Shown piece by piece: positions 1-64,000 of a stretch of 64,000 nucleotides of DNA. Under the pieces are notes generated by a model. The model made no database searches. It had not been told where the DNA came from and was given only the letters and a program-made list of their open reading frames with translations. Each line of letters begins with the position of its first letter. Positions within the stretch are counted from its first letter, which is position 1. The position numbers were made by a program, and so were the translations under genes. The stretch covers positions 552,969 through 616,968 of the forward strand of contig CAVQAC010000019.1 of assembly GCA_963710365.1 (NCBI GenBank), read 5' to 3'. This DNA comes from an uncultured Planctomycetales bacterium (GTDB taxonomy: Bacteria > Planctomycetota > Planctomycetia > Pirellulales > PNKZ01).

Positions 1-236
1 TCTTTAGCCATCCTGTTGCGTCGCGCGCAACTGTCCGGCGCATCCTCAACGAACGGCGGCCGTCGCAGTTGTTTCGATGGCTTCGTAGAGCCGCGTCGAT
101 TCTGGCCGTTTGGGTGTGTTTACCCTATGCAAGCGATCGCCCGCCGCTAAAACGCTTGGTCCACACGCAGCGGATCGAGTAGATTCGTACGCATGGGATT
201 TGTTCGACAGGCGAACACAACAAATGGGGGCGGCGC

Positions 237-1522
237 GTGCGCTGGGGGTCGCGACTGCTGAAACCATTGGGCAAGGCTTTAGCCGCCGACGCCGACTTGG
301 AAGAGTTGCTCGGCGGAGTCAAAGATTGCCAGCTCAAAACGGCCAACGAGGCGCTGGCCGTTTGTGCGTTGTTGCGCACGTTTCCGCGGGCGACGGGCAG
401 CTACGGGCTTTTTCACTCGTCGCTGCGTGATGTAGCCGGCTTTTTCCAACAGGTCGAAAGCCAGGCGGCATTCGATGTCCTCAAGGAACTGGGCGTTCCC
501 GAGCTGTGCCGCATTTACCGATCGCTGGCTGCTTCCAAGGATGAGGACGTCCAAGGTGATCTGCTGTTCGTATTGAAGATCCTCACCTTCTACTGGCATG
601 ACGAGGGGACCAAATGTGTGATCGAGGCTGCACGTCGCGGCATCCGCTCGGATGGTTGGTTGTGGGAGGTGATCCTTCAGTCTTTCGACAAGGACCATGG
701 GCATTCACAATACGTCATGCACGCGCTCGCCGACCCGCTGCCGGAAGGTTTCATTGCGATTGCGCTCGTCGATGCAGCGAACAGGCTGGCTGACCAGGGA
801 GTTGCCTTTCCGCATCCGTTCGACAGCGCCGCGGGAACCGCTCGACTCAAGCAATGGCTGACCGGCGACAATCCAGATAAATACAGCTACGCGAATAGTG
901 CAACGCTCGCTCTGCCTTATCTGACACGGCAAGAGCGCGACGAACTACTGTCGATCGCCTGCGTGCATCCTAGTGCTCACGTGCAGATCGCTGCGGGCTG
1001 GGTAGGCGGCAAGCTCGGGCGGCCGGCCGGTATCGAACTATTGGCCCATTGGTGTCTCGACGTACGATATTCAACCCATGCCGCGAAGCTGTTGGCCGAG
1101 TTGCAGGCGCCGACGCGATACCTGCGCGAGCTCGCGAGCCAGAATTCGAGGCGATGGCCGAGATGTGCAACTGGCTTGCGCATCCCAATGAATTTTCCCG
1201 ACCTCCCGATGGCATCGAACTATTCGACCGACGAACGCTGTACTGGCCGCCCACCAACGATGCCCGAACCGTGTGGCTGTTCAAATACCGGTACGAGCCA
1301 ACGGGAGACGAGAAGGAGGACGTCGGGCTCGGCATGGTGGGTGGCTCGACAACCTTCGCCTTGTTCGGCGATACGAACCCCGACATGAAGCCTTTGGATG
1401 CCTACGCTCTGCACTGTTGTTTCGAACTCGATTTCAACGCGGACAAGCGTGCGCCCAAGAAACGATCGATTGCCGCGGGACTCAAGCTGCTGCGAAAGCA
1501 CAATCCCCAGCTAGCGGATTGA
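237..1522 (+). pseudogene. conserved hypothetical protein split over two frames (one frame break about 1100-1140)
   Basis: ORF 237-1388 (GTG start) reads as plausible protein to about ..THAAKLLAEL and then degenerates (QNSRRWPRCATGLRIPMNF). The overlapping ORF 1049-1522 becomes protein-like exactly there (EPEFEAMAEMCNWLAHPNEF...KLLRKHNPQLAD). No family recognised. Confidence 0.45.
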
Positions 1523-1544
1523 CGGCGCCCCCATTCACCCGAAC

Positions 1545-3409
1545 TCACGCCGAGTCGAGGATCTTCATGTTCGGGCAGATTTCCGCCAATTGCTGTTCCA
1601 TGTAGCGGATGATCTGGGCGCTGGTCTGCATCCGCAACACGCGTTGCAAGATCTGCTCGCTGTGCGCCACGGTCAAATGGCTCACTAGCTCTTTGATGAT
1701 CGGCACGAAGGCCGGGCTCATGCTGAAGCTGCGCAGCCCCATGCCGAACAGCAGCACGCACACCCGCGGGGCCGCGGCAATTTCGCCGCACAGCGTCACC
1801 GACTTGCCGGCCGCCCGGCTGTGCTTGATCACGGAATCGAGCACGTGAATTACCGCCGGGCTCAACGGCTCGCAAAGATGGCTGACCTTCGGGTTGTCGC
1901 GGTCGGCCGCCATCAGATACTGCACCAGATCGTTCGAGCCGATGGAAACGAAATCGGAAACGGTCAACAACGAGTCGATCGAAACGGCCGCCGCCGGCAC
2001 TTCGATCATCATGCCGATCGGCACTTCGGCAAACGGCTTGCCCTCGGTCTTGAGTTGCCGGGCTGCACGGCGTACCAGCCCGCGGACCTTGCGCATTTCC
2101 TCGAGCGTGGTGATCATCGGAAACATCAACCGCACGCTGTTGGGCTGTCCATCGTCGCTATGCGAGGCTCGCAGCACCGCGCGAATCTGCGTGACGAAGA
2201 ATGCCGGATGCTCGAACGACAGGCGGATTGAGCGCCAGCCCATGAAGGGATTGGCCTCGCGGCTATGGCCCAGATACGGAATCGTCTTGTCGCCGCCCAG
2301 ATCGAGCGTGCGAATCGTGATTCGCCGCCCTGGACTGGCGGCGATGATCGCGCGATACGTGTCGACCTGCTCTTCTTCGTCCGGAACATCGGGATGCGTG
2401 AGGAACAGGTATTCGGTGCGATACAGACCAACGCCCGTGGCGCCCATGCCGCACGGCCGCTCTGCGCGTCGCCAATGCGGCTGATGTTGGCCAGCAGTTC
2501 GACATGTTCGCCGTCGGCCGAGATCGCCGGCTGGTCGCGATTCTCGGCCAGGGCGTCTTTCAGATCGACGAACTCGCGTTGCAGCTTACGGTAGGCGGTG
2601 AGTGTTTCGTAGTCGGGATTCACCAGCACGTGCCCTTCCCGGCCGTCGACGACGACCGTGTCGCCGTTGCTGACGTCGTGCAGGATGCCCGGCACGCCGG
2701 AGACCGCCGGAATCGCGCGGCTGCGGGCGAGAATTGCGGCATGGCTGGTTCGGCCGCCGGCCTGGGTGACGATGCCCGCCACTTCGCGCTCGCCGAGCGT
2801 GATCACGTGCGACGGCACGAGCTCGTTGGCCACGAGAATGATCGGCCCGGGCATTGCGTCGGAATAGGGTTGAAGCACCTGCGACAGGTGGCCGCTGAGA
2901 CGGATGATCACGTCGCGGACGTCGGCCAGCCGCTCTCTGAGGTATTCGTCCTGGGTGCGACTGAACAGCTCGGTGTATTGGGCCAGCAATCGCTGCAGGG
3001 CTGTCTGGGCCGTCTGTCGCGAGTCGACGATCCAGGTTCGAACCTTGGCCGTGAATGCCGGATCCTTCAGGATCGATTCGTGGACGTGAAAGATGGCGGC
3101 TTGTTCATGGCCGACTTGCGATTCGACCTTGGCTGCCAGCGCCCGTAGATCGGCCGCGGTCTTTTCGCGGGCCTGATCGTACTGAGTCAACTCACCCAAA
3201 ATCTGCTGATCGTCGAGCGGGCGTTTCTCGTCGCCTATGAAGATCTCGTGAATGCAATAGGCCTGGCCAATGGCCACGCCAGGCGACACGGCCAAACCAC
3301 GGTGTAAGACGAGCGGCTGACTCTTGGCCGATCGGCGTTTGTCGCTCGCCGCCGGCGCAGCGGCCGAGGGGCGTTCGGCCGGCGACGGTGATTTATCGGT
3401 AAAAGGCAT
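1545..3409 (-). pseudogene. ptsI: phosphoenolpyruvate-protein phosphotransferase (PTS enzyme I), one frame break about 2449
   Basis: The N-terminal piece (frame of ORF 2126-3409) carries the phosphohistidine region GIVTQAGGRTSHAAILARSRAIPAV. The C-terminal piece (ORF 1545-2447) carries the PEP-utilising barrel motifs GVGLYRTEYLF, IGSNDLVQY and LCGEIA. The join ..IGDAQSGRAA / MGATGVGLYRTE needs a 1-nt correction. Confidence 0.9.
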
Positions 3410-3489
3410 GCCTTGTTCCGGCCCACGAGCAGGCTATCACGGCGTGTCGCACTCTGCGTGCCGCGCCTCCGTTGTACCCTGCCGCCCGA

Positions 3490-4878
3490 CTAGGCTGCAA
3501 TTCCCTGCTCGGGCCGGGCCGGATCGCCTGCCAATGCCAATGCCGGAACCACCGACCGAGAAGCCGTTAACGCCAACAGCGGCTCCGGCTCGCCGGCCGA
3601 AGGAGCGATGTCCGCAGTACGCGGCAGAAGCAAAAGGGCCGCAAAACGGGCCACGGTCGACACCGCAAACAGCGTCAGATAAACCGCCGGCGTTTTGCCG
3701 AAGTACATCAGCGTGGCTCCCCCGGCAAGCGAACCGACGACCGTCGCTGCGGCATTGGCCAGATTAAAAATCGTTAATACACTGGTGCGTTCGTCGTCGG
3801 CCACCGCTTCGAGGAACAATAACGCAGTGCTCAATTCATAGGCCGCCCAGAGCACACCGACCGTGAGCTGCAAGGCAATCAGATAGGCAAAAGAATTCGA
3901 AATCAGCCACGCCGCCGACAACGGCGCAATTCCCACGCCCCCCAGCCATAGCAGCCGCTTGGTGCCGAATCGTCGGGCAAAGCGGCCCAGCGCCGGCAGG
4001 GCGATGATCCGCGATACATAGGCCGCAGCCACCAGAACGACATACTGCCAGTAGGGAAACTTCAACTGGTAGAGCATATAAGGATTGAAATAAGGCCCCG
4101 CTATTTGCACGGCCGATTGCACGGCCAGCAAATAGACCAGCACGCCCGCGCCGCTGGGGCTCGAGAAACGCTCTCGCATCTCGCGCCAGGAGAGCATCCG
4201 ATGCCGCAAGGCCGGCCCCACCGGTTCGCTCTGCCTGCTCAGAAAACAAACGCTGATCATCCGGCCGGTCGTGGCGACGAAGAACAACAGCGCAAAGGCT
4301 TGCAGCGTGATGCCCCAAGCTGAGCCCCAGTGCAACCAGATGCCGCCTCCGACGAACCCGGCCAAGAATCCTACCTGGCTGAATTTCGTCCGCCTGGCGA
4401 AATATGCGGCGCGTACGCGGGTCGGCACGATCGTGCCCATCCAGGTGTTCCAAGCCGGGCCGGTCGACAAGCCGGCGCCCCAGTACAGGGCGGCAGCGCC
4501 GAAGACAAGCAGCATGGGTACGTAACCGGTAAGCGCGGCGATCAGCAACGGCACATAGACCAAACCTTGCAGTGCTGCGCAAGGCAGAATCCAGCGCCGA
4601 AACGAACCGCATCGCTGCAAGGCCCATGGAGCCGCCAACTGCAGTATCGATCCGACCAGCAACGGAATCGTAGCCACCAGCCCCGAGGCGATTTCGCCCA
4701 TCCCCGCCGCCAACGCAAACGCCGGCAGATAGGTCTCGCCGATGCCGACCATGACGCTGAACGAGGCCCCGTCCCCCACGCCGGCCCCCAGATTGCGACG
4801 CAGGACCGGCGAGCGCAATCGCCGGCCAGGCATGGGAGGCACGTGGGTACGGTCTAATCTACGAGAAATCTCTGCCAT
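3490..4878 (-). CDS. MFS-type transporter
   Basis: ORF 3490-5127 trimmed to the ATG at 4878 (MAEISRRL..), because the longer 5' extension runs into the divergent gene at 5087. It is about 460 aa with roughly 12 hydrophobic segments and basic inter-helix loops (e.g. GRFARRFGTKR). Confidence 0.7.
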   Translation of the reverse strand: MAEISRRLDRTHVPPMPGRRLRSPVLRRNLGAGVGDGASFSVMVGIGETYLPAFALAAGMGEIASGLVATIPLLVGSILQLAAPWALQRCGSFRRWILPCAALQGLVYVPLLIAALTGYVPMLLVFGAAALYWGAGLSTGPAWNTWMGTIVPTRVRAAYFARRTKFSQVGFLAGFVGGGIWLHWGSAWGITLQAFALLFFVATTGRMISVCFLSRQSEPVGPALRHRMLSWREMRERFSSPSGAGVLVYLLAVQSAVQIAGPYFNPYMLYQLKFPYWQYVVLVAAAYVSRIIALPALGRFARRFGTKRLLWLGGVGIAPLSAAWLISNSFAYLIALQLTVGVLWAAYELSTALLFLEAVADDERTSVLTIFNLANAAATVVGSLAGGATLMYFGKTPAVYLTLFAVSTVARFAALLLLPRTADIAPSAGEPEPLLALTASRSVVPALALAGDPARPEQGIAA

Positions 4879-5086
4879 GAAGAGCAAATGAACTGGTGTA
4901 TACGCGACGCGGAGAAGCTCGAGGCCTTCAGAAGTGCTTCCGCCGATGGGCCCCGCCAGAATGTCGCGGGATGATACCAGCGTCGCCGGAGCGCGCGAAG
5001 GCGAAGCCGGACCTTGAAGATTGGGCCCAAGGGGAATAGATTGCTGGACGAAAAGATGCACCCAAACCTTGCGAGATCGCCGCCTT

Positions 5087-6190
5087 ATGAAAGCCGTCGC
5101 CATTCGTCCCGGAATTCCCAATAGCATCTACTTGACCCAACTTCCCAGACCCAACGTCAACGATATTCAGGGCGGGCGAGGCGTTCTGGTCAAGGTGCTC
5201 AAGGTAGGCGTCGACGCCACCGATCGCGAGATCAACGAAGCCAAATATGGCAACGCTCCGCCGGGCTACGATTTCCTGGTGCTGGGGCACGAGTCGTTCG
5301 GCATCGTCGAAGAGGTCGGGCCCAACGTTACGCACGTCAAGCCGGGCGATTATGTCACGGCCACGGTCCGTCGGCCCGGCAAGTCGATCTACGACTTGAT
5401 CGGCACCAACGACATGACCAGCGACGAAGTCTACTTCGAGCGCGGCATCAACCTGCTGCATGGTTACCTGACCGAGTACTACGTTGACGACGCCGAGTAC
5501 ATCGTGCAAATGCCAGTCGGCTTGAAGCACTTGCACGTGCTGGCCGAGCCGATGAGCTGCGCCGCCAAAGCGGTGCAGCAGGCCTACGAAGTGCAGCGCC
5601 GGCTGAAAGTCTGGCGGCCACGATTGGCCTTTGTCTGCGGCGCCGGCCAGATCGGCTTGCTCACGACGTTGATCCTGCGACTGCGCGGGCTTGAAGTCTA
5701 CACGCTGGCCCGCACGGCCCCGCCGACGTTGCCCTCGGAAATCGTCACGGCCTTGGGCGCGCATTATGTCAGCACGCGTCAGAAACCGCTCAAGGATCTG
5801 GCCAAAGAGGTCGGCAAACCCGATCTGATTGTCGATGCCACCGGCGCTAGCGCCATGTCATTCGGCGCGATGGAGGTCTTGAACCTCAACGGCGTGCTGG
5901 TATGGACCAGCATCACCGGCGGCCAGGAGAAGCACGAAGTGCCGGCCGACAAATTGAACCTGGAATGGGTGCTGGGCAACAAGCTGTTGCTAGGAAGCGT
6001 GAACGCCAATCGCGAGCACTTCGAAATGGGAATCCGCGACCTGGCGATGGCCGAGATGAACTATCCGGGCGTCATCCAGCGGATTCTGACGCATCCCGTA
6101 CAAGGCCTGGAAAACTACGAGCAGATGATGAAGCTGCTGGTCGACGCCAAGAGCGCGTTGAAGGTCTACGTCGAAGTCGCAGCAGGATGA
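5087..6190 (+). CDS. glucose 1-dehydrogenase-like medium-chain dehydrogenase (archaeal GDH type)
   Basis: MKAVAIRPG.. start. [16 protein letters not shown], the Rossmann motif [10 protein letters not shown] and IVDATGAS are colinear with Sulfolobus/Thermoplasma-type GDH. The usual GICGTDRE is VGVDATDRE here, and the structural-zinc Cys loop is absent. Confidence 0.65.
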
Positions 6191-6200
6191 TTCCGGTGAA

Positions 6201-6300
6201 GTAGGGTGCTCTGCGAGCACAATTCTTACGCGAACACACTCGATTAATCGCCTGACTCCGTTTGCGAACTCTGCACAATGGTGCTCGCAGAGCACTCTAC
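6201..6300. repeat. 20-nt inverted repeat (1 mismatch) with a 60-nt spacer between convergent genes; possible bidirectional terminator or REP-like element
   Basis: 6201-6220 gtagggtgctctgcgagcac pairs with 6281-6300 gtgctcgcagagcactctac (reverse complement gtagagtgctctgcgagcac). The right arm overlaps the stop codon of the hydrolase gene. Confidence 0.6.
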
Positions 6301-7678
6301 TGCTTGGCTTCTTCGGGCGCAACCGGCCGGAGCCGCTGCATCTCGACTTTGAAGTCGCCCAGACTGGGCCAGCGCAAGCGGCGATCGAGATCGACTTCGG
6401 CCACGGCGATCGTTCCCCACACGTCGGCCTGGGCCAGCGGCTGACCGTCGTGGCCGTAGATGGCCGAGATCATCCACTTGGCCGCGGCGTCGGTGTAGGT
6501 GCTGGAAATCACGTACACGTGGTTCTCACAAGCCCGCGCGCGCCCAATAGCGGATTGCAGCCCGCCACGGGCCAGGCAATCACTTCAGCGCCGTGGAACG
6601 TCAACTGCCGGGCCACCTCGGGATAGAAGCCATCGTAGCAGATCATCATTCCAACTTTGCCGAAACGAGCCTCGAAGACAGGATACTCGTGCCCTGGCTG
6701 CAAGCCCGATTCCACTTCGCCGCGCGGCAACGTGACCTTGCGGTACTTGCCCACCAACGCACCGTCGGGGCCGATCAGGGCTGCCGTGTTGTAGATCAGG
6801 TGCCCGTCGCGCTCGGTCAAACCCGCCACGATGTACATATCGTACTTCTTGGCCAACCCGCCGAAATAACGCGTCGAGGGCCCCGGTATGGGTTCGGCAA
6901 CATCGACCAGCTCCTTGCCGGTTCCGTACCAGGTGAGCGACTCGGGCAGAACGATCAGATCGACCTTCTGTTTGGCGGCTTCTTGAATGAATGGCTCGAA
7001 CAGGCGGCAATTTCCTTCGGGCGTCTTGTCGGCACTCTTGGGCCGCAGATGCACGGTGGCTAGCCGAACGTGGCGGCCGGCCGGAGCCGATGTCTCCTGC
7101 AGCGAAAGGCCCGAGTACTCGACACGTCCGGGCGTCCAGATCAGATAAAGCTCGATGATCGCCCGCGCGGCCTTGGTGGGAACGTGATACGTGTCGGACA
7201 GTTCGGTCCAACCACGTGAGTCGGCCGTTTTGTCGGTGGGATACTCGGGCTCGGCTCGCGGTTTAGGCGAAGCGTTATAATGGACTGTGGGGCCTGGCTC
7301 GTCATGATTGACGGCGCGGCCTTTCTCGTCGCGCCACTCGATGCGCACGTAAGCCGAACGGCGCGGCACTTCGACTCCTGTGGTCTTGCGCAGCACCGAG
7401 AAGCGATAGCTCTTGCCGCCCGTCACCGGCACCGTCGCCTGCCACCAACCGTGAGCCCCTTCCAGACCGGCGGCATCGAGCACCAGGCTGCCTTGCCCAT
7501 CGACGCCGCCCGGGACGAAGCTGGCCTTTGGTCGGATTTCATCGCGCGGAGCCTCGGCCGTCCACTGATAACCGCGATAGTTCACCGGCTCGCCGGCGAG
7601 CGCCGACCCCGTCACACATGAAGATAGAGCCGCGATGATGGCGACAATCGCGGATCGGGAACGCGGGGATGTATTCAT
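6297..7678 (-). pseudogene. secreted carbon-nitrogen hydrolase (nitrilase-superfamily) protein with N-terminal extra domain, one frame break about 6520-6535
   Basis: Signal-like N-terminus MNTSPRSRSAIVAIIAALSS. The C-N hydrolase core has DLIVLPES (Glu), GKYRKVTLP (Lys) and MMICYDGFYPE (Cys). The C-terminal continuation [13 protein letters not shown]...[10 protein letters not shown] lies in the frame of ORF 6297-6518. Confidence 0.75.
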
Positions 7679-7818
7679 GGCGAATCTCCGAGGAAGGCGC
7701 AAGCGGGCGGATTACCCGCGTCATTCTACCGTGCCTCGAATGGCAACACAAAGTTACTGACCAAAACAGCCACCTCATTCGATCTGATGAGACCCGAGGC
7801 GCCACGCGACGAACATTG

Positions 7819-8265
7819 TTAAATCGGCCGGATGCGTCTGACCTGCGGCTCACAAGCGGACACCACGTCGATGACATGGTTCAGGCAATTGATTCCCCAG
7901 TGCCGCAGCAGTCCAGGATACTCGTCACTTGCGAAGGTCGCCCGCGCCACGTAATCAAGGAAGTGGGATTTCTTGTACAGGCACAACAACCGACCTTCCC
8001 AGGCCTCTGCGTCATCAAGCGTACAAAACGATTCGTTCCGCACGGAGTAGCAGACGTACGTCTCCCAGACCAACACAAAAAGCCGGCAGCTTTCGTCGGA
8101 CTCGATACTACGGCAGCCAGGGATTACGTTCCCAGGCGACACTTCGAAATTCTCTGGCGGACCTTCAGATTTTGCCTCCTCAATTTCGAGTCGTAGCGAA
8201 TTATCTCTCGGCTCGGTGAGCTCGCGCAAATACAAGTACTTACAGTCGTCGATCTCAGCAGACAT
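7819..8265 (-). CDS. hypothetical small cytoplasmic protein (immunity-protein-like; speculative)
   Basis: ORF 7819-8394 trimmed to the ATG at 8265 (MSAEIDDCKYLYL..), giving 148 aa with no signal or TM segment. GC is lower than in the flanks, and it is divergent from the next gene. No family recognised. Confidence 0.4.
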   Translation of the reverse strand: MSAEIDDCKYLYLRELTEPRDNSLRLEIEEAKSEGPPENFEVSPGNVIPGCRSIESDESCRLFVLVWETYVCYSVRNESFCTLDDAEAWEGRLLCLYKKSHFLDYVARATFASDEYPGLLRHWGINCLNHVIDVVSACEPQVRRIRPI

Positions 8266-8460
8266 ACGTCGGACCCAAAAAATCAATGGAAATACTGCAT
8301 CACGACATCTTACCACTTCGCAGTTCATTACGTGAGGACGGTCATGCGTTCCGAGCCGCGGACGCCCGGCAACGTGATCTCCCAGTACTTGCACCCGCTC
8401 AGGGCATCAACCACAATAACGCGCGGCCCCGCCCCAACTCCTGCCAATGCGATTTGCCCT

Positions 8461-9436
8461 ATGAACCGTTTATGCTTTTGGTTCGTGCTGATTGCCTGTT
8501 TCTGCGATTCGTTCTCGACGTTTTCCCAAACGCCGACGCGTAAGCCGACGGTGTGGATGTGCCCACCGGGATTTGACGGCGGCAAGCATTTTGCCGAGCT
8601 GTTCGAAAAGCCCGACGAGTGGCAGCAAACCCGTAAGGCGATCGACGTGCTGGGCTATGCCGACCTGAACTTCAAGAAGCACTTCAGCGACGAACAGTTG
8701 CAGGCCTGGCTTCCCAAATTGAACGAGTGGGGCATCAAGCTCGGGCTCGAAGTCGGCGCCATCAAGGCTTGGGGCCAGAACCGGTGAAAAAGCGTTCCAG
8801 GCCGAGCAGCCAATCTGGCAGCGGATCGAGCGGCTCGGGGGCAAGATTCATTCGATCGCCATGGATGAGCCGCTGTGTTGCTGCCGCAAGGAGATCCACC
8901 AGCCCGACGACTATGCCGTCGCGCGAAACGGCCAATTACATCGCCCTGGTGCGAAAGCATTATCCGCAGATGCTGATCGGCGAGATCGAGCCGTATCCAT
9001 TTCTTTCGCTTGGACGAGCACATCGCCTGGATCGAGGCGTTGGAAAAACGCCTGGCCGAATTGCAAGTTCGCGGCTTGGACTTTTATCGGCTGGACGTGA
9101 ATTGGGTGGAATTCAACGCGCAAAGCCGCGGCATCGTGGCGCGAAGTCCGCAAGCTGGAGCAGTACTGCCGCCGGCGGAAGCTGCCGTTCAGTCTGATCT
9201 ATTGGGCCTCGGGCTATCCGGCGCTCGAGCGTCGCGGGCTGGCCGACGATGCGGCCTCGTACGTTTCGATCATGCAGCAAGGCTACGATTACGCGCTGGT
9301 CGACGGCTCGCCGGATCAGATCGTGGTGCAAAGTTGGATCAATGCGCCAAGCCGCAGCGTGCCGGAAACGGTCGACTTCACTTTCGCTCGCACGGTGCTC
9401 GACTTTACGCAGCGTTTCGCGCGGCCGAAAAAATAG
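8461..9436 (+). pseudogene. secreted hypothetical protein, at least 4 frame breaks (about 8780, 8925, 9005, 9130)
   Basis: Signal peptide MNRLCFWFVLIACFCDSFSTFSQ. Protein-like sequence continues by hopping frames: ..LEVGAIKAWGQ / TGEKAFQAEQPIWQRIERLGGKIHSIAMDEPL..DDYAV / ETANYIALVRKHYPQMLIGEIEPYPFLSL / DEHIAWIEALEKRLAELQVRGLDFYRLDVNWVEFNAQSRG / WREVRKLEQYCRRRKLPFSLIYWASGYPALERRGL...TQRFARPKK, with a stop at 9434-9436. Confidence 0.5.
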
Positions 9437-10212
9437 CGCTGGCCGAAGCCGCGTGGGGTATTCGCCCTACTCATTCGTGATCGGGTGTTGAGGTCGGGTT
9501 ATAATCGCGTTGGGTTGCACTTCGCTGTGAATGAGGCCGCGATGACGACGCACGAGAATTGCCCGCGATAACCGAGGTGATTGCCTACGGCAGCGCTGAG
9601 TATACCGTCGAGCTGGTCATTGACCTCCAAGAGCTCTTGTGCAGACAGTTCCGCCTGTGGCGAATATTGCTCGAATCCCACGCCGTTGACGACTTGATCC
9701 TCATTTATCCCGATTGTGTACGTAATAACGACGCCAGTCCCGGCGAACCTTTGGCCAACACGCTGGCGAGGGTCAACGCGCACGCACAGGCCAGCAAGAG
9801 ACTCTTCAGCCGATATTCGATCATCACCAATCCTGACTACTACCAGTCAACTGAGCCTCCGCGGTTTTGCGAGGCCAACGTCGCTTACAACGCGGAGACC
9901 GCCGAATGCGATCCAGGTTGGCCAAGATTCAATACGGTCGCCGAACCACCTGAGCTGACGACCGACGAATACCTTGAGATCGAGAACGATCTAGTCCCCG
10001 CGTTGGAACGTTATGGGCATGTCGTTACAAAAAGCGACCTCTCCGATACGTCGAAAGAGAAGCTCCATGCCCTCTGGTTGCTCCGCACCTCCTGGATGCA
10101 ATGGGACCGCACAAGGATTCTGGTCAAATACGGAAACCAAGAGTTTTCAGACGGCCTGATTCGAGATATTCAGTCGGCACTGCAAAACTGGCCGCTGTGG
10201 CGCGTGGCGCTA

Positions 10213-11388
10213 TAGTGTCCTGAGTTATAAATTCGCTGAAATAGTCTTGCGCCTGGCCGCGGGCCGTGTAGGCTTTCTCGAAAGGAGAAAGCCGATGGCT
10301 ATGGGACGACCGAAAGCGGAGTTGGTTTTGAGCGACGAGGAGCGGCAAGCGCTGGAACGCTGGGCGCGGCGGCCGAAGAGCAGTCAGCAACTGGCGCTGA
10401 GGTCGCGAATTGTATTGAGTTGTGGTGACGGTCGCACGAACCAGCAAGTGGCCAAAGAGTTGCGGATCAGCATGCCGACCGTGGGCAAGTGGCGAGCTCG
10501 CTTCGTGGCGCGGCGTTTGGACGGGTTGTTGGATGAACCACGGCCGGGCACGCCGCGCACGATTAGCGACGAACAGGTTGAAAAAGTGATCACCAAAACG
10601 TTGGAAACGAAGCCGCAGCACGCGACCCACTGGAGCACTCGCGGCATGGCGAAGGCCACGGGCCTGAGCCAGACGGCGATCTCCCGGATTTGGCGAGCTT
10701 TCAACCTTCAACCGCACCGCACCGAAACGTTCAAGCTGTCGACCGACCCGCAATTCATCGAAAAAGTCCGCGATGTCGTCGGCTTGTACATGAATCCGCC
10801 CGACCGGGCCATCGTCTTGTGCGTCGACGAAAAGAGCCAAGTGCAGGCTTTGGATCGCAGCCAACCGCTGCTGCCGATGAGTTCTGGGCAAGTGGAACGG
10901 CATACGCACGACTACGTTCGCTATGGAACTACCTCGTTGTTTGCGGCTTTGGAAGTTGCGACCGGAAAGGTGATCGGTAACTGTCAACAACAGCATCGGC
11001 ATCAGGAGTTCATCAAGTTCCTGGAACTGATCGACGAGCAGATTCCGGAAGTGCCTGGGATTGAAATTCACTTGGTCATGGACAACTACGCCACGCACAA
11101 AACGCCCAAGGTCAAACGTTGGTTCGCTCGGCGTCCGCGTTATCATGTGCATTTCATTCCCACGAGTTCATCGTGGCTGAATCAGGTCGAGCGATTCTTT
11201 GCTGAAATCACGGAGAAACGCATTCGTCGCGGCGCGTTCCGTAGCGTGCAAGCCCTTCGCAAGGCGATCGAAGGATACCTGGACCACCACAACCGCAAAG
11301 CACGGCCGTTCGTCTGGACCGCCGACGCTGATTTGATTCTCGCCCGCGTTAAAAAGGTTTGTAAACGGATTAACAACTCAGGACACTA
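10213..11388 (+). mobile_element. IS630-family insertion sequence (boundaries +/-2 nt because of TA duplication)
   Basis: Terminal inverted repeats TAGTGTCCTGAGTT (10213-10226) and AACTCAGGACACTA (11375-11388). Removing the element and one TA restores ..GCG CTA GAC GCT.. (A L D A), i.e. a CTAG target. A single intact DDE transposase ORF fills the element. Confidence 0.9.
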
Positions 11389-11389
11389 G
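10295..11389 (+). CDS. IS630-family transposase
   Basis: AGGAG 8 nt before the ATG at 10295 (MAMGRPKAEL..). It has an N-terminal HTH region, then LCVDEKSQVQAL, HLVMDNYATHKT and SSSWLNQVERFF (DDE triad context). The stop codon lies in the right terminal repeat. No frame break in 1.1 kb. Confidence 0.9.
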   Translation: MAMGRPKAELVLSDEERQALERWARRPKSSQQLALRSRIVLSCGDGRTNQQVAKELRISMPTVGKWRARFVARRLDGLLDEPRPGTPRTISDEQVEKVITKTLETKPQHATHWSTRGMAKATGLSQTAISRIWRAFNLQPHRTETFKLSTDPQFIEKVRDVVGLYMNPPDRAIVLCVDEKSQVQALDRSQPLLPMSSGQVERHTHDYVRYGTTSLFAALEVATGKVIGNCQQQHRHQEFIKFLELIDEQIPEVPGIEIHLVMDNYATHKTPKVKRWFARRPRYHVHFIPTSSSWLNQVERFFAEITEKRIRRGAFRSVQALRKAIEGYLDHHNRKARPFVWTADADLILARVKKVCKRINNSGH

Positions 11390-11497
11390 ACGCTGAAGAC
11401 ATACGAGACGTGCGGTTCGTTTATCCGGACTTCATTCGCTGAGTCGCAAACGCTGACGGATCCTAGTGACCCGAGAACACCGAGACGGGTGATGGAT

Positions 11498-12461
11498 ATG
11501 GCGAGCCATGGAAACTGCCCGCGGTTCCCTTCCCTAGCGGAATGTGCATTACGCTACAACGTTTCCGAATCGGAGCGAGAATCCGACGAATTAATTCACC
11601 AGAGCGAGCCCGATCTGCCGCCGATTAGCGACGTCGAGATTTCGCTGATTTATCGGCTGCCACAACCGGTCATCGACAAACATAACCGTGCGCACGGTTT
11701 CACGGATCAAGGGGCCGATTATTACTACCTGGTTGGCGACCGTTGGGAAGATGACCGGACGTTTAACGTCACGGCATACGGCAATGCCGAATACACCGCC
11801 GAGCTTGTGCTTGATCTCCAACTCCTGCTGCGCCGAAAACTGTCGCTTTGGCGAATCGCACTCTTGGCCAATGTGCTCGATGACCGTATTTACGTCTATC
11901 CGGAGTGCGTGCGGAACAACGACGCGACGTTAGACGAGCCCCTTGCGGTGACCCTGCGGCGAGTGAACGCCCATGAACGGGCATGGCGACAACTAGTTAA
12001 TCGCTATTCAGTCGCCGAACAACCTGGATATAGTCAGCGGACCTCAGTGCCCCCGCGGCTTTGTGAAACAAAAGTCGCATACAATGCTAATGAGGCCGAG
12101 TGTGCTCCTGCGTGGCCTCGATTCAACACCGTTTCCGACCCGCCGGAACTTACCACCGTGGAATATCTCGATCTCGACGGTGAGCTAGTCCGCTCGCTTG
12201 AGCAATACGGGCCGGTCGTTTGCAAGAATCACTTATCGGATACATCCAAGCAAAGGCTCAATGCGCATCTGGCTGGTCCGAACGACAGTTATGCAGTGGG
12301 ATCGGACGCGAATCCTGATCAGGTATGGCGAGGAACGATCCACCCCGGAGTTGATTCGCGAGATCCAAGGCGCCCTGCAATGCTGGCCGCTGTGGCGCGT
12401 GGCCTTGGACGCCGAGGATGAACGCGACGTGAGGTTCGTTTATCCGGAATTCATTCGGTAG
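11498..12461 (+). pseudogene. paralogue B of the tandem two-domain family, one frame break about 12265
   Basis: MASHGNCPRFPSLAECALRYNVSESERE... is colinear with paralogue C up to ..SDTSKQRLNA. The rest (LWLVRTTVMQWDRTRILIRYGEERSTPELIREIQGALQCWPLWRVALDAEDERDVRFVYPEFIR) lies in the frame of ORF 12198-12461. Confidence 0.8.
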
Positions 12462-12513
12462 AATGGCCCGTGGGAAGTAGCCGAGACTTTACTTCACCGA
12501 AACCGAGCCCTGC

Positions 12514-13473
12514 ATGCCAACTCACGACCATTGCCCGCGATATCCATCATTGGCCCAGTGCGGCCTACGTTACAATCTCTCTGATTCAGAACGGGAAAAC
12601 GACGAGGAACTGCATCAGACCGAGCCCAACGTCCCGCCGATCGGTGATAAAGAGTACGGCCGGATCACGAGGGCCATTACCCCGGTGATCGAAAAACACA
12701 ATCAGCAGTATGGTTATACGGACGAAGGAACGGACTACTACTACCTGATGGGCGACCAGTTTCGCGGCGACAGAACGATCGAGGTCACAGTCTACGGGAA
12801 GGCCGCCTACACGCGTGAGTTTGTCAGCGCTCTACAGTTGCTTCTGCGCCGCACTCTCCGACTCTGGCGAATACTGCTGGTAGCGAATGTTCGTGACGAC
12901 CTGATCCTTGTTTATCCGGATACGGTGCGAAATAACGATGCCGTTCCCGGGGAGTCATTGGCGGATACGCTGGTGAGAGTGAACGCCCATTCACAGGCGT
13001 GGCAGCGACTTTTTCACCGCTACCTGGCAAGCGCTGCACCGGGGTACCGACAGCCCATGGAGCCACCGCGATTGTGCGAAATGAAGGTTGCCTACAATGC
13101 CGCATCGGAAGAAGTCGATTCCAACTTGCCAAGGTTCAACACGATTGCAAATCCACCGGAACTTACGACGGACGAGTATCTCGACATGGAGAAAGACCTG
13201 GTTCCTGTACTCGAACGGTATGGGCCAGTTGTTACAAAGAGCGACGTCTCAGACCTGACGAAAGAGAAACTAAACTCGCTATGGTTAATTCGCACAACCG
13301 CTATGCAATGGGACCGCACGCGCATCCTAGTTCGTTATGGCACCCAACAATTCACCCCGGAGCTGATTAGCGGGATTCAAGGCGTCCTGCAACGCTGGCC
13401 GCTATGGCGCGTGGCTTTGGACGCCGAGGATGAGCATGAAGCGCGGTTCATCTATCCAAACATGATTCACTAG
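12514..13473 (+). CDS. paralogue C (intact, 319 aa) of the tandem two-domain family; function unknown
   Basis: Full-length ORF with ATG start. It contains an internal duplication: GDRTIEVTVYGKAAYTREFVSALQLLLRRTLRLWRILL..LILVYPDTV versus WDRTRILVRYGTQQFTPELISGIQGVLQRWPLWRVAL..ARFIYPNMI. The N-terminal motif H-x2-CPR[YF]PSLA-x-C is conserved across the paralogues. Confidence 0.8.
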   Translation: MPTHDHCPRYPSLAQCGLRYNLSDSERENDEELHQTEPNVPPIGDKEYGRITRAITPVIEKHNQQYGYTDEGTDYYYLMGDQFRGDRTIEVTVYGKAAYTREFVSALQLLLRRTLRLWRILLVANVRDDLILVYPDTVRNNDAVPGESLADTLVRVNAHSQAWQRLFHRYLASAAPGYRQPMEPPRLCEMKVAYNAASEEVDSNLPRFNTIANPPELTTDEYLDMEKDLVPVLERYGPVVTKSDVSDLTKEKLNSLWLIRTTAMQWDRTRILVRYGTQQFTPELISGIQGVLQRWPLWRVALDAEDEHEARFIYPNMIH

Positions 13474-13624
13474 CCGAGCGCTTGTATTGCGGCATGAATT
13501 TGCGACTACGCGCCTTCTTTCTCGCGCTTTGTACAATATTTTGATTGCAATCAGGCCAGCGACTCGCGTAAGCTTCATGTGAAACGAGGTATCAGCCGAG
13601 CCCAAAGTCTCAGGTATCCCAAGA

Positions 13625-13670
13625 GCCCGTTGTCGGAGCCAGTCAGCGCCTCCGCCAGCGGGCTTTTTTT
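13625..13670 (+). terminator. intrinsic terminator after the paralogue array
   Basis: GCCCG..CGGAG-loop-CTCCG..CGGGC stem followed by T7 (13664-13670), about 150 nt after the stop of paralogue C. Confidence 0.6.
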
Positions 13671-13729
13671 ATTTGGTCATTACAGATTGGCATCGCGTAG
13701 CGCCAACCGCGAGTCACCAGAGAATTACC

Positions 13730-14383
13730 ATGGCAGAAGGCCATCATTGGGTGCCGACATCTGTTCGTAAGAAGCTTGAAACCTTCCTGTCAACTGATGC
13801 GCAGAAAACCTTCAAACGATCCGTCACGGGAGATCCTTACGGAGTCACTCACGATGCGACATCCCAAAATGGCGTCTCGCACAATGAATATAACCAGCGA
13901 GTTATGAGCAAGTTAAGCGAGAAGATTGATCGGCTGCGAAATGAGGGCGCTCTGGTTAAGGGAAAGTTAACGGGGCCCCAGGCCGAGGCGTTCGTCGCTG
14001 GAATCAAGAAGAATGGTCTCGGCGATAAACGAATTCAGCTCTTCAACCAGGGAGTCCTCAAGACACTCAAGTTAATTGCCCTCGGTGGCATTATGATGAA
14101 GGGCCTGGAACAAGCAGCGAGAGCTCAGAATCTAGGCAATGCGGTCATAAGCAATAACCACTATAAAAATGCGGTAGTCGCGTTGCAGAGGGGCGATTGG
14201 CGACGGGCAAATGCGGAAATCCAAGGTGGATATCCAAGCGGTAAGAACCTGGTCGATGACCTGATAAATGCAGGCTATTACAGGGACGGATTGACCCTGC
14301 TTGGTCTTTGGCAGCGGCGGGAGAAGGACTTCATCAAGATCGAAAACGGCCAGAGCGTGGCAGGCGTGCCCGACGATTTCTGA
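13730..14383 (+). CDS. stand-alone HNH/EndoVII-fold nuclease-like protein of the GHH/AHH type (putative), with a C-terminal helical domain
   Basis: MAEGHHWVPTSV.. gives an HH-x2-P signature as in ColE9-type and AHH/GHH toxin domains. It is followed by ..YGVTHDATSQNGVSHNEYNQRVMSKL (H...N-G-x-x-H-x-x-Y). This is the lowest GC in the window (two hand-counted 60-nt samples gave 43% and 47%). It has its own upstream AT-rich region after a terminator. Confidence 0.4.
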   Translation: MAEGHHWVPTSVRKKLETFLSTDAQKTFKRSVTGDPYGVTHDATSQNGVSHNEYNQRVMSKLSEKIDRLRNEGALVKGKLTGPQAEAFVAGIKKNGLGDKRIQLFNQGVLKTLKLIALGGIMMKGLEQAARAQNLGNAVISNNHYKNAVVALQRGDWRRANAEIQGGYPSGKNLVDDLINAGYYRDGLTLLGLWQRREKDFIKIENGQSVAGVPDDF

Positions 14384-14546
14384 TCCCAGGCGCGAACCAA
14401 GCCCCGGAGCCGGGCGACGAAAATGCGAACTGGGGAGAGGCGACCACGCACGCGGGCCGCGATTCAAGAGGTATTGTCAGACCGATGCGATCCCGGCGCG
14501 CGCTCGCGCCGGAATCGATGGTCTTCGTTGGCCTCGGCGCCGGCTG

Positions 14547-14575
14547 CCGTTGGGCCTTCAAGAGTGGCCCAACGG
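14547..14575. terminator. 10-bp perfect hairpin between convergent genes (GHH-like gene and fliA)
   Basis: CCGTTGGGCC-ttcaagagt-GGCCCAACGG. There is no U-tract on either strand, so the terminator role is tentative. Confidence 0.35.
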
Positions 14576-14592
14576 TCCGCTGAATTCGGACA

Positions 14593-15427
14593 TCAACCGC
14601 CGAATTCGGGGCGACGCCGTTCGAGCTGCAATTGCAGCCGCTGCACGATCGAGCTGTGCATCTGGCTGACGCGGCTCTCGGAGAGATCGAGCGTGGCGCC
14701 GATCTCCTTCATCGTCAACTCTTCATAGTAGTAGAGGATGATGATCAGCCGCTCGTTGCGATTCAATCCCTTGGTCACCAGCCGCATCAGATCTGTTTTC
14801 TGGATGCGGCGGGTGGGATCCTCGCCCTTCTTGTCTTCCAGGATGTCGATCTCGCGGACATCCTTGTAGCTGTCCGTCTCGTACCACTTCTTGTTCAGGC
14901 TGATGAGCCCCACGGCGTTGGCCTCGAGCATCATCTTTTCCAGCTCGGGCACGCTGATCTGCAACTGCGTGGAGAGCTCGGCTTCCGTCGGGAGCCCGGC
15001 CCAGCCTGGCTTCCAATGTCTTGAGAGCTTCGTTGAGCTTGCTGGCCTTGGAGCGCACCAGGCGCGGCACCCAGTCCATGGTGCGCAGCTCGTCGAGCAT
15101 GGCCCCGCGGATACGCGGCACGCAATAGGTCTCGAACTTTACGCCGCGACCCAGATCGAAAGCGTCGATCGCATCCATCAGGCCGAACACGCCGGCCGAA
15201 ACCAGGTCGTCCAGTTCGACGCCCTCGGGGAGCCGTGACCAGATGCGCTCGCCGTTGTATTTGACAAGCGGCAGATACATCTCCACCAGCTTGTTGCGCA
15301 GTTCCTGGTTGGTGATATCGACCTTGAAGGCTTCCCAGATCTGCGTCACTTCTTCCGAGGCGACGGTGGTTGCCATGCACTCCTCCATGCTTGCACGCGG
15401 CGACTTCTTTTCTTGATCGAGATCCAT
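14593..15427 (-). pseudogene. fliA: flagellar RNA polymerase sigma factor (sigma-28 / FliA), one frame break at about 14990
   Basis: N-terminal frame (ORF 14723-15427): region 2 LVEMYLPLVKYNGERIW, DLVSAGVFGLMDAIDAFD, FETYCVPRIRGAMLDELR. C-terminal frame (ORF 14593-14964): regions 3-4 ..LNRNERLIIILYYYEELTMKEIGATLDLSESRVSQMHS. The join LGRAP / TEAELSTQLQISVPELE sits at a GGG run (14990-14992). Confidence 0.9.
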
Positions 15428-15491
15428 CTCGATCTAGTGCCGTACGGCAGCCGTTTTCCGGCTGCAAGTCTATCCTGGACGGTTTGCGAAG

Positions 15492-15755
15492 CTAAGCGGG
15501 CTTTGATTTGCCCGCCGGCTGCGAAGCTTTCGCTTGGCGAGCCGCCGACAATTCCGCACTCACGCGGCTAGCAATCGCATCATCCACGACCCACGCGGCA
15601 ATCGCTCCTAGTATGTATCCAATGACCGCAAACACCAGCAGGCTCAGCCAGGCATGGAACAACGTCGATTGTGTTCCAGCACCGTGGATGATTCCCTGGG
15701 CCACGGTCGCCACGAAGGCCACCAAACCCAGGAAGCCGGCGTAATTGCGAGCCAC
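15492..15755 (-). CDS. small membrane protein (2 predicted TM helices) between flhG and fliA
   Basis: 87-aa ORF with a GTG start preceded by GGGAG. It has two hydrophobic stretches (FLGLVAFVATVAQGII and LSLLVFAVIGYILGAIAAWVV) and sits within the flagellar operon. Confidence 0.45.
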   Translation of the reverse strand: MARNYAGFLGLVAFVATVAQGIIHGAGTQSTLFHAWLSLLVFAVIGYILGAIAAWVVDDAIASRVSAELSAARQAKASQPAGKSKPA

Positions 15756-15836
15756 CTTCTACTCCCAGCGACTGCCGTTCGACTCGACGTAACCGGTACA
15801 AATTAACGGCTTGGTCCGTACCGACAGTAGCCCCAA

Positions 15837-15844
15837 TTATCGGC
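15837..15844 (-). promoter_or_regulatory. candidate sigma-28 -10 element (GCCGATAA) upstream of the small membrane protein/fliA pair
   Basis: Exact GCCGATAA on the minus strand, about 80 nt upstream of the GTG at 15755 and downstream of the flhG stop. The -35 is poor (TCAA at 17-nt spacing instead of TAAA at 15). Confidence 0.3.
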
Positions 15845-15907
15845 TTGGCGGGTCGTGAGAGTTGAATTGTTTTCTCCGATTCGAACATTTTCATGATTGA
15901 TTTGGTT

Positions 15908-16783
15908 TCAGGCGCTCGCCGCGCGGGCGCCGCTACGGCCTGACGGCTTGCGAATGCGACCCTCGTCGCTGGTAGCTGCCGTCAATGATTGTGCGAGTTG
16001 CTCGATGGCCCTGGTGGCGTCGCAGTTCGGGTACGCCAGCACGAACGGCACGCCCTCGGCTGCCGCCTGCGTGACGCACGGATCGCTGGGCAGCTGGCCG
16101 GCCCCGCTGATCTTCAATCCCAAGAAGCGGCGGCAGGCCCGCGACAAGCGTTGCTGGACGTCTGCCGTGGTGGCATGGTCGGCGGCCTCGTTCACCAGCG
16201 ATTTGAGCAAGGGGCGGGGCCCGGCGGCACACAGCACCTTCACCGCGGCATAAGCGTCCATCAGCGACACCACGTCGGGCGTCGTCACCAGCAGCACGCA
16301 ATCGGCCGCTTGCCAAAAATGGCCGATCACTCGATTGGCTCCGCTGCCCACGTCGAGAATGATGTAGTCGGCGTGCGCCCCCAGGCATTTGAGTTGATGA
16401 ATCAATCGCTGTTGGGCCGCGGGCGAGCAATCAACCAGTTCGCCGCGTCCCCAGGCTCCCGGCAGAACCTGGATTCCGGCCGGGCCGCGTTCCAAGGCCT
16501 CGTGAACCGAAAGGGTGCCTGAGAGGATTTCCGCCACGGTGTGGACCGGTTCCTCCAGGTGACACAATCGACCGGCATCGGCCTGCTCCAAGTCGGCGTC
16601 CACTAGCACCGTGCGGCGTCCGTCTCGGGCCAGGGCAATGGCCAGATTCACGGCGATCGTCGTCGTGCCGACGCCCCCTTTGCCGCTGGTGACCACGATC
16701 AACTTGGGAGGTTGTTCCGCGGCCGGAGGGTGCAATGCTGCTCGCAACACCAATTGTCTCAATTCGTTCGCTTGATCGGGCAT
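15908..16783 (-). CDS. flhG: MinD/ParA-type ATPase FlhG (FleN/YlxH)
   Basis: Deviant Walker A VVTSGKGGVGTTTIAVNLA, with DADL and ILDVGSG motifs. It lies directly downstream of flhF, as in other flagellar clusters. Confidence 0.85.
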   Translation of the reverse strand: MPDQANELRQLVLRAALHPPAAEQPPKLIVVTSGKGGVGTTTIAVNLAIALARDGRRTVLVDADLEQADAGRLCHLEEPVHTVAEILSGTLSVHEALERGPAGIQVLPGAWGRGELVDCSPAAQQRLIHQLKCLGAHADYIILDVGSGANRVIGHFWQAADCVLLVTTPDVVSLMDAYAAVKVLCAAGPRPLLKSLVNEAADHATTADVQQRLSRACRRFLGLKISGAGQLPSDPCVTQAAAEGVPFVLAYPNCDATRAIEQLAQSLTAATSDEGRIRKPSGRSGARAASA

Positions 16784-16790
16784 GGCAGGT

Positions 16791-16902
16791 TAGTGATGAG
16801 TGATGAGTGATAAGTGATGAATGGAAAAGACGATGTGCTCAACGATGAATGACAAGTTCAAATGCGGGGCATTTAGCACTTATCCTTGAGCATTTATCAT
16901 TG
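16791..16902. repeat. inverted heptanucleotide arrays (AGTGATR)n filling the flhF-flhG intercistronic gap
   Basis: Left arm 16791-16824 tAGTGATGAGTGATGAGTGATAAGTGATGAATGG. Right arm 16870-16902 CATTTAGCACTTATCCTTGAGCATTTATCATTG, an imperfect complement with 7-nt periodicity that overlaps the flhF stop at 16897-16899. The left arm ends 7 nt before the flhG start. Confidence 0.7.
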
Positions 16903-18047
16903 CCCTTCCAGTCCCAGCACGAGCCTGGCCAGTCGGCGGGCATCGGCCGGTGCGATATCGTCGGGAACATTCTGCCCATCGGTCACATAACTCAAAGGAA
17001 GCTTGCTGGATCGCAACAACGGAAGCAAGGAACCCAGACCCATGGCTTCGTCCAGCTTGGTAAGGATTAAAGCCGTCGTGCCGACCTCGGCAAAACGCTC
17101 GGCGGTGCGCTGGAGCGTCGAGCCGCCGGCTACGCTGCTGAGCACCAGATGCACTTCATCGGCGCCGGCTTCCGTAAGGAAGGATCGCAATTCCTGAATC
17201 TTGACTTCATCCTTGGGGCTGCGGCCGGCCGTGTCTAACAGCACCAGGTCGAGATTCGACATCGACCGCACGGCTTCGCGCATTTCGCGGGGCGTTGAGA
17301 CCACCTGCATGGGCAGATCGATGATATCGGCGTAGGTCCGCAACTGCTCGACGGCCGCGATTCGATAGGTATCGACGGTGATCAGCCCGACCTTGCGCTT
17401 CTCGCGTAAGCGGTAGTTGGCCGCGAGCTTGGCAATGGTGGTCGTTTTGCCCACGCCGGTCGGACCGACGAGCGCCACGAGATGCGCGCGGCCGGCGGTC
17501 AACGCCAGCGGCCCGGCAACATGAATCTGGTCTTCGATCGTCCGAGCGATGTGGGCCTTGAGTAGCATCGGATCATCGCCTGCCGTGGCCGAATGACGCA
17601 TGCTGTCGACAAGTTCACGAGCCAGATCTTCGCCGACCTCGGCATCGATGAGATCCGTATAGAGCCGGAACAGCGACTCGGGCAGGTCCGGCTGATGCGA
17701 TTGGCGTGTCCGACGGCAGAGGGCTTCAACCATGGTTTGCAGTTCGCTGAGTTGGCCCTGCACTTGTTCGCGAAACGGATCGCGAGTTTCTCGCGGCGGT
17801 TGTGCTGGCGCGACGGGCGGACGAGGACTGGGCGGCGGCTGTTCGGGCTCGCGCGGCGGCAGCCGGCTGGGCACGTTCACCTGCGACGAGGCCAGAACCT
17901 CGATCTGTCGAAGCCCGGGGATCCAGCGCAACAGTCGGCTGCCGCAGATTTCCCGAGTGTGCAATACCGCCGCGCTCGGCCCCAGGTCGTGGCGTACCAT
18001 GAGAGCGCCTCTTGCATGGTCCGGGCGCGATAAGTCTTGACTTCCAT
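16897..18047 (-). pseudogene. flhF: flagellar biosynthesis SRP-type GTPase FlhF, one frame break about 18000
   Basis: LVGPTGVGKTTTIAKLA (G1), DTAGRS (G3), LTKLDE (G4). The true N-terminus MEVKTYRARTMQEALS (ATG at 18047) lies in another frame and joins ..VRHDLGPSAAVLHTREI. Confidence 0.85.
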
Positions 18048-18094
18048 GGCAGGTTGATCGATCGGTTTTTAAGGTGAGAAAACAGGTTCTTCCG

Positions 18095-20172
18095 TTACGT
18101 TCGGGCCGGCGGCACGTCGGCGACCAGTCCCAGTGATTCGATCTGCGTATCGCGCGTGATTTCGTTGTAGCTCAGCACCACCAACTGCGGCAGGTGCGAG
18201 GATGTCATCTGCTTGAGCGCCGAGCGGATTTGTGGGCTCACCAGCACGATGGGCGGATGGTTCGTGCGAATCAGTTTGTCCAGCTCCTTGCCGATCAGCC
18301 GGCTGATCGTTTCGATGGCCGTCGGCGACATGCGGATGAACAGGCCTCGATCGTTGTGCTCGAAGCCGGCTCGAATACGGTCCTCCAAGGCCGGGTCGAG
18401 CGTCACGACGTACAACCGGCTGTTGGCGTCGCGATAGCGGCTGCAAATGGTGCGGGCCAACCGATGGCGGACGTATTCGGTCAATAACAAAGGGTCGCGG
18501 GTGCGGCCGGCGTAGTCGCCCAGCGTTTCCAGGATCGGACTGAGTTGGCGGATCGGCACCTGCTCGCGCAGCATCATCTGCAGGATCTGTTGCACTTCGG
18601 CCAGCTTCAACTGGCCGGGAATCAATTCGTCGACCACGGCCGGCGAGGCTTTTTTCAGTTCGTCGACCAGATGCTTGGTGGCGTCGCGACTGAGAATTTC
18701 ATCGGCATGCTTGCGAACCGTTTCGGTCAGATGCGTGGCCAGCACGCTGACCGGCTCGACGACCGTATAGCCCAGCATTTCGGCCTGGTCGCGCTGCGCG
18801 GGTTCGATCCACACGGCGGCAGTGCCGAAGGCCGGCTCCTTGATTTGCAGGCCCTTGAGCTTGCCGGTGGTCACGCCGGAATCCATGGCCAAGAGCATTG
18901 CCGGGTAAATGACGCCGTCGGTGACCGGCACGTCCGACACCTTGAGCCGATAGGAGTTCTGTTCGAGCCGCATGTTGTCGCGGATGCGGACCTTGGGCAT
19001 GATGATGCCGATTTCGGCAGCCACGTTCTGCCGCACGCGTTGCACGCGCTCCAGCAAGTCGCCGCCGCGTTTGGGATCGGCCAGCCGAATCAGGCCTACG
19101 CCGATTTCGATCTCCATCGGATCGACGGACAGGTAGTCTTCGATGCGTTCTTCGGCCGGCTTCTTCTGGTCGGCCTGGGCCTTGGCCTGGGCGACCACCT
19201 TGGTCTGCTTTTGCTTGCGCGAAAGCATCACCGCCAGCGCGCCGCAACCGCCGCCGATGGCGATCAAAGGAGTCTTGGGCAGGCTCGTGAACACCAGCAT
19301 CAGCAGAAATCCGGCAGTCACGGCCAGCGCCTGCGGACGCGAAAACAACTGCGACATGAAGTCCGCCGGCAGGCTGCTGTCGTTGCTCGAACGCGTGACG
19401 AGCAAGCCGGCTGCCAGCGAGATCAGGAAGGCCGGCACCTGGCTGACCAGGCCGTCGCCGATCGTCAGCTTGGTGAAGATTTCAGCGGCGGCGCCGATAC
19501 TCATCCCCGATTCGATGACGCCGATGAACAGTCCGCCCACGATATTGACCAGCGTAATCACGATACCGGCGATGGCGTCGCCGCGCACGAATTTGCTGGC
19601 ACCGTCCATGGCCCCGAAGAAATCTGCCTGGCGGCTGATGTCCAAGCGTCGGCGCTGAGCTTCGCGTTCGTCGATCACGCCGGCGTTCAGGTCGGCATCA
19701 ATGGCCATCTGGCGGCCGGGCATGCCGTCCAAGGCAAAGCGCGCGGCGACTTCGCTAATGCGCGTGGCGCCCTTGGTGATGACGACGAACTGAATCACCA
19801 CGATGATCGTAAAGATAATCAGCCCCACGACGACCCGGTCGCCGGCCACGAACTCGCCGAACGTACGGACGACCTCGCCGGCCGCCAGCAATCCGTGGGT
19901 CTGGGCGCGGTGAGTATCAGCCGCGTCGTGGCAACGTTGAGCACTAATCGGCCCAGCGTCGTGGCCAGCAACAGCGAGGGAAAGATGCTGAATTCCAGCG
20001 GCGTGCGCACGTAAATCGTCGTCAGCAACATGATGACGGCGACGCTGATGTTGATGGCCAATAACAGGTCCATCAGCGCCGGCGGCATGGGCACCATGAT
20101 CACCAGCACGCTGGCAATGAAGCCTAGCGGCAAGATCAGGTCGGCCGCACGGCTGAGCACGTTACGCGCCAC
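18095..20172 (-). pseudogene. flhA: flagellar type III export protein FlhA, one frame break about 19905
   Basis: The C-terminal 598-aa piece carries the FHIPEP core (GAMDGASKFVRGDAIAG) and the cytoplasmic domain. The N-terminal TM piece (..ADLILPLGFIASVLVIMVPMPPALMDLLLAINISVAVIMLLTTIYV..ATTRLIL) is in the frame of ORF 19819-20427. The start is taken as the GTG at 20172 (VARNVLSR..), which is uncertain. Confidence 0.88.
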
Positions 20173-20600
20173 CGGCCGCGGGCAATACACCAGAAGCCAT
20201 CCGTGTCTCCGGTGGTAAGCCGTCAGAAGCGAAGATTTGAACAGGTAGAAAAGAGGGGCGGAAGTTACTGAAAACACTGATGGATGTCCAGTCCGCTTTC
20301 CGCCCCCCGGCAGGCGGACGATCGTCAGCATTGCAGGACTTGCAACTGCCTTCGATCGTAGCCGAGAGGGAAGCGGGGTTGACTTGAAATCGCCAAACCG
20401 GCTACCAATGCTCACCCTCGTCGGCACGCTGATAGCGATGCCGCCACCATGCGGGCAAGGCCCTGCCGGTCGATGGGCAAAAGCGCTTCAAGTCGCAAGC
20501 GGCCGAGGGGCGATAATCCAACGGCTGTCTGGAATCAGACAGACTCAGCATTGCTGAAAACCAGGCCGAATTCATCGGTCGCGTAAACGAGCAAACTCAA

Positions 20601-21116
20601 ATGACGCAGACAAAACGAGCATTCTGGATATGCTGCGTCATCCTCTGCAGTTTTGCTGCTGGCTGCGGCACCGATGCTGGCAACGCTCCGGCCACCAACG
20701 CAGAATCAAAAACCGATTTGCAGGTGCCGCTCGAGGGAGAGGTTCCGTTCGTCGAAGGGTTCCGCCATGGCTGGGAGGTAGCTCATAGCCAAGGTAAACC
20801 GATATTGATCTTATTCACCGCGCACTGGTGCAACTACTGTCATGCCATGGCTCGCGAGGCGCTATGCGAGCCCTCGGTGGTAAAGCTGGCGCAGGAATTT
20901 ACCTGCGTTCTGGTCGACGCCGACGCCGAACCTGAGATCTGCCGACAGTTCCGAGTTCGCGGGTATCCGACCATTCAGTTTTTGTCGCCGCGTGGGCTGC
21001 CGCTGAACCGGCTGACGGGCAAACAACCTCCGGTCCAACTGGTCAACGAGATGCAGGCGGCTTTGCAGGCAGTCGCGCGGCGAGTTGACGAACCGGCGAC
21101 GCCCCGACGGCTGTAA
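20601..21116 (+). CDS. thioredoxin-fold lipoprotein (WCNYC active site)
   Basis: Lipobox CSFAAGC near the N-terminus and the thioredoxin-like motif FTAHWCNYCHAM. It lies on the opposite strand inside the flagellar cluster. Confidence 0.7.
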   Translation: MTQTKRAFWICCVILCSFAAGCGTDAGNAPATNAESKTDLQVPLEGEVPFVEGFRHGWEVAHSQGKPILILFTAHWCNYCHAMAREALCEPSVVKLAQEFTCVLVDADAEPEICRQFRVRGYPTIQFLSPRGLPLNRLTGKQPPVQLVNEMQAALQAVARRVDEPATPRRL

Positions 21117-21406
21117 TGCAATCTTATACAACGACCGGGGGGGATATTGACCAAAGTCATGTCTTCAAATGACATCGGCCAATAGGGCTCACAGCGAGCG
21201 GCGTGGCTTGGCGTTATTTTGCCCAGCTTAAGCCGCTTGCCCCGGCCGTCGTTGTGAAGGTAGTATAGCAAACGAGCGTCAAAACCGCCGAATGCGGGGC
21301 GCAATCGATGTCGTCGAGCAGACCATCGTTATATACGCACCCTTCGGACGCTTCCTCGGGCTAAGCACAGTCGCCGGGGATTGCTGCTTATCCAGGATAC
21401 GTGTAC

Positions 21407-22552
21407 ATGGCGGTCGCCTCGGACCCATCCGCGAAACAGGCCAAGAAAGACGCCCCCGCGCACGAATGGTCGCCGCCGTTCTGGATGGGCATGGATTGCG
21501 CCAGTTGGTTGAAGCTGCTGTGGCGCAATAATTTCGCGGTCGACTTACCACACTCTCACATCGCCGCCAGCATCACGGCGATGAGCGTGCTCCATAGCTT
21601 CTTGGGCACTGTGCAGACGTTGCAACTCGGTTGGTGGTTGCGGCGAGCCAAGGTCGCGCAGCCGCCGGTATTCGTCCTGGGCCACTGGCGTGCCGGCACC
21701 ACCTTGCTGCACGAGTTGATGGTGCTCGACGAGCGCCATACGTCGCCCAGTACGTACGCCTGCATGAACCCGAGCCATTTCTTGGTGTCGGAGACGTTTG
21801 CGCACCGCTGGCTCAATTTCCTGCTGCCGTCGCACCGCCCGATGGACAACATGCCGACCGGCTGGGAGCGTCCGCAAGAAGATGAGTTTGCCCTGGCAAA
21901 TCTGGGCTTGCCGTCGCCCTACGTGACGATCGCCTTCCCGAATCATCCGCCGCAGTACCAGCAGTATCTGACGCTCGACGGGCTATCACCCCGCGACGTC
22001 GATCACTGGAAGCGCGGGTTGATGCGTTTCCTGAGTCACGTCAGCTACCAAGCGCCGGAAAAGCGAATCATCCTCAAGTCCCCGCCGCACACAGGCCGCG
22101 TCAAGACGCTGTTGGAAATGTTTCCCAAGGCGCACTTCGTGCATATCGTCCGCGACCCCTATACGGTTTTCGCTTCGACAACGAATCTTTGGAAGACGCT
22201 GTATACCAAGCACGGCTTGCAGACGCCGCGTTTCGAGGGTTTGGACGAATACGTGCTGCAAACGTTCGAACGAATGTATGACCAGTTCGAACGCGACCGG
22301 TCCCTGTTAAGCGCCGACCAATTCTGCGAAATCCGTTACGAAGATCTGGTGCGCGATCCTGAAATGGGTGTCCGCCGAGTTTACGAACAGCTCGACCTGG
22401 GCGATTTGGATAAGTTCCTGCCGGCATTGCGCGGCTACCTGGCGAGCATGGACGGGTATCAGACCAACCGCTACAACCAATTGACGTCCGATCAGCGCGA
22501 TCAGGTGGCCCAGCGCTGGGGCCGGTTCTTCCGGCAGTACGGATACGCGTGA
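21407..22552 (+). CDS. sulfotransferase-family protein
   Basis: PAPS-binding-like 5'-PSB motif VLGHWRAGTTLLHELM, with downstream KSPPHTGR and IVRDPYTVFAS. 381 aa from the ATG at 21407 (a GTG at 21401 is also possible). Confidence 0.7.
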   Translation: MAVASDPSAKQAKKDAPAHEWSPPFWMGMDCASWLKLLWRNNFAVDLPHSHIAASITAMSVLHSFLGTVQTLQLGWWLRRAKVAQPPVFVLGHWRAGTTLLHELMVLDERHTSPSTYACMNPSHFLVSETFAHRWLNFLLPSHRPMDNMPTGWERPQEDEFALANLGLPSPYVTIAFPNHPPQYQQYLTLDGLSPRDVDHWKRGLMRFLSHVSYQAPEKRIILKSPPHTGRVKTLLEMFPKAHFVHIVRDPYTVFASTTNLWKTLYTKHGLQTPRFEGLDEYVLQTFERMYDQFERDRSLLSADQFCEIRYEDLVRDPEMGVRRVYEQLDLGDLDKFLPALRGYLASMDGYQTNRYNQLTSDQRDQVAQRWGRFFRQYGYA

Positions 22553-22590
22553 ACGGACGAAGAGGGCTCAAACAGCAGATCAGTTCGCGC

Positions 22591-23669
22591 TTAACGCCGT
22601 GGATCGCGTAGCGGCTTCTTGTTGCCGTTCAATTGATAGACATACGCCAGCACTTCGGCCACGGCAGCGTACAGCGGACCAGGGATCGGCCGATTGATGT
22701 CGACGTCCTTGTAGAGCGCCTGCGCGAGCGGCTTCTTCTCGACGATCGGAATGCCGTGCTCTAGCGCCAGCCGGCGAATCCGCTGGGCAAGTAGGCCAGC
22801 TCCCTTGGCCACCACCACCGGCGCCGCCATCTTCTCGGGCTCATAGCGCAAAGCCACGGCCAATTCGGTCGGATTGGTGACCACCACGTCGGCCTCCGGA
22901 ACCGTCTTCGATAACCGATGCAGCACGAGTTGCCGCTGCACCGCCTTGCGACGGGAGATGACCTGTGGATCACCCTGCAGGTTCTTCATTTCGTCGCGCA
23001 GCTCCTGCGTCGACATCCGCAGATCCTGCTCCTGCTTCCACCACTGGAAGCCATAATCCAGAATGGCCAGCAGTAACAAGGCGATAGCCGCCTTGAGCAC
23101 TGTCCAAAAGATAATCTGCAGCAGGTAGGATCCGATCTGCGCCAGTGACAAGGTGGCCAGCCCGAGAATCGTGTCGCGCTCGTCTTTCAGCGACCAAAAG
23201 CAAACCGCCGCGACGACTCCAATCTTGAAGAAGCCCAGCACCAGCCGCACCACGCCAGCCATCGAGAACAGCCGTTGCAAGCCTTGCAAAGGGTCGATGC
23301 GGGAGATGTCAGGGGCAATCTTCTCCGGCAGAAAGAGCAGTCCAACTTGTAGCACGTTGGAGCCCACCGCAACCAGCAGTATCACCCCCAAGAGCGGCAA
23401 GCCGACGGCGGCCAGCAAACCCAACAGACGCAGGAACTCACTGGTGACGAACTGGCTATCGGCCGAGAGCCAGGCCTGCCCGCCCCATTGCTCGATCCCC
23501 AGGTTGCCGAAGAAGCCGATCAGTGATCCGCTCAACCAATAGAGCGTCAACAGCGCTCCCAGCAACAGCAATGACGATCCCAGATCCTGGCTGCGCAACC
23601 TGACCTTGCTCGCGCCTGCTGGCGGCGGTGTGGTGTTGCTTCCTGGGTTTTTTCGTTTCCCTGTTCCAT
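22591..23669 (-). pseudogene. flhB: flagellar export switch protein FlhB, N-terminus spread over three frames (breaks about 23600-23625)
   Basis: The core frame has ..RMSTQELRDEMKNLQGDPQVISRRKAVQR.. and the autocleavage site VVTNPTELAVAL. The canonical N-terminus MEQGNEKTQEATPHRRQQAR (ATG 23669) / EQGQVAQ / SQDLGSSLLLLGAL is recovered only by two 1-nt corrections about 25 nt apart. Confidence 0.85.
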
Positions 23670-23680
23670 AAATCAAATAC

Positions 23681-23883
23681 GGAATGGGGAATGAGAACAA
23701 ATGGGGAATGTCGAATGGGGAATGGGGAATTCGGAACCGATGAAATCAACTGAGAGTTGAGCGTAAGCTCGGATTGAATCGGTTGCTGGAAACTTTTGAT
23801 CGTTCAAATTCCCCATTCCCCATTCCCCATTCCCCATTCCCCATTCCCCATTCCCCATTCCCCATTCCATACTCCCCATTTCC
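23681..23883. repeat. inverted heptanucleotide arrays (GGGGAAT)n / (ATTCCCC)8 filling the fliR-flhB gap; G-quadruplex-capable on the mRNA strand
   Basis: The right arm has 8 perfect ATTCCCC units at 23808-23863 plus degenerate units to 23883, and abuts the fliR stop at 23884. The left arm 23681-23732 has about 7 degenerate GGGGAAT units and ends 11 nt before the flhB ATG. The spacer is 75 nt. Confidence 0.85.
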
Positions 23884-24650
23884 TCAGCTCCACATCTCGC
23901 GCATCAACTGCCAGGCCTGCTCGAGCTGCTCCTGGAAAACCCAGGCTACCGTCCCCAAGGAGACGCCTAGCGCCGCAAAGGTGACCAGCGCGCCAAACCG
24001 AATCCAAAGGAAAGCACGTTGAGTTGCGGCAACGTGCGAGTGATCAGCCCCAACACCACGTTCGACAGTAGCAGGGCCGCCGTGCAAGGCGCGGCAATTC
24101 GCACGCCAAGTTCGCAGCTCAGGGCGACGAGCGTAACCAGGGTCTCGGAAAATGACGCCATCGGCGTGCCCGTGCCCGCCGGCATGGCAATGAAGGTATC
24201 CAACAGTCCACCCAGCACCATCCGATGGCCGCCGATCGTGACAAAGATGGCCAAGGCAAACATATTCAGCACCTGCGACAGCAAGGGAACATCCGTGTCG
24301 AGGTCGGGATTCAGAACTTCGGCCAGCGACATGCCGCCCAATTGGCTGATGATCTGGCCGGCCAACTGCACGCCCGACAAGATGATCATCACGCCCAGCC
24401 CCAGCACCAAACCCAACAGCGTCTCACAGCCGAGTGTAATGACGTAGCCCAACAAAGTGGTGGGCATCGAAAACTGGCCGCCTAGCTGTGCCGGCGTCAC
24501 CAGCAGCGCCAAGGCCATCGATAGAAACACCCGCACCTGCGAGGGAACATTGGCGCCGCCCAGGACCGGCACAGTCATCACCAGGGCGCTGGTGCGAAAC
24601 AGCACCAACGTGAACACGAAGAACTGCGTCAGATCGAACGGTGGGATCAT
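23884..24650 (-). pseudogene. fliR: flagellar export apparatus protein FliR, one frame break about 24000
   Basis: MIPPFDLTQFFVFTLVLFRTSALVMTVPVLG.. is a polytopic membrane protein. The C-terminal 30-40 aa (ALVTFAALGVSLGTVAWVFQEQLEQAWQLMREMWS) continue in the frame of ORF 23884-24087. Confidence 0.8.
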
Positions 24651-24737
24651 ACGCCAGTTGCCAGCAGCCGGTTAGCCGTCGCCTCAATGGCAAGTCCTGG
24701 CTTGCCTGCGGTTCGTGCTCCGCGAACCTTCGCCCCG

Positions 24738-25010
24738 TCAGAGCAACTCGGGAATACCTAGAAATACGTCCTGCACGTAACGCGTCATCTGCCCCAAGAG
24801 CCAGGGGAGCGTCAGGGCCAGCGTCACGATCATGGCAATCAGCTTGGGCACGAACGCCACGGTTTGCTCTTGGATCTGGGTGACCGCTTGTAACAGACCG
24901 ACGATCAGGCCAACGAGCAGTCCCGCCAGCAACATCGGCGCGCTGGCCAACATGGTCATCACGATCGCTTGCCGACCGATATCGATAACGTCTTGAGGAT
25001 CCATATTCAC
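24738..25010 (-). CDS. fliQ: flagellar export apparatus protein FliQ
   Basis: 90 aa with two TM segments, the QAVTQIQEQT motif, and a position between fliP and fliR. Confidence 0.9.
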   Translation of the reverse strand: MNMDPQDVIDIGRQAIVMTMLASAPMLLAGLLVGLIVGLLQAVTQIQEQTVAFVPKLIAMIVTLALTLPWLLGQMTRYVQDVFLGIPELL

Positions 25011-25041
25011 TCTGCGGCGCGCAGGCCGCGGCCAAAGGCCG

Positions 25042-25835
25042 TCACGTAAAGGGTTGAAAACTGTCCAACAACATACCGACGGTCAAATGCCAGCCGTCGA
25101 CCAGCACGAACAGCAGCAATTTGAAAGGCAACGACACCAGCACCGGGGGCAGCATCATCATGCCCATCGAGATCAACACGCTCGACACGACCATGTCGAG
25201 CACCAGGAATGGCAGGTAGATCTGAAAGCCGATCAGGAACGAAGTCTTCAGTTCGCTCAACATGAAAGCGGGCAACAAGGCCTGCAGCGGCACGTCGTCG
25301 TAGCTTTGCGGAATGGTTTTGGTCGGCATGTGCTCCAAGAACAGCCACACGTCGTCGCTATTCCCGGTGCGCTCGATCTGCATGCTCATGAAACGACGCA
25401 CGGGAGCCACGCCGGCATCCCAAGCCTGTTCGAGCGATGCCTGGTGACTGGTGTAGGGTTTGATCCCCTGATCGTAGACTTCTTTCCACACCGGGGTCAT
25501 GACTGCCAGCGTGACGAACAGGGCAATCGAAGTGATGACCTGGCTGGGCGGCAACGTTTGGGTGCCCATGCCTGGCGCAGCAATCCCAACACGATCACGA
25601 CGCGGACAAAACAGGTGGTCATCAACAAAACGGCCGGCGCGAGACTCAGCACGGTCAACAGCAGCATGACCTGCAGCGTCGAACTCAGGCCTTCGGGACT
25701 GGTCCAGACCTCCGGGCCGCCGCTCAGCGCGCTGGGCAGTTCGATCCGGGCCGGGCTGTTCGGTATGTCTTGCGCCTCGGCCGGTAGAATCAAGACGACG
25801 AACGCGACGCTTGCCAGCGCAAGCCACACGGGCAT
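25042..25835 (-). pseudogene. fliP: flagellar export apparatus protein FliP, one frame break about 25565
   Basis: N-terminal piece [22 protein letters not shown]...[20 protein letters not shown] (frame of ORF 25497-26015). It joins ..[26 protein letters not shown]...[42 protein letters not shown]. Confidence 0.88.
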
Positions 25836-25869
25836 TCGCCCACGCCGCCGTGGTTGTGGGTTTGAAATC

Positions 25870-26544
25870 TCAACCACGATCCGCCTCCGCGTCCTTCGGT
25901 CGGTCGTCGAAACCTTCGCTGGCCAATTGCAGATCGTTGCGACGACGCTCCAAGAAACCTTTGGCCGGCTTTTGGCTGAATTGCTGAAACACCTGCCGAA
26001 AGGCCGCCGAAGCACTGTGCGGATGCGATTGTTGGCAAAGCCCGGCCAGGCGGTCGACTTCCAGCGGGTCCGTGATTTCCGTCAGCGTTTCAACCGCCCC
26101 CGGTGCCACCGACAATAGCAACAATTTGCTTCCGCAACGCACCAGGTGCGCATGCTGACGGCCCGTTAAAGGAACACGACCCAGCACCTCGACGACTTCG
26201 CTGGGCAGCATTCGTGGCCCCGCCGGCATGCTCCGCCGCAACAGCCAGATTGACACCACGAACAAACCCAGCACCAGGCCCAGAGCTGCCAGCATCGTGG
26301 CCAGAGAAGGCAGTGGGCTTCGGGCAGTCAGACCCTCACGCGCGTTTTGCGTCGAAGGCGTGACTCGCAGCGGCAACCGCTCGCGTTGCCCGGACATCGG
26401 CAGCGGCTGCGCGCCCGTTGCGACACCGCGAGGAGCGATTGAGCCATTCGCCTCGGTCACGATGCGCGGCCGGGTCGCCATTTCACCCGCCGGCGCAGGC
26501 TCGGCCAGGACCAATAGCAGGATCGCAGCCGCGGGGTTCATCAT
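25870..26544 (-). CDS. fliO: flagellar biosynthesis protein FliO-like
   Basis: One TM segment (LATMLAALGLVLGLFVVSIWLL) is followed by VEVLGRVPLTGRQHAHLVRCGSKLLLLSVAPGAVETLTEI, as in FliO, and the gene sits upstream of fliP. The start is set at MMNPAAA (26544), because the longer ORF would translate the heptamer repeat. Confidence 0.6.
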   Translation of the reverse strand: MMNPAAAILLLVLAEPAPAGEMATRPRIVTEANGSIAPRGVATGAQPLPMSGQRERLPLRVTPSTQNAREGLTARSPLPSLATMLAALGLVLGLFVVSIWLLRRSMPAGPRMLPSEVVEVLGRVPLTGRQHAHLVRCGSKLLLLSVAPGAVETLTEITDPLEVDRLAGLCQQSHPHSASAAFRQVFQQFSQKPAKGFLERRRNDLQLASEGFDDRPKDAEADRG

Positions 26545-26569
26545 CCGTGAATCCAAAGTGGAATTTGGT

Positions 26570-26657
26570 AAGTGATGAGTGCTAAGTGCTGAGTGGTGAG
26601 TGAGGCTGAGACGTGGATTGCTTTGCACTCATCACTGATCACTCCTCACTCATCGCT
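26570..26657. repeat. inverted heptanucleotide arrays (AGTGNNN)5 / (CACTNNN)4 filling the fliN-fliO gap
   Basis: 26571-26605 AGTGATG AGTGCTA AGTGCTG AGTGGTG AGTGAGG. 26626-26657 CACTCAT CACTGAT CACTCCT CACTCAT CGCT abuts the fliN stop (26658). The spacer is 15 nt. Confidence 0.75.
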
Positions 26658-27221
26658 CTATTTGTCGCTTGATATCAATTCGGCGACGCGAACGCAGAAG
26701 TTATCGTTGAGCACGAGCACTTCGCCGCGAGCGATCAAGCGCCCGTTGACGTAGATGTCGACCGGGTCGCCGGCCAGCTTATCCAGCGGCACGACGGCCC
26801 CTTTGCGCAGCCGGAGCACGTCTTCCAGGTACATGTTCGTGCGCCCTAACTCAATTTTCAGATCGAGCTCGACGTCTCTCAACAACTCGAGTGTCGCATT
26901 TTCCTGACTGGGCGGAGCGCCGGTGAATTCCTCCAGCTTGAACGGCTTGGCCGCAGACGGCATTGGGCTGCCTGGGCTGTCGATCGAAGCCAGCGCGCGC
27001 TCGGCCTGGTGCAACAATAGTTCGATATCCTCCGTGGGCGGGCCTGCATCGCCCTGCTCACCGCCTGACGAGGAATCGTGCCGCGCGGAGGCCGATTGAA
27101 AGAGAGACTCTACGCCCGAGGCCGAAGAACCGCCGGAAGTCTTTCCGGCAGCTGTCCGCGCCTCCTTCATCAGCGCCTCGATGTCTTCCTGGCGCAACGT
27201 CTGAGATTCGGGCTCGGCCAT
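26658..27221 (-). CDS. fliN: flagellar motor switch protein FliN/FliY
   Basis: The C-terminal SpoA domain reads [69 protein letters not shown]. The N-terminal [10 protein letters not shown] motif resembles the CheY/CheC-binding peptide. Confidence 0.85.
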
Positions 27222-27299
27222 TGGAATCCATTCCTTGGCTGGGAAGAAGTGCTGCGGGCGCGGTATACGACGAATCCGGCGTCTGCCGCAGCGGGATCA

Positions 27300-28016
27300 C
27301 TATTGCTCGACGAACGAGAATTCGCTGAAGATCACTGCTTGTAAGTACGGCTTGCCGAAGGTTTTGTTAGTTGTCTCCAAAATGCGCCTTTTGAGCAAGC
27401 CCAACCCCGCCTCGGTGAAATCGGCCATGTCGACCGTGCGGACCATCGTGATTACCTGGTCGCGAAAGCGTTGCTTCTTGGCATTGAATACGCTGCTGAA
27501 CTCATCCACCTGGCTGTTGAATACCGCGCCGTAGATATGGAAGTCGAGACGTAGCGTGGTGTTCGAGACGGGCTGGTATGCTGTCACCCGAAACTCGCCC
27601 AAGTCCATTTCTTCGGAGTCACCCAGCAGCTTGCGAGCGAGTCCCGCCATCAATTTGGCTTCACCGTCGGTCAATTTGTCATCGCCATGCTTGCTGGCTT
27701 TGTGCTTGCTATCACCGCCCGACTTGTCTGCCTTGTGCTTACTGTCTTTACCCGATTCGGCGCCGTGCTGACCGGCTTCGGCCTTATCGTGTCCCGAGGC
27801 TGGCTCGTCGACCATTCCGTCTTCCATGCCAGCAGCCGCCGGAGGAGCAGATCCGGGCAAATAGAGAAACGCCGCCACGCACTCGGCGAGCGTCGTTGCC
27901 AGCACAAGGCAGGCCACGATCAGCCCGGCCTTGGACATGCCCCCGCCGTGGGCGGAACTATCCGCCACTGCCGTGTCCGCAGAACCTGTGGCCTTTGGAT
28001 GAGCTTCGTTTGCCAT
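27300..28016 (-). CDS. fliL: flagellar basal-body-associated protein FliL
   Basis: One TM segment (AGLIVACLVLATTLAECVAAFL) and a C-terminal FliL domain (FRVTAYQPVSNTTLRLDFHIYG...ILETTNKTFGKPYLQAVIFSEFSFVEQ). The start is set at MANEAHP (28016). Confidence 0.75.
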   Translation of the reverse strand: MANEAHPKATGSADTAVADSSAHGGGMSKAGLIVACLVLATTLAECVAAFLYLPGSAPPAAAGMEDGMVDEPASGHDKAEAGQHGAESGKDSKHKADKSGGDSKHKASKHGDDKLTDGEAKLMAGLARKLLGDSEEMDLGEFRVTAYQPVSNTTLRLDFHIYGAVFNSQVDEFSSVFNAKKQRFRDQVITMVRTVDMADFTEAGLGLLKRRILETTNKTFGKPYLQAVIFSEFSFVEQ

Positions 28017-28240
28017 GATTGCATCGTGAAACAGTGTGGGGGCGTGCTCTAAAACCGACCAGGAGAATGTAGCTTTTTCCTGGATGGCGGCAGGCGACGC
28101 GATGCAACCCATTTGACCACAAGGAGATAGAATCGCAAATGGGATTCTAGACCGGGCCTGGGGGGCGTAGCAGCGTGGGCTTACGGAAGCCCCATAATGC
28201 CGCCAGAGAACGGCCCTGCTGTTGGCGCCGTCGTCCGCGT

Positions 28241-28462
28241 TCAGCGGGCCGCAGCTTGCTGGGCGTAGTGCGGCGCGGGAATCAGATGCTTCGACCGCTG
28301 GTAGTCGAGCGCCCGGCGCATGACTTCGTCGAGCGACTCGCGCACCACGAGCCGCTCGCCGGTCGTCAGCGAGACGAACGTATCGGGACGTCGTTCGATG
28401 TAGCGAATCAGTTCGGCATTGAGCACGAACTCCTCGCCGCTAAGGTGCGTCAGTTTGATCAT
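28241..28462 (-). CDS. flbD: flagellar protein FlbD
   Basis: MIKLTHLSGEEFVLNAELIRYIERRPDTFVSLTTGERLVVRESLDEV matches the FlbD family pattern. Its ATG overlaps the flgE stop in an ATGA. Confidence 0.85.
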   Translation of the reverse strand: MIKLTHLSGEEFVLNAELIRYIERRPDTFVSLTTGERLVVRESLDEVMRRALDYQRSKHLIPAPHYAQQAAAR

Positions 28463-30960
28463 CCGAGTTGACCGAGTTGTAACAGATCCTGGAGCAGAGT
28501 ATTGGCCGTAGAGATCACGCGAGCATTGCCTTGATACTGCGTCGAGGCGGTGATCAAGTCGACAAGGCTTTGGCCGACGTCGGTATTGGATTGCTCCAGC
28601 GCACCGGCGGTGATGGTGCCCGCGCTATTCTGACCCGGCTGGCTGGTAATGGGCGAGCCCGAGTTCGGACCTTCGACAAACAAGTTCTGGCCTTGGGCCA
28701 CCAGGCCTTGTGGGTTGGTGAACGTGGTAATGGCAACCTGGCCCAGCGCGCGTTGGGTTCCGTTGCTGAAGACGCCCGTGATGGTGCCGTCCGAGCCAAT
28801 GTTGTAGCTGGAAAGCGTGCCCGGCGCAAAACCGTCTTGCGAGCTCGACGCCAGGCTCGCGCTTTGAGCCGCCAGTCCGGAAACCTTGGAAAAATCGATC
28901 GTGAACGTCAGAGGGTTGACTGCCGCAACCTGGTCGCGATTGATCGAGACCGTATCGTTGGTCGCGTTGACGAAGTTGCCGTTGCCGTCGAAGGTGATCA
29001 GACCCGTCCCCACGTTGATCGCGGCATTGGTGCCTTGATTGCCCGACGAGTCGGCATACCAGCGATAGACTGTGCCGGCCGCGCTTTCCGATTGCAATTC
29101 AGCCGTGACGGTCACGTTCACGGCGTCGCCCAGCGAATCGTATACGACTAGATTCGCGGTCGCACCGGTGCCTACGGCCTGCTGCGCGGTGTTGAACGAC
29201 AGGTTGACCTCCTGGTTGCCGGAACCATTGTTCAAGGTCAGGGACCCCAACGGCACGCTGATCGCGCTGTTGGTGCCGTTGTAGCTGGTGACGACGATCT
29301 GGCCACTTTGGTTGATCCTGACCCCGGCCGATGCTCCCGACGAATCTGCCGGAGGGGTGTCCGAACCCGGGGCCAGCGTAATGCCGGACGCCTGGGCCAT
29401 GAAATCCATCAGGTTCTGCACGGTCGACGTGCCCGTGATGGTAAATGTCTGCGGAGTCAGGGTGTTGGATCCCACCTGGGGCGAGAACGACAGGGTTCCA
29501 CCGGGCAGAAGCTTTTGCGATCCGGAAGGAGTTTCAACCAGCACATCGGTCAACAAGGTATCGGGAGTGGCTGCCGGGCCGTTGACGTTGAGCACCGCAC
29601 CCAGCTGCCCTGCCGCCGCAGTGCTTTTCGAAGCCAGGGTGCTGTCTGATATGTCATCCGTATAGCTGTAAGTCGCCTGGCCTGGCACAACCGTGATCGG
29701 CGCGGTGATGAGCTGGTACTGGCTGGGGTCGGCCGTCGTGTTGCGGTAAATGTTGATCTTCGTGTAGTCGTTGCTGTTAGGCGAGGGTGGGGCCGGAATG
29801 TTGGTTAGCTGGATCGTGCCGTTGACGACATTGACTGGCCCGACCAGCGGAGACGGACGACTTTCGGTGCCGTTGGCCGTCGAGTACGTAATGTAATAGG
29901 AGTAATTCCCAGTCAGGGTCGTGGAAGGCAAGGTCGTCGTCTGGGCGGCCAGCGTCGCATCTGGCATGGTGTCTTGGTAACTCGTCGTCGTCGTCGTGTC
30001 GACGTTCGAGACCAGCCGATAGGTGCCCGTGCTGTCGGCGCGAAAGATGCCTATTTGCGGGTAATTCGGATCGGTAGGCAAGTTGCTGAAGTCGACTTCG
30101 TTGTCGCTGGCGCCGGTCGTCACGGTGATGGGGGCCGTCGGCGTGCCATACGTTCCCGAAGACGGATCATAAAAAGCCAACTCATAGCTGTAGTTAGCAC
30201 TGGAACTCACACCCTGCCCGGCCGGAACACTCGTATCATCGGTCGTAGTGGGAGCCGTCACCGTGGGGATGTCGGATGCCGCTGCCTTGGCTCCCGCCGG
30301 CGGCGTCGACCATGAGCTATCGCCCAAAATGGCCGATGTCTGGATCTGAGCGGTCGTGGCAATCGATCCACTCGGCGGCAGTGTCCCTTGCATGGTGACG
30401 TCGCTCGTCGCCTTGGCCACGGTCTTCTGGCCCAGCGGAATCGTCAGCGGTTGCGTAGTTCCGCTGTTTTGCACGACAAAATTGGTGTTGACGCCGTACC
30501 CCATCAGCAACTGTCCGCTGCTGGTGGTGAGCTGGTTGGATCCGTTGAGCTGGAACTCTCCATTGCGCGTATAAGACGTTTGACCCTCAACTTGCCCATT
30601 GCTCGACGACGTTCCGCTGGGCGAGAGCACGCTGAAGAAACCATTTCCTTGGATCGCCAGGTCCGACGGATTCGAGGTCGTTTGCAACGAACCTTGCGTG
30701 AAGTCGGTTTGAATGGCCGCCACCTCGACGCCCAAACCAATTTGCGTCGGGTCGGTGCCGCCGCCGACGCCGCCTGAAACGCCCGCCGGCGCCGAACCCG
30801 CGCTCAACGTCTGGGCGAACTGCGTGGCGAACAGCGCATTCGACGCTTTGAAGCCGACCGTATCGGCGTTGGCCACGTTGTTGCCGGTGACGTTGATCGT
30901 GGTTTGACTGGCATCCAGCCCGGAGATCGCCGTGCTGAAAACGGAAGATAGGCTACTCAT
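28459..30960 (-). CDS. flgE: flagellar hook protein FlgE (833 aa, large central insertion)
   Basis: The N-terminus is SGLDASQTTINVTGNNVANADTVGFK and the C-terminus is GALEQSNTDVGQSLVDLITASTQYQGNARVISTANTLLQDLL. The middle about 450 aa is Thr/Ser/Gly/Asn-rich beta-type sequence. Confidence 0.9.
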   Translation of the reverse strand: MSSLSSVFSTAISGLDASQTTINVTGNNVANADTVGFKASNALFATQFAQTLSAGSAPAGVSGGVGGGTDPTQIGLGVEVAAIQTDFTQGSLQTTSNPSDLAIQGNGFFSVLSPSGTSSSNGQVEGQTSYTRNGEFQLNGSNQLTTSSGQLLMGYGVNTNFVVQNSGTTQPLTIPLGQKTVAKATSDVTMQGTLPPSGSIATTAQIQTSAILGDSSWSTPPAGAKAAASDIPTVTAPTTTDDTSVPAGQGVSSSANYSYELAFYDPSSGTYGTPTAPITVTTGASDNEVDFSNLPTDPNYPQIGIFRADSTGTYRLVSNVDTTTTTSYQDTMPDATLAAQTTTLPSTTLTGNYSYYITYSTANGTESRPSPLVGPVNVVNGTIQLTNIPAPPSPNSNDYTKINIYRNTTADPSQYQLITAPITVVPGQATYSYTDDISDSTLASKSTAAAGQLGAVLNVNGPAATPDTLLTDVLVETPSGSQKLLPGGTLSFSPQVGSNTLTPQTFTITGTSTVQNLMDFMAQASGITLAPGSDTPPADSSGASAGVRINQSGQIVVTSYNGTNSAISVPLGSLTLNNGSGNQEVNLSFNTAQQAVGTGATANLVVYDSLGDAVNVTVTAELQSESAAGTVYRWYADSSGNQGTNAAINVGTGLITFDGNGNFVNATNDTVSINRDQVAAVNPLTFTIDFSKVSGLAAQSASLASSSQDGFAPGTLSSYNIGSDGTITGVFSNGTQRALGQVAITTFTNPQGLVAQGQNLFVEGPNSGSPITSQPGQNSAGTITAGALEQSNTDVGQSLVDLITASTQYQGNARVISTANTLLQDLLQLGQLG

Positions 30961-31050
30961 CTCTCAATCCCCCAAATCGATGAAACATGCCGGCCAAAGG
31001 CCTTGCGGTAATATCGGTTCGCAGTTCTCTGCGCAAAAAACTATTTCGCC

Positions 31051-31470
31051 TTACAATACTTGTTGGACATTCGAGAGCTGAACCGTGCTGTTGCCCACGA
31101 CCAGCGACGGCGTGCCATTGTTCATGACCACGCTGCTCACCGTCCCATTGACGCTGTCGCCATTACTGTCCAAGCCCACGATGTTTTGATTGAGCATCAA
31201 GCTGGCCGCGCTCAGCCCTTGGCCCAAGGACAAGCCGTTCAGCGTGGTGTTGAGTTCGGTCGTGGACTCAATACTCTGCATCTGGCCAATTTCCTGCATG
31301 ATCTGCGACGAGTCTTCCGGCGAGGTCGGATCCTGGTTCTGCAGCTCCGTGATCATCAACGTCAGAAAGTCGTTCATGCTCAAATTGGCGAACGGGTCGG
31401 CATTGCTGACCGCCGACGAAGTATTCGACGAGGACGAGGAACTCGCGCCGCCTACTGAACCTGTGGACAT
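31051..31470 (-). CDS. flgD: flagellar hook capping/assembly protein FlgD
   Basis: NDFLTLMITELQNQDPTSPEDSSQIMQEIGQMQSIE is the FlgD N-terminal signature. The gene lies between fliK and flgE. Confidence 0.88.
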   Translation of the reverse strand: MSTGSVGGASSSSSSNTSSAVSNADPFANLSMNDFLTLMITELQNQDPTSPEDSSQIMQEIGQMQSIESTTELNTTLNGLSLGQGLSAASLMLNQNIVGLDSNGDSVNGTVSSVVMNNGTPSLVVGNSTVQLSNVQQVL

Positions 31471-31578
31471 GACAATCTCCTTGCACTAAAGGCGGATGAT
31501 CGGGGTCTGAAGGCAGTTCCAGGTGCCTCTCGACGTCGTTTTGTTTATCGCAGTTCCGCTTTCGAATCTCATTTCTCG

Positions 31579-33385
31579 TTAGATCACGACGTTCAATTGA
31601 CTGTCGCCGATTACGGCCTGCGAACTGGTGCCACTCGCCTGGCTGGCATCGGCCGAAGTTGCAGCTACCGTGCGACTCGCTCCGCCCGTTTGTGTGTTGT
31701 AACCCGCCCATGCATCACGATTGGGGGTGTTCGGCAATCCGCCGGACGATTGGCCCATCAGGTCGACGTCGAACCGGGCGACCTTAATATCCTGTTGCTC
31801 GAGCCGGTCGCGTAGCGTTGGCAGATTGTCCAGCAGCATCGTCCGGGCTTCGGGCGTTTCCGCTTGCACGTGCGCGGTCAGTTGCCCCTGATCGATGCGA
31901 ACTTCGACCTGCAACGACCCTAAATCCGGAGGGCTCAATCGCAGCTTCAGCGAACCCGATTGATTACCTAGCGCCTGGAAAGCGTTCGCCACTCGCTGCA
32001 CGAAGCGGGCCGCGTCGGTCCCTCCGGCCCCGTAACCAGATTGCGAGTAATTCGAGCCGCTCGTCAATATCTCGAAATCCAGAGCTGTTGGCTGCGTTGG
32101 CAGGCGCCGCCGCAGTCGTAGCCTGCGCGGCAGCCGATGCCGCGGATGCAGCGTTGGGCTGGGCCGTCGAACTCGACTGGCCCGCGATGCCGTCTCCCTT
32201 GTCGGATTTACCGTCGGCCGTGGCAATCGACGCTGTTGGGCCCAAGGCCGAAACCGCCACACTCGTCGTCGCGTCGGTCAAGGCTGTCGCATTCGCCACG
32301 GCCAGCGGGGCGGAGAACTGGGCCGCAATCGCAGCCGGCGGCGCCGTCAAGGATGCAGCCGCTTGGGACTGGTCCGAACCGGCTGCATGTTTCCCGGCAA
32401 CCGGCACAGCCTGTGCTGCAGAGATTGCCATGGTCGTAGTTGAATTGCCGGTCGTCACCATGGTCGTGGTGTTCGCAGTGCCGACCGCGGTCATGGTTGT
32501 CGGTGGGTTCTGCGGCGCGACAATTGACACAGTCGTCGCAGGCGTCTGTGGGGGTCGCCCTCCCGTTGCCGGCTGAACCGTCGCAACGCCGGTCGGCGGA
32601 GCCACCGCGGCCTGCGGCGTAGGCGTAGCGGCGGGCTGCGAACCGGCCGAGGCCTGCACCACGCTTGGATTATTGGGACTGCCGCTGTTTTGAGTTGCAA
32701 CCGGGTTCTGAGTCGCTACGGCGTTTTGACTCGCCAACGCATTCAAGCTTGAACTGGAATTCGCGGGGTTTGCTGGCTGCGTGGGGCCTGCTGGGGTTTG
32801 ATTGGTCTGTGCCACGACCGTCGTCCGCGTCGTGGTGGGTGGCTGCTGCTCGGCAGTACCATGGGTCGCTAGGACGGGTGGCCCTGGCACACCCACGCTA
32901 ATTTGCTGCAAAGAGTTGCTCGTTTGGTCGGTTGCGTTCGGTTGTGATTTCGAGCTTTGGCCCGCACTCAAGGTCTTGCTCGCCGGCGAGGCCGAGTTGT
33001 CGTCCGTAGACGGAGCCGAATTGGCGCCGGCAGGAGTGGTGCTCGGAGGGGTCGAGTTGGCTGGACCATTGGCCACGGACGAATTGGACGACGCAGAAGA
33101 ACTGGAATCGCCACGGGCAGATGGAGAGTTGGCCGAGGGTGCTCCGGGATTGGTCGCCGCGGCCGAAGAATCCGAGAGCTGAAGCTGGTCCGTGGGCGAG
33201 GCCGGGGCCGCGTCGCTTGGCGACGAGCCAGCCGCCGACGTTTGCAATGCCTGTTGCAGTTGGTCGCCAAAGGTGCCGGCCGATTGCTGGTCATTTCCGG
33301 ACGAGCCACCACTGGCCGCAGTCCCGGAGGGATTCGACGCGAAGGCGGCCGGCGTCGCAAAGCTGTCCACGTTCAGTACTACCAT
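31579..33385 (-). pseudogene. fliK: flagellar hook-length control protein FliK, one frame break about 32075
   Basis: A long low-complexity Ala/Thr/Pro/Ser/Gln N-terminal region (ORF 31964-33385) joins a C-terminal Flg_hook domain in the frame of ORF 31579-32262 (LKLRLSPPDLGSLQVEVRIDQGQLTAHVQAETPEARTMLLDNLPTLRDRLEQQDIKV). Confidence 0.8.
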
Positions 33386-33410
33386 ACCTCGTCCTTGCCT
33401 GTGCCAGCGG

Positions 33411-34106
33411 TCACGGCCCCTGGCTGGGCACCGGTTGCAGTTGGGTTTTGGCCTCGTCGATCAGCGTCAGTTCGGGTTCACCAGTGCGAATCAGTTTCAG
33501 AATCCTGGCAAGTCGATCGCTCTCGTCGGGCGTTTTGAATTCGGCGAGCAACTTGGACCGTTTGGCCGGCGCCATCGCCGAGATCAGGGCCACAACGTCC
33601 TTCATGCTCCCCTCGTCCATCATGTGGACGATTTGCTCCTTGGCCTGTTTGGGTTTCATGTTCTCAATGAGCAGCCGCGTGGTTTCGGCGTCGGTTGAAA
33701 GCGTCGCGGAGCGGAGTTCATTGAGTTGTTTTTCGAAGGCGCTCTTTACTTGTGTATATCGGCTTCTTTCGTCCACTAGTTTGGTCTGGTCGAGCTGGAA
33801 CTCTTGAACCTGGTTCTGCAACGACTGCTCACGCAGTTCGAAGTCGCGGCTTCTGATGGCCCGCGCACGCGCAACGTCGACCAGCGCCACGGCCTGCTGG
33901 CGGTCCGGCGCCTCTTCCTTCTTCTCTTCGCTCGGCAGGACGATGCGGGCCTTGCCCTGTGCCACCGCCAGCCATCGTTCCAGCCGGCTCTGTTCGAGCC
34001 AACCCTGCGACCAGCAATAGCCGAGCCCCACGACCTGGGCCAGCACGGTGCCGATCGACAGGCTGGCCACGATCAGGCCCGCCAGCCGAATTAACTTACC
34101 AATCAT
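33411..34106 (-). CDS. MotE/YlxF-like flagellar protein (MgtE-N-like C-terminal region)
   Basis: N-terminal TM segment (LAGLIVASLSIGTVLAQVV), a coiled-coil middle and a C-terminus IENMKPKQAKEQIVHMMDEGSMKDVVALISAMAPAKRSKLLAEF. It occupies the ylxF slot between fliJ and fliK. Confidence 0.6.
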   Translation of the reverse strand: MIGKLIRLAGLIVASLSIGTVLAQVVGLGYCWSQGWLEQSRLERWLAVAQGKARIVLPSEEKKEEAPDRQQAVALVDVARARAIRSRDFELREQSLQNQVQEFQLDQTKLVDERSRYTQVKSAFEKQLNELRSATLSTDAETTRLLIENMKPKQAKEQIVHMMDEGSMKDVVALISAMAPAKRSKLLAEFKTPDESDRLARILKLIRTGEPELTLIDEAKTQLQPVPSQGP

Positions 34107-34548
34107 AGGGCGGTCTCTTGTGGCCGCAGCCGTCCGGCAATTTCATCCAGGTGCTCCAGCGCATCGCGCTCCGCACCGCGCGCCAGCGCTGAAACTGTGT
34201 TTCTCGCAGCTTCTCCAGCACGCGCACGTCCTGGTCCGCCCAGACCAGGGCCTGCCGGCGCTTTTCCACTTCGGCATTCATATTGGCCTGCTGCTGTTCG
34301 AGATTGTGCTTCTCCAACAGCAGGACCATCTCGTAACGTTCGGCAACCAGCAAACGGTCAATATCGACGGCTCCGCGCGGCGCCGTGTGCATCTGCCGGG
34401 CTTCATCAAGCTTGAGCCGCAATTGCTGCATATCGCTATCGAGCGACGCCTGGATTCGCATGACCTCGGCCAGTTGCGAGCGGCGTTCGTCGCGCACCGC
34501 CTCACGCAGCCGCACCAGCGAGTCGAGCCGGAATTGGAATTTCTTCAT
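34103..34548 (-). pseudogene. fliJ: flagellar export chaperone FliJ, probable frame break about 34185
   Basis: MKKFQFRLDSLVRLRE.. is coiled-coil FliJ-like. The listed ORF ends ..SAMRWSTWMKLPDGCGHKRPPYDW (not protein-like), whereas the +2 frame reads AERDALEHLDEIAGRLRPQETAL with a stop at 34103-34105. That stop forms an ATGA overlap with the next gene's start (34106). Confidence 0.7.
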
Positions 34549-35912
34549 TTATTCACCGTCGTTTGGGAAGTCATGTTGGCCTGGATGCGCTGAATGCAGC
34601 GAGCCCGCAATTGCAGAAGCGCTCGCCGCGCTTCTTCCACCGAGCTCCGTTCGTCGACTCGCTGGCGAAGGAACTGTTGAATCGATTCGAGCATGTCGAT
34701 CGCCAGGTCGACCGTTCGCTGACTGCCGCGACGATACGCTCCGATCGAAATCAGATCTTCATGGTCGCGATAGGTCGCCATTAACTCGCGCACGACTCCG
34801 GCTGCTTCGCGATGGTCTTCGGGCGTGATCTCGGTCATCAAGCGGCTGATGCTCTCCAGCAGATCGATGGCCGGGTAGTGATTGCGCGTGGCCAGCTTGC
34901 GCGACAGCCAGGTGTGGCCGTCGAGCAAGCCGCGAACCGCGTCGGCAATCGGTTCGTTGGCGTCGTCGCCTTCGACCAAAACCGAATAGAAAGCCGTGAT
35001 ACTTCCCTCCGGGCTCCGGCCAGCTCGCTCCACCAACCGTGGCAGCATGGAAAAGACCGAGGGGGTGAAGCCACGCGTCGTCGGCGGTTCGCCAGCCGCC
35101 AGCCCGATCTCGCGCTGTGCCAGCGCAAAACGGGTCAGTGAATCCATGACCAACAGCACGTCCCGGCCCGTATCGCGGAAGTATTCGGCGATGGCCGTGG
35201 CGACGAAGGCGGCGCGAGTTCGCAACAGGGCCGGTTCGTCGCTGGTGGCCACGACGACGACGCTGCGGGCCAGCCCTTCGGGCCCCAAATCACGTTCGAT
35301 GAATTCATTGACTTCGCGGCCTCGTTCGCCGATCAGCCCGATCACGTTCACCTGGGCCGACGTATAGCGGGCCATCATGCCCAACGTCACGCTCTTGCCC
35401 ACGCCCGAACCGGCGAAGATGCCCATGCGTTGTCCCTTGCCGCAGGTCAGCAGTCCGTCGATGGCACGGATGCCCGTCGACAGCGGCGTATCGATCCGCG
35501 GCCGCTCCACCGGATTGGGCGGCTTGCGGTCGAGCGGAGTTCGCTCGGGCAGCGTGGGCTGAGGTCGGCCGTCGATGCAATGACCCATGGCATTGACGAC
35601 GCGTCCCAGCAGCGACGGCCCGACGCGAATCCAGCTCTTGGTCCGCTTCAGGCGCACACGGTTGCCATGCCGGACGCCTTGCATGTCGGCGAAGGGAAAC
35701 ACCAAGGTATGTTCGGCGTTGAAACCAATCACTTCGGCCTCGAGGACGCCCCCTCCGAGCCGCTCGATTTCAACCAGCGCGCCCACCGGCGCCGGAAAAT
35801 CGGCCACGGCCGCGGTCATGCCGACCGTTCGCACGATGCTCCCTTCGAGCGCCGTGGGAATCAGCGTCTGTAATTGGTCGGCCAGTTCGAGCATGATGCG
35901 ATCCGTTCCCAA
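34545..35912 (-). CDS. fliI: flagellum-specific ATPase FliI
   Basis: Walker A GIFAGSGVGKSVTLG and Walker B VLLVMDSLTRFA, with F1-ATPase beta-like colinearity. The reading frame is intact. Confidence 0.95.
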   Translation of the reverse strand: MGTDRIMLELADQLQTLIPTALEGSIVRTVGMTAAVADFPAPVGALVEIERLGGGVLEAEVIGFNAEHTLVFPFADMQGVRHGNRVRLKRTKSWIRVGPSLLGRVVNAMGHCIDGRPQPTLPERTPLDRKPPNPVERPRIDTPLSTGIRAIDGLLTCGKGQRMGIFAGSGVGKSVTLGMMARYTSAQVNVIGLIGERGREVNEFIERDLGPEGLARSVVVVATSDEPALLRTRAAFVATAIAEYFRDTGRDVLLVMDSLTRFALAQREIGLAAGEPPTTRGFTPSVFSMLPRLVERAGRSPEGSITAFYSVLVEGDDANEPIADAVRGLLDGHTWLSRKLATRNHYPAIDLLESISRLMTEITPEDHREAAGVVRELMATYRDHEDLISIGAYRRGSQRTVDLAIDMLESIQQFLRQRVDERSSVEEARRALLQLRARCIQRIQANMTSQTTVNK

Positions 35913-35921
35913 CGATCTTCG

Positions 35922-36575
35922 TTAAATCAATTCTTCCACGATCCGGTTCAACTGCGATTCGAATTGCTGATCGATCGATCCATGGCGGGTCTCTACGCGA
36001 CAGCCGCCGGGCGTGACTGCGCGGATCCGGCACCACTTCGCCGCACCAACGCGCGATACCTCGGCCGCCAGCGTCTGCACCTGTTCTCGCAGGGCCGCGT
36101 AGTCGTCCGGATTGAGCAATACCCGCACTTCGGTGCTGCCGCGTGACAATTCCAGCGCTTCGCGCATCAGGGGCAAGGCAACCTGCGGGTCCGATTGCAG
36201 TTCACGGCGCAACACGCGGGCGGCCATTCGCGCCGCCAGACGGATGGCGCCATTTTCCCATTGCGCCAGCCAACCCGGTTGGGCTTGCACGATTCCCTCG
36301 ACCGCCGCCCGCAAGGCGGGCAATACCGTCTTCATCTGCTCGGCGACCTTTTTATCGAGCAGATTGTTGGCCTCAAGTTGCGCGGCCTTGCGGCCTTCGT
36401 TCTCCGCTTGTTGACGAATTGCCTGGGCTTCTTTCGAGGCCTGCGCAAGAATCTGCCGGGCCTGGTCGCGAATTTTCTCCAGGTATTCGTCGGCCCGCTG
36501 AGCCATGTCGTCGAAATTGAACGCCACGCCATGGATGCCGCGATTGCGATCGGTAGCTTTGATAATGGTCGACAT
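35922..36575 (-). CDS. fliH: flagellar assembly protein FliH
   Basis: 217 aa with an N-terminal charged coiled coil (AQRADEYLEKIRDQARQILAQASKEAQAIRQQAENEGRKAA) and a C-terminal FliH/YscL-like domain. It lies between fliG and fliI. Confidence 0.75.
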   Translation of the reverse strand: MSTIIKATDRNRGIHGVAFNFDDMAQRADEYLEKIRDQARQILAQASKEAQAIRQQAENEGRKAAQLEANNLLDKKVAEQMKTVLPALRAAVEGIVQAQPGWLAQWENGAIRLAARMAARVLRRELQSDPQVALPLMREALELSRGSTEVRVLLNPDDYAALREQVQTLAAEVSRVGAAKWCRIRAVTPGGCRVETRHGSIDQQFESQLNRIVEELI

Positions 36576-36590
36576 GCTGTTGATCTGTGG

Positions 36591-37617
36591 TTAGTGGCTA
36601 CCAACGTACTCGTCACGCACGCTGCCTGCGGCAACACTCCCCGTAGCCGGCAGCTCAATTCGGCCTTCGCTCTCCAAGCGCGCGCTGTGCGGGCGAGCTC
36701 GCGTTGGGCTTCCTCGACGTCGCTCAGCCGCGTGGGCCCCGGGGTGTTGAGCGCCTTGCGCAAGGCCTTGCCTTCGGCGGCCGGCAGCAGCCGCAATATC
36801 TGTTCCAACAGCGAGACAGGCGCCGTGGCCAGCGCCAGGATGACGATCTCCGGCTCGGCCGATGCCAGGATCGTCATCAAGGTCTCGTCGTCCAGCCCGG
36901 CCAGGTCGTTGAACGTGAATTCCACTTTCCGCTGGACCAGCCGGCCCGCCAATTGACGGTCGTGCTTCGCCAGGTTGGCCAGCATGTCGCGCTTCACGCC
37001 AGGGTCTGCCGCGGCCAGGATGCTGGCCACGGCCTTCACGCCGGCGGCGCGGCGGCGCTCGTCGCGAATTTGTTCCAGGATGCGGGTTTTCAATCCCCGC
37101 TCCACTTCCCATAAAACTTCCGGGTTGGCGTCGTCCAGATCGACCAGCCGGCGAATGACATCAACCTGCAAGGCCGGCGGCAGTGGCGCCAGCACCTCGG
37201 ACGACTGATCGGGCGACAGATGCGAAATGACCAGGGCAATCGTCTGCGGATGTTCGCCGGCCAGCAGTTGCGTCAACTTGTGGGCTTTGGCTTCGTGCAG
37301 AAAACGGAACGGCACCGGTTCGTCGCCAGATTCCCATTCGACGGCTGCATGCGCCGCGCGCACGGACGACGTTCGCCCGGCCCGTCAAACGCAATGCCGG
37401 TTGGATGGTCAGTCTGATCGTTGGGCCCGACGCCAAAGAACTCATCGATTACCTGATTCTGTTCGCTGGCATCGATCTCTGGAAGCTCGACCATCGCCTG
37501 CCTGACGAGCGACGCTTGCTCGGCCGACATCTGGTCCAACAGACGATCGGCCGTCGCCCGATCGAGGCTCGAGACCAGGATGGCCGCTTTACGGAGGTCT
37601 GGTTTTATGTCGTTCAT
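36591..37617 (-). pseudogene. fliG: flagellar motor switch protein FliG, two frame breaks (about 37360 and about 36685)
   Basis: MNDIKPDLRKAAILVSSLDRATADRLLDQMS.. (N-terminus). The middle frame has HPQTIALVISHL, VERGLKTRIL and FNDLAGLDDETLMTILASAEPEIVILAL. The C-terminus ..ARALESEGRIELPATGSV..stop lies in the frame of ORF 36591-37112. Confidence 0.88.
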
Positions 37618-37703
37618 GGTTAGCCGCGAAAGAAAACGAAGGTCTTCGAACTGTCTTGTGACCTGCCGTCGATGTCTCTACCCTGCTGCTCTCTCTATTT
37701 CCG

Positions 37704-39380
37704 CTAGGTGGCACTGCCGATCCAGCCGCGGAGAATGTTGGCCGCGGTATCCGGATCCTCACGAACGATCTCGGCCAATTCTTCGCGCAGATTCGAGCCG
37801 GCTCCCAGCTTCCGCCGCCAGCGCGACTTCGATTTTTGACTGTCCTCCGGCGCCGCATTTCCCGCCTCGACCGGGCTGGCCGCCACGGTTTGCGGCAGAA
37901 TCGACGGCAATTCGGGCGCCGCAGCCACGGGCGCGTTGATCAGCGACCGGAGCATCATCATGCTCACGAGCACCAGGCCGATCGTGCCCAACGTGGTCCA
38001 ATAGTTCCCTAGCCAGGCCACTGCTTTGTCGACGAGCGGCGGCCCCGCGTCTGTTTCGCTAATCACGTGCGAGAACGACGTTACCGTGACCAAGGGCGTA
38101 CCGTTGTCGGTGCCGCCAGCCGGCTGCGGCAACATGTTGGTGACGAACGTCCGCAGCTTCTCGGTTTCCTCTTTCTGAATCACCTCGAGCGCCCCCTTGT
38201 CGGGCGTCTTGGGGGCCTCGCCAACCGGAGTCGGGTTTCGCTGTCTCCAGACCTGCTCGAAATACGTCGAGGGAACGCCGATCACGGCGCTCACGCGCTT
38301 CGGCGTCAGGCCGGCGAGTTCCGTCAGCGTGTGGTCGCGTGAGGGCGCGTTTTGCACTTCGGTCGAGCTTTGGTCTTCGGAGGATTTGGTCCCCCCACCC
38401 CCGCCGGCAAGCCGTGCCGGCTGGTTCGGACCCTGGGCTTCCAGTCCTGGCCGGCCGCCCCCGGCGCCGCCGGGCTCCATCGTATTGGTCGTGGTTTGTT
38501 CGACCGATCTGAGCACGGCCACTTGCTTGGGATCGAACATTTCCCGTTCCTGTTTCGTACTGAGCTCCTTGTTCAACTCGACGTTGGCCGTAACCGTCAC
38601 GCCGGGAACATAACTCAGCGCGTTGTGGATTTGTGCTTCATACATGGCCTGGTACTCTTTCATGCGAGTGACAAAAGGATCTTCTGACGCACTGGCCAGC
38701 CCGTCTCCTGAGCGGCGGCTGTACGTACGACCGTTGAGATCGATGACGCTCACGTCCTCGGGCGACAACCCGGCGAAGGCGCCGGCGACGAGATGCCGGA
38801 TCATCGGCACCTGCCTCTCGTCCAAGGGGAGCATGCCATGGCGCTTGACGCTGACCGAAGCGCTGGCCAGCGAGTTTTGGCGAAAGCCCGTTTTCTTCTG
38901 GACATCGTACTGCACGGCGGCCTTTTCGATGCCGTCCATTGAGAGGATGATGCTGGCCAACTCCTGCTGCTTGGCGGCCTTGATCATCTCTTCTTGCGCT
39001 TGGCGGCTGGTGAACGGGGTGACCTTGCCAATTGCGCCGCTAAGATAGTCGCCGAAGTGGGCTGGCAATGCGCCGTGATCGACCAGGGCCGCCATGTAGG
39101 CCGCCTTCTGTCCGGCCGGAATGCGAATGCGGCTGCCGACGATGGTGTAGCCGTTCAAACCGGCCTTGCCAAAGGCCGCTTCCATGGCCGACATTTCGCC
39201 GGCCGTGAAGGGTTGCCCGCCCAGCAAGTCGGCGTCGCCGCCGGCCATTTGGTGGTTGAACAGATAGGCCAGACTGATGACGACCACGGCCAGCAATAAG
39301 CCGGCGGTCAGCCGTGCTCCGGGCGTCATCGACTTGAAAAGATCGTTGATCTGGGCCAAGGCCTTATTCAGCACATCCAT
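37704..39380 (-). CDS. fliF: flagellar MS-ring protein FliF
   Basis: 558 aa with an N-terminal TM (LTAGLLLAVVVISLAYLF), a YscJ/FliF periplasmic region, a second TM (TLGTIGLVLVSMMMLRSL) and a C-terminal FliG-binding tail. Confidence 0.9.
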   Translation of the reverse strand: MDVLNKALAQINDLFKSMTPGARLTAGLLLAVVVISLAYLFNHQMAGGDADLLGGQPFTAGEMSAMEAAFGKAGLNGYTIVGSRIRIPAGQKAAYMAALVDHGALPAHFGDYLSGAIGKVTPFTSRQAQEEMIKAAKQQELASIILSMDGIEKAAVQYDVQKKTGFRQNSLASASVSVKRHGMLPLDERQVPMIRHLVAGAFAGLSPEDVSVIDLNGRTYSRRSGDGLASASEDPFVTRMKEYQAMYEAQIHNALSYVPGVTVTANVELNKELSTKQEREMFDPKQVAVLRSVEQTTTNTMEPGGAGGGRPGLEAQGPNQPARLAGGGGGTKSSEDQSSTEVQNAPSRDHTLTELAGLTPKRVSAVIGVPSTYFEQVWRQRNPTPVGEAPKTPDKGALEVIQKEETEKLRTFVTNMLPQPAGGTDNGTPLVTVTSFSHVISETDAGPPLVDKAVAWLGNYWTTLGTIGLVLVSMMMLRSLINAPVAAAPELPSILPQTVAASPVEAGNAAPEDSQKSKSRWRRKLGAGSNLREELAEIVREDPDTAANILRGWIGSAT

Positions 39381-39468
39381 CCGTGGAACTCCGCAAGCTC
39401 AGTTGTTTCGCGACGGGCCGCGTCCTGCGGCCGGTGGTCGTATCGACGGTGTCTTCAATTCGGCTGCG

Positions 39469-39777
39469 TCACACGCGAATATCCTGCACGTCCTGGTAAG
39501 CCTGGACCAGCTTATTGCGAACCTGCATCATCATGCGGAACGCCATGTCGGCCTTCTGCACGGCGGTCAGCACTTCGGCCGGGTTGACGTCGCCGCCCGT
39601 GGCAAAGGACTCGACCGCCTGGTTCGCATCCTGCTGCATCGAGTTCACCTGCTGGATCGAATCCAGCAGGAAGTCCTTGAATGAGCCGGCGCTTTGCCCG
39701 CCAATCCCACCGGTCGTGGCGGGTGGCGTGGGCAGTTGCAGGCCGCGAAGCCCTTGAATGGGAGCTGTCATCGTCAT
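39469..39777 (-). CDS. fliE: flagellar hook-basal body complex protein FliE
   Basis: 102 aa. FKDFLLDSIQQVNSMQQDANQAVESFATGGDVNPAEVLTAVQKADMAFRMMMQVRNKLVQAYQDV is the FliE signature. Confidence 0.9.
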   Translation of the reverse strand: MTMTAPIQGLRGLQLPTPPATTGGIGGQSAGSFKDFLLDSIQQVNSMQQDANQAVESFATGGDVNPAEVLTAVQKADMAFRMMMQVRNKLVQAYQDVQDIRV

Positions 39778-39819
39778 TCCTCACCGGGAGAACATACACG
39801 GCAGCGTGTCGTGTGCGAA

Positions 39820-40242
39820 CTACGCTAAAATTCTGAGCGTCTGTTGAAACAAATCTTTGGTGACTTCAATCACGCCGACGTTGGCTTCATAAGACCGCGT
39901 GGCTTCCAAGGCATCGGTGAACTCCGTCATCAAGTTGATGTTGGGATAGGCCACGTACCCCTCGTGCTCGCCTTCCTTGACTGCATCCGGATGGCCAGGC
40001 TGATAGCGCCACCGCGGCTCGGCCTCGGACTGCTCGACCGATTGAACCTTGACGCCGGCAGCTCCCAATGGGCTTTGCAACTGGTCGTCGGTTTGGAAGA
40101 CCACGAAGCGCGGACGATAAGGCTGAGCCTCGCCGGCTTCATTGTGCGTCGTTGAGATGTTGGCCAGGTTGTTGCTGATGGCCGTCATCCGCAGACGTTG
40201 GGCCATTAGTCCGCTGGTGCTGATGTCGAGTGCCGAGAGCAT
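39820..40242 (-). CDS. flgC: flagellar basal-body rod protein FlgC
   Basis: MLSALDISTSGLMAQRLRMTAISNNLANISTT.. with C-terminus YEANVGVIEVTKDLFQQTLRI. The start is set at 40242. Confidence 0.9.
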   Translation of the reverse strand: MLSALDISTSGLMAQRLRMTAISNNLANISTTHNEAGEAQPYRPRFVVFQTDDQLQSPLGAAGVKVQSVEQSEAEPRWRYQPGHPDAVKEGEHEGYVAYPNINLMTEFTDALEATRSYEANVGVIEVTKDLFQQTLRILA

Positions 40243-40299
40243 TGCGATAAATCCTTTATTTCCCCCTGCAATCTTCCGCCTCACCTGCCGATACTTGGG

Positions 40300-40716
40300 T
40301 TACGCTTTTTCACTGATCGCCGATTCCAATAACTGGAACTGATTGTTGAGCACGCTCATCGCCATATTGTGCTGCATCTGGTTCTTGGCCAGTTGGGTGA
40401 CTTGTTGTTCGACGCTCACATTGCAGTCGTCGTGGCGGAGAATCGCTTTCAAACTATCCCGGACGCTGGAAAACTTGCGATCGCCAAGGCTGATGCGGCC
40501 CATGGCCAGCCCTCCACCCTGCGGATCGCGACGACCGGCATCGATGGCTTTGCGAAGTTGGCTCTGGAACACGTCCGTGTTCAAGTCCTGCGTTTGATAA
40601 CCAGGCGTATCCATATTGGCGATATTCCCGGACAGGACTTCGTGCCGGGCCTGGGCAAAGTTGACCACCTGCTCCAGAACCGGAATTGTCGTGCCGTTAA
40701 AGAGTGCTGACAGCAT
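40300..40716 (-). CDS. flgB: flagellar basal-body rod protein FlgB
   Basis: LEQVVNFAQARHEVLSGNIANMDTPGYQTQDL with C-terminus MQHNMAMSVLNNQFQLLESAI. It is the first gene of the cluster. Confidence 0.9.
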   Translation of the reverse strand: MLSALFNGTTIPVLEQVVNFAQARHEVLSGNIANMDTPGYQTQDLNTDVFQSQLRKAIDAGRRDPQGGGLAMGRISLGDRKFSSVRDSLKAILRHDDCNVSVEQQVTQLAKNQMQHNMAMSVLNNQFQLLESAISEKA

Positions 40717-40754
40717 GTTTCAAGCCCTTTCTCCAGTGGATGCTCCGAATTCGA

Positions 40755-40770
40755 TGCAATTGGTATGCCG
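40755..40770 (-). promoter_or_regulatory. sigma-54 (-24/-12) promoter of the flgB operon
   Basis: The minus strand reads cGGCATaccaaTTGCAtcg, i.e. GG-N10-GC with a TTGCA -12 box. It ends about 40 nt upstream of the flgB ATG (40716), and a sigma-54 enhancer-binding protein gene is immediately upstream. Confidence 0.6.
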
Positions 40771-40994
40771 CCGGTCCGCGAGAACCACGGCTCCATCCGT
40801 TGTGCGACGCAGACGCCCATCGGCAAACCCGCGAGCGTCAAAGGGGTTAGCCGTCCGCCACTCGGCCTTCGGCCCCCTGCGAAACCGCTTCGTGGCGACG
40901 TCGATCGGTCTGCATCGCGCAGAATCTGCTGCTGGCAATCGGCAGATTTTGCCGATGGCGATCGAGTTCGTTCGTGGCTGTGAATGCATACGGT

Positions 40995-42434
40995 TCATCC
41001 GGCTCTTGCCAATTTCCTCGCCCGCGGGGCATAGCCATATTCTTTGAGCTTACCCGAGAGCGTTCGTAGACCGATGCCCAGCGCTTCGGCCGTCTTGGCG
41101 CGATGCCCTTCGAAGTGGTCCAACGTCGATTCGATCAGCTTCCGCTCCATGTCGTGCAGACTCAGGCCGACGGGCAAGTCTTCGGACGTTGTAATCGAAT
41201 CGCTGCCGGGCGCCGCAATCAACCAGGGCCGCAATTCATCGGCCGAGATCGGACCGTCACCGCCCAGCACGCTTGCCCGCGTTACGATGTTCTGCAATTC
41301 GCGGACGTTCCCCGGCCAGTAATAACCCAACAGCAAGTCGTCGGCGCCCGGTTCGAGCCTGGCCGGCTCGCGGTGCAGGCGCGCGGCCGAGCAGGTTAAG
41401 AAATAATCGACCAGCTCGGGAATATCTTCGCGACGCTCGCGCAGCGGCGGCACTTCGAGCGGAATTACCGCCAGGCGATAGAACAGGTCTTCACGGAATC
41501 TACCGACGGCGACTTCCTGGCGTAGATTTCGGTTGGTCGTGGCCAGGACGCGCACGTCGACGTGCCGCGTCTCGCTCGAGCCGACGCGTTCGAAGCTTTT
41601 TTCCTGCAAGACCCGCAGCAGCTTGGCCTGCAATGCCAGATCGATCTCGGTGACTTCGTCCAATAGAATCGTGCCACCGTCGGCAAGTTCAAAGCGCCCG
41701 GTCCGCGAAGCATCAGCGCCGGTGAAAGCGCCACGCTCGTGTCCGAACAGTTCGCTTTCCAACAGGTGCGCTGAAAGGGCGGGACAGTTCAACCCGATCA
41801 GCGGCGCGCCGGCCCGGGTGCTGGCCGCATGCACGGCCTGGGCCACCAGCTCTTTGCCCGTGCCGCTTTCGCCCGTGATCAGCATGGTTTCGCCGGTCGG
41901 GGCGGCTCGGGAGATACGATTTCGCAAGGCCTGCATCGCCGACCCGGAACCGATCATCACCGGCGAAGCCCCCGCCCCCGCGTGCTCGGCGGCCGGCAAC
42001 GGCCGGTTGTGGTCGAGCAGCCGCCCATGGGCCACGGCTCGCTCCACGAGTTGTTCGAGCCGATCGGCGGCAAATGGTTTTTCGATGTAGTCGAAGGCTC
42101 CGTGCCGCATCGCTTCGACGGCCGAGCCCACGCTGGCGTAAGCCGTGACCATGACGACCTGGGCCCCATGCTGACGCCGCTCCAGTTCGCGGATGAATTC
42201 CAGCCCGCTCATGCCGGGCATTTGCAGATCGGTGAGCACGACGTCGACGCCCTGCTCGGCGAGATACTGCAGGGCTTCCACGGCGCTGGACAGGCTTTCG
42301 ACGTGATGCCCTGCATGACGCAGGATATCGGCCATCGAATCGCGCGCCTGGCGGTGATCGTCAACAACGAGAATCCGGCCTTGAGCCGAGACACTGGTGA
42401 TGGTTGCGCAGGTGGTCCGCGATTTGGTGCTCAT
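40995..42434 (-). CDS. sigma-54-dependent response regulator (FleR/FlrC/FlbD-type: REC + AAA+ + Fis HTH)
   Basis: Start MSTKSRTT.. (42434). REC domain RILVVDDH...VVLTDLQMPGMSG. AAA+ domain with GESGTGKE, the GAFTGA loop (ERGAFTGA) and GTILLDEV. The C-terminal HTH is AKTAEALGIGLRTLSGKLKEYG. Confidence 0.9.
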   Translation of the reverse strand: MSTKSRTTCATITSVSAQGRILVVDDHRQARDSMADILRHAGHHVESLSSAVEALQYLAEQGVDVVLTDLQMPGMSGLEFIRELERRQHGAQVVMVTAYASVGSAVEAMRHGAFDYIEKPFAADRLEQLVERAVAHGRLLDHNRPLPAAEHAGAGASPVMIGSGSAMQALRNRISRAAPTGETMLITGESGTGKELVAQAVHAASTRAGAPLIGLNCPALSAHLLESELFGHERGAFTGADASRTGRFELADGGTILLDEVTEIDLALQAKLLRVLQEKSFERVGSSETRHVDVRVLATTNRNLRQEVAVGRFREDLFYRLAVIPLEVPPLRERREDIPELVDYFLTCSAARLHREPARLEPGADDLLLGYYWPGNVRELQNIVTRASVLGGDGPISADELRPWLIAAPGSDSITTSEDLPVGLSLHDMERKLIESTLDHFEGHRAKTAEALGIGLRTLSGKLKEYGYAPRARKLARAG

Positions 42435-43293
42435 GCGGCAGCCTCCAGGCGCTGCGCGGGATACGGATCGTGAACGCGGCCCCGCCTTCAGGACAGTTCG
42501 TGGCGAGCACTTCGCCGCCGTGTACTTCGGCCACGCGATCGACGATGGCCAGGCCCAACCCGGTGCCCGTGCTCTTGGTCGTGAAGAACGGCTCGAAAGC
42601 CCGGCGGGAAACTTCATCGGACAATCCGGGGCCGGTATCGGCAATTTCCAATTCGACGGCCTCAGGCCCGGCATAGGCAGTGAACACCAACTGACCACCG
42701 TCGGGCATGGCGTCAATGGCGTTCAAGGCCAGATTGAGCACGGCCCGCCGCAGCATCTCGCGGTCGGCCAGGGCTTCGAGTTGACCGGCGATGTTGATTT
42801 CCACCTCAATGCCCTGCGCGGCCAGTTGCGGCGCCAGCGAAGAACGCACGTCGTCGATCAACTGGCGAAGCGGGAGGCGGACCAGGTGCGGGTCGCGTTC
42901 GGCGGTAAAGTGCAGCAGATCGTTGACCGTCGTATCCAGCCCCATCACGCCGGCCTCGACCTTATCCAGAACTTCGCAACTGCCGGAGTCTTCGGAGATC
43001 CGCCGCCGTAGCAGGCTCAGATACAGCGAGACCGGCACGAGATTGTTGCGTACTTCGTGAGCGATGTGCGAGGCGATCTGGCCCAGGTCAGCCAGACGAT
43101 TCTTGCGAGCCAGCTCGCGATTCTTGATTTCCAATTCGTCGGTCAGACGCCGAACCTCTTCGCGCAACGCGGAGTGCGTCTGCTCCAGACGAACGGTGGC
43201 GCCGTGCCAGGCAGCCAACACGGTTTCCAGGTCGGTTTCGTCGGCCTGACACATGCCTGTAGAGAAGATGTCGTCTTGCATGGCTTGCCTCAT
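42361..43293 (-). CDS. cytoplasmic sensor histidine kinase (FleS-like); true stop probably at 42431
   Basis: H-box LGQIASHIAHEVRNNL, N-box LNLALNAIDAM, G1 DTGPGL, G2 STGTGLGLAIV. The start MRQAMQ (43293) forms an ATGA overlap with the upstream stop. The listed tail (WRLPHEHQIADHLRNHHQCLG..) looks like read-through. A 1-nt shift gives ..IPAQRLEAAA and a stop in an ATGA overlap with the regulator start. Confidence 0.85.
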   Translation of the reverse strand: MRQAMQDDIFSTGMCQADETDLETVLAAWHGATVRLEQTHSALREEVRRLTDELEIKNRELARKNRLADLGQIASHIAHEVRNNLVPVSLYLSLLRRRISEDSGSCEVLDKVEAGVMGLDTTVNDLLHFTAERDPHLVRLPLRQLIDDVRSSLAPQLAAQGIEVEINIAGQLEALADREMLRRAVLNLALNAIDAMPDGGQLVFTAYAGPEAVELEIADTGPGLSDEVSRRAFEPFFTTKSTGTGLGLAIVDRVAEVHGGEVLATNCPEGGAAFTIRIPRSAWRLPHEHQIADHLRNHHQCLGSRPDSRC

Positions 43294-43745
43294 GACTGAC
43301 TGGAGATATCGAGATGCCCGTGAGGGCGGCATGGATCGGACAAATAGGCCCCGCGGGCCTGGCTGGCCGAGTGGGCGGTTCGCAGCCGGACCGCGACTTC
43401 GTCGCGGCGCTCGATCAACCGGTTTTCGCTGCGCTTCTCTTGTCGCATGACCTCGCGGAACAACTCCTGGCCGCGCTCGATCAACTCAGCACAACGGGCC
43501 CGCGCGGCCGGGCTGGCCCAGAGTCGCTCTTCGGGCTTCTGGTCGCGAAATGGATTCAACGCACCCTCGATTTCTTGCAGTCGAGTGATCAGCACTTGCT
43601 TGGCCGAAAGGAGCTTGATCAATTGGGTCACATCGCCCGAGTCGACGAGTTGGAACTGCTGGCGCCCCAATTCGTGAAGTTGGACCAGGCAGTCGAACTT
43701 GCGACTCATCAGTTCCGTGAGCAGGTGCGTATCCAGAACCGTCAT
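43290..43745 (-). CDS. FlgN-like flagellar chaperone (putative)
   Basis: 151 aa, all-helical. The pattern LLTELMSRKFDCLVQLHELGRQQFQLVDSGDVTQLIKLLSAKQVLITRLQEIE resembles FlgN-family N-terminal heptads. Its flagellar context supports the call. Confidence 0.45.
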   Translation of the reverse strand: MTVLDTHLLTELMSRKFDCLVQLHELGRQQFQLVDSGDVTQLIKLLSAKQVLITRLQEIEGALNPFRDQKPEERLWASPAARARCAELIERGQELFREVMRQEKRSENRLIERRDEVAVRLRTAHSASQARGAYLSDPCRPHGHLDISSQS

Positions 43746-43830
43746 GGGGTCTCGGGCGCTCGTGCGATGGTTGAGAGGTACATGCCCTGCAAGCAGGGCA
43801 ACTGGCGTCCGCTATCCAATACTCTTGAGT

Positions 43831-46284
43831 TCACAACGTGGTCAATGAATCGAGGTAGTCTGCCCACTGCTGACGCGTATAGTTGGTTGCCGCGTTGAAA
43901 TCGGACTTTTCCGGCAGATGATCCAACGCCACCCGAGCAAGCTGCAAGGCGCTGCGGGCTTCGTCCGTCCGATTCAGCCGGCGGTAGCAATTGAAGATTT
44001 CGACGTAGGCTTCGAGCACCTCGGGCAGGCCCTGGTAACGATTGATGATCGCCAAATAGGCTTGGATTGCCGGCTCGTAGCGTCCTAACTTGAACAGCAC
44101 GGCGCCGCGGCCAAAATAGCTGTTGCGTAACATGCCGCGTTGCCAGGGCGGCAGCGGCGAATCGGCTCCCCGGTGCTCGAAAGCTTCCAGCACCTGGTCG
44201 TAGTAACCCAAGGCATCGTCCAGCGCATCCTTGACGCGACGCTCCCGCTCCGCTTCGGTAATGCCACCCTGGGCGCTCTCGGCCGCCAGCGCGGATTTCC
44301 AATAGGACTGAGCCAGCATGTAGCGGGCTTCGAGGGCCTGCGGATCGCGCGGATAACGCGTGACGGCCTCTTCCAGTCGATTGACGGCCTCGTTGTGGCG
44401 TCCGGCTTCGTACAACAACCGGCCCAAGGCAAACAGCGATTCTCGCCATTCCTGGCTGGCGGGCGTGAGATAGTCGCTATCCAGGTTCTCGTGCAGGCAA
44501 GCCTCGGCACGGCTGATTTGGCCGCGCTCCAGATGGGCTTCGGAAGCCAGCAGCCGGGCTTGAAACGAAGCCACGCTCGTGGGATCCAGGTCGATGCACT
44601 CTTGCATGATCGCCAGGGCTTCTTGCGTTTCGCCCCGCGCGACCAACGATTGCCCCAGGCCCAGCAAGGCCAGCGGTCGCCGATTGCGAGATTCGAGCGA
44701 CATGTACTCGCGGAACTCGTGAGCGGCGGCCGGATAATCGCGGGCGGCCAGCAAGGCCTGGGCCGCTTCCCAGATGAATTCGGGATACTCGCGCGTCGTG
44801 TAGTGCAACTTGCCCAACTCGCGATAGGCGTCGCCGGCCAGCCCCCAATGCACGCGGCGCCTCGCGTTCGATCGGCTCGGCTTCCGAGTCGGGCGTTTGC
44901 GAGGCCTGCTCGTCCAGTCGGCGAGCCCAAGCTCCGTGCGTTTGCGCCAACAACTCCCAGCGACGGCCGACGTCGAGCAGCGATTCGCAGACTTTGGTCA
45001 ATTCCAACACGGCGGCGAATTGCCGGACGCTGATCAGCCGCTGCAACTCGGTCGAAAGCCTGGCCCGGGCGGAGCTCATTGCCAGCCAGCGATTCTTGGC
45101 ATTCGGTTTGGCCTCCCAGGCCTTGACATAGTCTCGGTAGGCGTCGAGCGCCTCGTCGTTCTGTCCGGCGCGACTGAAGAACTCAGCCGCTTCATAAGCC
45201 GCCGCCGCGCATTCCGGCGTGTTCGGAAACAGTTTCCGCACGCGTTCGAATTGAGCCTGCGCCGCCTGGCCATCTCGCATGGCGCGGTAGCAGATCGCCA
45301 TTAGATAGGCGCTGCTGGCTGCCGACTGCTCAGCCGCGGGATCGAGCCGTTGGCTGGCGGTAAAGGCCTTGAGCGCTTCCTGGTACTTTTCCTGCGCGGC
45401 CGCCGGCAACGGCTGATCGGCCGTGGTGGGCTGCTTGTCGAGCGCTGCGGCCTGCGCCATCAGGATTCGGCCACGCCAGAATTCCGCGTCCGACGGCCGA
45501 TGCGTTTTCGCATGCCGGGCCAGCGCCGCCAGGGCACCGGACCAATCGCTCATCTGAAATCGGATGCGCGTCTCGAGCAGCAGCGCTTCGTCGCGTTGCT
45601 CGGGAGTCAGGCTGGCATCGGCCAGGAAGGCGGTAACGTGCTGCAGCGCCTGCGGATAATCGGCCGATTCTTCATTCGATTCGACCAGCGCCAACAACCA
45701 GTTGGCTTCGGCCCGGTGGTCCCCGTCGAACCGCAGCGAGTCTTCCAGGTAAGGCCGGCAGGCGGCCTCTTGGCCGCTGGAAAACATGGTCTTACCGAGC
45801 AGAAACAAGCCGTTCCCGCGCGTCTCGTCCGAAAAGCCTGCATCGCGAGCACGCTTCAGCGACGCCGCCGCCAACGTGTACAACTCGACCTTGTCGGGGC
45901 CTTCCAACGGTTCGGCTTCGTGAATGGCCACCTGGCCAAGGATATACGGCGGCCAGAAACGTTGCGACCTTGGCAGCCGATTGCCTTGGCCCAAGACCAT
46001 CGCGATGCGACGGGCGCGTTCGTAATCGCCCTGCTCGATGGCTTGACGCGCTTCATTGATTGTCGGCAATGCCCGGGCCACGGGGTGCGGCGCTTGCCCA
46101 GCGTCCACAGTCCTATGCCGGCCACCAGCGGCACCGTCATCGCCGCCACGGCCAGCAGGACGGCCATCTTCCACCGTCCGCGCCGCGGGGATGGCTTCCC
46201 CACGCTGCCGGCGACGGTCTGCAAGCGCGCTAGCCAACCGGCCGAGGGCTTGTTCGACGGCTTTGAAGATGGCGTTTGTGACAT
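43831..46284 (-). pseudogene. large membrane-anchored TPR-repeat protein, two frame breaks (about 46085 and 44842-44846)
   Basis: N-terminus MSQTPSSKP...MAVLLAVAAMTVPLVAGIGLW (TM). This is followed by more than 700 aa of TPR-like repeats (e.g. AYLMAICYRAMRDGQAAQAQFERV, GRYEPAIQAYLAIINRY). The second break lies in a C5 run: ..EREAPRALG / LAGDAYRELGKLHY. Confidence 0.7.
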
Positions 46285-46549
46285 GGGCGGCAACCGCGCA
46301 GCACGCAAGAAACCGGAAGTGAGCGACAGACCCAGGGTCCGCGAGGCTGCCTGGACAGCTTCTTCGGAACCACAACCCGTGTACGGTCCGATTCCTCCCG
46401 CTCGATTTATGAAACCAGAATGGTTCCATCACCAGTGCGGGCTGATGAGTACGAAAAGAGGAGGAAAGGCGGCGAACTTGTACTCGAAAGAAGTCACGGG
46501 TGTCAATGCGCGTTTAGCCGCCGTGATTCGCTGAACACTGAACGGAATC

Positions 46550-46693
46550 GAACAGAAGGTCGCGAAGAGCGCGAAGGAAGGAATAAGAAATCGAGGCGAG
46601 ATGAAACGGGCGAACAGCAACAGGTCGCTGGCGCGCGAGCGCAAGCATCCGATGCTATTGGTCTTTCTTCGCGTCCTTGGCGTCCTTCTGTTC
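46550..46693. repeat. about 32-nt imperfect inverted repeat with about 78-nt spacer in a 520-nt intergenic region
   Basis: 46550-46581 GAACAGAAGGTCGCGAAGAGCGCGAAGGAAGG pairs with 46660-46693 (reverse complement GAACAGAAGGACGCCAAGGACGCGAAGAAAGACC). Confidence 0.6.
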
Positions 46694-46804
46694 CAGGAGC
46701 GCCTCGATGGAATCCGCAATCAGATGCCAGGCCGCAATCATGCCCACGCAAGCGTGGAGCATGGCATCCAAGCGAGCTAGCGGCGGCGACCTTCGCGAGC
46801 ATCG

Positions 46805-47553
46805 CTAGCGCGGCGACGCTGTGATCTGTTCCATGATCCAGCGATCCATGTCGGCGAGCATCAACGGAGACATCTGATGCCCGCACGGGTACTCCCGCAA
46901 GGCCACGTGCATGCCGGCCGAATGGAACAGCTTCAGGTTCTCGCAAACCGAGGCCGTGGGGAACTTCTGACTTTCACGCCCGCAGGCCAGGAAGACAGGC
47001 ACGCGCCGCGCTTCGCTCAGCCGCATCAGCGGCATGCGGCCGGTGGGAAACTCGCCGCCCAACGATAGCACGCCGGCAAAGCTTTCCGGATGGCTCATGG
47101 CCAGCCGAAAGGCCATCGTTCCGCCAACGTCGAAGCCGGCCAGGTACACTCTTCGCGAAGCCAAATTGTAACGCTCGGTGCGCCAACTCGATGACGTCGA
47201 ATACCCGCTGTTCGGCTAGCGCCACGTGCGCGCCTGCTCTGCGACCAACTATAGCCGGGCCGCCCGCGATCGGTTTCCACCTCGACCGTGCCGCGCAGCG
47301 ACGCGCCGACGTAATTCCGCATGCTCACCAACGGCATGACTCGCTTCAAATGGTTCTCGTCGTCGCCCGAGCCGTGCAGCCAGATGAACAGCGGATAGGC
47401 GTAGTTCGACTCGTAATGCTGCGGGGCGAAGAACGCGCACGGGCTGTCACCGCGGACCGGAGCAAACAGGCCCAAACTCGGCTCTGCCAGCGGCGGCAAT
47501 TCCGGGCCTGCAAGGGCTTGCGAGGCGGGAGCAAACGCTTGGATTCGATTCAT
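46805..47553 (-). pseudogene. alpha/beta hydrolase (phospholipase/carboxylesterase family), two frame breaks (about 47230 and about 47160)
   Basis: YPLFIWLHGSGDDENHL (N-terminal piece). The nucleophile elbow is VYLAGFDVGGTMAF, and the C-terminus has VFLACGRESQKFP...EYPCGHQM. The middle segment ALAEQRVFDVIELAHRA is in a third frame. Confidence 0.75.
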
Positions 47554-47652
47554 TTTCGCCTGATCTTTGAATTTCGGGAGCGGGTCGTAATTCGTCGCCG
47601 GCCGATTTGCGATGAAACACGCAAACGGCGGGTGACGGCTGCGGTCAACTCG

Positions 47653-48444
47653 TTACGGGCTGCTTTTCAATTCGCTGATATTCAGTTCCGTGTCGCGGCC
47701 GATGATTTCTTCAACGGGGAACTTCGCACCGGGACAGCGCGTGGCTCCCACGTCTTGATGGCACACGATGTTTGGCGGATTAATGTCGAATCGCTCTGCC
47801 AGCGTCCGCACCAATTCTCGCGCCGCCACTACCTGCCGGGGCGTGGGCGGGTAATTGTCGAAATTGCCGACCAGGCAGATACCAATACCTTCTTCGTTGT
47901 AGCTACGGCTGCCGGCATGGGCGCCGTGCAACTGTTGTTTCCAGCGGAAAGTGGGCTCGACCAGGCCATCGGCCATGCCACGGCCGTTTCCGATCAAGAA
48001 ATGATAGCCGATGCCCAGCCAGGGATTCCCCGCACGGTCCTTGCGTTGCCGATGCTCGGCGTCGATCGCCACGACGTCGCCAGAATCCGTCGCGGTATGA
48101 TGCAGCACTATATAGCGCCAGCGTCGCGGCGGAACCTCGGGCTGGATGTCGCTGCGAAACGATACCAGGGCTGTCGGCGTTGCGGCCGAAGCTTCACTGC
48201 CCGAAGCTTCACTGCCCGAAGCTTCACTGCCCGAAGTTGAAACCCTGCCCGAGGTTGGCGACTCTGCAGGCGATTGACGCACGAGCAGTGCAGTGCTGGT
48301 GAACTCGGCGGATGACACCCGAGCGGCACTGTCACTCGCACAGCCGATAACCGCATGCATCGTTGCCATAGTGCAACCCAACAAGAGCAAGCGCGAGACC
48401 AGCCTCCTGCGTTCGATTGCCGACTCTCCTGCTTGCGCCGGCAT
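47653..48444 (-). CDS. N-acetylmuramoyl-L-alanine amidase (Amidase_2/PGRP) lipoprotein
   Basis: Lipobox-like LLLLGCTMATMHAVIGCAS. Amidase_2 core YIVLHHTATD...GIGYHFLIGNG...GAHAG..NEEGIGICLVGNF...HQDV..TRCPG. Confidence 0.85.
   Translation of the reverse strand: MPAQAGESAIERRRLVSRLLLLGCTMATMHAVIGCASDSAARVSSAEFTSTALLVRQSPAESPTSGRVSTSGSEASGSEASGSEASAATPTALVSFRSDIQPEVPPRRWRYIVLHHTATDSGDVVAIDAEHRQRKDRAGNPWLGIGYHFLIGNGRGMADGLVEPTFRWKQQLHGAHAGSRSYNEEGIGICLVGNFDNYPPTPRQVVAARELVRTLAERFDINPPNIVCHQDVGATRCPGAKFPVEEIIGRDTELNISELKSSP
48187..48236 (-). repeat. 15-bp tandem repeat x3.3 inside the amidase gene (encodes SGSEA x3)
   Basis: cgaagcttcactgcc is repeated at 48187, 48202 and 48217, with a partial unit at 48232. 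It translates as SGSEASGSEASGSEAS in the linker after the lipoprotein signal. Confidence 0.9.
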
Positions 48445-48759
48445 GGTTTTTCTTCCGGCCAAGGAACTGAACGCCGGGAAGGCTGCGGACTCTAATGCAT
48501 CCCAAGGCCGCATGTCAATGGCAGCCCTGCGGCACCGACTGCCCGGCCCAATTCGCCATTCGAGACGAATTCATCTTCCCAGCCCGGATAGTGGCGCTTC
48601 GCCAGCATTGCATCGCCGGCATTTGCATCGGTTCGCTCACGTGCCCACCTCTCGTTGCTCGCTTGGCCGCTTCGCACGATCCCACAAGTTATGCCCCGGC
48701 GGTGCTAGCAATCAGGGATTGATGGCTCGCTCAGGAAGCGCATGCCGGGGGCGAACGCT

Positions 48760-49832
<1,073 letters not shown>

Positions 49833-50025
49833 TCAAGTCAAGGGCCCCCCATCCCGGGCCGCACGCTCCGACTTTGCCTGCCGCAGCCAGCGAAACCTCC
49901 ATCTATTTGCGTGCGCCCGGACCCCTTGCCAAAGGCCTGTTCCGGTCATGCCGGCCCCACGCGGCGCCGGCAACTCTAATCCTGGCGGCCAAAGTCGCGG
50001 CCGATCTGTTTCGCAAGTTGGTAAT

Positions 50026-50101
50026 CACAAGCCCGACGCGCCAGCGAGGGAGCGCAATCTGCAACTCCCACAGAATCCCTCGCTTGCGCGTCGGGCTTGT
50101 G
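50026..50101. repeat. 26-bp near-perfect hairpin (1 mismatch, 24-nt loop) in the mdh / TPR-gene divergent intergenic region
   Basis: 50026-50051 cacaagcccgacgcgccagcgaggga pairs with 50076-50101 tccctcgcttgcgcgtcgggcttgtg. Confidence 0.8.
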
Positions 50102-50265
50102 TTTGCAAGCGGAGGCCAAAATCTCCCCTACTTCAAACACTGAGCGGGCAAAGTGCTTGCCGACACCCAGGGGCCCCTTTAAGCTGTAAGTGTAGGTAAC
50201 GAGGCGGCCGCGAGGGGCTGCGTCGGTAGCGAACATCGGCAACGACCTGGTCAGGAGCGGTTGGC

Positions 50266-51318
50266 ATGAAGAAGCTCGGCATCACGCTGGCAATCTTGGG
50301 TCTGATCAGCGCGGCAAGCCCGTTGCATGCGGCCGACGTGCTCAAGAAGATCTCGACCAATACCACGATCAACGGACGTTTCACCAACCTGGGCAAGTCC
50401 GAGGTCACCATCGAGAAGACCTCAGGCGCGTCGGAGACGGTGCCGGTCAACGATATCGAATGGTTGTCCTTCGACGGAGAGCCGACGATCCTCAAGACCA
50501 TCCGCACCCAGTCGACCAACGGCTCGTATGCCGCCGCGCTCACGAGCCTGGGCAAGATCGATCCGGAAAGTGCCACCCGGCCCGAAGTGAAGCAAGAGTT
50601 GATTTACCTGCGTGCCTTCTGCCACGCCAAGCAAGGCATGGAGAACGGAGACGCCAAGGAAATGTTGGTCGCCGGCACGGAGATGCACTCGTTCGTCAAA
50701 GAGAGCCCGACGAGCTATCGCACTTTCCCGGCCTATGAATTGCTCGGCGACTTGCTGGTCTCTTTGGGCAAGCCCGAACAGGCCGAGATCTTCTATAAGG
50801 AACTAGCGCAGGCGCCTTTCAATGAGTACAAGATGCGCGCCGGCGTCGCCATCGGCGAAGTGCAGGTGCTGCAAAAGAAGTTCACCGTGGCGTTGATCAG
50901 CTTCGATGCCGTGCTGCAATTGGCGGCGCAAGACAAGACCGGCGCCGGCGAGTCTGAAAAGCTGGCGGCCACGCTCGGCAAGGCCCTGTGCCTGGCCCAT
51001 GAAGGCAAGGCCGACGAAGGCATCAAGCTGGTGGAAGAAGTGATCAACGCGCTGGCTCCCGACGAGGCTGCGCTGTTGGCCCAAGCCTACGTGACGCTGG
51101 GCGAATGCTACCTCACAAAGCCCGACCAACAGGTTCAGGCTCGGCTTGCTTTCCTGCACGTCGACGTGCTCTATCCGACGCAGATCAAGGCCGAAAAGCA
51201 GGCGCTCGACCACCTGGCCGTGCTCTGGGCCAAGGCCAACAAGAAGGATCGGGCCGAAGATGCCAGGCAGCGCACGGCGCAACTCGTCGCCGGCGCCCAG
51301 GCAGCGGCGGCGGAATAA
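50266..51318 (+). CDS. secreted TPR-like repeat protein
   Basis: Signal peptide MKKLGITLAILGLISAASPLHA, then helical repeat sequence (e.g. AELIYLRAFCHAKQG, AYELLGDLLVSLGKPEQAEIFYKEL, AQAYVTLGECYL). Confidence 0.65.
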   Translation: MKKLGITLAILGLISAASPLHAADVLKKISTNTTINGRFTNLGKSEVTIEKTSGASETVPVNDIEWLSFDGEPTILKTIRTQSTNGSYAAALTSLGKIDPESATRPEVKQELIYLRAFCHAKQGMENGDAKEMLVAGTEMHSFVKESPTSYRTFPAYELLGDLLVSLGKPEQAEIFYKELAQAPFNEYKMRAGVAIGEVQVLQKKFTVALISFDAVLQLAAQDKTGAGESEKLAATLGKALCLAHEGKADEGIKLVEEVINALAPDEAALLAQAYVTLGECYLTKPDQQVQARLAFLHVDVLYPTQIKAEKQALDHLAVLWAKANKKDRAEDARQRTAQLVAGAQAAAAE

Positions 51319-51362
51319 CGCCCCGGCGGAAGCGCGTCATTCCCCATTCCCCATTGGGCTTC

Positions 51363-52304
51363 TCATGCCCGCGGATGGAATTGCTTGTGGACGGCCTTGA
51401 GCCGGGTGTGATCGACGTGCGTATAAATCTGCGTCGTCGAGATGCTGGCGTGTCCGAGCATTTCCTGCACCATGCGTAGATCCGCCCCGCCGGCCAGCAT
51501 GTGCGTGGCGAAACTGTGTCGCAACGTGTGCGGGCTGACGCGCGACGACGCGCCGACGCGCCGCGAATAGCGTTTCACTAGTTCCCAAATCCGCTCGCGG
51601 CGCAGTTGCCGGCCCGATCGCGACAACAGCAACCAGGGCGGCGGCGACGGTGCTTGCGCGGCCAGTGCCGGCCGTTCGCGTTCGAGATACGCCGTGATGG
51701 CTTCAGCGGCCCGTCGGCCCAAGGGAACCAGACGTTCTTTGTCTCCTTTCCCTTGGCACATGCAAAAGCCGGCATCCAGATGCACGTCGCGCATGGCCAG
51801 GTTCGACAATTCCGAGGCCCGGCAACCGGTCGCGTACAGCAATTCGAGCATCGCCCGATCGCGGCGCCAGCAGGCGTCGGACGGAATCGGGCTGGAGAAC
51901 AGTTCTTCGATTGCCTGCGGCGATAGCACCTCGGGCACGCGCTGCCACAGCTTCTGGCTCCCCAGCAATTCGACGGCGTTCTCGGTGAGCACTCCTTCCA
52001 ATTGCAAGTAGCGGAAGAACAGCTTGAGCGAGACGATGTGCCGAGCCAGGCTGGCCGGGGCCAGTTCCTTCTCGTGCAGCCAGCCCACATAATCGGCCAA
52101 TTCACGGACCGTGAGTGCCGGAATCTTTCGGTTGCTCAACCAGACAAAGAACTTCCGCAAATCCCGGCGATAGGCCACCACCGTGTTGTCGGCCAAATGG
52201 CATTCCGTACGCTGATAATCGGCAAATGCCTTGACCCAGGGGTGCTCGGGCGCGGCGGCGCCAGGGCGGACCGGCGGAACGAGCGGTTTGCGTTTGGCGG
52301 TCAT
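51363..52304 (-). CDS. site-specific tyrosine recombinase XerC/XerD
   Basis: 313 aa. It has an N-terminal SAM-like domain (ADNTVVAYRRDLRKFFVWL) and a catalytic domain with ATGCRASEL (Arg), HTLRHSFATHML (H-x-x-R) and LGHASISTTQIYTHV (Tyr). Confidence 0.88.
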   Translation of the reverse strand: MTAKRKPLVPPVRPGAAAPEHPWVKAFADYQRTECHLADNTVVAYRRDLRKFFVWLSNRKIPALTVRELADYVGWLHEKELAPASLARHIVSLKLFFRYLQLEGVLTENAVELLGSQKLWQRVPEVLSPQAIEELFSSPIPSDACWRRDRAMLELLYATGCRASELSNLAMRDVHLDAGFCMCQGKGDKERLVPLGRRAAEAITAYLERERPALAAQAPSPPPWLLLSRSGRQLRRERIWELVKRYSRRVGASSRVSPHTLRHSFATHMLAGGADLRMVQEMLGHASISTTQIYTHVDHTRLKAVHKQFHPRA

Positions 52305-52465
52305 ATCTATTGTTTATCGCCTTCGACGGGGCTCCCTCATGCCGCCGAATTCCCGGTCTCCCGTTTCGGCACTCGACCGCCGGCAACTTCAACCGTTTTG
52401 CGCGGAATAATCGTCAGCGCCGTCCGGGGCGTGTGGTAAAGTTGTAGGCCGCCCCGGCGCAGGAT

Positions 52466-52559
52466 CGGCCGAAGAATAACTTCTCCACAGCCCCCTCTCC
52501 CCTTTGTGGGAGAGGGCAAGGGTGAGGGGGAAAACAAAATCGAAGTTATTCTTCGGTCG
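52466..52559. repeat. nested palindromic (REP/MITE-like) element in the xer-galE intergenic region
   Basis: The outer stem is cggccgaagaataacttc (52466-52483) / gaagttattcttcggtcg (52542-52559). The inner palindrome is ccctctccc-ctttgt-gggagaggg (about 52493-52516), followed by caagggtgaggggg. Confidence 0.7.
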
Positions 52560-52605
52560 ATCCTAAGCGACGCTCTGGAAGAATCTGTGGTCCAGGAACT
52601 TTAAG

Positions 52606-53589
52606 GTGAACATTCTCGTTACCGGAGGAGCCGGTTACGTCGGCAGCCACGCGGCGCGATTGCTCGCCCGCGCAGGACACGACATTTGGGTCTACGACAA
52701 CCTCTGCCTGGGGCACCGTGGCGCGGTCGCGAAGGGCCGGCTCATCGAGGGCGAACTGCTCGATCGCGCGCGGCTGGTCGAAGTCTTCCGAGCCCATCGC
52801 ATCGAGGCCGTGATGCACTTCGCGGCTTTCGCACTGGTCGGCGAGTCGGTCAGCAATCCGGCCAAGTATTACCAGAACAACATCGTGGCCAGCCTGGCCC
52901 TGTTGGAAGCGATGCGCGAGGCCGGCGTGGCGAAGATCGTCTTCTCCAGCACCACGGCCACCTACGGTGTGCCGCAGCGCGTGCCGATCACCGAGGACGA
53001 ACCGCAGCGGCCGGTCAATCCTTATGGCTTCGCCAAGCTGGTGATCGAGCAGGCCCTGGCCGATTACGCCGCGGCGTATGGCCTCGGCTATGCTGCCTTG
53101 CGATACTTCAACGCGGCCGGCGCCAGCCCCGACGGCGACTTGGGCGAAGACCACACGCCCGAATCGCATCTGATTCCCTTGGTGCTGCAAGTCGCCTTAG
53201 GGCAGCGACCCGAGATTACGATCTTCGGCGACGACTACCCAACGCCCGACGGCACTTGCATCCGCGATTATGTTCATGTCGACGATCTGGGCACCGCCCA
53301 CGTGCGGGCCCTAGAGCGGCTGACGCCGGGCACAGGCTTGAAGCTGAACTTGGGCACCGGTCGCGGCCACAGCGTGCGCGAGGTGATCGACATGTGCCGA
53401 AGGGTGACTGGCCATCCAATCCCCAGCGCCAAGGGCCCGCGCCGGGCAGGCGATCCGCCCGAACTCGTAGCCAACGCCAGCCGCGCCGGCCGTGAACTCG
53501 GCTGGGAACCTCGCTATGCCGACTTGCAGTCGATCGTCGAAACCGCCTGGCGCTGGCACTGCACGCACCCGCATGGCTACGGCAATTGA
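52606..53589 (+). CDS. galE: UDP-glucose 4-epimerase
   Basis: GTG start. NILVTGGAGYVGSH, SSTTATYG, YGFAKLVIEQ (YxxxK), and a typical 327-aa length. Confidence 0.92.
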   Translation: MNILVTGGAGYVGSHAARLLARAGHDIWVYDNLCLGHRGAVAKGRLIEGELLDRARLVEVFRAHRIEAVMHFAAFALVGESVSNPAKYYQNNIVASLALLEAMREAGVAKIVFSSTTATYGVPQRVPITEDEPQRPVNPYGFAKLVIEQALADYAAAYGLGYAALRYFNAAGASPDGDLGEDHTPESHLIPLVLQVALGQRPEITIFGDDYPTPDGTCIRDYVHVDDLGTAHVRALERLTPGTGLKLNLGTGRGHSVREVIDMCRRVTGHPIPSAKGPRRAGDPPELVANASRAGRELGWEPRYADLQSIVETAWRWHCTHPHGYGN

Positions 53590-53696
53590 ACGGCCGTTCG
53601 CGCCGCGGATGAACAACTAAAGAGCTCCAAACTACCGGCAAGCTTGCGCATGCCGCTCGCCACTGCCTACTGCCCTCTGCCTACTACTAAAAGCCC

Positions 53697-54918
53697 ATGC
53701 CTCGCCTGATCAGCTTCTTCGGCCTGTGGGTGTTGATCGGCCTGGCCTGGCTGCTCAGTTCGCACAAGAGCCGGGTTAGCCTGCGACTGATTGCCAGCGG
53801 CGTGCTGCTGCAATTGGTGTTCGCTCTGCTGGTGTTGAAGACCGGACCCGGCCGGGCCGTCTTCGACCGGTTCAATGACGGATTCCATCTGCTGCTGAGC
53901 TTCGTCCGTGCGGGAAACGATTTCGTCTTCGGCGACCTGCTGGAAAAGCACCCCAACATTTTCGCCTTCAGCGTGCTGCCGAGCATCATCTTCTTCTCGG
54001 CCCTGATGTCGCTGCTGTACCATTTCGGCGTGATGCAGCGCCTGGTCCAAGTTATGGCGATCGTCATGCAGCGGACCATGGGCACGTCCGGCGCCGAGAG
54101 CCTGTCGACGGCCGCCAACATCTTCGTCGGCCCGACCGAAGCTCCGCTCGTCATTCGTCCCTATCTGCACGAGCTGACCGAATCGGAACTGATGGCCGTG
54201 ATGGTGGGCGGCTTTGCCACCGTCGCCGGCGGCGTGATGGCAGCCTACGTGCAGATGGGCATCGACGCCGGCCACCTGGCGACGGCCTCGGTAATTTCGG
54301 CGCCGGCCGCGCTGCGTGATCTCCAAGGTCATGCAGCCCGAAGTCGGTCAGCCGCAGACCCTCGGCCGGGCCAAACTCGATGTCGAGCGGCCCGCCGTCA
54401 ATATGCTCGAAGCCATCACTATGGGCGCAACCGATGGGCTGAAGCTGGCCCTGAACGTGGCGGCCATGCTGATCGCCTTCCTGGCGATGTTGGCCATGTT
54501 GAAGCATGCAATCGCCTGGACCGGATCGTGCTTCGGCTACCACTGGACGCTCGATGCCATGCTGGGCTATTGCTTTGCTCCTCTGGCCTGGCTGATCGGG
54601 GTGGAAAGCAAAGATTGCCTCGATGTGGGCGAACTGCTGGGCTTGCGCATGGCAGCCAACGAATTCCTGGCCTATGAGCGGCTGGCCGAATGGGCCAAGC
54701 CTGATTCGACGGTGCATCTCAGCGCCCGCAGCCACACGCTGGCCACTTATGCTCTGTGCGGGTTCGCCAACTTCGGCTCGATCGGCGTGACGATCGGCGG
54801 CATCGGCCTGTTGGTCCCCGAGCGCCAGGCCGACTTGGCGCGGCTCGGCTTGCGAGCCATGCTCGGCGGCACGCTGGCCTGCTCGATGACCGCCTGCATC
54901 GCGGGAATGTTGGTGTAA
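53697..54918 (+). pseudogene. nupC: NupC/CNT-family nucleoside transporter, one frame break about 54315
   Basis: The N-terminal piece has AFSVLPSIIFFSALMSLLYHFGVMQ, ESLSTAANIFVGPTEAPLVIRPY and GGFATVAGGVMAAY. The join ..VISAPAAL / VISKVMQPE.. leads to the C-terminal piece YALCGFANFGSIGVTIGGIG. Confidence 0.88.
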
Positions 54919-55000
54919 AGGCAGATTACTCCGGGCGGGATCGCGGGGTGTTTCACCCCATGCTGAACTCCATTTCGCGATTGGCAGGGCTTCTCAGCCT

Positions 55001-55089
55001 GTAGAGTGTTGTCGAGCTTTGCGCTGGCGCACCAAATCGCAGGTAAAAACCAAACGTGTTGCGTCTCGCAAAGCTTGACAACACCCTAC
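55001..55089. repeat. 23-nt inverted repeat (2 mismatches, 43-nt spacer) in the nupC / yhaM-like intergenic region
   Basis: 55001-55023 gtagagtgttgtcgagctttgcg pairs with 55067-55089 cgcaaagcttgacaacaccctac. It is flanked by the direct repeats GGTKTTTCACCCCA (54946, 55122) and CGCGATTGG (54976, 55113). Confidence 0.75.
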
Positions 55090-55248
55090 GACTCCAGACA
55101 AGTCTTCACGCGAGCGCGATTGGTGGTTTCACCCCACGTCGAACACTCTTTCGGCACTGGTGCGTTTGTGGCATCGCTCCATGCGCGACTAAAATCAAAG
55201 TCGACTCCATCGGCTGCGTACGCAATCTAAAACGGCGAGGACAAACGC

Positions 55249-56253
55249 ATGGCCACTAAATCGGCGACGATCGTTGCGCTGGAAGAACTGGAGAATGGGC
55301 AGGAGGCTGATATCTTTCTGCTGATGACGGCCAAGGAAGAGTTGACCACGCGCGACGGCAAGCCGTACTTCAAAGTCGGCTTTCGCGGCGCGACGCGGCA
55401 GGTGAGTTTTCCAATCTGGGCCGAGAGCACCTGGTCCGAAGCCTGCCGCAAGTCGTGGGCGGTCGGCGCGTTCTACAAAGTCCGAGCCGTCTATCGCGAC
55501 ACCAACTTCGGTCCGCAACTCGATATCCGCAAGATCCGTGAGGTCGTCGACGCCGATGCGGCCGACGGCTTCGAGCCGAACGTGTTTCTGCCTCGCTCGC
55601 GGTTCGATGCGGCTGAGATGTTTGCCGAACTGGTGTCGATCGCCCGCACGCACATTGCCGATGCCGAACTGCGTGCGCTGGTTGAACGGATCATGGAAGC
55701 CAACCGCTCACAGCTTCTGGAACTTCCGGCCGCGACGCGGAATCATCACTGCTACGTCGGCGGTTATTTGGAGCACGTCTTGAGCGTCACGCGGACGGCG
55801 CTCTACCTGGCCGAGAAATACGACGACTACTATCCCGACCTGCAGCCGCGGCTCAATCGCGACGTGCTGGTGGCCGGCGCGATACTCCATGACATCGGCA
55901 AGCTACGCGAAATCGCCTGGCAACCCGAGGGGGCGGCCTATCTGCCGGCCGGCGACCTGGTCGGCCATATCCTGCAAGGACGCGACATCGTTCGCGAAGC
56001 GGCAGCCGGCCGAAAGATCGATCCCGAGCTACTGTTGCGGCTGGAGCACGTGATCATCTCGCATCAGCGTTTGCCCGAATGGGGTTCGCCCAAGCCACCC
56101 ATGACGCCCGAGGCACTCTTGGTCCACTACGCCGACGACATCGACGCAAAATATCACATGATGTACGTCGCCTTGCGCGACGACACGAACACGGGCCATC
56201 TGACGAGCAAGCAGAACCAGCTCTATCAGAAGATCTACCGCGGATCGACGTAG
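55249..56253 (+). CDS. YhaM-like OB-fold + HD-domain (exo)ribonuclease/phosphohydrolase
   Basis: The N-terminal OB-like segment is DIFLLMTAKEELTTRDGKPYFKVGFRG. The HD domain has HHCYVGGYLEHVLSV and AILHDIGKLRE. Confidence 0.7.
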   Translation: MATKSATIVALEELENGQEADIFLLMTAKEELTTRDGKPYFKVGFRGATRQVSFPIWAESTWSEACRKSWAVGAFYKVRAVYRDTNFGPQLDIRKIREVVDADAADGFEPNVFLPRSRFDAAEMFAELVSIARTHIADAELRALVERIMEANRSQLLELPAATRNHHCYVGGYLEHVLSVTRTALYLAEKYDDYYPDLQPRLNRDVLVAGAILHDIGKLREIAWQPEGAAYLPAGDLVGHILQGRDIVREAAAGRKIDPELLLRLEHVIISHQRLPEWGSPKPPMTPEALLVHYADDIDAKYHMMYVALRDDTNTGHLTSKQNQLYQKIYRGST

Positions 56254-56296
56254 TTGGCCTCGAAATCGTGGCCCGAAGAGACCGGGGCGTCCTGAG

Positions 56297-56368
56297 CCCC
56301 GGGCGTAAGCCCGGGGATTCGCTGGACGACGCCGCCGCGCCATCCCGGGGCTCACGCCCCGGGCTCGG
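56297..56368. terminator. pair of 8-bp GC hairpins with GNRA loops between convergent genes (one per strand)
   Basis: CCCCGGGC-gtaa-GCCCGGGG (56297-56316, plus-strand sense). CCCGGGGC-tcac-GCCCCGGG (56344-56363) reads with a GTGA loop on the minus strand. There are no U-tracts. Confidence 0.5.
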
Positions 56369-57657
56369 GATACGTTGAACGAGTGCGTCTTCCGACGCTC
56401 GTTCGATCCGAGCCCCCAACCGCGCGAGCTTTTCTTCCAAACGCTGGTAGCCGCGGTCGAGATGATGGATGCGGCGGACGATCGTTTCCCCGTCGGCCGC
56501 CAACCCGGCCAGAACCAACGCCGCGCTTGCACGCAAGTCGCACGCCGTCACGTTCGCTCCGTGCAACCGAGCAACGCCGTCGACCATAGCCCGATCGCCG
56601 GCATGATCGATCTGGGCGCCAAATCGCCGGAGCTGATCGACGTGCCGAAAACGTTCCGGAAAGACGCAGTCGCGAATCGTGCTGCGGCCCGAGGCTACGC
56701 AGGCCAGCGCCATGAACTGGGCCTGCACGTCGGTCGGCACGCCGGGATAGGGAAGCGCGGCCAGTTCGATCGGTCGCAAGCCGGCCGGTCGAGGCGACGC
56801 TGACCGTATCGGTTTCAGTCTGCGACGGCCAGCCCGGCCCGATCGAGTTCGGCCAACACCGCGGCCAGATGCTCGGGCGCAACGCCGGTCACCTTCACGC
56901 TCCCGCCGGTAATGGCCGCGGCCACGCAGCAGCGTGGCGGTTTCGATCCGATCGGGAATAATGGAGTACGAACCGCCGGCGAGTCGCTCGACGCCCAGGA
57001 TCTCGAGCGTCGAAGTGCCCAGGCCGTCGATGCGCGCGCCAAGTCCGATTTAAGAAGTTGCCCAGGTCGACGATCTCGGGCTCGGTTGCGGCGCCGGTGA
57101 TGATCGTCCGCCCGCGGGCCGAGACCGCGGCGCAGAGCACATTGGCCGTTCCGGTAACCGTCGGCCCGTGCGGGCCGGCCAGATGAATTCGAGTGCCGCG
57201 CAACTGAGCGGCGCGGCCCACGACGTGGCCTTGCTGGATTCGCAGATCGGCACCGAAGCGCGGCCAGGCCGTGCAGGTGCAAATCGATCGGCCGCTCGCC
57301 GATCTGACAACCGCCGGGCAGCGGCACCACGGCCCTGCCACGCCGGGCCAGCAACGGGCCGAGCACGCAGAAGCTGGCCCGCATCTGCTGCACCAATTCG
57401 TAGTCGGCAAAGATTCGTTGCGGGGCGACGGTGGCAATCTGCAGCCGATCGTCCGGCCGGCGTTTGACTTCGACCCCCAAATAGCCGAGCAGCAGCGAAA
57501 GCGTGTCGACGTCGGCCAAATGCGGCACGTGCTCGAGCGTCACCGGCTCCGAAGCCAGGATCGACGCGGCCATGATCGGCAGCGCGGCGTTTTTCGCGCC
57601 ACTGGCCGCCACCGTGCCTGCAAGGGGAATCCCTCCCCGAATCCGCAGTAGGTCCAT
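56352..57657 (-). pseudogene. murA: UDP-N-acetylglucosamine 1-carboxyvinyltransferase MurA, at least 5 frame breaks; 3' end uncertain
   Basis: MDLLRIRGGIPLAGTVAASGAKNAALPIMAASIL.. (start 57657). Successive pieces lie in alternating frames: ..[20 protein letters not shown] / [34 protein letters not shown] / [30 protein letters not shown] / [21 protein letters not shown] / TETDTVSV / PIELAALPYPGVPTDVQAQFMALA...DRGYQRLEEKLARLGARIER. Confidence 0.88.
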
Positions 57658-57805
57658 CCGTGAACCGCTCTGATAAGTCCGCAATCATGTCGCCGCAAGT
57701 CGAGCGAGCATTCTAGCCGATCAATGCCGGCCGTGCCCAGGCGATGTTGGGGGGCAGTAACTAGACCAATGGCAGGGAGCATGCTCCAAATAGCAGAGGC
57801 TGTTG

Positions 57806-58700
57806 CTAGCAGCGGCGGGCCTGGATCACCCGGGCGTGACCGGCCAGATCTTTGATCGTCGGCGAAAGCTCAAACTGTCCCTGAGGCTTCGACCAGGCGG
57901 CGAACGTCGGACTCGATGGCCGGCCCGATCTCGACCAGCAGCCAGCCGCCGGGCACGAGCCGCTCGGCAGCCTGCGGAATCAGCCGCTCGATGATCTCGG
58001 TCCCGCTGCGCGCCGGCTTCCAGCGCAATCCGCGGCTCGAACTTGCGCACGTCGACCATCAGAGCATCCATTTCCGACGATTTGACGTACGGCGGGTTGC
58101 TGACGACGAAGTCGAACCGCCGATCCGCCGCAACGCTCGCGAACAGATCGCTTTCGACGAACTCGATTTTGTCCGCCACGCCGTGGTCCTGGGCATTTTC
58201 GCGAGCCACGGCCAGTGCCGCCGGGCTGATGTCGATGCGCCGTGACAGCGCTGTCGGGAAGTTCTGGCGCGGCACAAACGGCCAGGATGCCGCTGCCGGT
58301 GCCGACGTCGGCGATTCGCAGCGGGTCGCTCGACGATCTGGCAGCCTGCTGTTTCGCCAGATCCAACAGCCGGATCAGCAAGAACTCCGTCTCGGGCCGC
58401 GGGATGAGCACGTCGGGCGTGACGCGAAACGCAGAGCGAATAGAACTCGCGCCGGCCGACCAGGTAGGCCACCGGCATGCCCTGGGCCCGTTGGCGCACG
58501 AACTCGCGGAACTTTTGCCGCACGGCTTCGGGGGGCTGCTCGTCGAACGTGGTGTAGAGCTGAATTCGCGGGCAGCCCAGGGCATGGGCCAGCAGCACTT
58601 CGGCGTCGAGCCGCGGGCTTTCGGCGTCGCGCTGGCGCAAGAAGTCGGTCGTCCAGGCAAGCAGCCGGCCGACCGTCCAAACTTCTTCGGTCTGGGCCAT
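57806..58700 (-). pseudogene. prmC: release-factor glutamine N5-methyltransferase PrmC (HemK), about 4 frame breaks
   Basis: [35 protein letters not shown] / [30 protein letters not shown] / ..[25 protein letters not shown] (NPPY) ..FEPRIALEAG / GTEIIERLIPQAAERLVPGGWLLVEIG / FELSPTIKDLAGHARVIQARRC, with a stop at 57806-57808. Confidence 0.85.
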
Positions 58701-58720
58701 GGCCAGCTTCCCCCGCGACG

Positions 58721-59797
58721 TCAATCGATGGTGTCCATGGCGCTGCGTTGCTGCTGACGATCGTATTCGATCAAGCGCGTCGATGACCGGTCCGACGTTG
58801 CCCGACAGGATATTGTCGAGCTTGTAAAGCGTCAGGTTGATGCGGTGATCGGTAAGCCGATTTTCCGGAAAGTTGTAGGTGCGAATCCGCTGGCTGCGGT
58901 CGCCCGAGCCGACCAGCGTCTTGCGGTCCTGGGCCCGCTTGGCCTGCTCCTCGGCCCGCTTCTGCTCGTACAGCCGTGTCTTGAGCACGCGCAAGCGCCC
59001 GGGCGAAGTTCTTGTGCTGGCTCTTTTCGTCCTGGCACTGGACGACGATGTTGGTTTCGTAGTGCGTCAGCCGCACGGCCGATTGCGTCTTGTTGACGTG
59101 CTGGCCGCCGGGGCCGCTGGCCGAGAACAGATCCTTGCGGTAATCCTCGGGCTTGAGATCGATTTCGACGTCTTCCGGCTCGGGCAACACGGCCACGGTG
59201 GCGGCCGAGGTGTGGATGCGGCCCTTGGCTTCGGTTTCGGGAACGCGCTGCACGCGATGTCCGCCGCTTTCGTATTGCAGCGCGCGGTACACGCCTTCGC
59301 CTTCGATGCCCAGGATCAGCTCCTTGAAGCCGCCCAGCTCGGTGGAGTTCATGTCGAGCACTTCGACCTTCCAGCCCTTGGCTCTCGCAGTAGTGCTTGT
59401 ACATGTCGTACAAGTCGCGGGCAAACAGCGCGGCCTCTTCGCCGCCGGTGCCGGCGCGGATTTCCATCACGCAACGCGAGCGGTTGGCGTCTTCGCCGCC
59501 GATGGTCATGTCCAGCAGTTCGTTCCAGTACACCTCGCGCTGGGCCTTGAGCTCGGGCAATTCGGCCTCGGCCAGTTCGCGCATTTCCGGGTCGTCGCCC
59601 TCGATCATCTTCTGGGTTTCGCCGATCTGCTGATTCAGTCGCCGGAAATGGCGGTACTTGGTGGCCACTTTGGCCAGTTGACCGTGTTCGCGCGCAACGG
59701 CAGCCAGTTTGGACGAATTGGCCAACACGACGGGATCGGAAAGCTGACTTTCCAGCTCCTCGAACCGTGCCAGTTGTTGATCGAGCAGTTCCTTCAT
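58721..59797 (-). pseudogene. prfA: peptide chain release factor 1, three frame breaks (about 59395, about 58990, about 58770)
   Basis: [44 protein letters not shown] / [59 protein letters not shown] (GGQ) / [42 protein letters not shown] / [16 protein letters not shown], with a stop at 58721-58723. Confidence 0.92.
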
Positions 59798-59975
59798 CGC
59801 CTTCCCTTGCAGCAATCAAAGCCTGGCGGCCAAATTGCCCAAGGGCCAGTCTGCCCGAAGACCAGGGAAAGATGGCGCGAAACCTTTCGAGGCGCATCCG
59901 TCGCGGCATCTTGCGCCGCGCCGCCGGAGCTGCATTAACGAACGCAGCCGTCAGAACGTCCTGTTCGCGAATGCG

Positions 59976-60245
59976 CTAGCCTTCGCCACCTTCGGTCGAA
60001 GCGGGAGCCTTGGCGGCCTTCTTGCCGCGATTCAAGCTGGCGTAGCCCGCGCCGGCGAACTTGCTCTTGAACTTCTCGATGCGGCCGGCCGTGTCGAGGA
60101 ACTTCAGCTTGCCCGTAAAGAACGGATGGCAAGCGTTGCAAATATCGACCTTCAGTTCCGGCTGCGTGCTGCGTGTGACGAACGTGTTTCCGCAGCCGCA
60201 CTTGACCAGGGTCGGCACGTACTTGGGATGAATGTCTTTTTTCAT
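59976..60245 (-). CDS. rpmE: 50S ribosomal protein L31
   Basis: [46 protein letters not shown].. (CxC...CxxC zinc type) with a Lys/Ala-rich C-terminal tail. Confidence 0.95.
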
Positions 60246-60350
60246 GGCGAGACCGAATTCCTTGCCGCAGCCGGGCTTGCGTAAATCACCGACCGAGCAT
60301 CAAGCATGGCCCAATAACGGGCAGATCCAATCGAATAAGAACCTAGAATC

Positions 60351-61096
60351 TTAGCAACCGGGCCATCGGTAGGCAAGAGGCTTTGGCTGGCAATGCCGGC
60401 CCGGGCAGCGGGGGCCTTCGGCCGCAAATACTGTGGGAATAGTTCGATGACCCTCGTGCTGGAACTGCTTGGCGAGGCGTTTTGCGTCCTCGCCGAGCCG
60501 CTTTTTGAATGGCTCGTTGGGGCCTGCGTCGGCATTTGGCAGGCGGCCGTCGAAGTCGTCAGGTACCGGCGGCTGGAACGCGACGAAAAGAGCCGGAAGC
60601 AACAGAAATAGTCCAAACACCGCGATTAGCCAGCGAGTGCAATGACGAATAACGCTACGGTCGCCGAACATGCGCCGAGCAGCCCGGCTGCCGCGCTCCA
60701 CCAGACGCTGCGACGCGGGGCGCCGATGCAACCTCCCACCAATAAACCCGTGACTGCGACAATGGGAGGCGCCCAGTCGCCCAACCGCTGAAACCCGTAG
60801 TACAAAAGCAGCGCAAGTGCGGCCACGGCGGCGACGGAAGCGGTAATCGCGCCCCACCAGAACTTGCCTTGAAGTGCGCCGACAGATCCTCCCAGCAAAA
60901 AACTCGGCAGTGCAAGTCGGGCGATGAAGCCTAATGGAATTAGGTCGCGATGCGTATGGCAGCGCACGGTGCCGCCGACTCCGGACACCACGCCTGCGAT
61001 GGCGCATAACAGCGATATGGCAATGCGTCTTAACATGACACGGACTTGAGGCCTCATCGCGGCGTAGCGCCTAAAACCACTCATTGTGTCGCCCAT
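60351..61096 (-). pseudogene. hypothetical polytopic membrane protein, probably one gene with a frame break about 60628
   Basis: ORF 60626-61096 (4-5 hydrophobic helices) ends ..ATVALFVIALAG. The overlapping frame continues the helix (LIAVFGLFLLLPALFVAF) into a soluble tail (QPPVPDDFDGRLPNADAGPNEPFKKRLGEDAKRLAKQFQ). The 3' end is poorly defined. Confidence 0.35.
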
Positions 61097-61169
61097 GCTT
61101 CTCTAGCGTTTGCACCCGCAACAGATCGCGGGCCTGCCTAAGCAGTCGTAATGCCGCTGTAACAACTGG

Positions 61170-61561
61170 TCATCCAGCCTTCTCGCGGCAGAACGCCGCG
61201 ACCTGCGATTTTCCGGCGTCACCGCGAGCCACGGCCAGAGTAATTTCGACCAAACCATCTTCATCGGCGACAATCTGGACGTCGTTCATCGCGAGGAAGA
61301 TGATCGCCGAAGCGGCGCCGTTCGCTTGTTCCCATCGACGAATGGATGGTTCTGAACAACGTGGTACAGATACGCGCCGCCATCTCGAACAGATCTCTGT
61401 GCAACAGTTCGCCTGCGAACGAAGCCTGCGGCATTCCCAGCGCCGATTGCAGCAGACCCACGTCGCGCACACCGTCACCACCGCCGTAATGCTCGATCAA
61501 AGCTGCGGTGAATACGCAGCACGTGATCGAGATCCAAGAACTGGGGCTGCACGGCAGGCAC
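61170..61561 (-). pseudogene. doc: Doc (Fic-fold) toxin, three frame breaks (about 61500, 61380, 61320)
   Basis: A GTG at 61561 follows immediately after the antitoxin TAG. The pieces are VPAVQPQFLDLDHVLRIHRS / LIEHYGGGDGVRDVGLLQSALGMPQASFAGELLHRDLFEMAAR / YLYHVVQNHPFVDGNKRT (Fic/Doc motif HxFxDGNKR) / GAASAIIFLAMNDVQIVADEDGLVEITLAVARGDAGKSQVAAFCREKAG. Confidence 0.8.
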
Positions 61562-61789
61562 CTATTCCGCAAGGCGCTTCATCGCACGACCGAACCGCTT
61601 GTGAACCATCTCCAGCGCCTCTTGGAATTTCTTGTCTTCCGAGCGTTCACGCACGGGCGACAACACCAGACATTGCCCGTCGGTGATGATTTCAAACGGC
61701 GTGTCTGGCGAAACTCGCAGGATTTCGAGAATCGGCTTTTCAATCACCAGTGCGTAGCTGTTGCCATGCTTCGTCAACGTTTTGATCAT
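61562..61789 (-). CDS. AbrB/SpoVT-fold antitoxin (Phd/MazE-like partner of Doc)
   Basis: MIKTLTKHGNSYALVIEKPILEILRVSPDTPFEIITDGQCLVLSP is a typical swapped-hairpin AbrB/MazE N-terminal domain. It is 75 aa and directly abuts doc. Confidence 0.8.
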   Translation of the reverse strand: MIKTLTKHGNSYALVIEKPILEILRVSPDTPFEIITDGQCLVLSPVRERSEDKKFQEALEMVHKRFGRAMKRLAE

Positions 61790-61899
61790 GGCGATACTCC
61801 AGGGTCGTTGCCACTTAATACCAACATTGTAGCACCGAAACCCCGCGCGTGCGATGCCGATGGCATCGAATATTTTATGCCCTCCGCTCTATTCTCTCT

Positions 61900-63459
61900 C
61901 TAGCTTTTGCGCCGCAGCAGATTGCCGGGACGCTGTGGGCCGGTGGTTTGCTCGTACGCCTTGCGCGCCTCGGCGGCTTGCCCCAGGGCCTCGTACGAAC
62001 GGCCCAGGTTGTAGCGGGCCCCTTCGGTCCAAGGGCCATCAGGCGTGGCCTTGAGCGTGCGCTCGCGGAAGTAGTCGATCGCGACCTCGAACAGCCCTCG
62101 ATCAAAGGACACCAGTCCCAACCAGTAGCTGGCGTCGCGCTTGGCGGTTTCCAGGTTCTGCTCCGCGTCGGCTGAAAGCTTGCCCTGGGCGCGGGCTTCG
62201 TGCAGCGCTGCCTCGGCGGGGCGGCACTCCTGGTATTCGTGAATCGCGTTCCGCTCGCCCGTGTACTTGCCCATCAACTGCAGCACGCGGGCTTGCCAGA
62301 GTTTGGCCGGCGGATCGATGAAAGGGCTCAGCTCGCGAATCGAGGCCTGCCGCCCACGCGAATCGGCCGCTTGCTTGCGGGCGGCTCGCTGATAGGGCAA
62401 CGTCCACAACCGCGTGCCAGCTATAAGCGGATTCTCCTTCAGCCGATTGGCAACCTCGCTCGGATCGGTCGAGAGCACCAATCGGCTGTCGCCGGCCAGA
62501 TCGAGTTCCATGAGCCGGCCACGTTCGGTCAGGTACAACGGCGAAGCTTCGACCAGCGCCACGACGCGGCTGAATTGGTCCGGCTTGAAGCGGTAGGGAT
62601 GCTCGGCGTCGAGCTTCCACTCGGCAAAAACCCGTTCGTCGGCGACAGCCTGGGCGAGCGTCGCCACGCCCTGCCCGCCGGGGCTGGGGATCGGCAGCCC
62701 ATACACCGGATCGAACAGGTACAGAACTTTTTCCAGGAGCACAGCCGGCAGCCAGGCATCGGGGAGCTCGCCCCGCTCGGCGGCCGGACCGGCCTGGGCC
62801 AGCAGTACGGCATCGAGCCCTTGCTGGCGGGCAAGCAACAGCCAAACCCAAGCCCGATCGACCGCTTCGCCGCGGCCAAAAAGCAGCGTCTCCCAAGGGC
62901 GATGCGGCCAGGCGACGGATTCTTCCGACCGTACCGGTTCGAGCTGAATGTTGCGAATCGTCCAATCAAACAGCAGCCGAGCCCGGGTGAGATCGTCCAG
63001 TTCGCGGCCAACCGCCGCGCGGGCCACATCGCGAATCCAAACGGCCTCCTGCAATGTCAGGCCGTCTTCGCGATCGAACTTGAACTGCGCCAGGTTCTCC
63101 AGCGACGGCAGCTTACGAACGTCGGGGGGCAACTCGGCCACCAGCGGATCCACCTGCCAGCCCGCGATCGGCTTGCGGAGCGCGATCCACTGGTTCAATC
63201 GGCCGAGGATCTGCGGCAGCACATCGTTGGGGTTGTAGCGATCGACTTCATTCAACAACCCGACGGCATTGACGAACAGCTCTTCGACGATCTCCTCGCG
63301 AGCCGCGACTCCCGACGCGGCGTCGACTTGCATGCTCGAACCCGAGCAGCCGACGAGCGGGAGAAGCGGGACGAAAAAAAGGAGTAAAAGCGGAAAGCTG
63401 AAAGCGGAAAGCCGACGAAGCCGAACGCTAAAACGCGGCGAGGAGTTCATACGATGCAT
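61900..63459 (-). CDS. lipoprotein with C-terminal TPR-like repeats (central region possibly transglutaminase-like, unverified)
   Basis: Signal and lipobox ..LLLLFFVPLLPLVGCSG. The C-terminus has ASYWLGLVSFDRGLFEVAIDYFRE and ARYNLGRSYEALGQAAEARKAYEQ. The 519-aa frame is intact. Confidence 0.55.
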   Translation of the reverse strand: MHRMNSSPRFSVRLRRLSAFSFPLLLLFFVPLLPLVGCSGSSMQVDAASGVAAREEIVEELFVNAVGLLNEVDRYNPNDVLPQILGRLNQWIALRKPIAGWQVDPLVAELPPDVRKLPSLENLAQFKFDREDGLTLQEAVWIRDVARAAVGRELDDLTRARLLFDWTIRNIQLEPVRSEESVAWPHRPWETLLFGRGEAVDRAWVWLLLARQQGLDAVLLAQAGPAAERGELPDAWLPAVLLEKVLYLFDPVYGLPIPSPGGQGVATLAQAVADERVFAEWKLDAEHPYRFKPDQFSRVVALVEASPLYLTERGRLMELDLAGDSRLVLSTDPSEVANRLKENPLIAGTRLWTLPYQRAARKQAADSRGRQASIRELSPFIDPPAKLWQARVLQLMGKYTGERNAIHEYQECRPAEAALHEARAQGKLSADAEQNLETAKRDASYWLGLVSFDRGLFEVAIDYFRERTLKATPDGPWTEGARYNLGRSYEALGQAAEARKAYEQTTGPQRPGNLLRRKS

Positions 63460-63469
63460 GCTTCGGCTT

Positions 63470-64000
63470 TCAGTTTTCCGCTTTTGTTTCTAGCTGCTCG
63501 ACGGTTTCACGGATGGCGAGGATTCTCCGCAACAACGCGGGGAATTCTGCCAGCGGAACCATGTTCGGGCCGTCGCTCGGCGAACTGTCCGGGTCGGGAT
63601 GGGTCTCGAAAAACAGCCCGTCGACGCCGATCGCGGTCGCTGCTCGAGCCAGCGGCTCGACCATGGCCCGATTGCCGCCGGTGGTCGAACCCAAACCGCC
63701 CGGCTCCTGCACGCTGTGGGTGGCGTCGAAGATTACGGGCACGCCAAACGATTGCATCTGCGGAATGGCCCGCATGTCGTTCACCAGCCGGCCGTAGCCG
63801 AAGAACGTGCCGCGTTCGCACAATAGAATTCGCGAACAGCCGGACGCTTGCAGCTTGGCGACAACGTGGCGCATGTCCCAGGGGGCGAGGAACTGCCCCT
63901 TTTTGACATTCACGACCCGTCCCGTGGCGGCGGCCGCCACCAGCAGATCGGTTTGCCGGGCAAGGAAGGCCGGAATCTGCAACACTTCGCAAACTTCGGC
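63470..64000 (-). CDS. kdsA: 3-deoxy-8-phosphooctulonate synthase KdsA (partial; 5' end beyond window)
   Basis: [67 protein letters not shown]. The ORF is open to the window edge. Confidence 0.92.

Follow-up and report, generated by a model that had tools for sequence, protein, structure and literature searches.

Reading-frame breaks along the window

The window, i.e., the entire stretch of 64,000 nucleotides analysed here, carries among other genes ptsI, a large number of fli and flh genes, flgE, mdh, nupC, murA, prmC, prfA and a doc toxin gene, as well as an IS transposase at 10160–11386. In total, about 42 frame breaks were counted in about 24 genes, of which roughly 24 are of the +1 type and 18 of the −1 or −2 type. 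This bears out the preliminary description of the sequence, which had claimed about 40 breaks in about 24 genes, and the breaks were found at or near the places named there. Its numbers for individual genes also held in nearly every case (three breaks in prfA, four in prmC, five in murA, three in doc), except that flhA contains two breaks instead of one.

Breaks were located by frameshift-aware protein-to-DNA alignment against orthologues in prfA, prmC, murA, the 8461–9436 gene, fliG, flhB, flhA, fliA, flhF, fliK, fliJ, mdh, the C-N hydrolase gene, a TPR gene and at the junction of a histidine kinase gene with the EBP gene. For ptsI, nupC and fliP, the basis is complementary partial Pfam matches in adjoining ORF pieces, and for the esterase gene and fliR one truncated Pfam domain match each. 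The breaks in doc and the 60351–61096 gene were found by reading the frames, while that of the 237–1522 gene was placed solely by a reference-free Viterbi frame model based on codon usage. This model is weak: fliK and several low-bias genes escape it, and it does not separate gene boundaries from breaks. It served as support only. The closest long relative for 5.5–24.6 kb is L042. Breaks backed by L042 alone (7066, 15037/15072, 21605, 22368 and the 2-nt gaps at 9180–9381) were left out of the count, since L042 is also a long-read contig, in which flhF and fliA are split, and such breaks are either ambiguous or L042's own. No Pfam matches were obtained for the 237–1522 and 8461–9436 genes, the paralogues at 9.5–14.4 kb, the 60351–61096 gene or the doc pieces, and Rfam and tRNA scans found nothing.

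All broken genes described in the following lie on the reverse strand except where the forward strand is named. In the 237–1522 gene (forward strand), one −1 break falls in the overlap of two ORF pieces (974–1385), at about 1140 according to the frame model. A −1 break in ptsI lies within 2465–2632, with the frame model switching at 2448; the PEP-utilisers_N and mobile domains are encoded in ORF 2129–3433, and PEP-utilizers_C is matched from profile position 32 in ORF 1548–2585. The C-N hydrolase gene has a 1-nt deletion at 6539–6541 (GG to G in GCGCGG), called against the intact L042 orthologue (93% amino acid identity). A first cluster of insertions is found in the 8461–9436 gene (forward strand), which has at least four breaks: in comparison with an intact 324-aa orthologue in L042, four +1 frame steps occur within 8763–9133, with inserted bases at about 8779/8769 (combined with the loss of 1 nt near 8764, a net +1), 8920, 8999 and 9133.

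Relative to the intact L043 proteins FliA (259 aa) and FlhF (391 aa), fliA carries a +1-type change of GG to GGG at 14990–14992 and flhF a 1-nt deletion outside a homopolymer at 18000–18003. The two breaks of flhA are a 1-nt deletion at 19909 (GGG to GG), for which the alignment evidence includes 118 references, and a 1-nt insertion at 20169 (C to CC, codon 11), as judged against P0122, P0124 and L042. The latter had been overlooked in the preliminary description. The resulting gene call (18098–19849) encodes a truncated FlhA of 584 aa, compared to 697–704 aa in orthologues, and exactly this translation exists as a public record (P0121) from a 1,700,615-nt contig (NCBI/ENA). In flhB, two 2-nt deletions are located 19 nt apart at 23595–23614; the reference in this case is L042 only, a long-read contig, yet its flhB is intact (360 aa). 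A weakly supported, probable −1 break near the C-terminus of fliR (23975–23979) comes from the L042 alignment, and the Pfam match to Bac_export_1 ends at position 203 of 230.

Further along, fliP has a −1 break at 25544–25572 (the frame model switches at 25571), with FliP profile positions 1–39 in ORF 25500–26081 and 31–191 in ORF 25045–25869. A +1 break in fliK at 32065–32095 is placed with an uncertainty of about ±15 nt, because the reference, the hook-length protein of L040, is only 48% identical. In fliJ, a 1-nt deletion occurs in a C/G run at 34177 (compared with L039, 96% amino acid identity, and L041). The same two relatives reveal a compensated −1/+1 pair without a stop in fliH, 22 nt apart at 36017–36039, which could represent two errors or real divergence. 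Two −1 breaks in fliG were placed against L040 FliG, at 36680 and, with agreement of the frame model, at 37321. Where the histidine kinase gene ends and the EBP gene begins, both L040 references agree on a −1 break at 42448–42461. The TPR gene shows a +1-type break at 44842–44856, supported by alignment and frame model and including a C5 run at 44842–44846, and a −1-type break at 46060–46100, placed by the frame model only. The frame model also indicates two +1 breaks in the esterase gene, near 47150 and 47233 (47150–47233), where the Abhydrolase_2 match in ORF 46808–47215 spans only profile positions 102–213. A −1 break in mdh lies at 49020 (compared with L035, 74% identity). The +1 break of nupC (forward strand) falls in 54261–54316 between Pfam pieces, the N-terminal and Gate domains being in ORF 53691–54674 and the C-terminal domain, matched from position 15 of its profile, in ORF 54295–54915. 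Finally, frame reading gives one probable −1 break in the 60351–61096 gene within the overlap of its ORF pieces (60629–61070), and reading of three frames gives three breaks (+1, −1, −1) in doc (61100–61600) around the Fic/Doc motif HPFVDGNKR at about 61348. The antitoxin-like ORF upstream of doc is intact.

Single-base insertions in murA, prmC and prfA

The largest cluster occupies 56.78–59.38 kb. It consists of five 1-base insertions in murA (56779–57258; at 57258, 57044, 56927, 56822 and 56779), four in prmC (57884–58432; at 58432, 58238, 58005 and 57884) and three in prfA (58776–59381; at 59381, 58994 and 58776). When compared to the three or four relatives covering each site, all 12 lesions are single inserted bases unique to the window. 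Those in murA have no counterpart in L044, L045 and L046, and L023 likewise lacks the insertions at 56927, 56822 and 56779. The relatives, which belong to other species (83–88% nucleotide identity to the window), show no frameshift in prfA, prmC or murA. Unique substitutions amount to 73 in the window, 81 in L044 and 74 in L046, and unique 1-nt insertions to 13, 1 and 1, respectively.

After repair of the reading frame, differences from L044 are distributed 76:34:276 over codon positions 1:2:3, and a third-position bias is present in nearly every segment between breaks. The repaired gene bodies contain no in-frame stops; the repaired PrmC retains the NPPY motif and, at 295 aa, matches the length of its closest orthologues, and the GGQ motif is still present in the repaired RF1. 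The repaired frames bear a signature of purifying selection.

These observations bear on whether the breaks reflect genuine decay, i.e., true pseudogenes in a lineage that is host-restricted or under relaxed selection. Many genes are indeed interrupted and an IS transposase is present, both of which would fit such a history. Nevertheless, we regard decay as very unlikely, for the essential genes murA, prfA and prmC are hit hardest (12 of about 42 breaks), substitutions are not in excess, divergence in the repaired frame is dominated by third positions in nearly every segment, and nonsense codons are missing from the repaired gene bodies. Moreover, no large deletions were seen in the window, no lesion is common to any relative, the genes stand in dense, normal syntenic order on a 1.7-Mb contig, and comparable lesions are confined to long-read contigs (see below).

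Another explanation accepts the frameshifts as real and has them read through, by programmed +1 ribosomal frameshifting or transcriptional slippage, to yield full-length proteins. The 12 insertions in prfA, prmC and murA all shift in the same direction (+1), which speaks for this reading. However, no motif is common to the 12 sites, which are not slippery homopolymers, and the stop of the old frame follows 5–871 nt downstream, at 10 of the 12 sites more than 140 nt away, so that no shifty stop or hungry codon exists at the sites. The extra base occurs in no relative covering the site, i.e., nothing is conserved, and −1 and −2 events are found in other genes. Read-through of this kind is, hence, extremely improbable. 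Equally little credence can be given to a free-living flagellated planctomycete whose prfA, prmC and murA carry authentic +1 breaks and are rescued by recoding that needs no motif or by correction at the RNA level. No evidence speaks for this, and the finding that such lesions are limited to long-read contigs is a strong argument to the contrary.

Distribution, sequence context and occurrence in other assemblies

The preliminary description had noted an uneven spread of the breaks, and this was corroborated: a stretch of 2.6 kb holds 12 breaks against an expected 1.7 (P ~7e-6, corrected for the number of windows), while flgE, fliF, fliI, the IS transposase gene and the HD gene at 55.2–56.3 kb have none and the genes at 50.2–53.6 kb (a TPR protein, an integrase and an epimerase) are intact. 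The EBP gene had likewise been listed as unbroken, which perhaps fails for its start, as the break near 42450 at the kinase junction may touch it.

Two breaks had been reported to lie in homopolymers and to be resolved to the nucleotide. Both runs exist (GGG at 14990–14992 and C5 at 44842–44846), and the resolution stands for fliA; for the TPR gene the break could be placed only to a range, since its sole reference is 41% identical. Homopolymer context in general showed no enrichment: of the 22 events resolved to the nucleotide, about 3–4 are in runs of at least 3 bases, which is at chance level given that about 12% of the window's bases are in such runs. Enrichment in homopolymers is typical of long-read indel artefacts, albeit not obligatory. 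A homopolymer or methylation-motif cause of the main cluster was rejected, the sites being non-repetitive and the 12 sharing no common motif. A link to GC content was rejected as well, since one cluster falls in the bin with the highest GC content and the other in a bin where it is low.

Two populations of errors can be distinguished. The first is isolated and window-wide, mostly 1-nt deletions in short G/C-rich contexts. The second forms clusters made up of 1-nt insertions only, at 8.76–9.13 kb, probably at 47.15–47.23 kb, and at 56.78–59.38 kb. Such insertion-only clusters differ from homopolymer deletion, the textbook signature of Nanopore data. For 7 of the 12 insertions of the largest cluster, the inserted base is identical to the alternative allele at a polymorphic site next to it, against an expectation of about 1.5 (p ~1e-4; n = 12 sites, with polymorphism taken from relatives of other species). 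This suggests that the sequence is a consensus of collapsed strain variants at this place.

A different technical origin is conceivable, namely very low local long-read coverage, an insertion bias of the PacBio CLR type, or mis-polishing by cross-mapping reads of other species in conserved genes. The errors are clustered and biased towards insertions, they affect conserved housekeeping genes for which metagenomes hold many relatives of 83–88% identity, and in six of the seven matches the allele is that of L045, the most distant relative. On the other hand, random errors at low coverage should also raise the numbers of substitutions and deletions, neither of which is raised, and random insertions should not favour polymorphic neighbours. 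Furthermore, the equally conserved fliI and the main body of flhA are almost clean. We therefore consider such an origin rather unlikely, though it deserves more weight than either decay or read-through.

The preliminary description had also called for a comparison with orthologues, and the lesions are absent from the intact genes of relatives. Besides the 12 clustered insertions, this applies to further breaks of the window, which are absent from L039, L040, L041, L043, L035, P0122 and P0124. A search for a same-species assembly found none, the best relatives having 86–89% nucleotide identity, and a scan of species-representative genomes with the HD protein detected no relative closer than 73% amino acid identity. 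The HD-domain gene served as a control. Among 37 orthologous loci, frameshifts (five events, all +1) are confined to L015, L016 and L020, all from long-read MAGs and either of Mb scale or named "ont"; this corresponds to 3 of 6 long-read loci versus 0 of 31 short-read loci, the platform class being judged by contig names and sizes and by PMC12313526. Similarly, L007 and L013, both long-read loci, have a frameshift in murA, and eight short-read loci have none. In L042, flhF and fliA are split at positions other than those in the window. The MFD MAGs, which are among the relatives, are Nanopore-only assemblies with one round of Medaka (PMC12313526).

Origin of the breaks and comparison with known systems

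From the comparison with relatives, we infer that the breaks are errors: with high probability, they are residual consensus indels of a long-read metagenome assembly (1-base, rarely 2-base) and not mutations of the organism. The earlier reading of assembly indels instead of decay is supported by the uniqueness of the lesions, the absence of excess substitutions, the stop-free repaired frames with their third-position bias and the recurrence in long-read contigs only, and also by the public record of the truncated FlhA, which comes from a 1.70-Mb contig. The window would stem from a contig of a Planctomycetota (Pirellulales-like) genome built from long, error-prone metagenome reads, most likely on a Nanopore-only platform. 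At the largest cluster, reads of co-occurring strains or close relatives may have been collapsed into one consensus, the polisher presumably placing both alleles side by side and thereby leaving an inserted base. Some single breaks could be genuine, e.g., those in doc, in the IS-adjacent 8461–9436 gene or in genes without a known family. Since the breaks are almost certainly consensus errors, the affected genes should not be called pseudogenes.

The finding is an artefact, of practical rather than biological import, and a caution for annotation. Without frame repair, pseudogene calls, gene counts, completeness estimates and metabolic inference from this contig will be wrong (e.g., "no MurA", "no RF1" or "non-motile"), and truncated products such as P0121 are already present in public protein collections. 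The new point is the error signature itself, i.e., clusters of 1-base insertions carrying a neighbour's alternative allele. If read data confirm it, such clusters could serve as markers of strain variation that was collapsed in unpolished long-read MAGs.

Several known systems resemble the window in part. The gene prfB (RF2) contains a programmed +1 frameshift at a CUU-UGA-type site and is, thus, also a release-factor gene needing a +1 shift for readthrough. Here, however, prfA is concerned, with three shifts, no CUU-UGA-type site and no conservation, and neighbouring unrelated genes are hit too. Pseudogenes accumulate in host-restricted bacteria, e.g., Mycobacterium leprae and recent insect symbionts, where decay is accompanied by nonsense mutations, deletions of larger size and an increase in non-synonymous change, while essential genes are spared. 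Many interrupted genes in one region are a shared feature, but none of these hallmarks of decay was seen in the window.

Gene-fragmenting indels in Nanopore assemblies are the target of frameshift-correction tools (PMC9262707; proovframe, 10.1101/2021.08.23.457338; Kastor, PMC12007338). In both cases, 1–2-nt indels split conserved genes in long-read contigs only, disappear after frame repair against orthologues, and hit essential genes as readily as others; in contrast, the largest share here consists of clusters of 1-base insertions at non-repetitive sites and not of homopolymer deletions. For the assembly of Trypanosoma brucei Lister 427, the collapse of alleles is reported to have caused INDEL errors and, with them, false frameshifts (PMC8445201). 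That organism is a diploid eukaryote whose alleles were shown from reads, whereas a second strain is suggested here by the polymorphism of other species. Nevertheless, the likeness is close: nearby haplotype variants lead to misaligned reads and false ORF-truncating indels there, and in the window 7 of 12 inserted bases equal the adjacent alternative allele.

Distribution of frame breaks over the window

The window has a G+C content of approximately 61%, and scans of the 64 kb yielded neither tRNA genes nor Rfam matches. It encodes ptsI (phosphotransferase-system enzyme I), an MFS transporter, a C-N hydrolase, an IS with a DDE_3 transposase, a large flagellar cluster reaching from fliA to a histidine kinase and a sigma-54 activator (EBP), whose gene order matches that of a 294-kb relative contig, as well as mdh, nupC, an HD-domain gene, murA-prmC-prfA-rpmE and a Doc toxin. 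All relatives of the encoded proteins belong to Planctomycetota MAGs, labeled Pirellulales, Planctomycetaceae or Thermoguttaceae.

Frame breaks were detected with a purpose-written frameshift-aware protein-to-DNA aligner, using orthologous ORFs of fetched relatives as queries. Complementary partial Pfam matches in neighboring ORF pieces, a reference-free frame model and direct frame reading provided further evidence and, like the alignments, confirmed the breaks in the sequence. All methods together gave approximately 42 breaks in the window, about 24 of the +1 type and 18 of the −1 or −2 type. The per-gene counts of the preliminary description were reproduced almost throughout, i.e., prfA (3), prmC (4), murA (5), fliG, flhB and the esterase (2 each), doc (3) and the gene at 8461–9436 (at least 4). 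Single breaks were found in ptsI, the C-N hydrolase, fliA, flhF, fliP, fliK, fliJ, mdh and nupC, at the histidine kinase/EBP junction and, with weaker evidence, in the genes at 237–1522 and 60351–61096. Two breaks lie in the TPR gene, one of them (the second) seen in the frame model only. For flhA, two breaks were found instead of the one described before, at 20169 (+1, codon 11) and 19909 (−1). The uneven distribution noted earlier was borne out, as 12 breaks fall within a 2.6-kb stretch in prfA, prmC and murA (56779–59381) where 1.7 are expected (corrected P approx. 7e-6).

In fliH, a −1/+1 pair 22 nt apart (36017–36039, minus strand) alters approximately seven codons compared to two close relatives and creates no stop; it could represent two compensating consensus errors or genuine divergence. 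A smaller insertion cluster (8.76–9.13 kb) lies directly upstream of a block (9559–13473) in which two paralogues of no known family (9559–10215 and 12514–13473, plus strand) flank an intact DDE_3/HTH transposase whose domains are IS630-like (10160–11386, plus strand). At 61100–61800 (minus strand) lies a toxin-antitoxin pair, in which an intact AbrB/SpoVT-like antitoxin ORF (MIKTLTKHGNSYALVIEKP...) precedes the Doc toxin gene, which is broken into four frame pieces.

Single-base insertions in prfA, prmC and murA

The contigs of four relatives (L044, L045, L046 and L023) carry prfA-prmC-murA without any frameshift. In a multiple alignment with relatives, the coding sequences of the three genes contain exactly 12 single-base insertions unique to the window (59381, 58994, 58776, 58432, 58238, 58005, 57884, 57258, 57044, 56927, 56822 and 56779) and no unique single-base deletions. 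None of the 12 lies inside a run of at least three bases, and just three copy a neighboring base. Programmed frameshifting at these sites is unsupported, as no motif is common to the 12 contexts and the stop of the old frame follows 5–871 nt downstream. Four more unique inserted bases occur in the prmC-murA spacer (57719–57785); thus, the process adding bases ignores coding boundaries, as a technical error would.

After repair, RF1, PrmC and MurA have gene bodies without in-frame stops and retain the GGQ and NPPY motifs. Repaired PrmC matches relatives which are 83–88% identical in amino acids and, like itself, all 295 aa long. The window has 73 unique substitutions versus 81 and 74 in its nearest relatives, but 13 unique 1-nt insertions versus one in each of them. 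Differences between the repaired frame and an intact orthologue are distributed 76:34:276 over codon positions 1:2:3, and the third-position bias is present in nearly every segment between breaks. The substitution and insertion counts, this bias and the stop-free, motif-bearing frames speak for error rather than decay. They indicate that selection acted on the uninterrupted frame until the present, which is incompatible with three to five old frameshifts per gene.

Two relatives differ here in other respects. In murA of the short-read contig L045 (ENA scaffold_43526_c1), an in-frame stop occurs without a frameshift (position 3465), and the gene is called in two parts of 150 and 313 aa; the stop is either a substitution error or a genuine nonsense variant. 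In L023 (Ga0302320_10278007, 815–1555), approximately 690 extra bases compared to the window (equivalent 56232–56256) separate the HD-domain gene from murA. They are flanked by a 25-nt direct repeat, GATCTACCGCGGATCGACGTAGTTG, which takes in the end of the HD gene, and look like an insertion with target duplication or a local duplication.

Frameshifts and sequencing technology

As a control, the intact HD-domain protein of the window was aligned to the orthologues from 37 fetched loci. Five frameshifts, all +1, were confined to three loci (L015, L016, L020) from long-read MAGs, on Mb-scale Flye-style contigs or a contig named “ont”; the other 34 had none. Of these, 31 were classed as short-read from MEGAHIT, SPAdes or JGI contig names. 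Accordingly, 3/6 long-read versus 0/31 short-read loci are affected (exact probability approx. 0.003, own calculation). Likewise, murA is frameshifted in two long-read loci (L007, L013) and in 0/8 short-read loci. In the closest long relative (L042, ENA contig_75930_np1212), flhF and fliA are split at positions differing from those in the window. The truncated FlhA of the window (18098–19849, 584 aa) exactly matches a protein recorded from a 1,700,615-nt contig (P0121, NCBI/ENA); therefore, the breaks belong to a deposited, very contiguous assembly. Some of the relatives are MFD MAGs, assembled from Nanopore reads only using metaFlye and one Medaka round, with short-read polishing unmentioned (PMC12313526).

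Uniqueness, substitutions, codon-position bias and long-read association support the assembly indels proposed initially. Based on these sequence comparisons, we conclude that the frame breaks are almost certainly a sequencing and assembly artifact and no biological feature. Individual breaks, for instance in doc or in genes without a known family, could be real, but nothing marks them out.

Sequence context and possible origin of the clusters

Homopolymers, in which two breaks had been placed earlier, are not the main context: among the 22 resolved events, approximately 3–4 occur in runs of at least three bases, a proportion close to that of all bases situated in such runs (12%). Outside the clusters, 1-nt deletions in short G/C contexts predominate among the resolved events (e.g., GG to G at 6539 and GGG to GG at 19909), with a few 1-nt insertions, whereas the clusters contain insertions only. 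In the dense cluster, the inserted base equals the relatives’ alternative allele at the adjacent column in 7/12 cases (approx. 1.5 expected at random, p approx. 1e-4), and 2/4 unique insertions in the other long-read MAGs look alike. The allele matches and the insertion-only clusters would fit a consensus in which reads of two variants were collapsed and both alleles of a SNP written side by side. Low local coverage, or cross-mapping reads of related species, are possible origins as well. Collapsed alleles, as suggested here, have previously been described as a source of false indels and frameshifts (PMC8445201).

Follow-up and report, generated by a model that had tools for sequence, protein, structure and literature searches.

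A partly decayed, low-GC islet that probably pairs a new family of two-domain immunity proteins with a free-standing AHH-like toxin tip

We analysed a window of 64 kb (the whole stretch of DNA, 64,000 nucleotides) and found at 9542-13473 three tandem paralogues on one strand, copies A, B and C, each matched by the family HMM, followed by a conserved non-coding element and a free-standing toxin-tip gene (Table 1). A sequence-only reading had proposed a tandem triplication; the three copies and the core motifs it listed are indeed there, but as genes only copy C is intact, A and B being read as pseudogenes. GC content is 52-58% in the islet against 60-62% in its flanks. That reading had passed over the two pseudogene copies, an IS630 element within the region and the neighbouring gene that would explain the family.

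Table 1. Features of the islet, in window coordinates.
Feature	Position	Strand	Description and basis
Copy A (pseudogene), N-terminal remnant	9542..9568	+	ATG and MTTHENCPR; three-frame translation, DNA alignment of A/B/C
Copy A (pseudogene), body in another frame	9559..10212	+	Homologous to copy C aa 90-302
IS630-family insertion sequence inside copy A	10213..11388	+	1176 bp; NF033545, Pfam DDE_3 and HTH_32
Copy A, tail	11389..11442	+	DAEDIRDVRFVYPDFIR and stop; displaced by the IS insertion; translation
Copy B (pseudogene, or sequencing error)	11498..12461	+	Full length with frameshift; tblastn, DNA alignment
Copy C, intact gene P0001	12514..13473	+	319 aa; ORF; two tandem copies of one domain
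Conserved non-coding element	13541..13670	+	Promoter-like boxes, two AGGTATC..GAGCC boxes, long GC hairpin then seven T
Toxin-tip gene P0076, free-standing	13730..14383	+	217 aa, starts MAEGHHWVP; homologous to RHS/YD-shell toxin tips

After its N-terminal remnant, copy A lacks ~78 codons relative to B and C, and a change of frame puts a stop codon in frame. The body (tblastn, 66% identity to C; family HMM, E 1e-109; the 212-aa fragment P0013 in the public record) ends at ...WPLWRVAL, the insertion point of the IS630 element, beyond which lie the last 17 codons. The element has 14-bp terminal inverted repeats (TAGTGTCCTGAGTT / AACTCAGGACACTA), a TA target and a DDE transposase well above the model cutoff (NCBIfam NF033545 transpos_IS630: E 4e-83, 279 bits, cutoff 100), whose ORF spans 10247-11389, the first flanking base completing its stop codon. 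In-silico excision of this element, present as a single copy in the 64-kb window, restores the frame of copy A exactly (W-R-V-A-L-D-A-E-D). A separate, independent IS3 insertion was seen in the orthologous gene of another locus (L004). Copy B carries a 1-nt insertion at ~12266 (..CAATGCG-C-ATCTGG..) that shifts the frame before its last 64 codons, and tblastn recovers it in two parts, 11498-12265 and 12267-12458, whose frames differ. Reconstructed, it comes to 320 aa, and the public record holds the 309-aa read-through product P0010; copy B thus appears to be a pseudogene, or else the shift is a sequencing error. Since copy A keeps MTTHENCPR only, the full N-terminal motif that had been ascribed to all three copies holds for B and C alone. 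The copies are 61-63% identical in DNA alignment, and the copy A protein is 80% identical to a metagenomic sequence versus 65% to copy C; they are old paralogues.

An hhalign self-comparison of copy C aligned aa 11-139 with aa 185-319 (probability 98.1%, E 8.6e-14, 128 columns); each protein therefore consists of one domain of ~130-170 aa, present twice. A 55-aa internal module had been described as occurring twice: the duplication itself is upheld by this profile-profile self-alignment, by BLASTP (aa 36-138 versus 210-318: 25% identity, E 3e-9) and by a local alignment score 18 SD above 500 shuffles, but the length is not, as ~130 residues align. The ~19 identities over 56 positions counted by hand fall to 17 of 56 columns in a global alignment of the same two modules. 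In copy C the domain bounds lie at about aa 1-172 and 173-319, and each half is matched to the N-domain of distant homologues, with E 6.5e-32 for one and 3.9e-21 for the other. The repeat unit takes in the N-terminal PSxxEC..RYN motif, seen again as PPRLCE.KV.YN. The tandem-duplicated domain is of the alpha/beta class, with PSxxE..YN, DRT, Q, LWR and YP as its signature.

The family had been called unrecognised, and our searches agree: copy C matched nothing in Pfam at E <= 1, no known family recurred when all 65 family members were searched, and NCBIfam and PADLOC returned no match. No confident match to a housekeeping family emerged, nor any significant HMM match to the catalogued immunity families (Imm1-74, SUKH/SMI1_KNR4, SuFu, CdiI, Imm-ank, HEAT, LRR). 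A PDB sequence search gave no match with E < 0.2. Fold searches with two models (for copy C, an AF2 model with pLDDT 76.6, ~90 in the N-domain) returned the same weak matches to Pol-beta-type nucleotidyltransferases (NF45/NF90, CCA-adding enzyme, MntA, HI0073), with no PDB fold match at E 0.05 or better and none exceeding a probability of 0.47. Polar residues are strongly conserved in the domain (D86, R87, T88, Q108, W118, R119), which is not usual in immunity proteins and may point to enzymatic activity.

We weighed whether the family could be an autonomous enzyme or a metal-binding regulator, its linkage to toxin-like genes being coincidental synteny. The recurrent nucleotidyltransferase folds would favour this, as would the H-x2-C-x8-C N-terminus proposed as a metal site, whose His and both Cys are conserved among ~11 close homologues that retain the N-terminus. 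However, the fold matches score as poorly as given above, the nucleotidyltransferase carboxylate triad is not conserved in the family alignment, and the His/Cys motif is a feature of that narrow clade only. It is replaced in P0015 (...YPSFAEWQWRYN) and P0017 (...YPSLAEYQGRYN), it is missing from 43 distant members with the consensus PSxxExxGxYN, and hhalign shows nothing corresponding to its ligands in the protein's own second repeat. A metal motif would show family-wide conservation of at least three to four ligands in fixed spacing; there are three candidates here. Because linkage to the toxin tip also recurs in at least six architectures and genomic contexts, we consider coincidence extremely improbable, and the family is best read as a polymorphic-toxin immunity protein rather than a metalloprotein.

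That linkage begins with the neighbouring gene. P0076 matches RHS tips by BLASTP (E 1.6e-7, 1.2e-8 and 6.6e-6), a profile of the toxin tip finds 22 proteins, some of them named RHS repeat-associated, and the C-terminal tips of the RHS/YD-shell toxins that precede distant family members begin with GHHW[VI]P. The sole recurrent Pfam match is AHH (PF14412), which is hit, always below threshold, in 8 of the 22 tip members (best E 0.0029); P0076 itself scores 14.8 bits (E 0.03; gathering threshold 22.3 bits). The tip alignment is invariant at H6, P9, H41, H51, Y54 and N55; 7 of the 8 aligned tips carry GHH, L003 having THY instead, and the conserved residues come in another order than in the published Tox-AHH signature. 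P0076 is predicted to comprise an AHH-like HNH/EndoVII domain, at sub-threshold score, and then a helical C-terminal region.

Relatives elsewhere place the family in the immunity slot, immediately downstream, on the same strand, of a gene ending in a GHHW[VI]P tip (L009, L010, L013, L016). P0019 follows an RHS protein (L009; RHS_repeat E 6.6e-111), P0018 a TEN_YD-shell protein (L010; TEN_YD-shell is upstream in L015 too), P0023 overlaps its upstream tip gene by 4 nt (L013), and in L016 (family HMM E 8.7e-61) the tip sits on a non-RHS N-terminus. In L001/L002, L003/L018 and L005, close homologues of P0076 lie directly upstream of close members of the family; the chromosomal surroundings there differ from those in the window, and the gene order is the opposite. 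The family thus follows a toxin-tip gene whether the tip has an RHS or other N-terminus or is free-standing, the order being reversed in the window, and the tip, joined to an RHS/YD region in relatives, varies independently of that region. L010-L012 are classic polymorphic-toxin arrays, with PT-HINT cassettes, a Pput2613 deaminase with Imm10, RNase_A_bac with CdiI_2 and a SUKH (SMI1_KNR4) gene. Behind related tips stand HEAT or LRR proteins, both known as immunity types (PMC3482391), so that this position is an interchangeable immunity slot. Besides these multi-cassette loci and the A-B-C array, the family occurs as orphans beside toxin remnants: the immunity gene is kept next to a 36-aa remnant in L006/L007 and, in L011/L012, next to a C-terminal toxin fragment of 174 aa that is joined to a WD40 protein. 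In L004 and L008 a family member was found with no toxin or remnant nearby, which counts against the immunity reading.

So tight a linkage, together with the conserved polar residues, would also suit an accessory factor, a chaperone, adaptor or activator that the tip requires to fold or be loaded, and that inhibits nothing. Yet known adaptors usually lie upstream of their effector, whereas the family is downstream of the toxin in 7 of 8 paired loci; such a factor would be lost with its degraded toxin, whereas L006/L007 and L011/L012 have kept it; and it is immunity genes, rather than chaperones, that typically form arrays of tandem paralogues (PMC3482391). We accordingly regard an accessory role as very improbable.

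Another possibility is that the tip stays inside the cell. Stand-alone toxin genes of ~217-230 aa, starting exactly at the GHH motif, occur in at least five lineages and have been retained through divergence to 40-60% identity; neither an RHS core fragment nor a signal peptide nor PT-HINT was found in them, and the 64-kb window likewise holds no RHS gene. The want of a delivery domain in P0076 and of an RHS gene in the window counts against reading the islet as a toxin/immunity system. All of this would fit a toxin-antitoxin or addiction/defence module acting within the cell, its tip never exported and the two-domain protein its antitoxin, for instance to maintain the islet or for abortive infection; the family would still be the neutraliser, with interbacterial competition excluded. 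Against it stand the clear RHS-attached relatives, the size of the supposed antitoxin and its lack of a recognisable DNA-binding domain, and the lack of any PADLOC defence-system match. Loss of the toxin with retention of its partner (L006/L007) and the decay of copies here are, moreover, both typical of immunity genes. We judge such a module unlikely.

The element between the array and the toxin gene is conserved in L001, L003 and L005, where it likewise precedes the toxin gene; it shows compensatory changes in its terminator hairpin and has no match in Rfam. It is also present in L017 and L019, where the toxin gene is absent, and is probably an independent small-RNA gene outside the toxin/immunity system. 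Because it bears a terminator, the array and the toxin are probably not co-transcribed. One further, distinctly speculative scheme would have a planctomycete-like clade domesticate an RHS tip into a non-exported AHH-like nuclease with a duplicated two-domain inhibitor, a new toxin-antitoxin or defence module, the inhibitor having a new fold, possibly that of a dead nucleotidyltransferase-like protein, and the small RNA perhaps helping in control; we give it little credence.

Our preferred reading, which we hold to be likely, is that 9542-14383 holds a polymorphic-toxin islet, small, low in GC and partly decayed, with paralogues of a new immunity family and their cognate, free-standing AHH-like toxin. 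The immunity assignment rests on gene neighbourhood, and copy C is proposed as the immunity protein against the adjacent toxin. The AHH-like His-Me-finger (HNH/EndoVII) tip, elsewhere the end of RHS/YD-shell toxins, would be the cognate toxin domain; the immunity protein would bind it stoichiometrically in the producer's cytoplasm and block its presumed nuclease activity, protecting the cell whether the toxin is its own or comes from its neighbours. The additional paralogues would once have covered variant toxins. Copy C alone is intact now, A having been inactivated by the deletion and the IS630 insertion and B, it seems, by a frameshift. Two further observations sit less easily with this immunity reading. 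The usual order in such systems is toxin, then immunity, and the window's order, array then toxin, counts against it. Hydrophobic N-terminal extensions in ~8 of the 65 members fit poorly with a cytoplasmic nuclease inhibitor, unless they are start-codon artefacts.

The locus is of the ordinary bacterial warfare kind, with an uncatalogued family in it, and opens no new biological principle. The polymorphic-toxin catalogue gains one immunity family and one clade of AHH-like tips, absent from Pfam, NCBIfam, PADLOC and PDB and coming from a poorly studied phylum, apparently Planctomycetota, to judge by a source name in Pirellulaceae and a neighbouring DUF1598 gene. Since no structural relative of the immunity domain can be detected, solving a toxin-immunity complex would yield a new inhibitor fold. 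The locus also captures immunity-gene turnover under way, by deletion, IS insertion and frameshift.

Among toxin domains, P0076 and its relatives most resemble Tox-AHH (PF14412) and the Tox-SHH and Tox-GHH2 clades, in having s-[AG]-H-H at the domain start and then H, H, Y and N, and, as in Tox-AHH, in sitting at the C-terminal tip of RHS proteins. They differ in that all matches are below the gathering threshold, in residue order (GHH..H..HxxYN, against the listed [AG]HH, N, H, H, Y; PMC3482391, Table 1), in a conserved helical C-terminal region of ~110 aa outside AHH (FN and GD..A motifs) and in being free-standing in the window's clade. As in orphan cassettes downstream of rhs/cdi, a tip and its immunity gene are detached from a full-length delivery protein. 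Those cassettes, however, normally keep a piece of the core for recombination and have no start codon of their own, whereas the tip here starts from an ATG of its own, placed at the domain boundary, and carries no core fragment, no main rhs gene lies within 64 kb, and the form is conserved across several lineages.

Tandem arrays of paralogous immunity genes and multi-domain immunity proteins have been described for polymorphic toxins (PMC3482391); on our reading A-B-C is a homogeneous polyimmunity locus, and each of its proteins a two-domain polyimmunity protein. The present domain falls outside all the immunity families catalogued in Pfam, NCBIfam or PADLOC and matches no solved structure; polyimmunity loci are usually without a toxin gene, whereas this array adjoins one, and two of its three copies are dead. 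The likenesses to the systems of Zhang, de Souza, Anantharaman, Iyer and Aravind (2012, PMC3482391) are a family gene directly after an RHS tip, loci shared with other toxin/immunity cassettes, orphans beside degraded toxins, a patchy phyletic spread, island-like GC, tandem same-strand paralogues with short spacers, and two immunity domains in one polypeptide.

On sequence comparison, the three tandem paralogues are explained by the neighbouring gene, whose 217-aa product (P0076, MAEGHHWVP...) is homologous to the C-terminal tips of RHS/YD-shell toxins. Toxin homologues (38-41% identity) lie directly upstream of close family members on contigs L001/L002, L003/L018 and L005, where the chromosomal context differs from that of the window and the gene order is opposite. 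Distant members of the family are decisive: P0018 (L010, an NCBI assembly) lies downstream of a TEN_YD-shell protein, P0019 (L009) downstream of an RHS protein, and the family member in L016 downstream of a non-RHS toxin, while in L013 there is a 4-nt overlap between P0023 and the gene upstream. The upstream protein in each of these four loci has a terminal domain beginning GHHW[VIN]P, which in L009, L010 and L013 directly follows the RHS ...DPxGL boundary. These upstream tips are homologous to the window protein (BLASTP E 1.6e-7, 1.2e-8, 6.6e-6), and the L016 tip matched the tip profile at E 2.5e-44. Adjacency of family gene and toxin occurs in at least six architectures. The contigs L010-L012 are textbook polymorphic-toxin arrays, containing PT-HINT cassettes, a Pput2613 deaminase with Imm10, RNase_A_bac with CdiI_2, and a SUKH gene. 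In L015 and L014, the gene after a related tip encodes a HEAT-repeat and an LRR protein, respectively, both listed among immunity types (PMC3482391). Directly downstream of the toxin-immunity pair, the L001/L003/L005 lineage also encodes two conserved small secreted proteins, one extremely Gly/Tyr-rich with the C-terminus ...GGYGGCYYW; neither has a Pfam match, and both are absent from the window.

The window's tip gene matched the Pfam toxin family AHH (PF14412) below threshold (E 0.03). A tip profile search retrieved 22 proteins, several of them source-named 'RHS repeat-associated', one from a Pirellulaceae MAG, and AHH was the sole Pfam family matched repeatedly (8 of the 22; best E 0.0029). 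Across eight aligned tips, GHH is present in seven and H6, P9, H41, H51, Y54 and N55 are invariant; the published Tox-AHH signature ([AG]HH, N, H, H, Y; PMC3482391) is close to these residues but not identical. A profile search of solved structures gave 2w3y at 17.6 bits only, which we discarded as weak. One free-standing toxin homologue (L003, identical in L018) reads QKDTHYVP, with T-H replacing H-H, and from this substitution may be catalytically weakened; the remainder of this homologue is intact, as is the immunity gene with which it is still paired.

In L006/L007 the toxin has shrunk to a 36-aa remnant, and in L011/L012 only its last 174 aa are left, joined to a WD40 protein; both pairs of contigs retain an intact family gene, a further immunity-type trait. 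The 174 aa of the chimera are 96% identical to the L010 tip and represent a GHH-type toxin without its nuclease-like N-terminal half. At least five lineages conserve a stand-alone tip, without a delivery domain, and no RHS gene lies within the 64-kb window; this would suit a toxin-antitoxin-like module of free-standing tip and family protein, a reading we consider improbable. Going by what is established for polymorphic-toxin systems, the family protein would instead act as an immunity protein, binding the AHH-like tip and inhibiting it, and variant toxins would formerly have been covered by the paralogues.

All three paralogues lie on one strand. Copy B is full length with one surplus base near 12266, which puts its last 64 codons into another frame; the public record for this genome holds it as P0010, a 309-aa read-through product. 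Copy A carries two lesions: about 78 codons are deleted directly after MTTHENCPR, with a frame change, and the gene is broken after ...WPLWRVAL by an IS630-family element (279 bits against NF033545, cutoff 100) with 14-bp terminal inverted repeats and a TA target, on whose excision the reading frame is restored. Therefore, a full protein is possible from only one copy of the three, copy C. The stop of the transposase ORF (TAG, 11387-11389) takes its final base from the first flanking host base, and the element is single-copy within the 64-kb window. DNA identity among the copies is 61-63%, and the copy A protein is 80% identical to the metagenomic P0002 and only 65% to copy C; judged by these sequences, the copies are old paralogues rather than products of a recent local amplification. 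The metagenomic contig L004, which shares synteny with the window (fliA, flhG and flhF alongside), has a single family copy split by an IS3-family element, with no toxin gene nearby; this is a separate, independent insertion in the same gene family. The islet at 7800-14400 has a GC content of 52-58% versus 60-62% in its flanks. It also contains an ORF of 191 aa that matches no family and, adjoining it, plausible coding sequence spread over three frames, which suggests a further frameshifted pseudogene; a Pfam scan of the ORF fragments there gave no match.

Coordinates of features in the window and in related loci
Feature	Locus	Position	Strand	Remark
191-aa ORF	window	7819-8394	-	
Putative pseudogene	window	8400-9480	+	
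Copy A start	window	9542	+	reads MTTHENCPR
Copy A body	window	9559-10212	+	equivalent to aa 90-302 of copy C
IS630-family element	window	10213-11388		1176 bp, inside copy A
Copy A tail	window	11389-11442	+	last 17 codons, beyond the IS630 element
Copy B	window	11498-12461	+	full length, one surplus base
Copy C (P0001)	window	12514-13473	+	intact ORF, 319 aa
Non-coding element	window	13541-13670	+	~130 nt, conserved, between copy C and toxin
Toxin-tip gene (P0076)	window	13730-14383	+	217 aa
Non-coding element	L001	~9040-9192		
Non-coding element	L003	~6790-6904		
Non-coding element	L005	~1500-1618		
Non-coding element	L017	~820-1000	-	
Non-coding element	L019	~100-300	-	
T-H toxin homologue	L003	6924-7595		
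Split family copy	L004	1250-3599		IS3-family element inside
WD40 beta-propeller/toxin chimera	L011	5042-5941		directly upstream of P0018
WD40 beta-propeller/toxin chimera	L012	2839-3738		directly upstream of P0018
Small secreted proteins	L001	11204-12288		downstream of toxin-immunity pair
Small secreted proteins	L003	9015-10222		downstream of toxin-immunity pair
Small secreted proteins	L005	3542-4758		downstream of toxin-immunity pair

The sequence-only reading had described an unrecognised family with an internal repeat of roughly 55 aa and a conserved His/Cys N-terminus, suggested as a possible metal-binding site, and was partly confirmed: it was right about the unrecognised family and the internal duplication. 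The duplication was recovered by BLASTP self-comparison of copy C (aa 36-138 against aa 210-318, E 3e-9), by profile-profile alignment of its halves (aa 11-139 against 185-319, probability 98.1%, E 8.6e-14) and by a local alignment score 18 SD over shuffles, and so is larger than the module first seen. The N-terminal PSLAQCGLRYN has a second version, PPRLCEMKVAYN, hence the entire unit is duplicated; P0015 (358 aa) contains the second unit in full, VRN.DA helix included. Searching 5.8 billion clusters by word seeding gave 14 close relatives, including 3 fragments from the window itself, and 1.84 billion representatives, searched exhaustively by HMM, yielded a family of 65 proteins at E <= 1e-3. 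Most are about 300 aa long and match the first half of the profile only. The N-domain of this distant group is matched by both halves of copy C (hhalign E 6.5e-32 and 3.9e-21), and its C-terminal domain shows no relationship to either of them. Conserved over all 65 members are P11, P41, E47, D86, R87, T88, Q108, W118, R119, Y134 and P135. The His and Cys residues are missing from this list: P0015, P0017 and the distant group have other residues in their place, and the second repeat lacks counterparts, so the metal-binding proposal is not supported. Copy C and the adjoining genes were scanned against NCBIfam, PADLOC and Pfam without any match for the family, no Pfam family was matched consistently over the 65 members, and a PDB-sequence profile search with the family found no match. 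Two scans of GTDB representative genomes found no relative, and our literature search found no paper describing the family.

About 8 of the 65 members (P0021, P0023, P0027, P0030, P0035, P0049, P0056, P0066) are extended at the N-terminus by 35-60 hydrophobic residues, in some cases lipobox-like. Because most have an internal Met 2-4 residues ahead of the PS motif, their start codons have probably been mis-called; the alternative, that these members are genuinely exported, would be odd for a nuclease inhibitor.

An AF2 model of copy C (65-sequence alignment) had a mean pLDDT of 76.6, and about 90 over aa 11-160, with each unit predicted to form a helix, two strands, a helix, three strands and a helix. 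Foldseek searches of the PDB with two AF2 models (md4e670b723dd, m1dba09452d1f) found no match at E < 0.05. Both returned the same insignificant matches to Pol-beta-type nucleotidyltransferase folds, with NF45/NF90 DZF, CCA-adding enzyme, poly(A) polymerase, CD-NTase and the MntA and HI0073 antitoxins recurring at low scores. Nucleotidyltransferase identity was rejected and the similarity kept only as a lead, since probabilities were <= 0.47 and catalytic carboxylates are absent from the conserved positions; the models may hint at a degenerate nucleotidyltransferase-like fold.

The non-coding element that separates copy C from the toxin comprises a -35/-10-like pair, two AGGTATC..GAGCC boxes spaced by about 27 nt, and a GC terminator hairpin of 14-17 bp that leads into a T-run and whose stem shows compensatory changes; an Rfam search of window positions 9000-15000 found no match. 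In L017 and L019 neither a toxin gene nor a long ORF lies downstream, and a riboswitch-type leader or type III-like RNA antitoxin was therefore rejected as the main reading. Since the element occurs both with and without a downstream toxin gene, it is probably an unannotated independent small-RNA gene of this bacterial group, a toxin leader being disfavoured.

With homology relations, adjacency, duplication and pseudogenisation directly observed, we consider it quite probable that the region represents a small polyimmunity locus in decay, belonging to a new immunity family and adjoining its AHH-like toxin. This kind of system is already well known, and the family itself is a new member. Tandem paralogous immunity arrays have been termed 'homogeneous polyimmunity loci' and multi-domain forms 'polyimmunity proteins' (PMC3482391), and the window fits both definitions.

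Follow-up and report, generated by a model that had tools for sequence, protein, structure and literature searches.

A 217-aa protein encoded in the window (the whole 64-kb stretch of DNA that was analyzed) is best explained, with moderate confidence, as the toxin encoded by a toxin-immunity cassette of two genes that belongs to the polymorphic toxins and is present in a free-standing form. The gene is genuine and under selection; it encodes a C-terminal module of a polymorphic toxin and lies beside a previously unannotated, putative immunity family. Members of this family occur immediately upstream in three copies, and this is the key context that the initial annotation overlooked. Judged from its sequence, the toxin module is most probably a His-Me finger nuclease of a divergent AHH type. 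The two genes are called the toxin and immunity genes below for brevity, and the positions of all features are collected in Table 1.

First lines of evidence came from the open reading frame (ORF) itself. The translated protein, MAEGHHWVPTSVRKK...THDATSQNGVSHNEYNQRV...GVPDDF, begins with MAEGHHWVP; the GHHWVP motif forms residues 4-9 and THDATSQNGVSHNEYNQRV forms residues 40-58. As stated in the initial annotation, the ORF was real and was the lowest-GC gene in the window (GC 0.517 vs 0.611 for the window). The lowest-GC 600-nt bins in the window were those spanning 13201-14400, and a low-GC island from about 7800 to 14400 surrounded the toxin gene. The statement that the protein has no signal peptide or delivery domain also held. 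No RHS, HINT, or adhesin toxin and no secretion genes were found in the window by tblastn with RHS, cadherin, and other N-terminal regions, and none of the longest ORFs in the window exceeded 834 codons.

Table 1. Features of the window and arrangement of toxin and partner genes at related loci
Feature	Position or locus	Strand	Description
Toxin gene	13730-14383	+	217 aa; ORF and translation, profile searches, alignments, AlphaFold2
AHH-like putative HNH/EndoVII nuclease domain	Toxin residues 1 to about 110		G4 H5 H6 ... H41 ... H51-x-x-Y54 N55
Helical subdomain	Toxin residues about 110 to 217		TPR-like 'AL.RGDW..A' motif; conserved C-terminal GVPDDF
Putative immunity gene, copy C	12514-13473	+	319 aa, intact; BLASTP, HMM, hhalign, tblastn
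Putative immunity gene, copy B	11498-12458	+	59-70% identical to copy C; frame shifts near 12265; tblastn and HMM
Putative immunity gene, copy A	9574-10212	+	Residues 90-302 only; N-terminally truncated, 3' end cut by IS630
Copy A, displaced last 17 codons	11386-11436	+	Beyond IS630; tblastn, aa 302-318, weak alone (E 0.087)
IS630-family transposase ORF	10247-11389	+	NCBIfam NF033545, E 4e-83; element roughly 10213-11385
Promoter-like site	13545-13574	+	-35 TTGCAA 13545-13550, 18-nt spacer, -10 TAAGCT 13569-13574
Conserved leader/small-RNA unit	13581-13672	+	About 90 nt; alignment, covariance, folding; ends 57 nt before toxin ATG
Two invariant boxes in RNA unit	13587-13602 and 13612-13627		AGGTATCnnnnGAGCC
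Intrinsic terminator	Stem 13621-13638/13650-13667	+	Seven-T run 13664-13670
Close 319-aa family, immunity then toxin	Window, L001, L015		
Close 319-aa family, toxin then immunity	L002/L003/L008; L004/L011		
RHS-fused toxin P0016	L005		Remote partner homologue directly downstream; BLASTP 7e-10, HMM 1.7e-10
RHS-tip orphan toxin P0022	L006/L007		Remote partner homologue directly downstream; BLASTP 3e-9, HMM 8.9e-10
Toxin P0019	L014		Remote partner homologue directly downstream; HMM 1.3e-3
Toxin P0010	L016		Remote partner homologue upstream; hhalign 77% probability, E 2e-5

The relatives of the toxin were investigated by several searches. A word-index search returned one homologue only (P0002, 60% identity), and the same kind of search with the 35-sequence alignment added nothing beyond two proteins already known. 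An exhaustive profile search of 1.84 billion representative proteins yielded 39 toxin relatives, which are about 39 cluster representatives, mostly planctomycete-like. When related loci were searched with a closer alignment, one Pirellulales MAG was the best genome match. The closest relatives (P0003, P0004, P0007, P0008, and P0010) were free-standing proteins of 205-227 aa that start with M-[AGR]-x-G-H-H. In more distant relatives the toxin module was found directly after an RHS tip (DPxGL), for example as '...DPSGMADGHHYV' in P0009; further carriers of this arrangement were P0013, P0014, P0016, P0017, P0018, P0022, P0025, P0028, P0030, P0033, P0035, P0036, and P0037. The module was also present after a HINT-like 'VHN' end (PT-HINT) in P0040, near the C-terminus of the 1729-aa cadherin/Big_9 protein P0031, and after a 'KHPR..GGQW' N-terminal region in a group of relatives.

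These data showed that the toxin domain is a variable C-terminal tip common to proteins with different delivery or presentation regions. The assignment to the polymorphic-toxin type was borne out in this way, since RHS proteins, PT-HINT proteins, and giant adhesin-like proteins all carry the domain at their C-terminus. Several RHS-fused relatives kept the helical C-terminal half together with its 'AL..GD...A' motif, and therefore the 217 aa represent a complete C-terminal toxin module. The initial annotation had described the nuclease-like domain as N-terminal, unlike that of described systems; this description has to be given up. The RHS-fused proteins P0009 and P0013 even kept the 'M-A-x-G-H-H' start right behind DPxG.

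We analyzed the conservation of individual residues in alignments of 33-35 homologues. G4, H6, and Y54 were invariant, H41 was invariant in one alignment or another and at least 90% conserved in the rest, and H5, A24, H51, and V58 were each at least 90% conserved. The HH dyad, on which the nuclease proposal had been founded, is thus kept in the homologues, with H6 invariant and H5 at least 90% conserved; its first His was replaced in two of them, giving N-H (G-N-H) in P0013 and T-H (D-T-H) in the toxin of L004/L011. The second part of that proposal, an H...N-G-x-x-H-x-x-Y series, survived in its His (H41 and H51) and Tyr (Y54) residues, but the proposed HNH Asn, N47, was not conserved. No conserved Asn column was present between H6 and H41 in the toxin-family alignment, and N55 falls after the last His.

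The sole recurring profile family was Pfam AHH (PF14412), which was matched by 15 of the 35 members (best E value 3.3e-4). The window protein scored 14.8 bits (E 0.03), its residues 1-125 scored 16.7 bits (E 0.0077), and the toxin-family consensus scored 17.2 bits (E 0.005); in all three matches GHH was aligned at profile positions 19-20, in the AHH region of the profile. The curated gathering score of Pfam AHH is 22.3 bits, and it was reached by none of the 35 members, nor by the consensus or the 1-125 fragment. No member matched Tox-GHH (PF15636) or Tox-GHH2 (PF15635) at E values up to 1, and other HNH profiles gave no match either. Among the profile families named at the outset, AHH was therefore recovered, below its threshold, and Tox-GHH, Tox-GHH2, and the other HNH families were not. 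The Tox-GHH signature consists of WxxE, W, G[HQ]H, NIxF, and [DE]H, and that of Tox-GHH2 of s[AGP]HH and HxxxH (PMC3482391). The toxin contained neither an NIxF nor an HxxxH motif, and it had no sequence region ahead of GHH. Membership of Tox-GHH was rejected on account of the missing profile match and the missing signature motifs. For Tox-AHH, a family recorded in planctomycetes, the signature '[AG]HH, N, H, H, Y' has been published (PMC3482391). At the level of sequence motifs it fits the toxin better than Tox-GHH does, although the Asn is missing. No match to the toxin was found in NCBIfam, PADLOC, or PHROGs, and PDB sequence and profile searches with the toxin returned no HNH protein or other nuclease.

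The structure of the toxin was then modeled with AlphaFold2. The model of the full-length protein, obtained with a 33-sequence alignment, was one confident compact domain (pLDDT 90.6, pTM 0.85), and the helical C-terminal half predicted in the initial annotation was present in it; the model of fragment 1-80 had a pLDDT of 88. In both models H6 sat in a beta-bridge, after which came two helices (residues 10-30), and a short hairpin (residues 45-50) ran into a long helix (residues 51-71) with H51 at its start. This order of elements would suit a beta-beta-alpha finger into which extra residues are inserted, and a His-Me finger (HNH/EndoVII) fold of the toxin is plausible. Foldseek searches of the PDB with the full-length and 1-80 models gave nothing below E 1 and only matches with E >2, and the search of BFVD with the 1-80 fragment likewise gave only matches with E >2. 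The expected fold similarity to HNH/EndoVII was accordingly absent from the Foldseek results for both databases. The 2017 classification of His-Me finger proteins has no structure for the AHH group (PMC5714182). The cassette could offer a compact two-gene system in which to ask whether AHH-type domains truly are His-Me finger nucleases. Another conserved element was a long, Gly/Ala-rich, and partly hydrophobic helix, LKLIALGGIMM, at residues of about 110-125.

The 319-aa partner belonged to a family of about 14-15 close members with an internal duplication (aa ~86-157 and ~256-319, '..PLWR..YP..'). It had no signal peptide or membrane segment, and no match was found for it in Pfam, NCBIfam, PADLOC, PHROGs, or PDB. 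The family or its remote relatives adjoined the toxin in 9 locus types; a member was present beside this toxin at every locus that could be read, in both gene orders and also behind RHS-fused forms. More distant toxins of the superfamily were paired with HEAT-repeat proteins and not with the 319-aa family; partner switching is usual in polymorphic toxin systems. The adjacency of the 319-aa family to the toxin is as expected of a cognate immunity gene, and we read the 319-aa gene as such. The resulting toxin-immunity pair is named by no current profile library. Both families could join the toxin and immunity catalogues, the toxin as an AHH-like subfamily with an extra helical subdomain and the partner as an immunity family with an internal duplication.

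Selection on the two genes was estimated from the window and its homologues. Synonymous sites were saturated (third-position identity 0.34-0.42), and dN was 0.32-0.59. Wherever dS could be estimated, dN/dS was 0.1-0.3 for both the toxin and the partner gene, and therefore the free-standing toxin gene is maintained and not decaying. Free-standing toxin genes were found at syntenic chromosomal positions in L002, L004, and L008. That purifying selection preserves a free-standing form, in both gene orders and at a distance from full-length toxin genes, bears on the question of whether such cassettes are recombination stock only or are used themselves.

Next to the coding sequences, the region upstream of the toxin gene was compared among loci. 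The alignment of five loci contained, in order, a T-rich stretch, the element TTG[AC]AA-18-TAnnnT, a two-box core, a hairpin, and a T-run; the TTG[AC]AA-18-TAnnnT element with the T-rich stretch upstream of it was aligned in seven distinct loci. The corresponding site in the window may be a promoter, and the unit as a whole is read here as a promoter followed by a short RNA with a terminator, which would be a leader or a small RNA. The promoter-to-terminator unit was located upstream of the toxin in four locus types, whichever the gene order, and the distance from the T-run to the toxin start codon was only 25-57 nt. The terminator that had been placed ahead of the toxin gene in the initial annotation was real: it is the hairpin 13621-13667 with its seven T, and its stem sequence varies among loci yet stays paired (8 compensated pairs). 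A simple terminator scan missed this hairpin because its loop is 11 nt. The fold of the window RNA was more stable than that of shuffled sequences (z-score -3.1). A possible hairpin between the two boxes, which had seemed compensated on visual inspection, was rejected, as zero pairs were changed on both sides in the model-based alignment. RNAalifold also predicted that the two GGUAUC boxes pair with each other, but this pairing never varies and is uninformative.

The covariance model detected one copy of the RNA unit per locus and no copy elsewhere in the window, in RHS loci, or in L015/L016. In a metagenome scan the unit was also found without the toxin, at L009, L010, and L012, where an Exo_endo_phos gene lay upstream of it. 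Given these toxin-less loci and its absence ahead of the toxin in L015 and L016, the unit is not an obligatory component of the cassette. No match to Rfam was found in 13400-13800. In a phylum for which few cases of RNA regulation are known, the unit is a candidate for a new small RNA or leader.

Tox-AHH (PF14412) is known from polymorphic toxin systems as a nuclease toxin domain with the HNH/EndoVII fold (Zhang et al. 2011, 2012). Like it, the toxin carries P after its [AG]HH dyad and, further on, two conserved His and a Tyr in matching order; the His/Tyr pair is helix-associated, with H51 opening helix 51-71, and the module occurs at the C-terminus of RHS-type toxins with an immunity gene following it. 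However, the toxin scored below the gathering threshold and lacked a conserved Asn, about 35 residues including two helices separated its dyad from the hairpin and helix, and it carried an extra conserved helical subdomain of about 100 aa. In addition, the 319-aa partner was none of Imm-PA2201, Imm-ank, or Imm11/20/23/24/43.

The locus also resembled RHS/CDI orphan cassettes, in which a toxin module without a delivery region lies beside an immunity gene; tandem immunity genes and a low-GC island with an IS element were shared features. In contrast to these cassettes, no full-length toxin gene was adjacent and no residual RHS core was present, the toxin had its own start codon and conserved upstream signals, and the immunity gene preceded the toxin in four loci. 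Stand-alone toxin cassettes and immunity arrays are known already (PMC3482391). What is new is this pair of toxin and immunity families, and current understanding is not overturned by it.

By analogy with colicin E9/E7 and Im9/Im7, the pair would be a His-Me finger DNase with a co-encoded dedicated immunity protein. However, the toxin had no receptor-binding or translocation domains, and the partner, at 319 aa with an internal duplication, differed from Im9, which has about 85 aa. The relationship to ColE9-type nucleases proposed in the initial annotation was rejected, since neither sequence nor Foldseek similarity was found. The order of promoter, short repeated RNA, intrinsic terminator, and toxin gene was like that of type III toxin-antitoxin systems (ToxIN, CptIN, and TenpIN), but the toxin was unrelated to ToxN-type RNases and a protein immunity partner exists. 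An assignment to type III was rejected: there was no PADLOC match, only two 16-nt boxes were present, and the RNA unit occurred without the toxin elsewhere and was absent in L015/L016.

In the preferred explanation, the first ~110 residues of the toxin would be a divergent relative of Tox-AHH (HNH/EndoVII, His-Me finger), and the helical C-terminal half would belong to the same toxin module. In such dyads the first His is a metal ligand and the second is the water-activating base, and two helix-associated His complete the metal site (PMC3113570). By analogy, the water-activating residue of the toxin would be H6, and the catalytic metal would be bound by H5, H41, and H51. The toxin would degrade nucleic acid, most likely DNA, in the cytoplasm, and the adjacent 319-aa cytoplasmic protein would bind and block it. 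Transcription of the toxin gene would pass the conserved promoter, the ~90-nt RNA, and the terminator, so that toxin would be made only by read-through; we propose that the toxin is therefore kept below the level of the immunity protein. Points against this explanation are the sub-threshold AHH scores, the missing Asn between the dyad and H41, the lack of Foldseek and PDB matches to HNH proteins, the replaced first His in two homologues, the absence of an RHS gene, secretion system, or other delivery gene from the 64-kb window, the presence of the leader at toxin-less loci and its absence in L015 and L016, and the HEAT-repeat partners of more distant toxins.

Several other explanations were weighed against this one. 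The toxin and immunity genes might be a silent reserve, stored for recombination into a full-length gene, located elsewhere in the genome, for a polymorphic toxin of the RHS or another type. Polymorphic toxin systems have been described as typically containing stand-alone toxin cassettes and arrays of immunity genes (PMC3482391), the 'M-A-x-G-H-H' start kept after DPxG in P0009 and P0013 suggests exchange between free and fused forms, and the low-GC island with its IS630 element agrees with this idea. However, the 64 kb contained no full-length toxin gene, and the cassette had no RHS-core fragment that could act as a recombination handle. The free-standing form also has its own start codon and is under purifying selection in several genomes, including the syntenic loci, and conserved promoter-like sequences lie upstream of it, among them TTGACA-17-ATAATT in L015; we therefore consider a silent reserve unlikely. 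Similarly unlikely is that the protein is a toxin but not a nuclease, with its His, Tyr, and Asn residues serving another metal-dependent activity or with the hydrophobic helix at ~110-125 targeting membranes. All AHH matches were sub-threshold, Foldseek gave no HNH match, some homologues do without the first His of the dyad, and the conserved helix is partly hydrophobic and Gly/Ala-rich, all of which would suit such a toxin. Against it, AHH was the only recurring family and always appeared in the same register, the order [AG]HH ... H ... H..Y agrees with the published Tox-AHH signature (PMC3482391), and the model was one compact soluble fold (pTM 0.85). The immunity protein also had neither a signal peptide nor a membrane segment, which agrees with a cytoplasmic site of action of the toxin.

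A more doubtful explanation is that of an autonomous intracellular module, resembling toxin-antitoxin or abortive-infection systems, whose toxin is never exported; the immunity protein, perhaps together with the upstream small RNA, would restrain it until stress or a phage gives the signal for its release. The toxin lacked a signal peptide and a delivery domain, secretion genes were absent from its surroundings, the two-gene unit was conserved in either order, and the layout of promoter, two-box short RNA, terminator, and toxin resembles type III ToxIN. On the other hand, neither protein matched PADLOC or PHROGs, the same toxin domain clearly serves as an exported RHS tip elsewhere, and the partner, with its 319 aa, would be a large antitoxin and lacks a DNA-binding signature. 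The presence of the RNA unit at toxin-less loci and its lack from L015 and L016 also argue against it. Equally doubtful is a bolder form of this idea, namely an autonomous chromosomal module of Pirellulales-like planctomycetes, whose toxin is gated by the previously undescribed ~90-nt RNA, as a new riboregulator or RNA co-antidote, and whose nuclease acts inside its own cell and is not delivered to neighbours. This gating RNA would consist of the two invariant GGUAUC-N4-GAGCC boxes and a terminator, and the same RNA precedes other genes at other loci.

The initial annotation had proposed that two palindromes upstream of the toxin gene form an operator, which would be bound by a repressor controlling this gene. 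Both palindromes exist; TGATTGCAATCA was located at 13542-13553 as described, and TTGTACAA was located at 13529-13536, one base off the position given for it. The 12-mer lies over the -35-like box of the conserved promoter-like site, which is a typical position for an operator. In L015 a near-consensus promoter, TTGACA-17-ATAATT, encloses a different palindrome, ATGAACAA-TATT-TTGTTCAT, and the 11-mer ACAATATTTTG is common to L015 and the window. However, neither palindrome was conserved in L001, L002, L004, L009, L010, or L012, where the left arm of the 12-mer and the 8-mer differed and only TTG[AC]AA and the preceding T-rich stretch were kept. In 18% of shuffled windows each palindrome arose one or more times by chance, and a terminator stands between the palindrome site and the toxin gene. 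An operator at these palindromes is thus very improbable.

In the preferred explanation of a toxin-immunity cassette, copy C would be the cognate immunity gene, and the two further copies upstream would be degraded or allelic. Copy B is either a pseudogene or the result of an assembly indel. The flagellar genes fliA, flhF, and flhA were found on the minus strand of the window, and the frameshift in copy B may be an assembly error because fliA and flhA are each split across two frames.

A conserved RNA unit of about 90-105 nt, present at the seven loci tabulated below, starts with a promoter-like site and finishes with a terminator. Four locus types carry it 5' of the toxin gene, and in the toxin-less loci it lies downstream of an Exo_endo_phos gene. 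Both of its AGGTATCnnnnGAGCC boxes are invariant and the terminator stem covaries; a search of Rfam returned zero matches for the unit. The RNA unit was absent at the toxin homologue P0003 (locus L015). The promoter found there encloses the palindrome ATGAACAA-TATT-TTGTTCAT, and this region has the 11-mer ACAATATTTTG in common with window positions 13532-13542.

Features located in the window and in the compared loci (L numbers)
Feature	Location	Strand	Remark
RNA unit	window 13545-13672
RNA unit	L001 1021-1126
RNA unit	L002 7092-7193
RNA unit	L004 6802-6903
RNA unit	L009 1911-2014		no toxin
RNA unit	L010 867-968	-	no toxin
RNA unit	L012 141-243	-	no toxin
P0003 promoter, TTGACA-17-ATAATT	L015 380-430		replaces RNA unit
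Toxin homologue	L004 6924-7595		same in L011
HEAT-repeat protein (Pfam)	L013 5188-6402		after distant toxin
297-aa protein	L005 13337-14230		after distant toxin; HEAT-like by eye only
191-aa ORF	window 7819-8394	-	edge of low-GC island
Gene, appears fragmented	window 8332-9480 region	+
IS630 element	window 10213-11385		approximate extent
IS630-family transposase	window 10247-11389		NF033545, E 4e-83
Immunity copy B	window, frame break ~12265	+	two reading frames
fliA	window 14593-15427	-	two reading frames
flhA	window 18095-20427	-	two reading frames

The toxin homologue shared by L004 and L011 has D-T-H at the G-H-H position; H41, H51, Y54 and N55 were retained, and the immunity gene beside it was intact. 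The amino-acid identity between L004 and L002 was 50% for the toxin and 74% for the immunity protein, and on sequence comparison the L004 toxin has changed faster than its immunity gene. The extreme C-terminus of the toxin, G-V-P-D-D-F (window 14360-14380), was kept in close free-standing homologues, with the variants GVPDDF, GVPTEF, GVPDQF and GVPDGF.., and may act as a short motif for interaction or sorting. In the RHS-fused relatives P0009 and P0013, the Met and the initial residues of the cassette were retained directly after the RHS DPxG motif (junctions DPSGMADGHH and DPFGTMAVGNH), and the junction residues give the appearance of an in-frame fusion of a free-standing cassette.

Distant toxins of the superfamily (L013 and L005) were followed by proteins outside the 319-aa putative immunity family, and therefore one toxin fold seems to have partners from two or more immunity families. 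In the window, immunity copy A carries the IS630 insertion in its 3' end, and the final 17 codons of this copy were found again at 11386-11436. Several frameshifts fall within 12 kb, which suggests that they are assembly indel errors rather than true pseudogenes.

The 191-aa ORF gave zero matches in Pfam and NCBIfam. In L008, from a Pirellulales MAG, a gene for a DMP19-like protein (PF14300, E 1.9e-13; 7844-8344, minus strand) comes directly after the toxin-immunity pair.

Follow-up and report, generated by a model that had tools for sequence, protein, structure and literature searches.

The gaps between flagellar genes of an uncultured Planctomycetales bacterium hold tandem arrays of 7-nt units, which are heptanucleotide long simple-sequence repeats of a class described earlier in Xanthomonas, Nostoc/Calothrix and Beggiatoaceae and found here in Pirellulales (Planctomycetota). 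We consider it probable, at about 0.6, that these repeats were born by slippage, are filtered by translation signals and fold into tolerated hairpins. The window analysed is a stretch of 64,000 nt (Pirellulales; PNKZ01; GCA_963710365.1, CAVQAC010000019.1:552,969-616,968, forward strand). Six period-7 array regions were identified using a lag scan with a threshold of at least 17 of 21 lag-7 matches, against 0.05 expected from first-order Markov simulations, and the scan, which covered periods 4 to 12, returned no array regions in the window at periods other than 7. The arrays are almost confined to gaps between co-directional genes and are built from several unrelated units (AGTGATG-type, GGGGAAT, AAAGCGG and CACTGCC). 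No Rfam family matched the elements.

Three of the gaps lie between minus-strand flagellar genes, for which Pfam assignments identified FlhF, a ParA/MinD-type FlhG, FliR, FlhB, FliN and FliO. The first-pass annotation had described heptad arrays filling the flhF|flhG, fliR|flhB and fliN|fliO gaps, with one arm at the stop codon of the upstream gene (16897, 23884 and 26658, respectively) and the other shortly 5' of the next start (16783, 23669 and 26544). TRF found the arrays in the same places, the geometry is real (the distal arms end 8-26 nt before the starts) and conserved N-termini in relatives confirm all three start codons. The arms had also been called mutually complementary, which is strongly the case at fliR|flhB, moderately at fliN|fliO and weakly at flhF|flhG. 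The genes had been read as one flagellar operon but form two units, split by plus-strand thioredoxin and sulfotransferase genes at 20601-22552, and only some of the remaining junctions are the 4-nt ATGA overlaps that had been reported, many being gaps of 30-130 nt. Frameshifts are present in flhB, fliR and flhA in this sequence.

The fliR|flhB element separates fliR (23884-24650, frameshifted near 23985) from flhB (22591-23669, frameshifted near 23600-23615). Its stop-proximal arm (23808-23883, minus strand; TRF 23808-23880, ATTCCCC x10.4, score 125) starts immediately 3' of the fliR stop codon (23884-23886) and reads in the mRNA as approximately ten GGGGAAU units, a G-quadruplex-type motif (G4N3). 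A spacer of approximately 71 nt (23737-23807), which has small stems of its own and is single-copy in the window, forms the loop. The start-proximal arm (23676-23736; TRF 23681-23730, x6.7, 69% matches) consists of interrupted AUUCCCC units, and its periodic array ends approximately 11 nt 5' of the flhB ATG at 23669. The arms are 87-94% complementary (inverted repeats I1-I7) and are predicted to fold into a very stable stem of approximately 50 bp (dG -113 kcal/mol, z -7.8). A GGGGAAT array likewise lies 3' of the fliR stop codon in a 94% identical relative (L012). The flhB N-terminus MEQGNEKTQEATPHRRQQAR is conserved in L017, L002 and L003; the junction of L017 has a small hairpin (4/4 units) with an 11-nt loop, the 71-nt spacer being missing, and those of L002 and L003 have no heptad arrays.

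Between fliN (26658-27221, minus strand) and fliO (25870-26544), both assigned by Pfam and the latter with a start conserved in relatives, the stop-proximal arm (26626-26658; TRF x4.7) reads AGCGAUG AGUGAGG AGUGAUC AGUGAUG AGUG, begins right at the stop codon of fliN (26658-26660) and contains stop triplets in all three frames. The start-proximal arm (26569-26605; TRF 26571-26602, x4.6), with the units CACUCAC CACUCAG CACUUAG CACUCAU CACUUA, stops approximately 25 nt short of the fliO ATG (26544). Between the arm and the ATG, and outside the hairpin, lies the conserved initiation region of fliO (GGATTCACGG-ATGATG), which argues against the earlier proposal that the hairpin occludes the next initiation region. 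The arms are 78% complementary (I12; fold z -2.3), and the unit positions that vary are placed in internal loops of the hairpin without matching changes in the opposite arm; the arms diverge independently. Unit counts (5' arm, 3' arm) are 4.5 and 5 in the window, 3 and 5 in L014 (92% FliO identity), 5 and 4.5 in L015 (84%) and 3 and 2 in L001. No element is present at this junction in L016 (78% FliO identity), where the gap is 15 nt, or in L017 (69%), which has an unrelated spacer.

The flhF (16897-18000) and flhG (15908-16783) genes, with SRP54 and ParA/MinD Pfam matches, respectively, and termini conserved in L002, L004 and L006, flank the remaining flagellar gap. The stop-proximal array (16870-16902, minus strand; TRF period 14, x2.4) overlaps the flhF stop codon (16897-16899) and reads AAUGAUA AAUGCUC AAGGAUA AGUGCUA AAUG in the mRNA, with a 14-nt super-period. 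The start-proximal array (16790-16824; TRF 16792-16820, AGTGATG x4.1) reads CACUCAU x4, contains no G and no start codon, and is separated by 8 nt from the flhG ATG at 16783. In the MFE structure, the 5' array pairs with the spacer at approximately 16825-16860 and not with the distal array, leaving CACUCAU x4 predicted to be single-stranded; the predicted array-array duplex amounts to only -12.8 kcal/mol. Arrays were found at this junction in none of the three relatives examined (L002, L004 and L006).

A fourth inverted heptad pair, missed by the first-pass annotation, lies outside the flagellar genes at the kdsA|lipoprotein junction (63386-63485). Its 5' arm AAAAGCGGAAAACUGAAAGCCGAA (63462-63485, minus strand; inverted repeat I15, 92%) extends over the final kdsA codons and the stop codon (63470-63472). 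The 3' arm, (CGGCUUU/CCGCUUU) x4 at 63386-63415, falls within the part of the downstream lipoprotein gene that encodes the signal peptide; this gene starts with the ATG at 63459 or 63450 and has homologues with lipoprotein signal peptides (P0124, P0127, P0129 and P0131). The unit at this junction is AAAGCGG in the window, and L025 has GGATGAA x4 / TTCATCC x8 there. Arrays also occur singly. An ATTCCCC fragment noted earlier near 51339-51352 was recovered by TRF as CATTCCC x2.6 at 51338-51355. The gap here is convergent, and the fragment, G-rich in the sense direction of the minus-strand gene, lies 8 nt past the stop codon of that gene. A solo G-poor array on the plus strand, CACUGCC UACUGCC CUCUGCC UAC (53662-53685; TRF), sits 12 nt 5' of the ATG at 53697 (N-terminus MPRLISFFGLWVLIGLAW...).

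The arrays follow a strand rule: a G-rich array adjoins the stop codon of the upstream gene or overlaps it, and a G-poor array abuts the downstream start. Among the Pirellulales loci, the rule is obeyed at 9 of 11 independent paired sites and by all six solo arrays. Heptad arrays were also found in phage contigs (411 arrays in 136 stretches and 202 distinct co-directional gaps), two sampled contigs of which encode terminase, portal and head protease, so the elements, present at kdsA|lipoprotein and in phage gaps, are not flagellum-specific. The order is G-rich then C-rich in 31 of the 32 phage gaps holding both types, with a median distance of 3 nt from the stop to the beginning of G-rich arrays and of 15.5 nt from the end of C-rich arrays to the start. 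The same polarity is seen in phage solo arrays (14:7 versus 6:32) and in 10 phage gaps whose G-rich and C-rich arrays are non-complementary. Arrays sharing a gap are usually reverse complements of each other. The strand rule is general and statistically strong and points to a translation-linked constraint. The G-poor start-proximal arrays lack AUG, GUG and UUG as well as purine-rich ribosome-binding motifs. Avoidance of false starts alone falls short of explaining why G-rich arrays prefer the stop. More than 60 different units were seen. Identical heptamers turn up at unrelated sites, GGATGAA is shared across phyla (Pirellulales and a Chromatiaceae-type Mu-like phage), and units containing ARTG are over-represented (21 of 67 versus 7.6 expected), as are AGT and CAG; neither the recurrence of units across sites and phyla nor the ARTG excess is predicted by pure slippage.

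Sequence comparison among relatives shows that 7-nt units are rapidly added to and lost from the heptad arrays, whereas the adjoining coding sequence and the initiation region of the next gene do not change, and that whole elements come and go at a given gene junction. Copy number varies among relatives that are 84-94% identical, and more distant relatives have other heptad units, or none, at the same junctions. Other units at fliN|fliO include AAATGCA (L018) and GTCCGTN/CACTGAC (L002), and GGATGAA/TTCATCC (L005) and ACAGGTG/CACCTGT (L010) arrays were found in further relatives; these represent independent origins at the same junctions. Different units recur at one junction in three lineages for fliN|fliO, two for kdsA|lipoprotein and two for fliR|flhB, which could reflect selection for a hairpin rather than mere tolerance. 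Orthologous junctions without arrays, which the first-pass annotation had named as evidence against its own interpretation, were found at fliN|fliO in the 78% and 69% relatives and at flhF|flhG in three. Most arrays in the approximately 246 kb of bacterial loci lie near flagellar genes, but these loci had been retrieved through flagellar genes and flagellar enrichment therefore cannot be judged from them.

Tandem heptanucleotides were reportedly described by Mazel et al. in 1990 as the STRR heptamers of heterocystous cyanobacteria, with the units CCCCAGT, TTGGTCA and CAACAGT. Like the window arrays they are dispersed, intergenic and of several unit types per genome; the phylum and the units differ, and none of the three STRR units occurs in the 64-kb window. 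Closer parallels are the G-rich heptameric SSRs of Rehm et al. 2015 (GGGAATC in Xanthomonas, GGGGA(C/T)T in Nostoc), which lie in gaps between aligned ORFs. Their G-rich strand is the coding strand within 50 bp past a stop codon, often overlapping it, and where the C-rich strand is the coding strand the repeats lie no more than 50 bp 5' of a start; Xanthomonas genomes contain 70-75 convergent (inverted) pairs each, related genomes keep the repeat type but differ in array length, and the adjacent genes share no common function (PMC4692102). The window arrays resemble them in their tandem heptads, placement and inverted pairs, with GGGGAAT one position from GGGAATC (PMC4692102), and the earlier view that the element was undescribed is therefore incorrect. 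They differ in their Planctomycetota host, in having several unrelated units within 64 kb, most without G4 potential, and in arms that reach into coding ends (the KdsA C-terminus and the lipoprotein signal peptide). As recounted in later papers (PMC4679880, PMC4692102), the LSSR survey of Mrazek et al. 2007 found heptanucleotides to be the dominant long SSR in large, high-G+C genomes of non-pathogens, proposed replication slippage as their origin and noted that unit lengths that are not a multiple of three are kept out of coding sequence; the survey reportedly did not describe inverted pairing or stop/start polarity, both seen in the window. TAACTGA direct repeats occur in marine Beggiatoaceae, some cyanobacteria and Bacteroidetes, a few nucleotides 5' of start codons of genes with no functional theme (MacGregor 2015, PMC4679880). 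They resemble the solo G-poor arrays that precede flhG in the window and fliI, motA and flhB in relatives, but TAACTGA is a single unit, different from those of the window, and is almost never inverted (1 indirect repeat in 170 sets; PMC4679880).

In the reading that we prefer, replication slippage would create the arrays and change their length 7 nt at a time, fold-back template switching would probably keep complementary arms alike, and selection on translation signals would set which orientation survives at which end of a gap. In a polycistronic mRNA, a complementary pair would form a register-tolerant 'zipper' hairpin with the inserted sequence looped out, keeping stop and start near each other so that the insertion could be tolerated. 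Such a pair would not be a dedicated coupling switch.

The hairpins might instead act in mRNA processing or stability, as 3' exonuclease barriers or RNase III sites that would step expression down from abundant FliN to the scarce export-gate proteins FliO, FliP, FliQ, FliR and FlhB, which we regard as unlikely. The very stable fliR|flhB stem has a length typical of RNase III substrates, hairpins built from different units recur at export-gate junctions in several lineages, and heptad hairpins (L002) or a solo GGGGTCA array (L020) lie 3' of flhB, the last gene in L002. However, presence varies between close relatives, the fliN|fliO and flhF|flhG stems are weak and broken every 5 bp, many arrays are solo or non-complementary, and no U-tracts or terminator-like features were found at the hairpins.

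Enforced translational coupling, the interpretation put forward by the first-pass annotation, would have the hairpin hide the start region until a ribosome terminating at the upstream stop melts the stem. The position of the arms between stop and start and the translation-linked polarity are consistent with this, and the flhG and flhB leaders are G-poor without the Shine-Dalgarno motif that other genes of the cluster have. In partition-function modelling, however, the initiation regions are predicted to be approximately half open already, and a ribosome placed on the upstream stop changes their opening modestly at flhF|flhG (0.52 to 0.76) and little at fliR|flhB (0.43 to 0.53) or fliN|fliO (0.49 to 0.43). 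The small change at fliR|flhB arises in the model because surplus units of the longer 5' arm re-pair in another register. The flhF|flhG arms are not paired with each other in the first place, solo and non-complementary arrays show the same polarity, and the elements are missing or different at orthologous junctions, all of which makes coupling improbable. The coupling hairpins of MS2 coat/replicase and of ribosomal-protein operons also join the end of one cistron to the next initiation region, but their stems are conserved, contain no repeats and demonstrably block the start site, whereas the window stems are labile and repetitive and leave the start mostly open in modelling.

REP/BIME elements and GTAG/CGTC-tagged palindromes occur in Planctomycetes. 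They are intergenic, often intercistronic, and form hairpins, and an influence on mRNA stability has been proposed for them; a REP is a fixed 20-40-bp palindrome that ends in a tetranucleotide tag and is moved by a RAYT transposase (Di Nocera et al. 2013, PMC3733652). GTAG-type palindromes were observed in the window at 6200-6301 and 55001-55089. The fallback suggestion of the earlier annotation, a REP-like selfish repeat or stabilising element, comes nearer to the slippage reading than coupling does, but a mobile REP/MITE-like family inserting between genes is very improbable. Presence/absence polymorphism with sharp boundaries, units shared by several loci (AGTGATG-type in two window gaps, GGGGAAT at two sites) and tagged REP-like palindromes elsewhere in the genome (cf. 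PMC3733652) would fit such a family; the heptad elements nevertheless have internal 7-nt periodicity and no fixed length, conserved termini, GTAG/CGTC tag or target-site duplication, their many unit sequences and copy numbers form a continuum, and each arm varies independently of the other. Binding arrays for an S1, Csp or CsrA-like factor on RNA or DNA, or a regulatory (GGGGAAU)n G-quadruplex switch, are hardly credible: G4 formation in vitro is documented for oligonucleotides related to GGGAATC (PMC4692102), MacGregor suggested S1, Csp or CsrA as binders of the TAACTGA repeats (PMC4679880) and certain motifs are over-represented, but the units are highly diverse and mostly unable to form G4, GGA is not enriched (20 of 67 versus 21.0 expected), the units match the 16S 3' tail by complementarity no better than permuted ones do (p = 0.97) and the elements are dispensable in relatives.

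Any effect on flagellar expression would be secondary and dispensable under the slippage reading, candidate side effects being a 3' exonuclease barrier or RNase III cleavage of the fliR|flhB stem. The arrays resemble a side product of replication slippage, moulded by translation signals, more than a device that controls flagellar genes.

The period-7 arrays that the first-pass annotation had placed in three gaps between flagellar genes (flhF|flhG, fliR|flhB, and fliN|fliO) were all recovered by Tandem Repeats Finder. A lag scan of the window identified six regions in which 17 or more of 21 positions match at lag 7, compared with 0.05 expected by chance in first-order Markov simulations, and no region reached this threshold at periods of 4 to 6 or 8 to 12. 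The 64-kb window (G+C content of ~61%) holds six heptad sites: four inverted pairs and two solo fragments, i.e., arrays without a partner. One of the solo fragments (51338-51355) is the ATTCCCC array previously noted at 51339-51352, and the other is located at 53662-53685 (plus strand). The fourth inverted pair lies outside the flagellar genes, between kdsA and a gene confirmed by its homologues to encode a lipoprotein. Its arm of AAAGCGG-type units (63462-63485, minus strand) overlaps the kdsA stop codon and the partner arm (63386-63415, minus strand) lies within the signal-peptide coding region of the lipoprotein gene.

The arms of the three flagellar gaps had been described as mutually complementary. 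This is strongly the case at fliR|flhB, where the arms are 87-94% complementary, with a gap fold of -113 kcal/mol (z -7.8) and a duplex of -95.2 kcal/mol (z -9.1), and less so at fliN|fliO (78% complementary; gap fold z -2.3; arm-arm duplex -33.4 kcal/mol, z -4.7). It is not the case in the fold of flhF|flhG (gap fold z -1.8; arm-arm duplex -12.8 kcal/mol, z -3.3), where the arms do not pair; this gap was also not among the inverted-repeat pairs listed in the arm-complementarity search. In its predicted minimum-energy fold, the 5' (stop-proximal) array would pair with the spacer, leaving the CACUCAU x4 array that immediately precedes flhG single-stranded. No second copy of the 71-nt fliR|flhB spacer was found within the window. 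Rfam searches gave no match at the gathering score, and relaxing the cut-off to E<=1 added nothing but generic miRNA-precursor hairpin models that scored far below threshold. A scan for intrinsic terminators (a G+C-rich stem followed by a U-tract) found none at the three gaps; neither terminators nor promoters there rose above shuffled sequences, and terminator counts overall equalled those of shuffles.

Pfam searches place the flagellar genes on the minus strand: those for a sigma factor, the ParA/MinD-type FlhG (15908-16783), FlhF (16897-18000), FlhA, FlhB, FliR, FliQ, FliP, FliO, FliN, FliL, FlbD, FlgE, FlgD, FliK, FliI, FliH, FliG, FliF, FliE, FlgC, and FlgB, and a sigma-54 activator. The nearest matches to these proteins are from Pirellulales metagenome-assembled genomes (FlhB identity of 64-65%). 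The genes do not form a single operon, as had been supposed, because a thioredoxin gene (20601-21116) and a sulfotransferase gene (21401-22552), both on the plus strand, split flhA-flhF-flhG from the unit ending with flhB. This opposite-strand insertion between flhB and flhA (20601-22552) is kept in a 69% relative (locus L017, 11208-13409). Compared with relatives, flhA is split into two frames (18095-20427), two deletions of 2 nt each fall within a 20-nt stretch of flhB (23590-23620), and fliR has a 1-nt deletion, with one G missing from a G-run (~23985). These frameshifts could be due to assembly error or to flagellar gene decay.

The earlier start and stop assignments proved sound: the N-termini MPDQANEL (FlhG), MEQGNEKTQEATPHRRQQAR (FlhB), and MMNPAAA (FliO) are conserved in relatives and the end of FliR at 23884 was confirmed. 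The conserved start codons rule out that the arrays are coding sequence in the three flagellar gaps. Among the window arms, a coding reading is true only for the 3' (start-proximal) arm at 63386-63415; based on Pfam domains and homologue termini, the arrays otherwise lie outside reading frames, mainly between co-directional ORFs.

We compared the flagellar junctions with their orthologues in relatives. The fliN|fliO gap has constant flanks across relatives, namely the fliN 3' end and GGATTCACGG-ATGATG, around a variable element. The 5'/3' arms have 4.5/5 units in the window, 3/5 in L014 (FliO identity of 92%), 5/4.5 in L015 (84%), and 3/2 in L001; L016 (78%) has a 15-nt gap without units and L017 (69%) has an unrelated 85-nt spacer without units. 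At fliR|flhB, a 94% relative (L012) has a GGGGAAT array right behind the stop codon, inside which its contig terminates, the hairpin of L017 is small (4/4 units) and lacks the 71-nt spacer, and L005 has other units. No heptad arrays were found at this junction in L002 and L003, and the flhF|flhG arrays are absent from all three relatives examined (L002, L004, and L006). The first-pass annotation had named absence from orthologous junctions in close relatives, with no expression effect, as counting against its reading; such absence is observed at fliN|fliO (L016 and L017), at fliR|flhB (L002 and L003), and at flhF|flhG (L002, L004, and L006). Copy number at one locus also differs between related genomes, both in the fliN|fliO series and at fliR|flhB (window, L012, and L017): arrays change in 7-nt steps while their flanks stay fixed. 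The 5' and 3' arms diverge independently, with variable unit positions at fliN|fliO forming internal loops. The orthologue alignment contained no target-site duplication at insertion borders of the kind that a MITE, with its terminal inverted repeats of fixed sequence, would leave. A metagenome scan with FliR returned one close relative only.

Different heptamers occur at the same or neighbouring junctions in other Pirellulales lineages. The fliN|fliO gap has AAATGCA/TGCATTT in L018 and GTCCGTN/CACTGAC in L002, the fliQ|fliR gap has GGATGAA/TTCATCC in L005, and the fliP|fliQ gap of Rubripirellula (L010) has ACAGGTG versus CACCTAA and CACCTGT (137 nt). L019 has a CTTCGGT/GAAGTCC pair and a TCATCCT array before motA, and L020 has GGGGTCA x9 after flhB and ACTCCTT x6 directly before fliI. 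A gene for a 23S-rRNA-intervening-sequence/bAvd-like protein (L020, 481-849) is located between fliH and fliI in the same locus, part of a Pirellulales metagenome-assembled genome, followed by the ACTCCTT array up to the fliI start. The kdsA|lipoprotein gap is similarly variable. In L025, the kdsA stop codon is part of GGATGAA x4, the loop contains CAGTGNN x5, and TTCATCC x8 extends into the signal peptide; the gap is only 8 nt long in L023, and L022 has a different palindrome. These last two loci, both non-flagellar (~35 kb), contain no heptad arrays. As the bacterial loci were fetched via flagellar genes, the frequency of arrays near such genes is not interpretable as enrichment. A scan of called proteins for 7-residue periodicity, a low-sensitivity proxy for upstream arrays, returned a single protein (P0230). 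The pairs at kdsA|lipoprotein in the window and L025, together with arrays in phage gaps, do not support the flagellar specificity implied by the first-pass annotation. The resizing, the varied units, and the non-flagellar sites show that these elements are labile and of repeated origin, with no tie to flagella.

On the mRNA strand, the G-rich arm adjoins the upstream stop codon and the G-poor arm adjoins the downstream start codon in all four window pairs. The same polarity was found at 9 of 11 independent paired sites in Pirellulales loci (the exceptions being L018, which is neutral, and L019, which is reversed) and in all six solo arrays (6/6). AUG, GUG, and UUG are nearly absent from the start-proximal arms. 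We tested the polarity outside the flagellar context by scanning viral (IMG/VR) contigs with three units in either orientation, which gave 136 stretches (1.26 Mb in total, median G+C content of 0.62). These contain 411 period-7 arrays, compared with at most 84 for any other period. Most placeable arrays (321/348) lie between co-directional ORFs, and the upstream frame reads through only 16 of 202 distinct co-directional gaps. Where a gap has both array types, the order is G-then-C in 31 of 32 cases, and this is also true of the 10 of these 32 gaps in which the arrays are non-complementary. The G-rich array starts a median of 3 nt past the stop codon and the C-rich array ends a median of 15.5 nt ahead of the first in-frame start. 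For solo arrays whose gap leaves 60 nt or more of free sequence, the ratio of those nearer the stop to those nearer the start was 14:7 for G-rich arrays and 6:32 for C-rich arrays. Both arrays share one short untranslated stretch yet have opposite strand preferences at its ends, from which we infer a translation-linked constraint rather than a replication or transcription bias.

The IMG/VR contigs (L026-L161, e.g., L044 and L094) carry hundreds of heptad arrays between their genes, and two that were sampled proved to be real phages encoding terminase, portal, and head protease. One of the portals shares 89% identity with a prophage protein from Ca. Thiodictyon, a purple sulfur bacterium; the array class and even the GGATGAA unit thus cross phyla. 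The GGATGAA, AAATGCA-type, and CACTGAC units are common to phage contigs and Pirellulales loci, with identical polarity. One phage stretch of ~1 kb (L045, 3257-6316) contains at least five AATGCAG arrays that each precede GGATGGA units, with spacers of a few hundred nt between them, and has the look of heptad arrays organised into a higher-order repeat.

The window arrays are a genuine feature that belongs to a known repeat class, in a phylum new to that class. Cyanobacterial STRR reportedly comprise the units CCCCAGT, TTGGTCA, and CAACAGT in heterocystous cyanobacteria; the window units differ from these and their host is a member of Pirellulales. Our literature search found no paper joining the terms heptanucleotide, tandem, and Planctomycetes. 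The first-pass annotation knew of no described element with a heptad-array structure, but the class was described by Rehm et al. 2015 (PMC4692102), who reported GGGAATC in Xanthomonas and GGGGA(C/T)T in Nostoc between aligned ORFs, with the G-rich strand behind the stop codon and the C-rich strand ahead of the start codon. They counted 70-75 inverted pairs per Xanthomonas genome, with lengths varying among species, and gave the function of the repeats as unknown. The GGGGAAT unit of the window is one base from the Xanthomonas unit GGGAATC. Compared with heptanucleotide long SSRs (Mrazek 2007; Rehm 2015), the window arrays are likewise tandem, non-coding (but for one arm), polar, and variable in copy number. 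According to the account of Mrazek's work in PMC4679880, heptanucleotides dominate long SSRs and replication slippage was proposed as their origin. TAACTGA repeats are found just 5' of start codons (MacGregor 2015, PMC4679880); the window has no TAACTGA arrays, but the placement of its G-poor arrays is analogous.

GTAG-tagged REP elements do exist in Planctomycetes (Di Nocera et al. 2013, PMC3733652). REP/BIME elements, which are mobilised by RAYT, are fixed palindromes of 20-40 bp that end in a GTAG or CGTC tag and occur in many near-identical copies, whereas the heptads have no tag and are variable in length and unit. Two GTAG-tagged REP-like palindromes matching the type in that catalogue, distinct from the heptads, are located in the window at 6200-6301 and 55001-55089 (arms of 23-25 nt, 91-92% complementary). 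A further palindrome (46550-46693) consists of ~9-nt units (GAACAGAAGGTCGCGAAG... / ...CTTCGCGTCCTTCTGTTC); a related copy at the kdsA|lipoprotein gap of another Pirellulales contig (L022, 7830-7905) suggests a second dispersed hairpin family. The window also contains a strong hairpin at 50023-50104 (29-nt arms, 93% complementary, with a 24-nt loop) and a perfect 15-nt tandem repeat at 48186-48236 (CCGAAGCTTCACTGC x3.4, TRF score of 102), apparently inside an ORF and, given that position, apparently encoding a 5-residue protein repeat. The fliQ|fliR gap of L012 has a 180-nt insert (67-246) with a long REP-like palindrome (GGTGCCATGCCCACGCTTGCGTGGGCATG...), compared with only 87 nt at this junction in the window.

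The arrays are excluded from reading frames, obey the polarity, and are usually complementary. We propose that replication slippage would create and resize them, while fold-back template switching would keep the two arms alike. Selection would remove orientations that place AUG, GUG, or purine-rich motifs before a start codon, and the hairpin would loop out the insert, keeping stop and start near each other and so making the insertion tolerable.

A role in RNA stability or processing is possible, notably through RNase III cleavage of the predicted ~50-bp stem at fliR|flhB. Translational coupling, the function favoured by the first-pass annotation, was modelled in silico with partition functions, measured as the mean probability of being unpaired across the initiation region (-12 to +2). 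A ribosome footprint on the upstream stop codon is predicted to raise this value from 0.52 in free mRNA to 0.76 at flhF|flhG, a modest opening that makes a modest coupling effect possible there. The other two gaps are predicted to change little (0.43 to 0.53 at fliR|flhB and 0.49 to 0.43 at fliN|fliO). Positions -20 to -7 at fliR|flhB are predicted to stay mostly paired even with a ribosome on the stop codon, because the longer 5' arm provides alternative registers. The modelling, combined with the finding that relatives lack the elements, makes obligatory coupling by the hairpins unlikely, and the first-pass coupling reading is supported only in part.

A cross-phylum intercistronic "hand-off" element acting in translation, built from a stop-proximal G-rich and a start-proximal G-poor array, would explain the polarity in Pirellulales, Xanthomonas, Nostoc, and phages, the polarity of non-complementary pairs, and the repeated rise of different heptamers at the same junctions. 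One possibility is that the G-rich module shuts off every reading frame and retains or frees the terminating ribosome, that the G-poor module gives Shine-Dalgarno-independent initiation an unstructured landing pad with no start codons, and that pairing between the modules tunes coupling. We consider such an element improbable.

The idea that G-rich units mimic Shine-Dalgarno sequences and C-rich units anti-Shine-Dalgarno sequences was rejected, as hybridisation to the 16S 3' tail was not above composition-matched permutations (66 distinct units, median rank 0.5, Wilcoxon p = 0.97). Neither start codons nor the CsrA motif GGA are over-represented among the units, and TGA is weakly enriched (20 versus 12.9 expected, P = 0.02). 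ARTG, AGT, and CAG are enriched, although relatives of the seed units confound this enrichment. The ~10 copies of GGGGAAU provide the four or more tracts of at least three G that a putative G-quadruplex sequence motif requires; other units have no G-tracts.

The arrays have practical consequences, since they mislead public gene callers. fliO is annotated as starting inside an array in L001 (1913) and L018 (10001), and the lipoprotein of the source genome (P0121, window 61900-63333) is annotated without its signal peptide. Assemblies also break at arrays, e.g., the L012 contig that ends within one. Beyond prior descriptions, we find that one genome can hold several unit types, that arrays have arisen independently at the same junctions, that arms reach into coding ends, and that phage operons and non-complementary arrays share the polarity. 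The window adds orthologous series of gain, loss, and resizing to a repeat class that makes up the commonest long SSRs of many large bacterial genomes. If one cause underlies the shared polarity, it would point to a general rule by which translation signals constrain intercistronic sequence, and the finding would be weightier still if the polarity reflects a dedicated translational mechanism.
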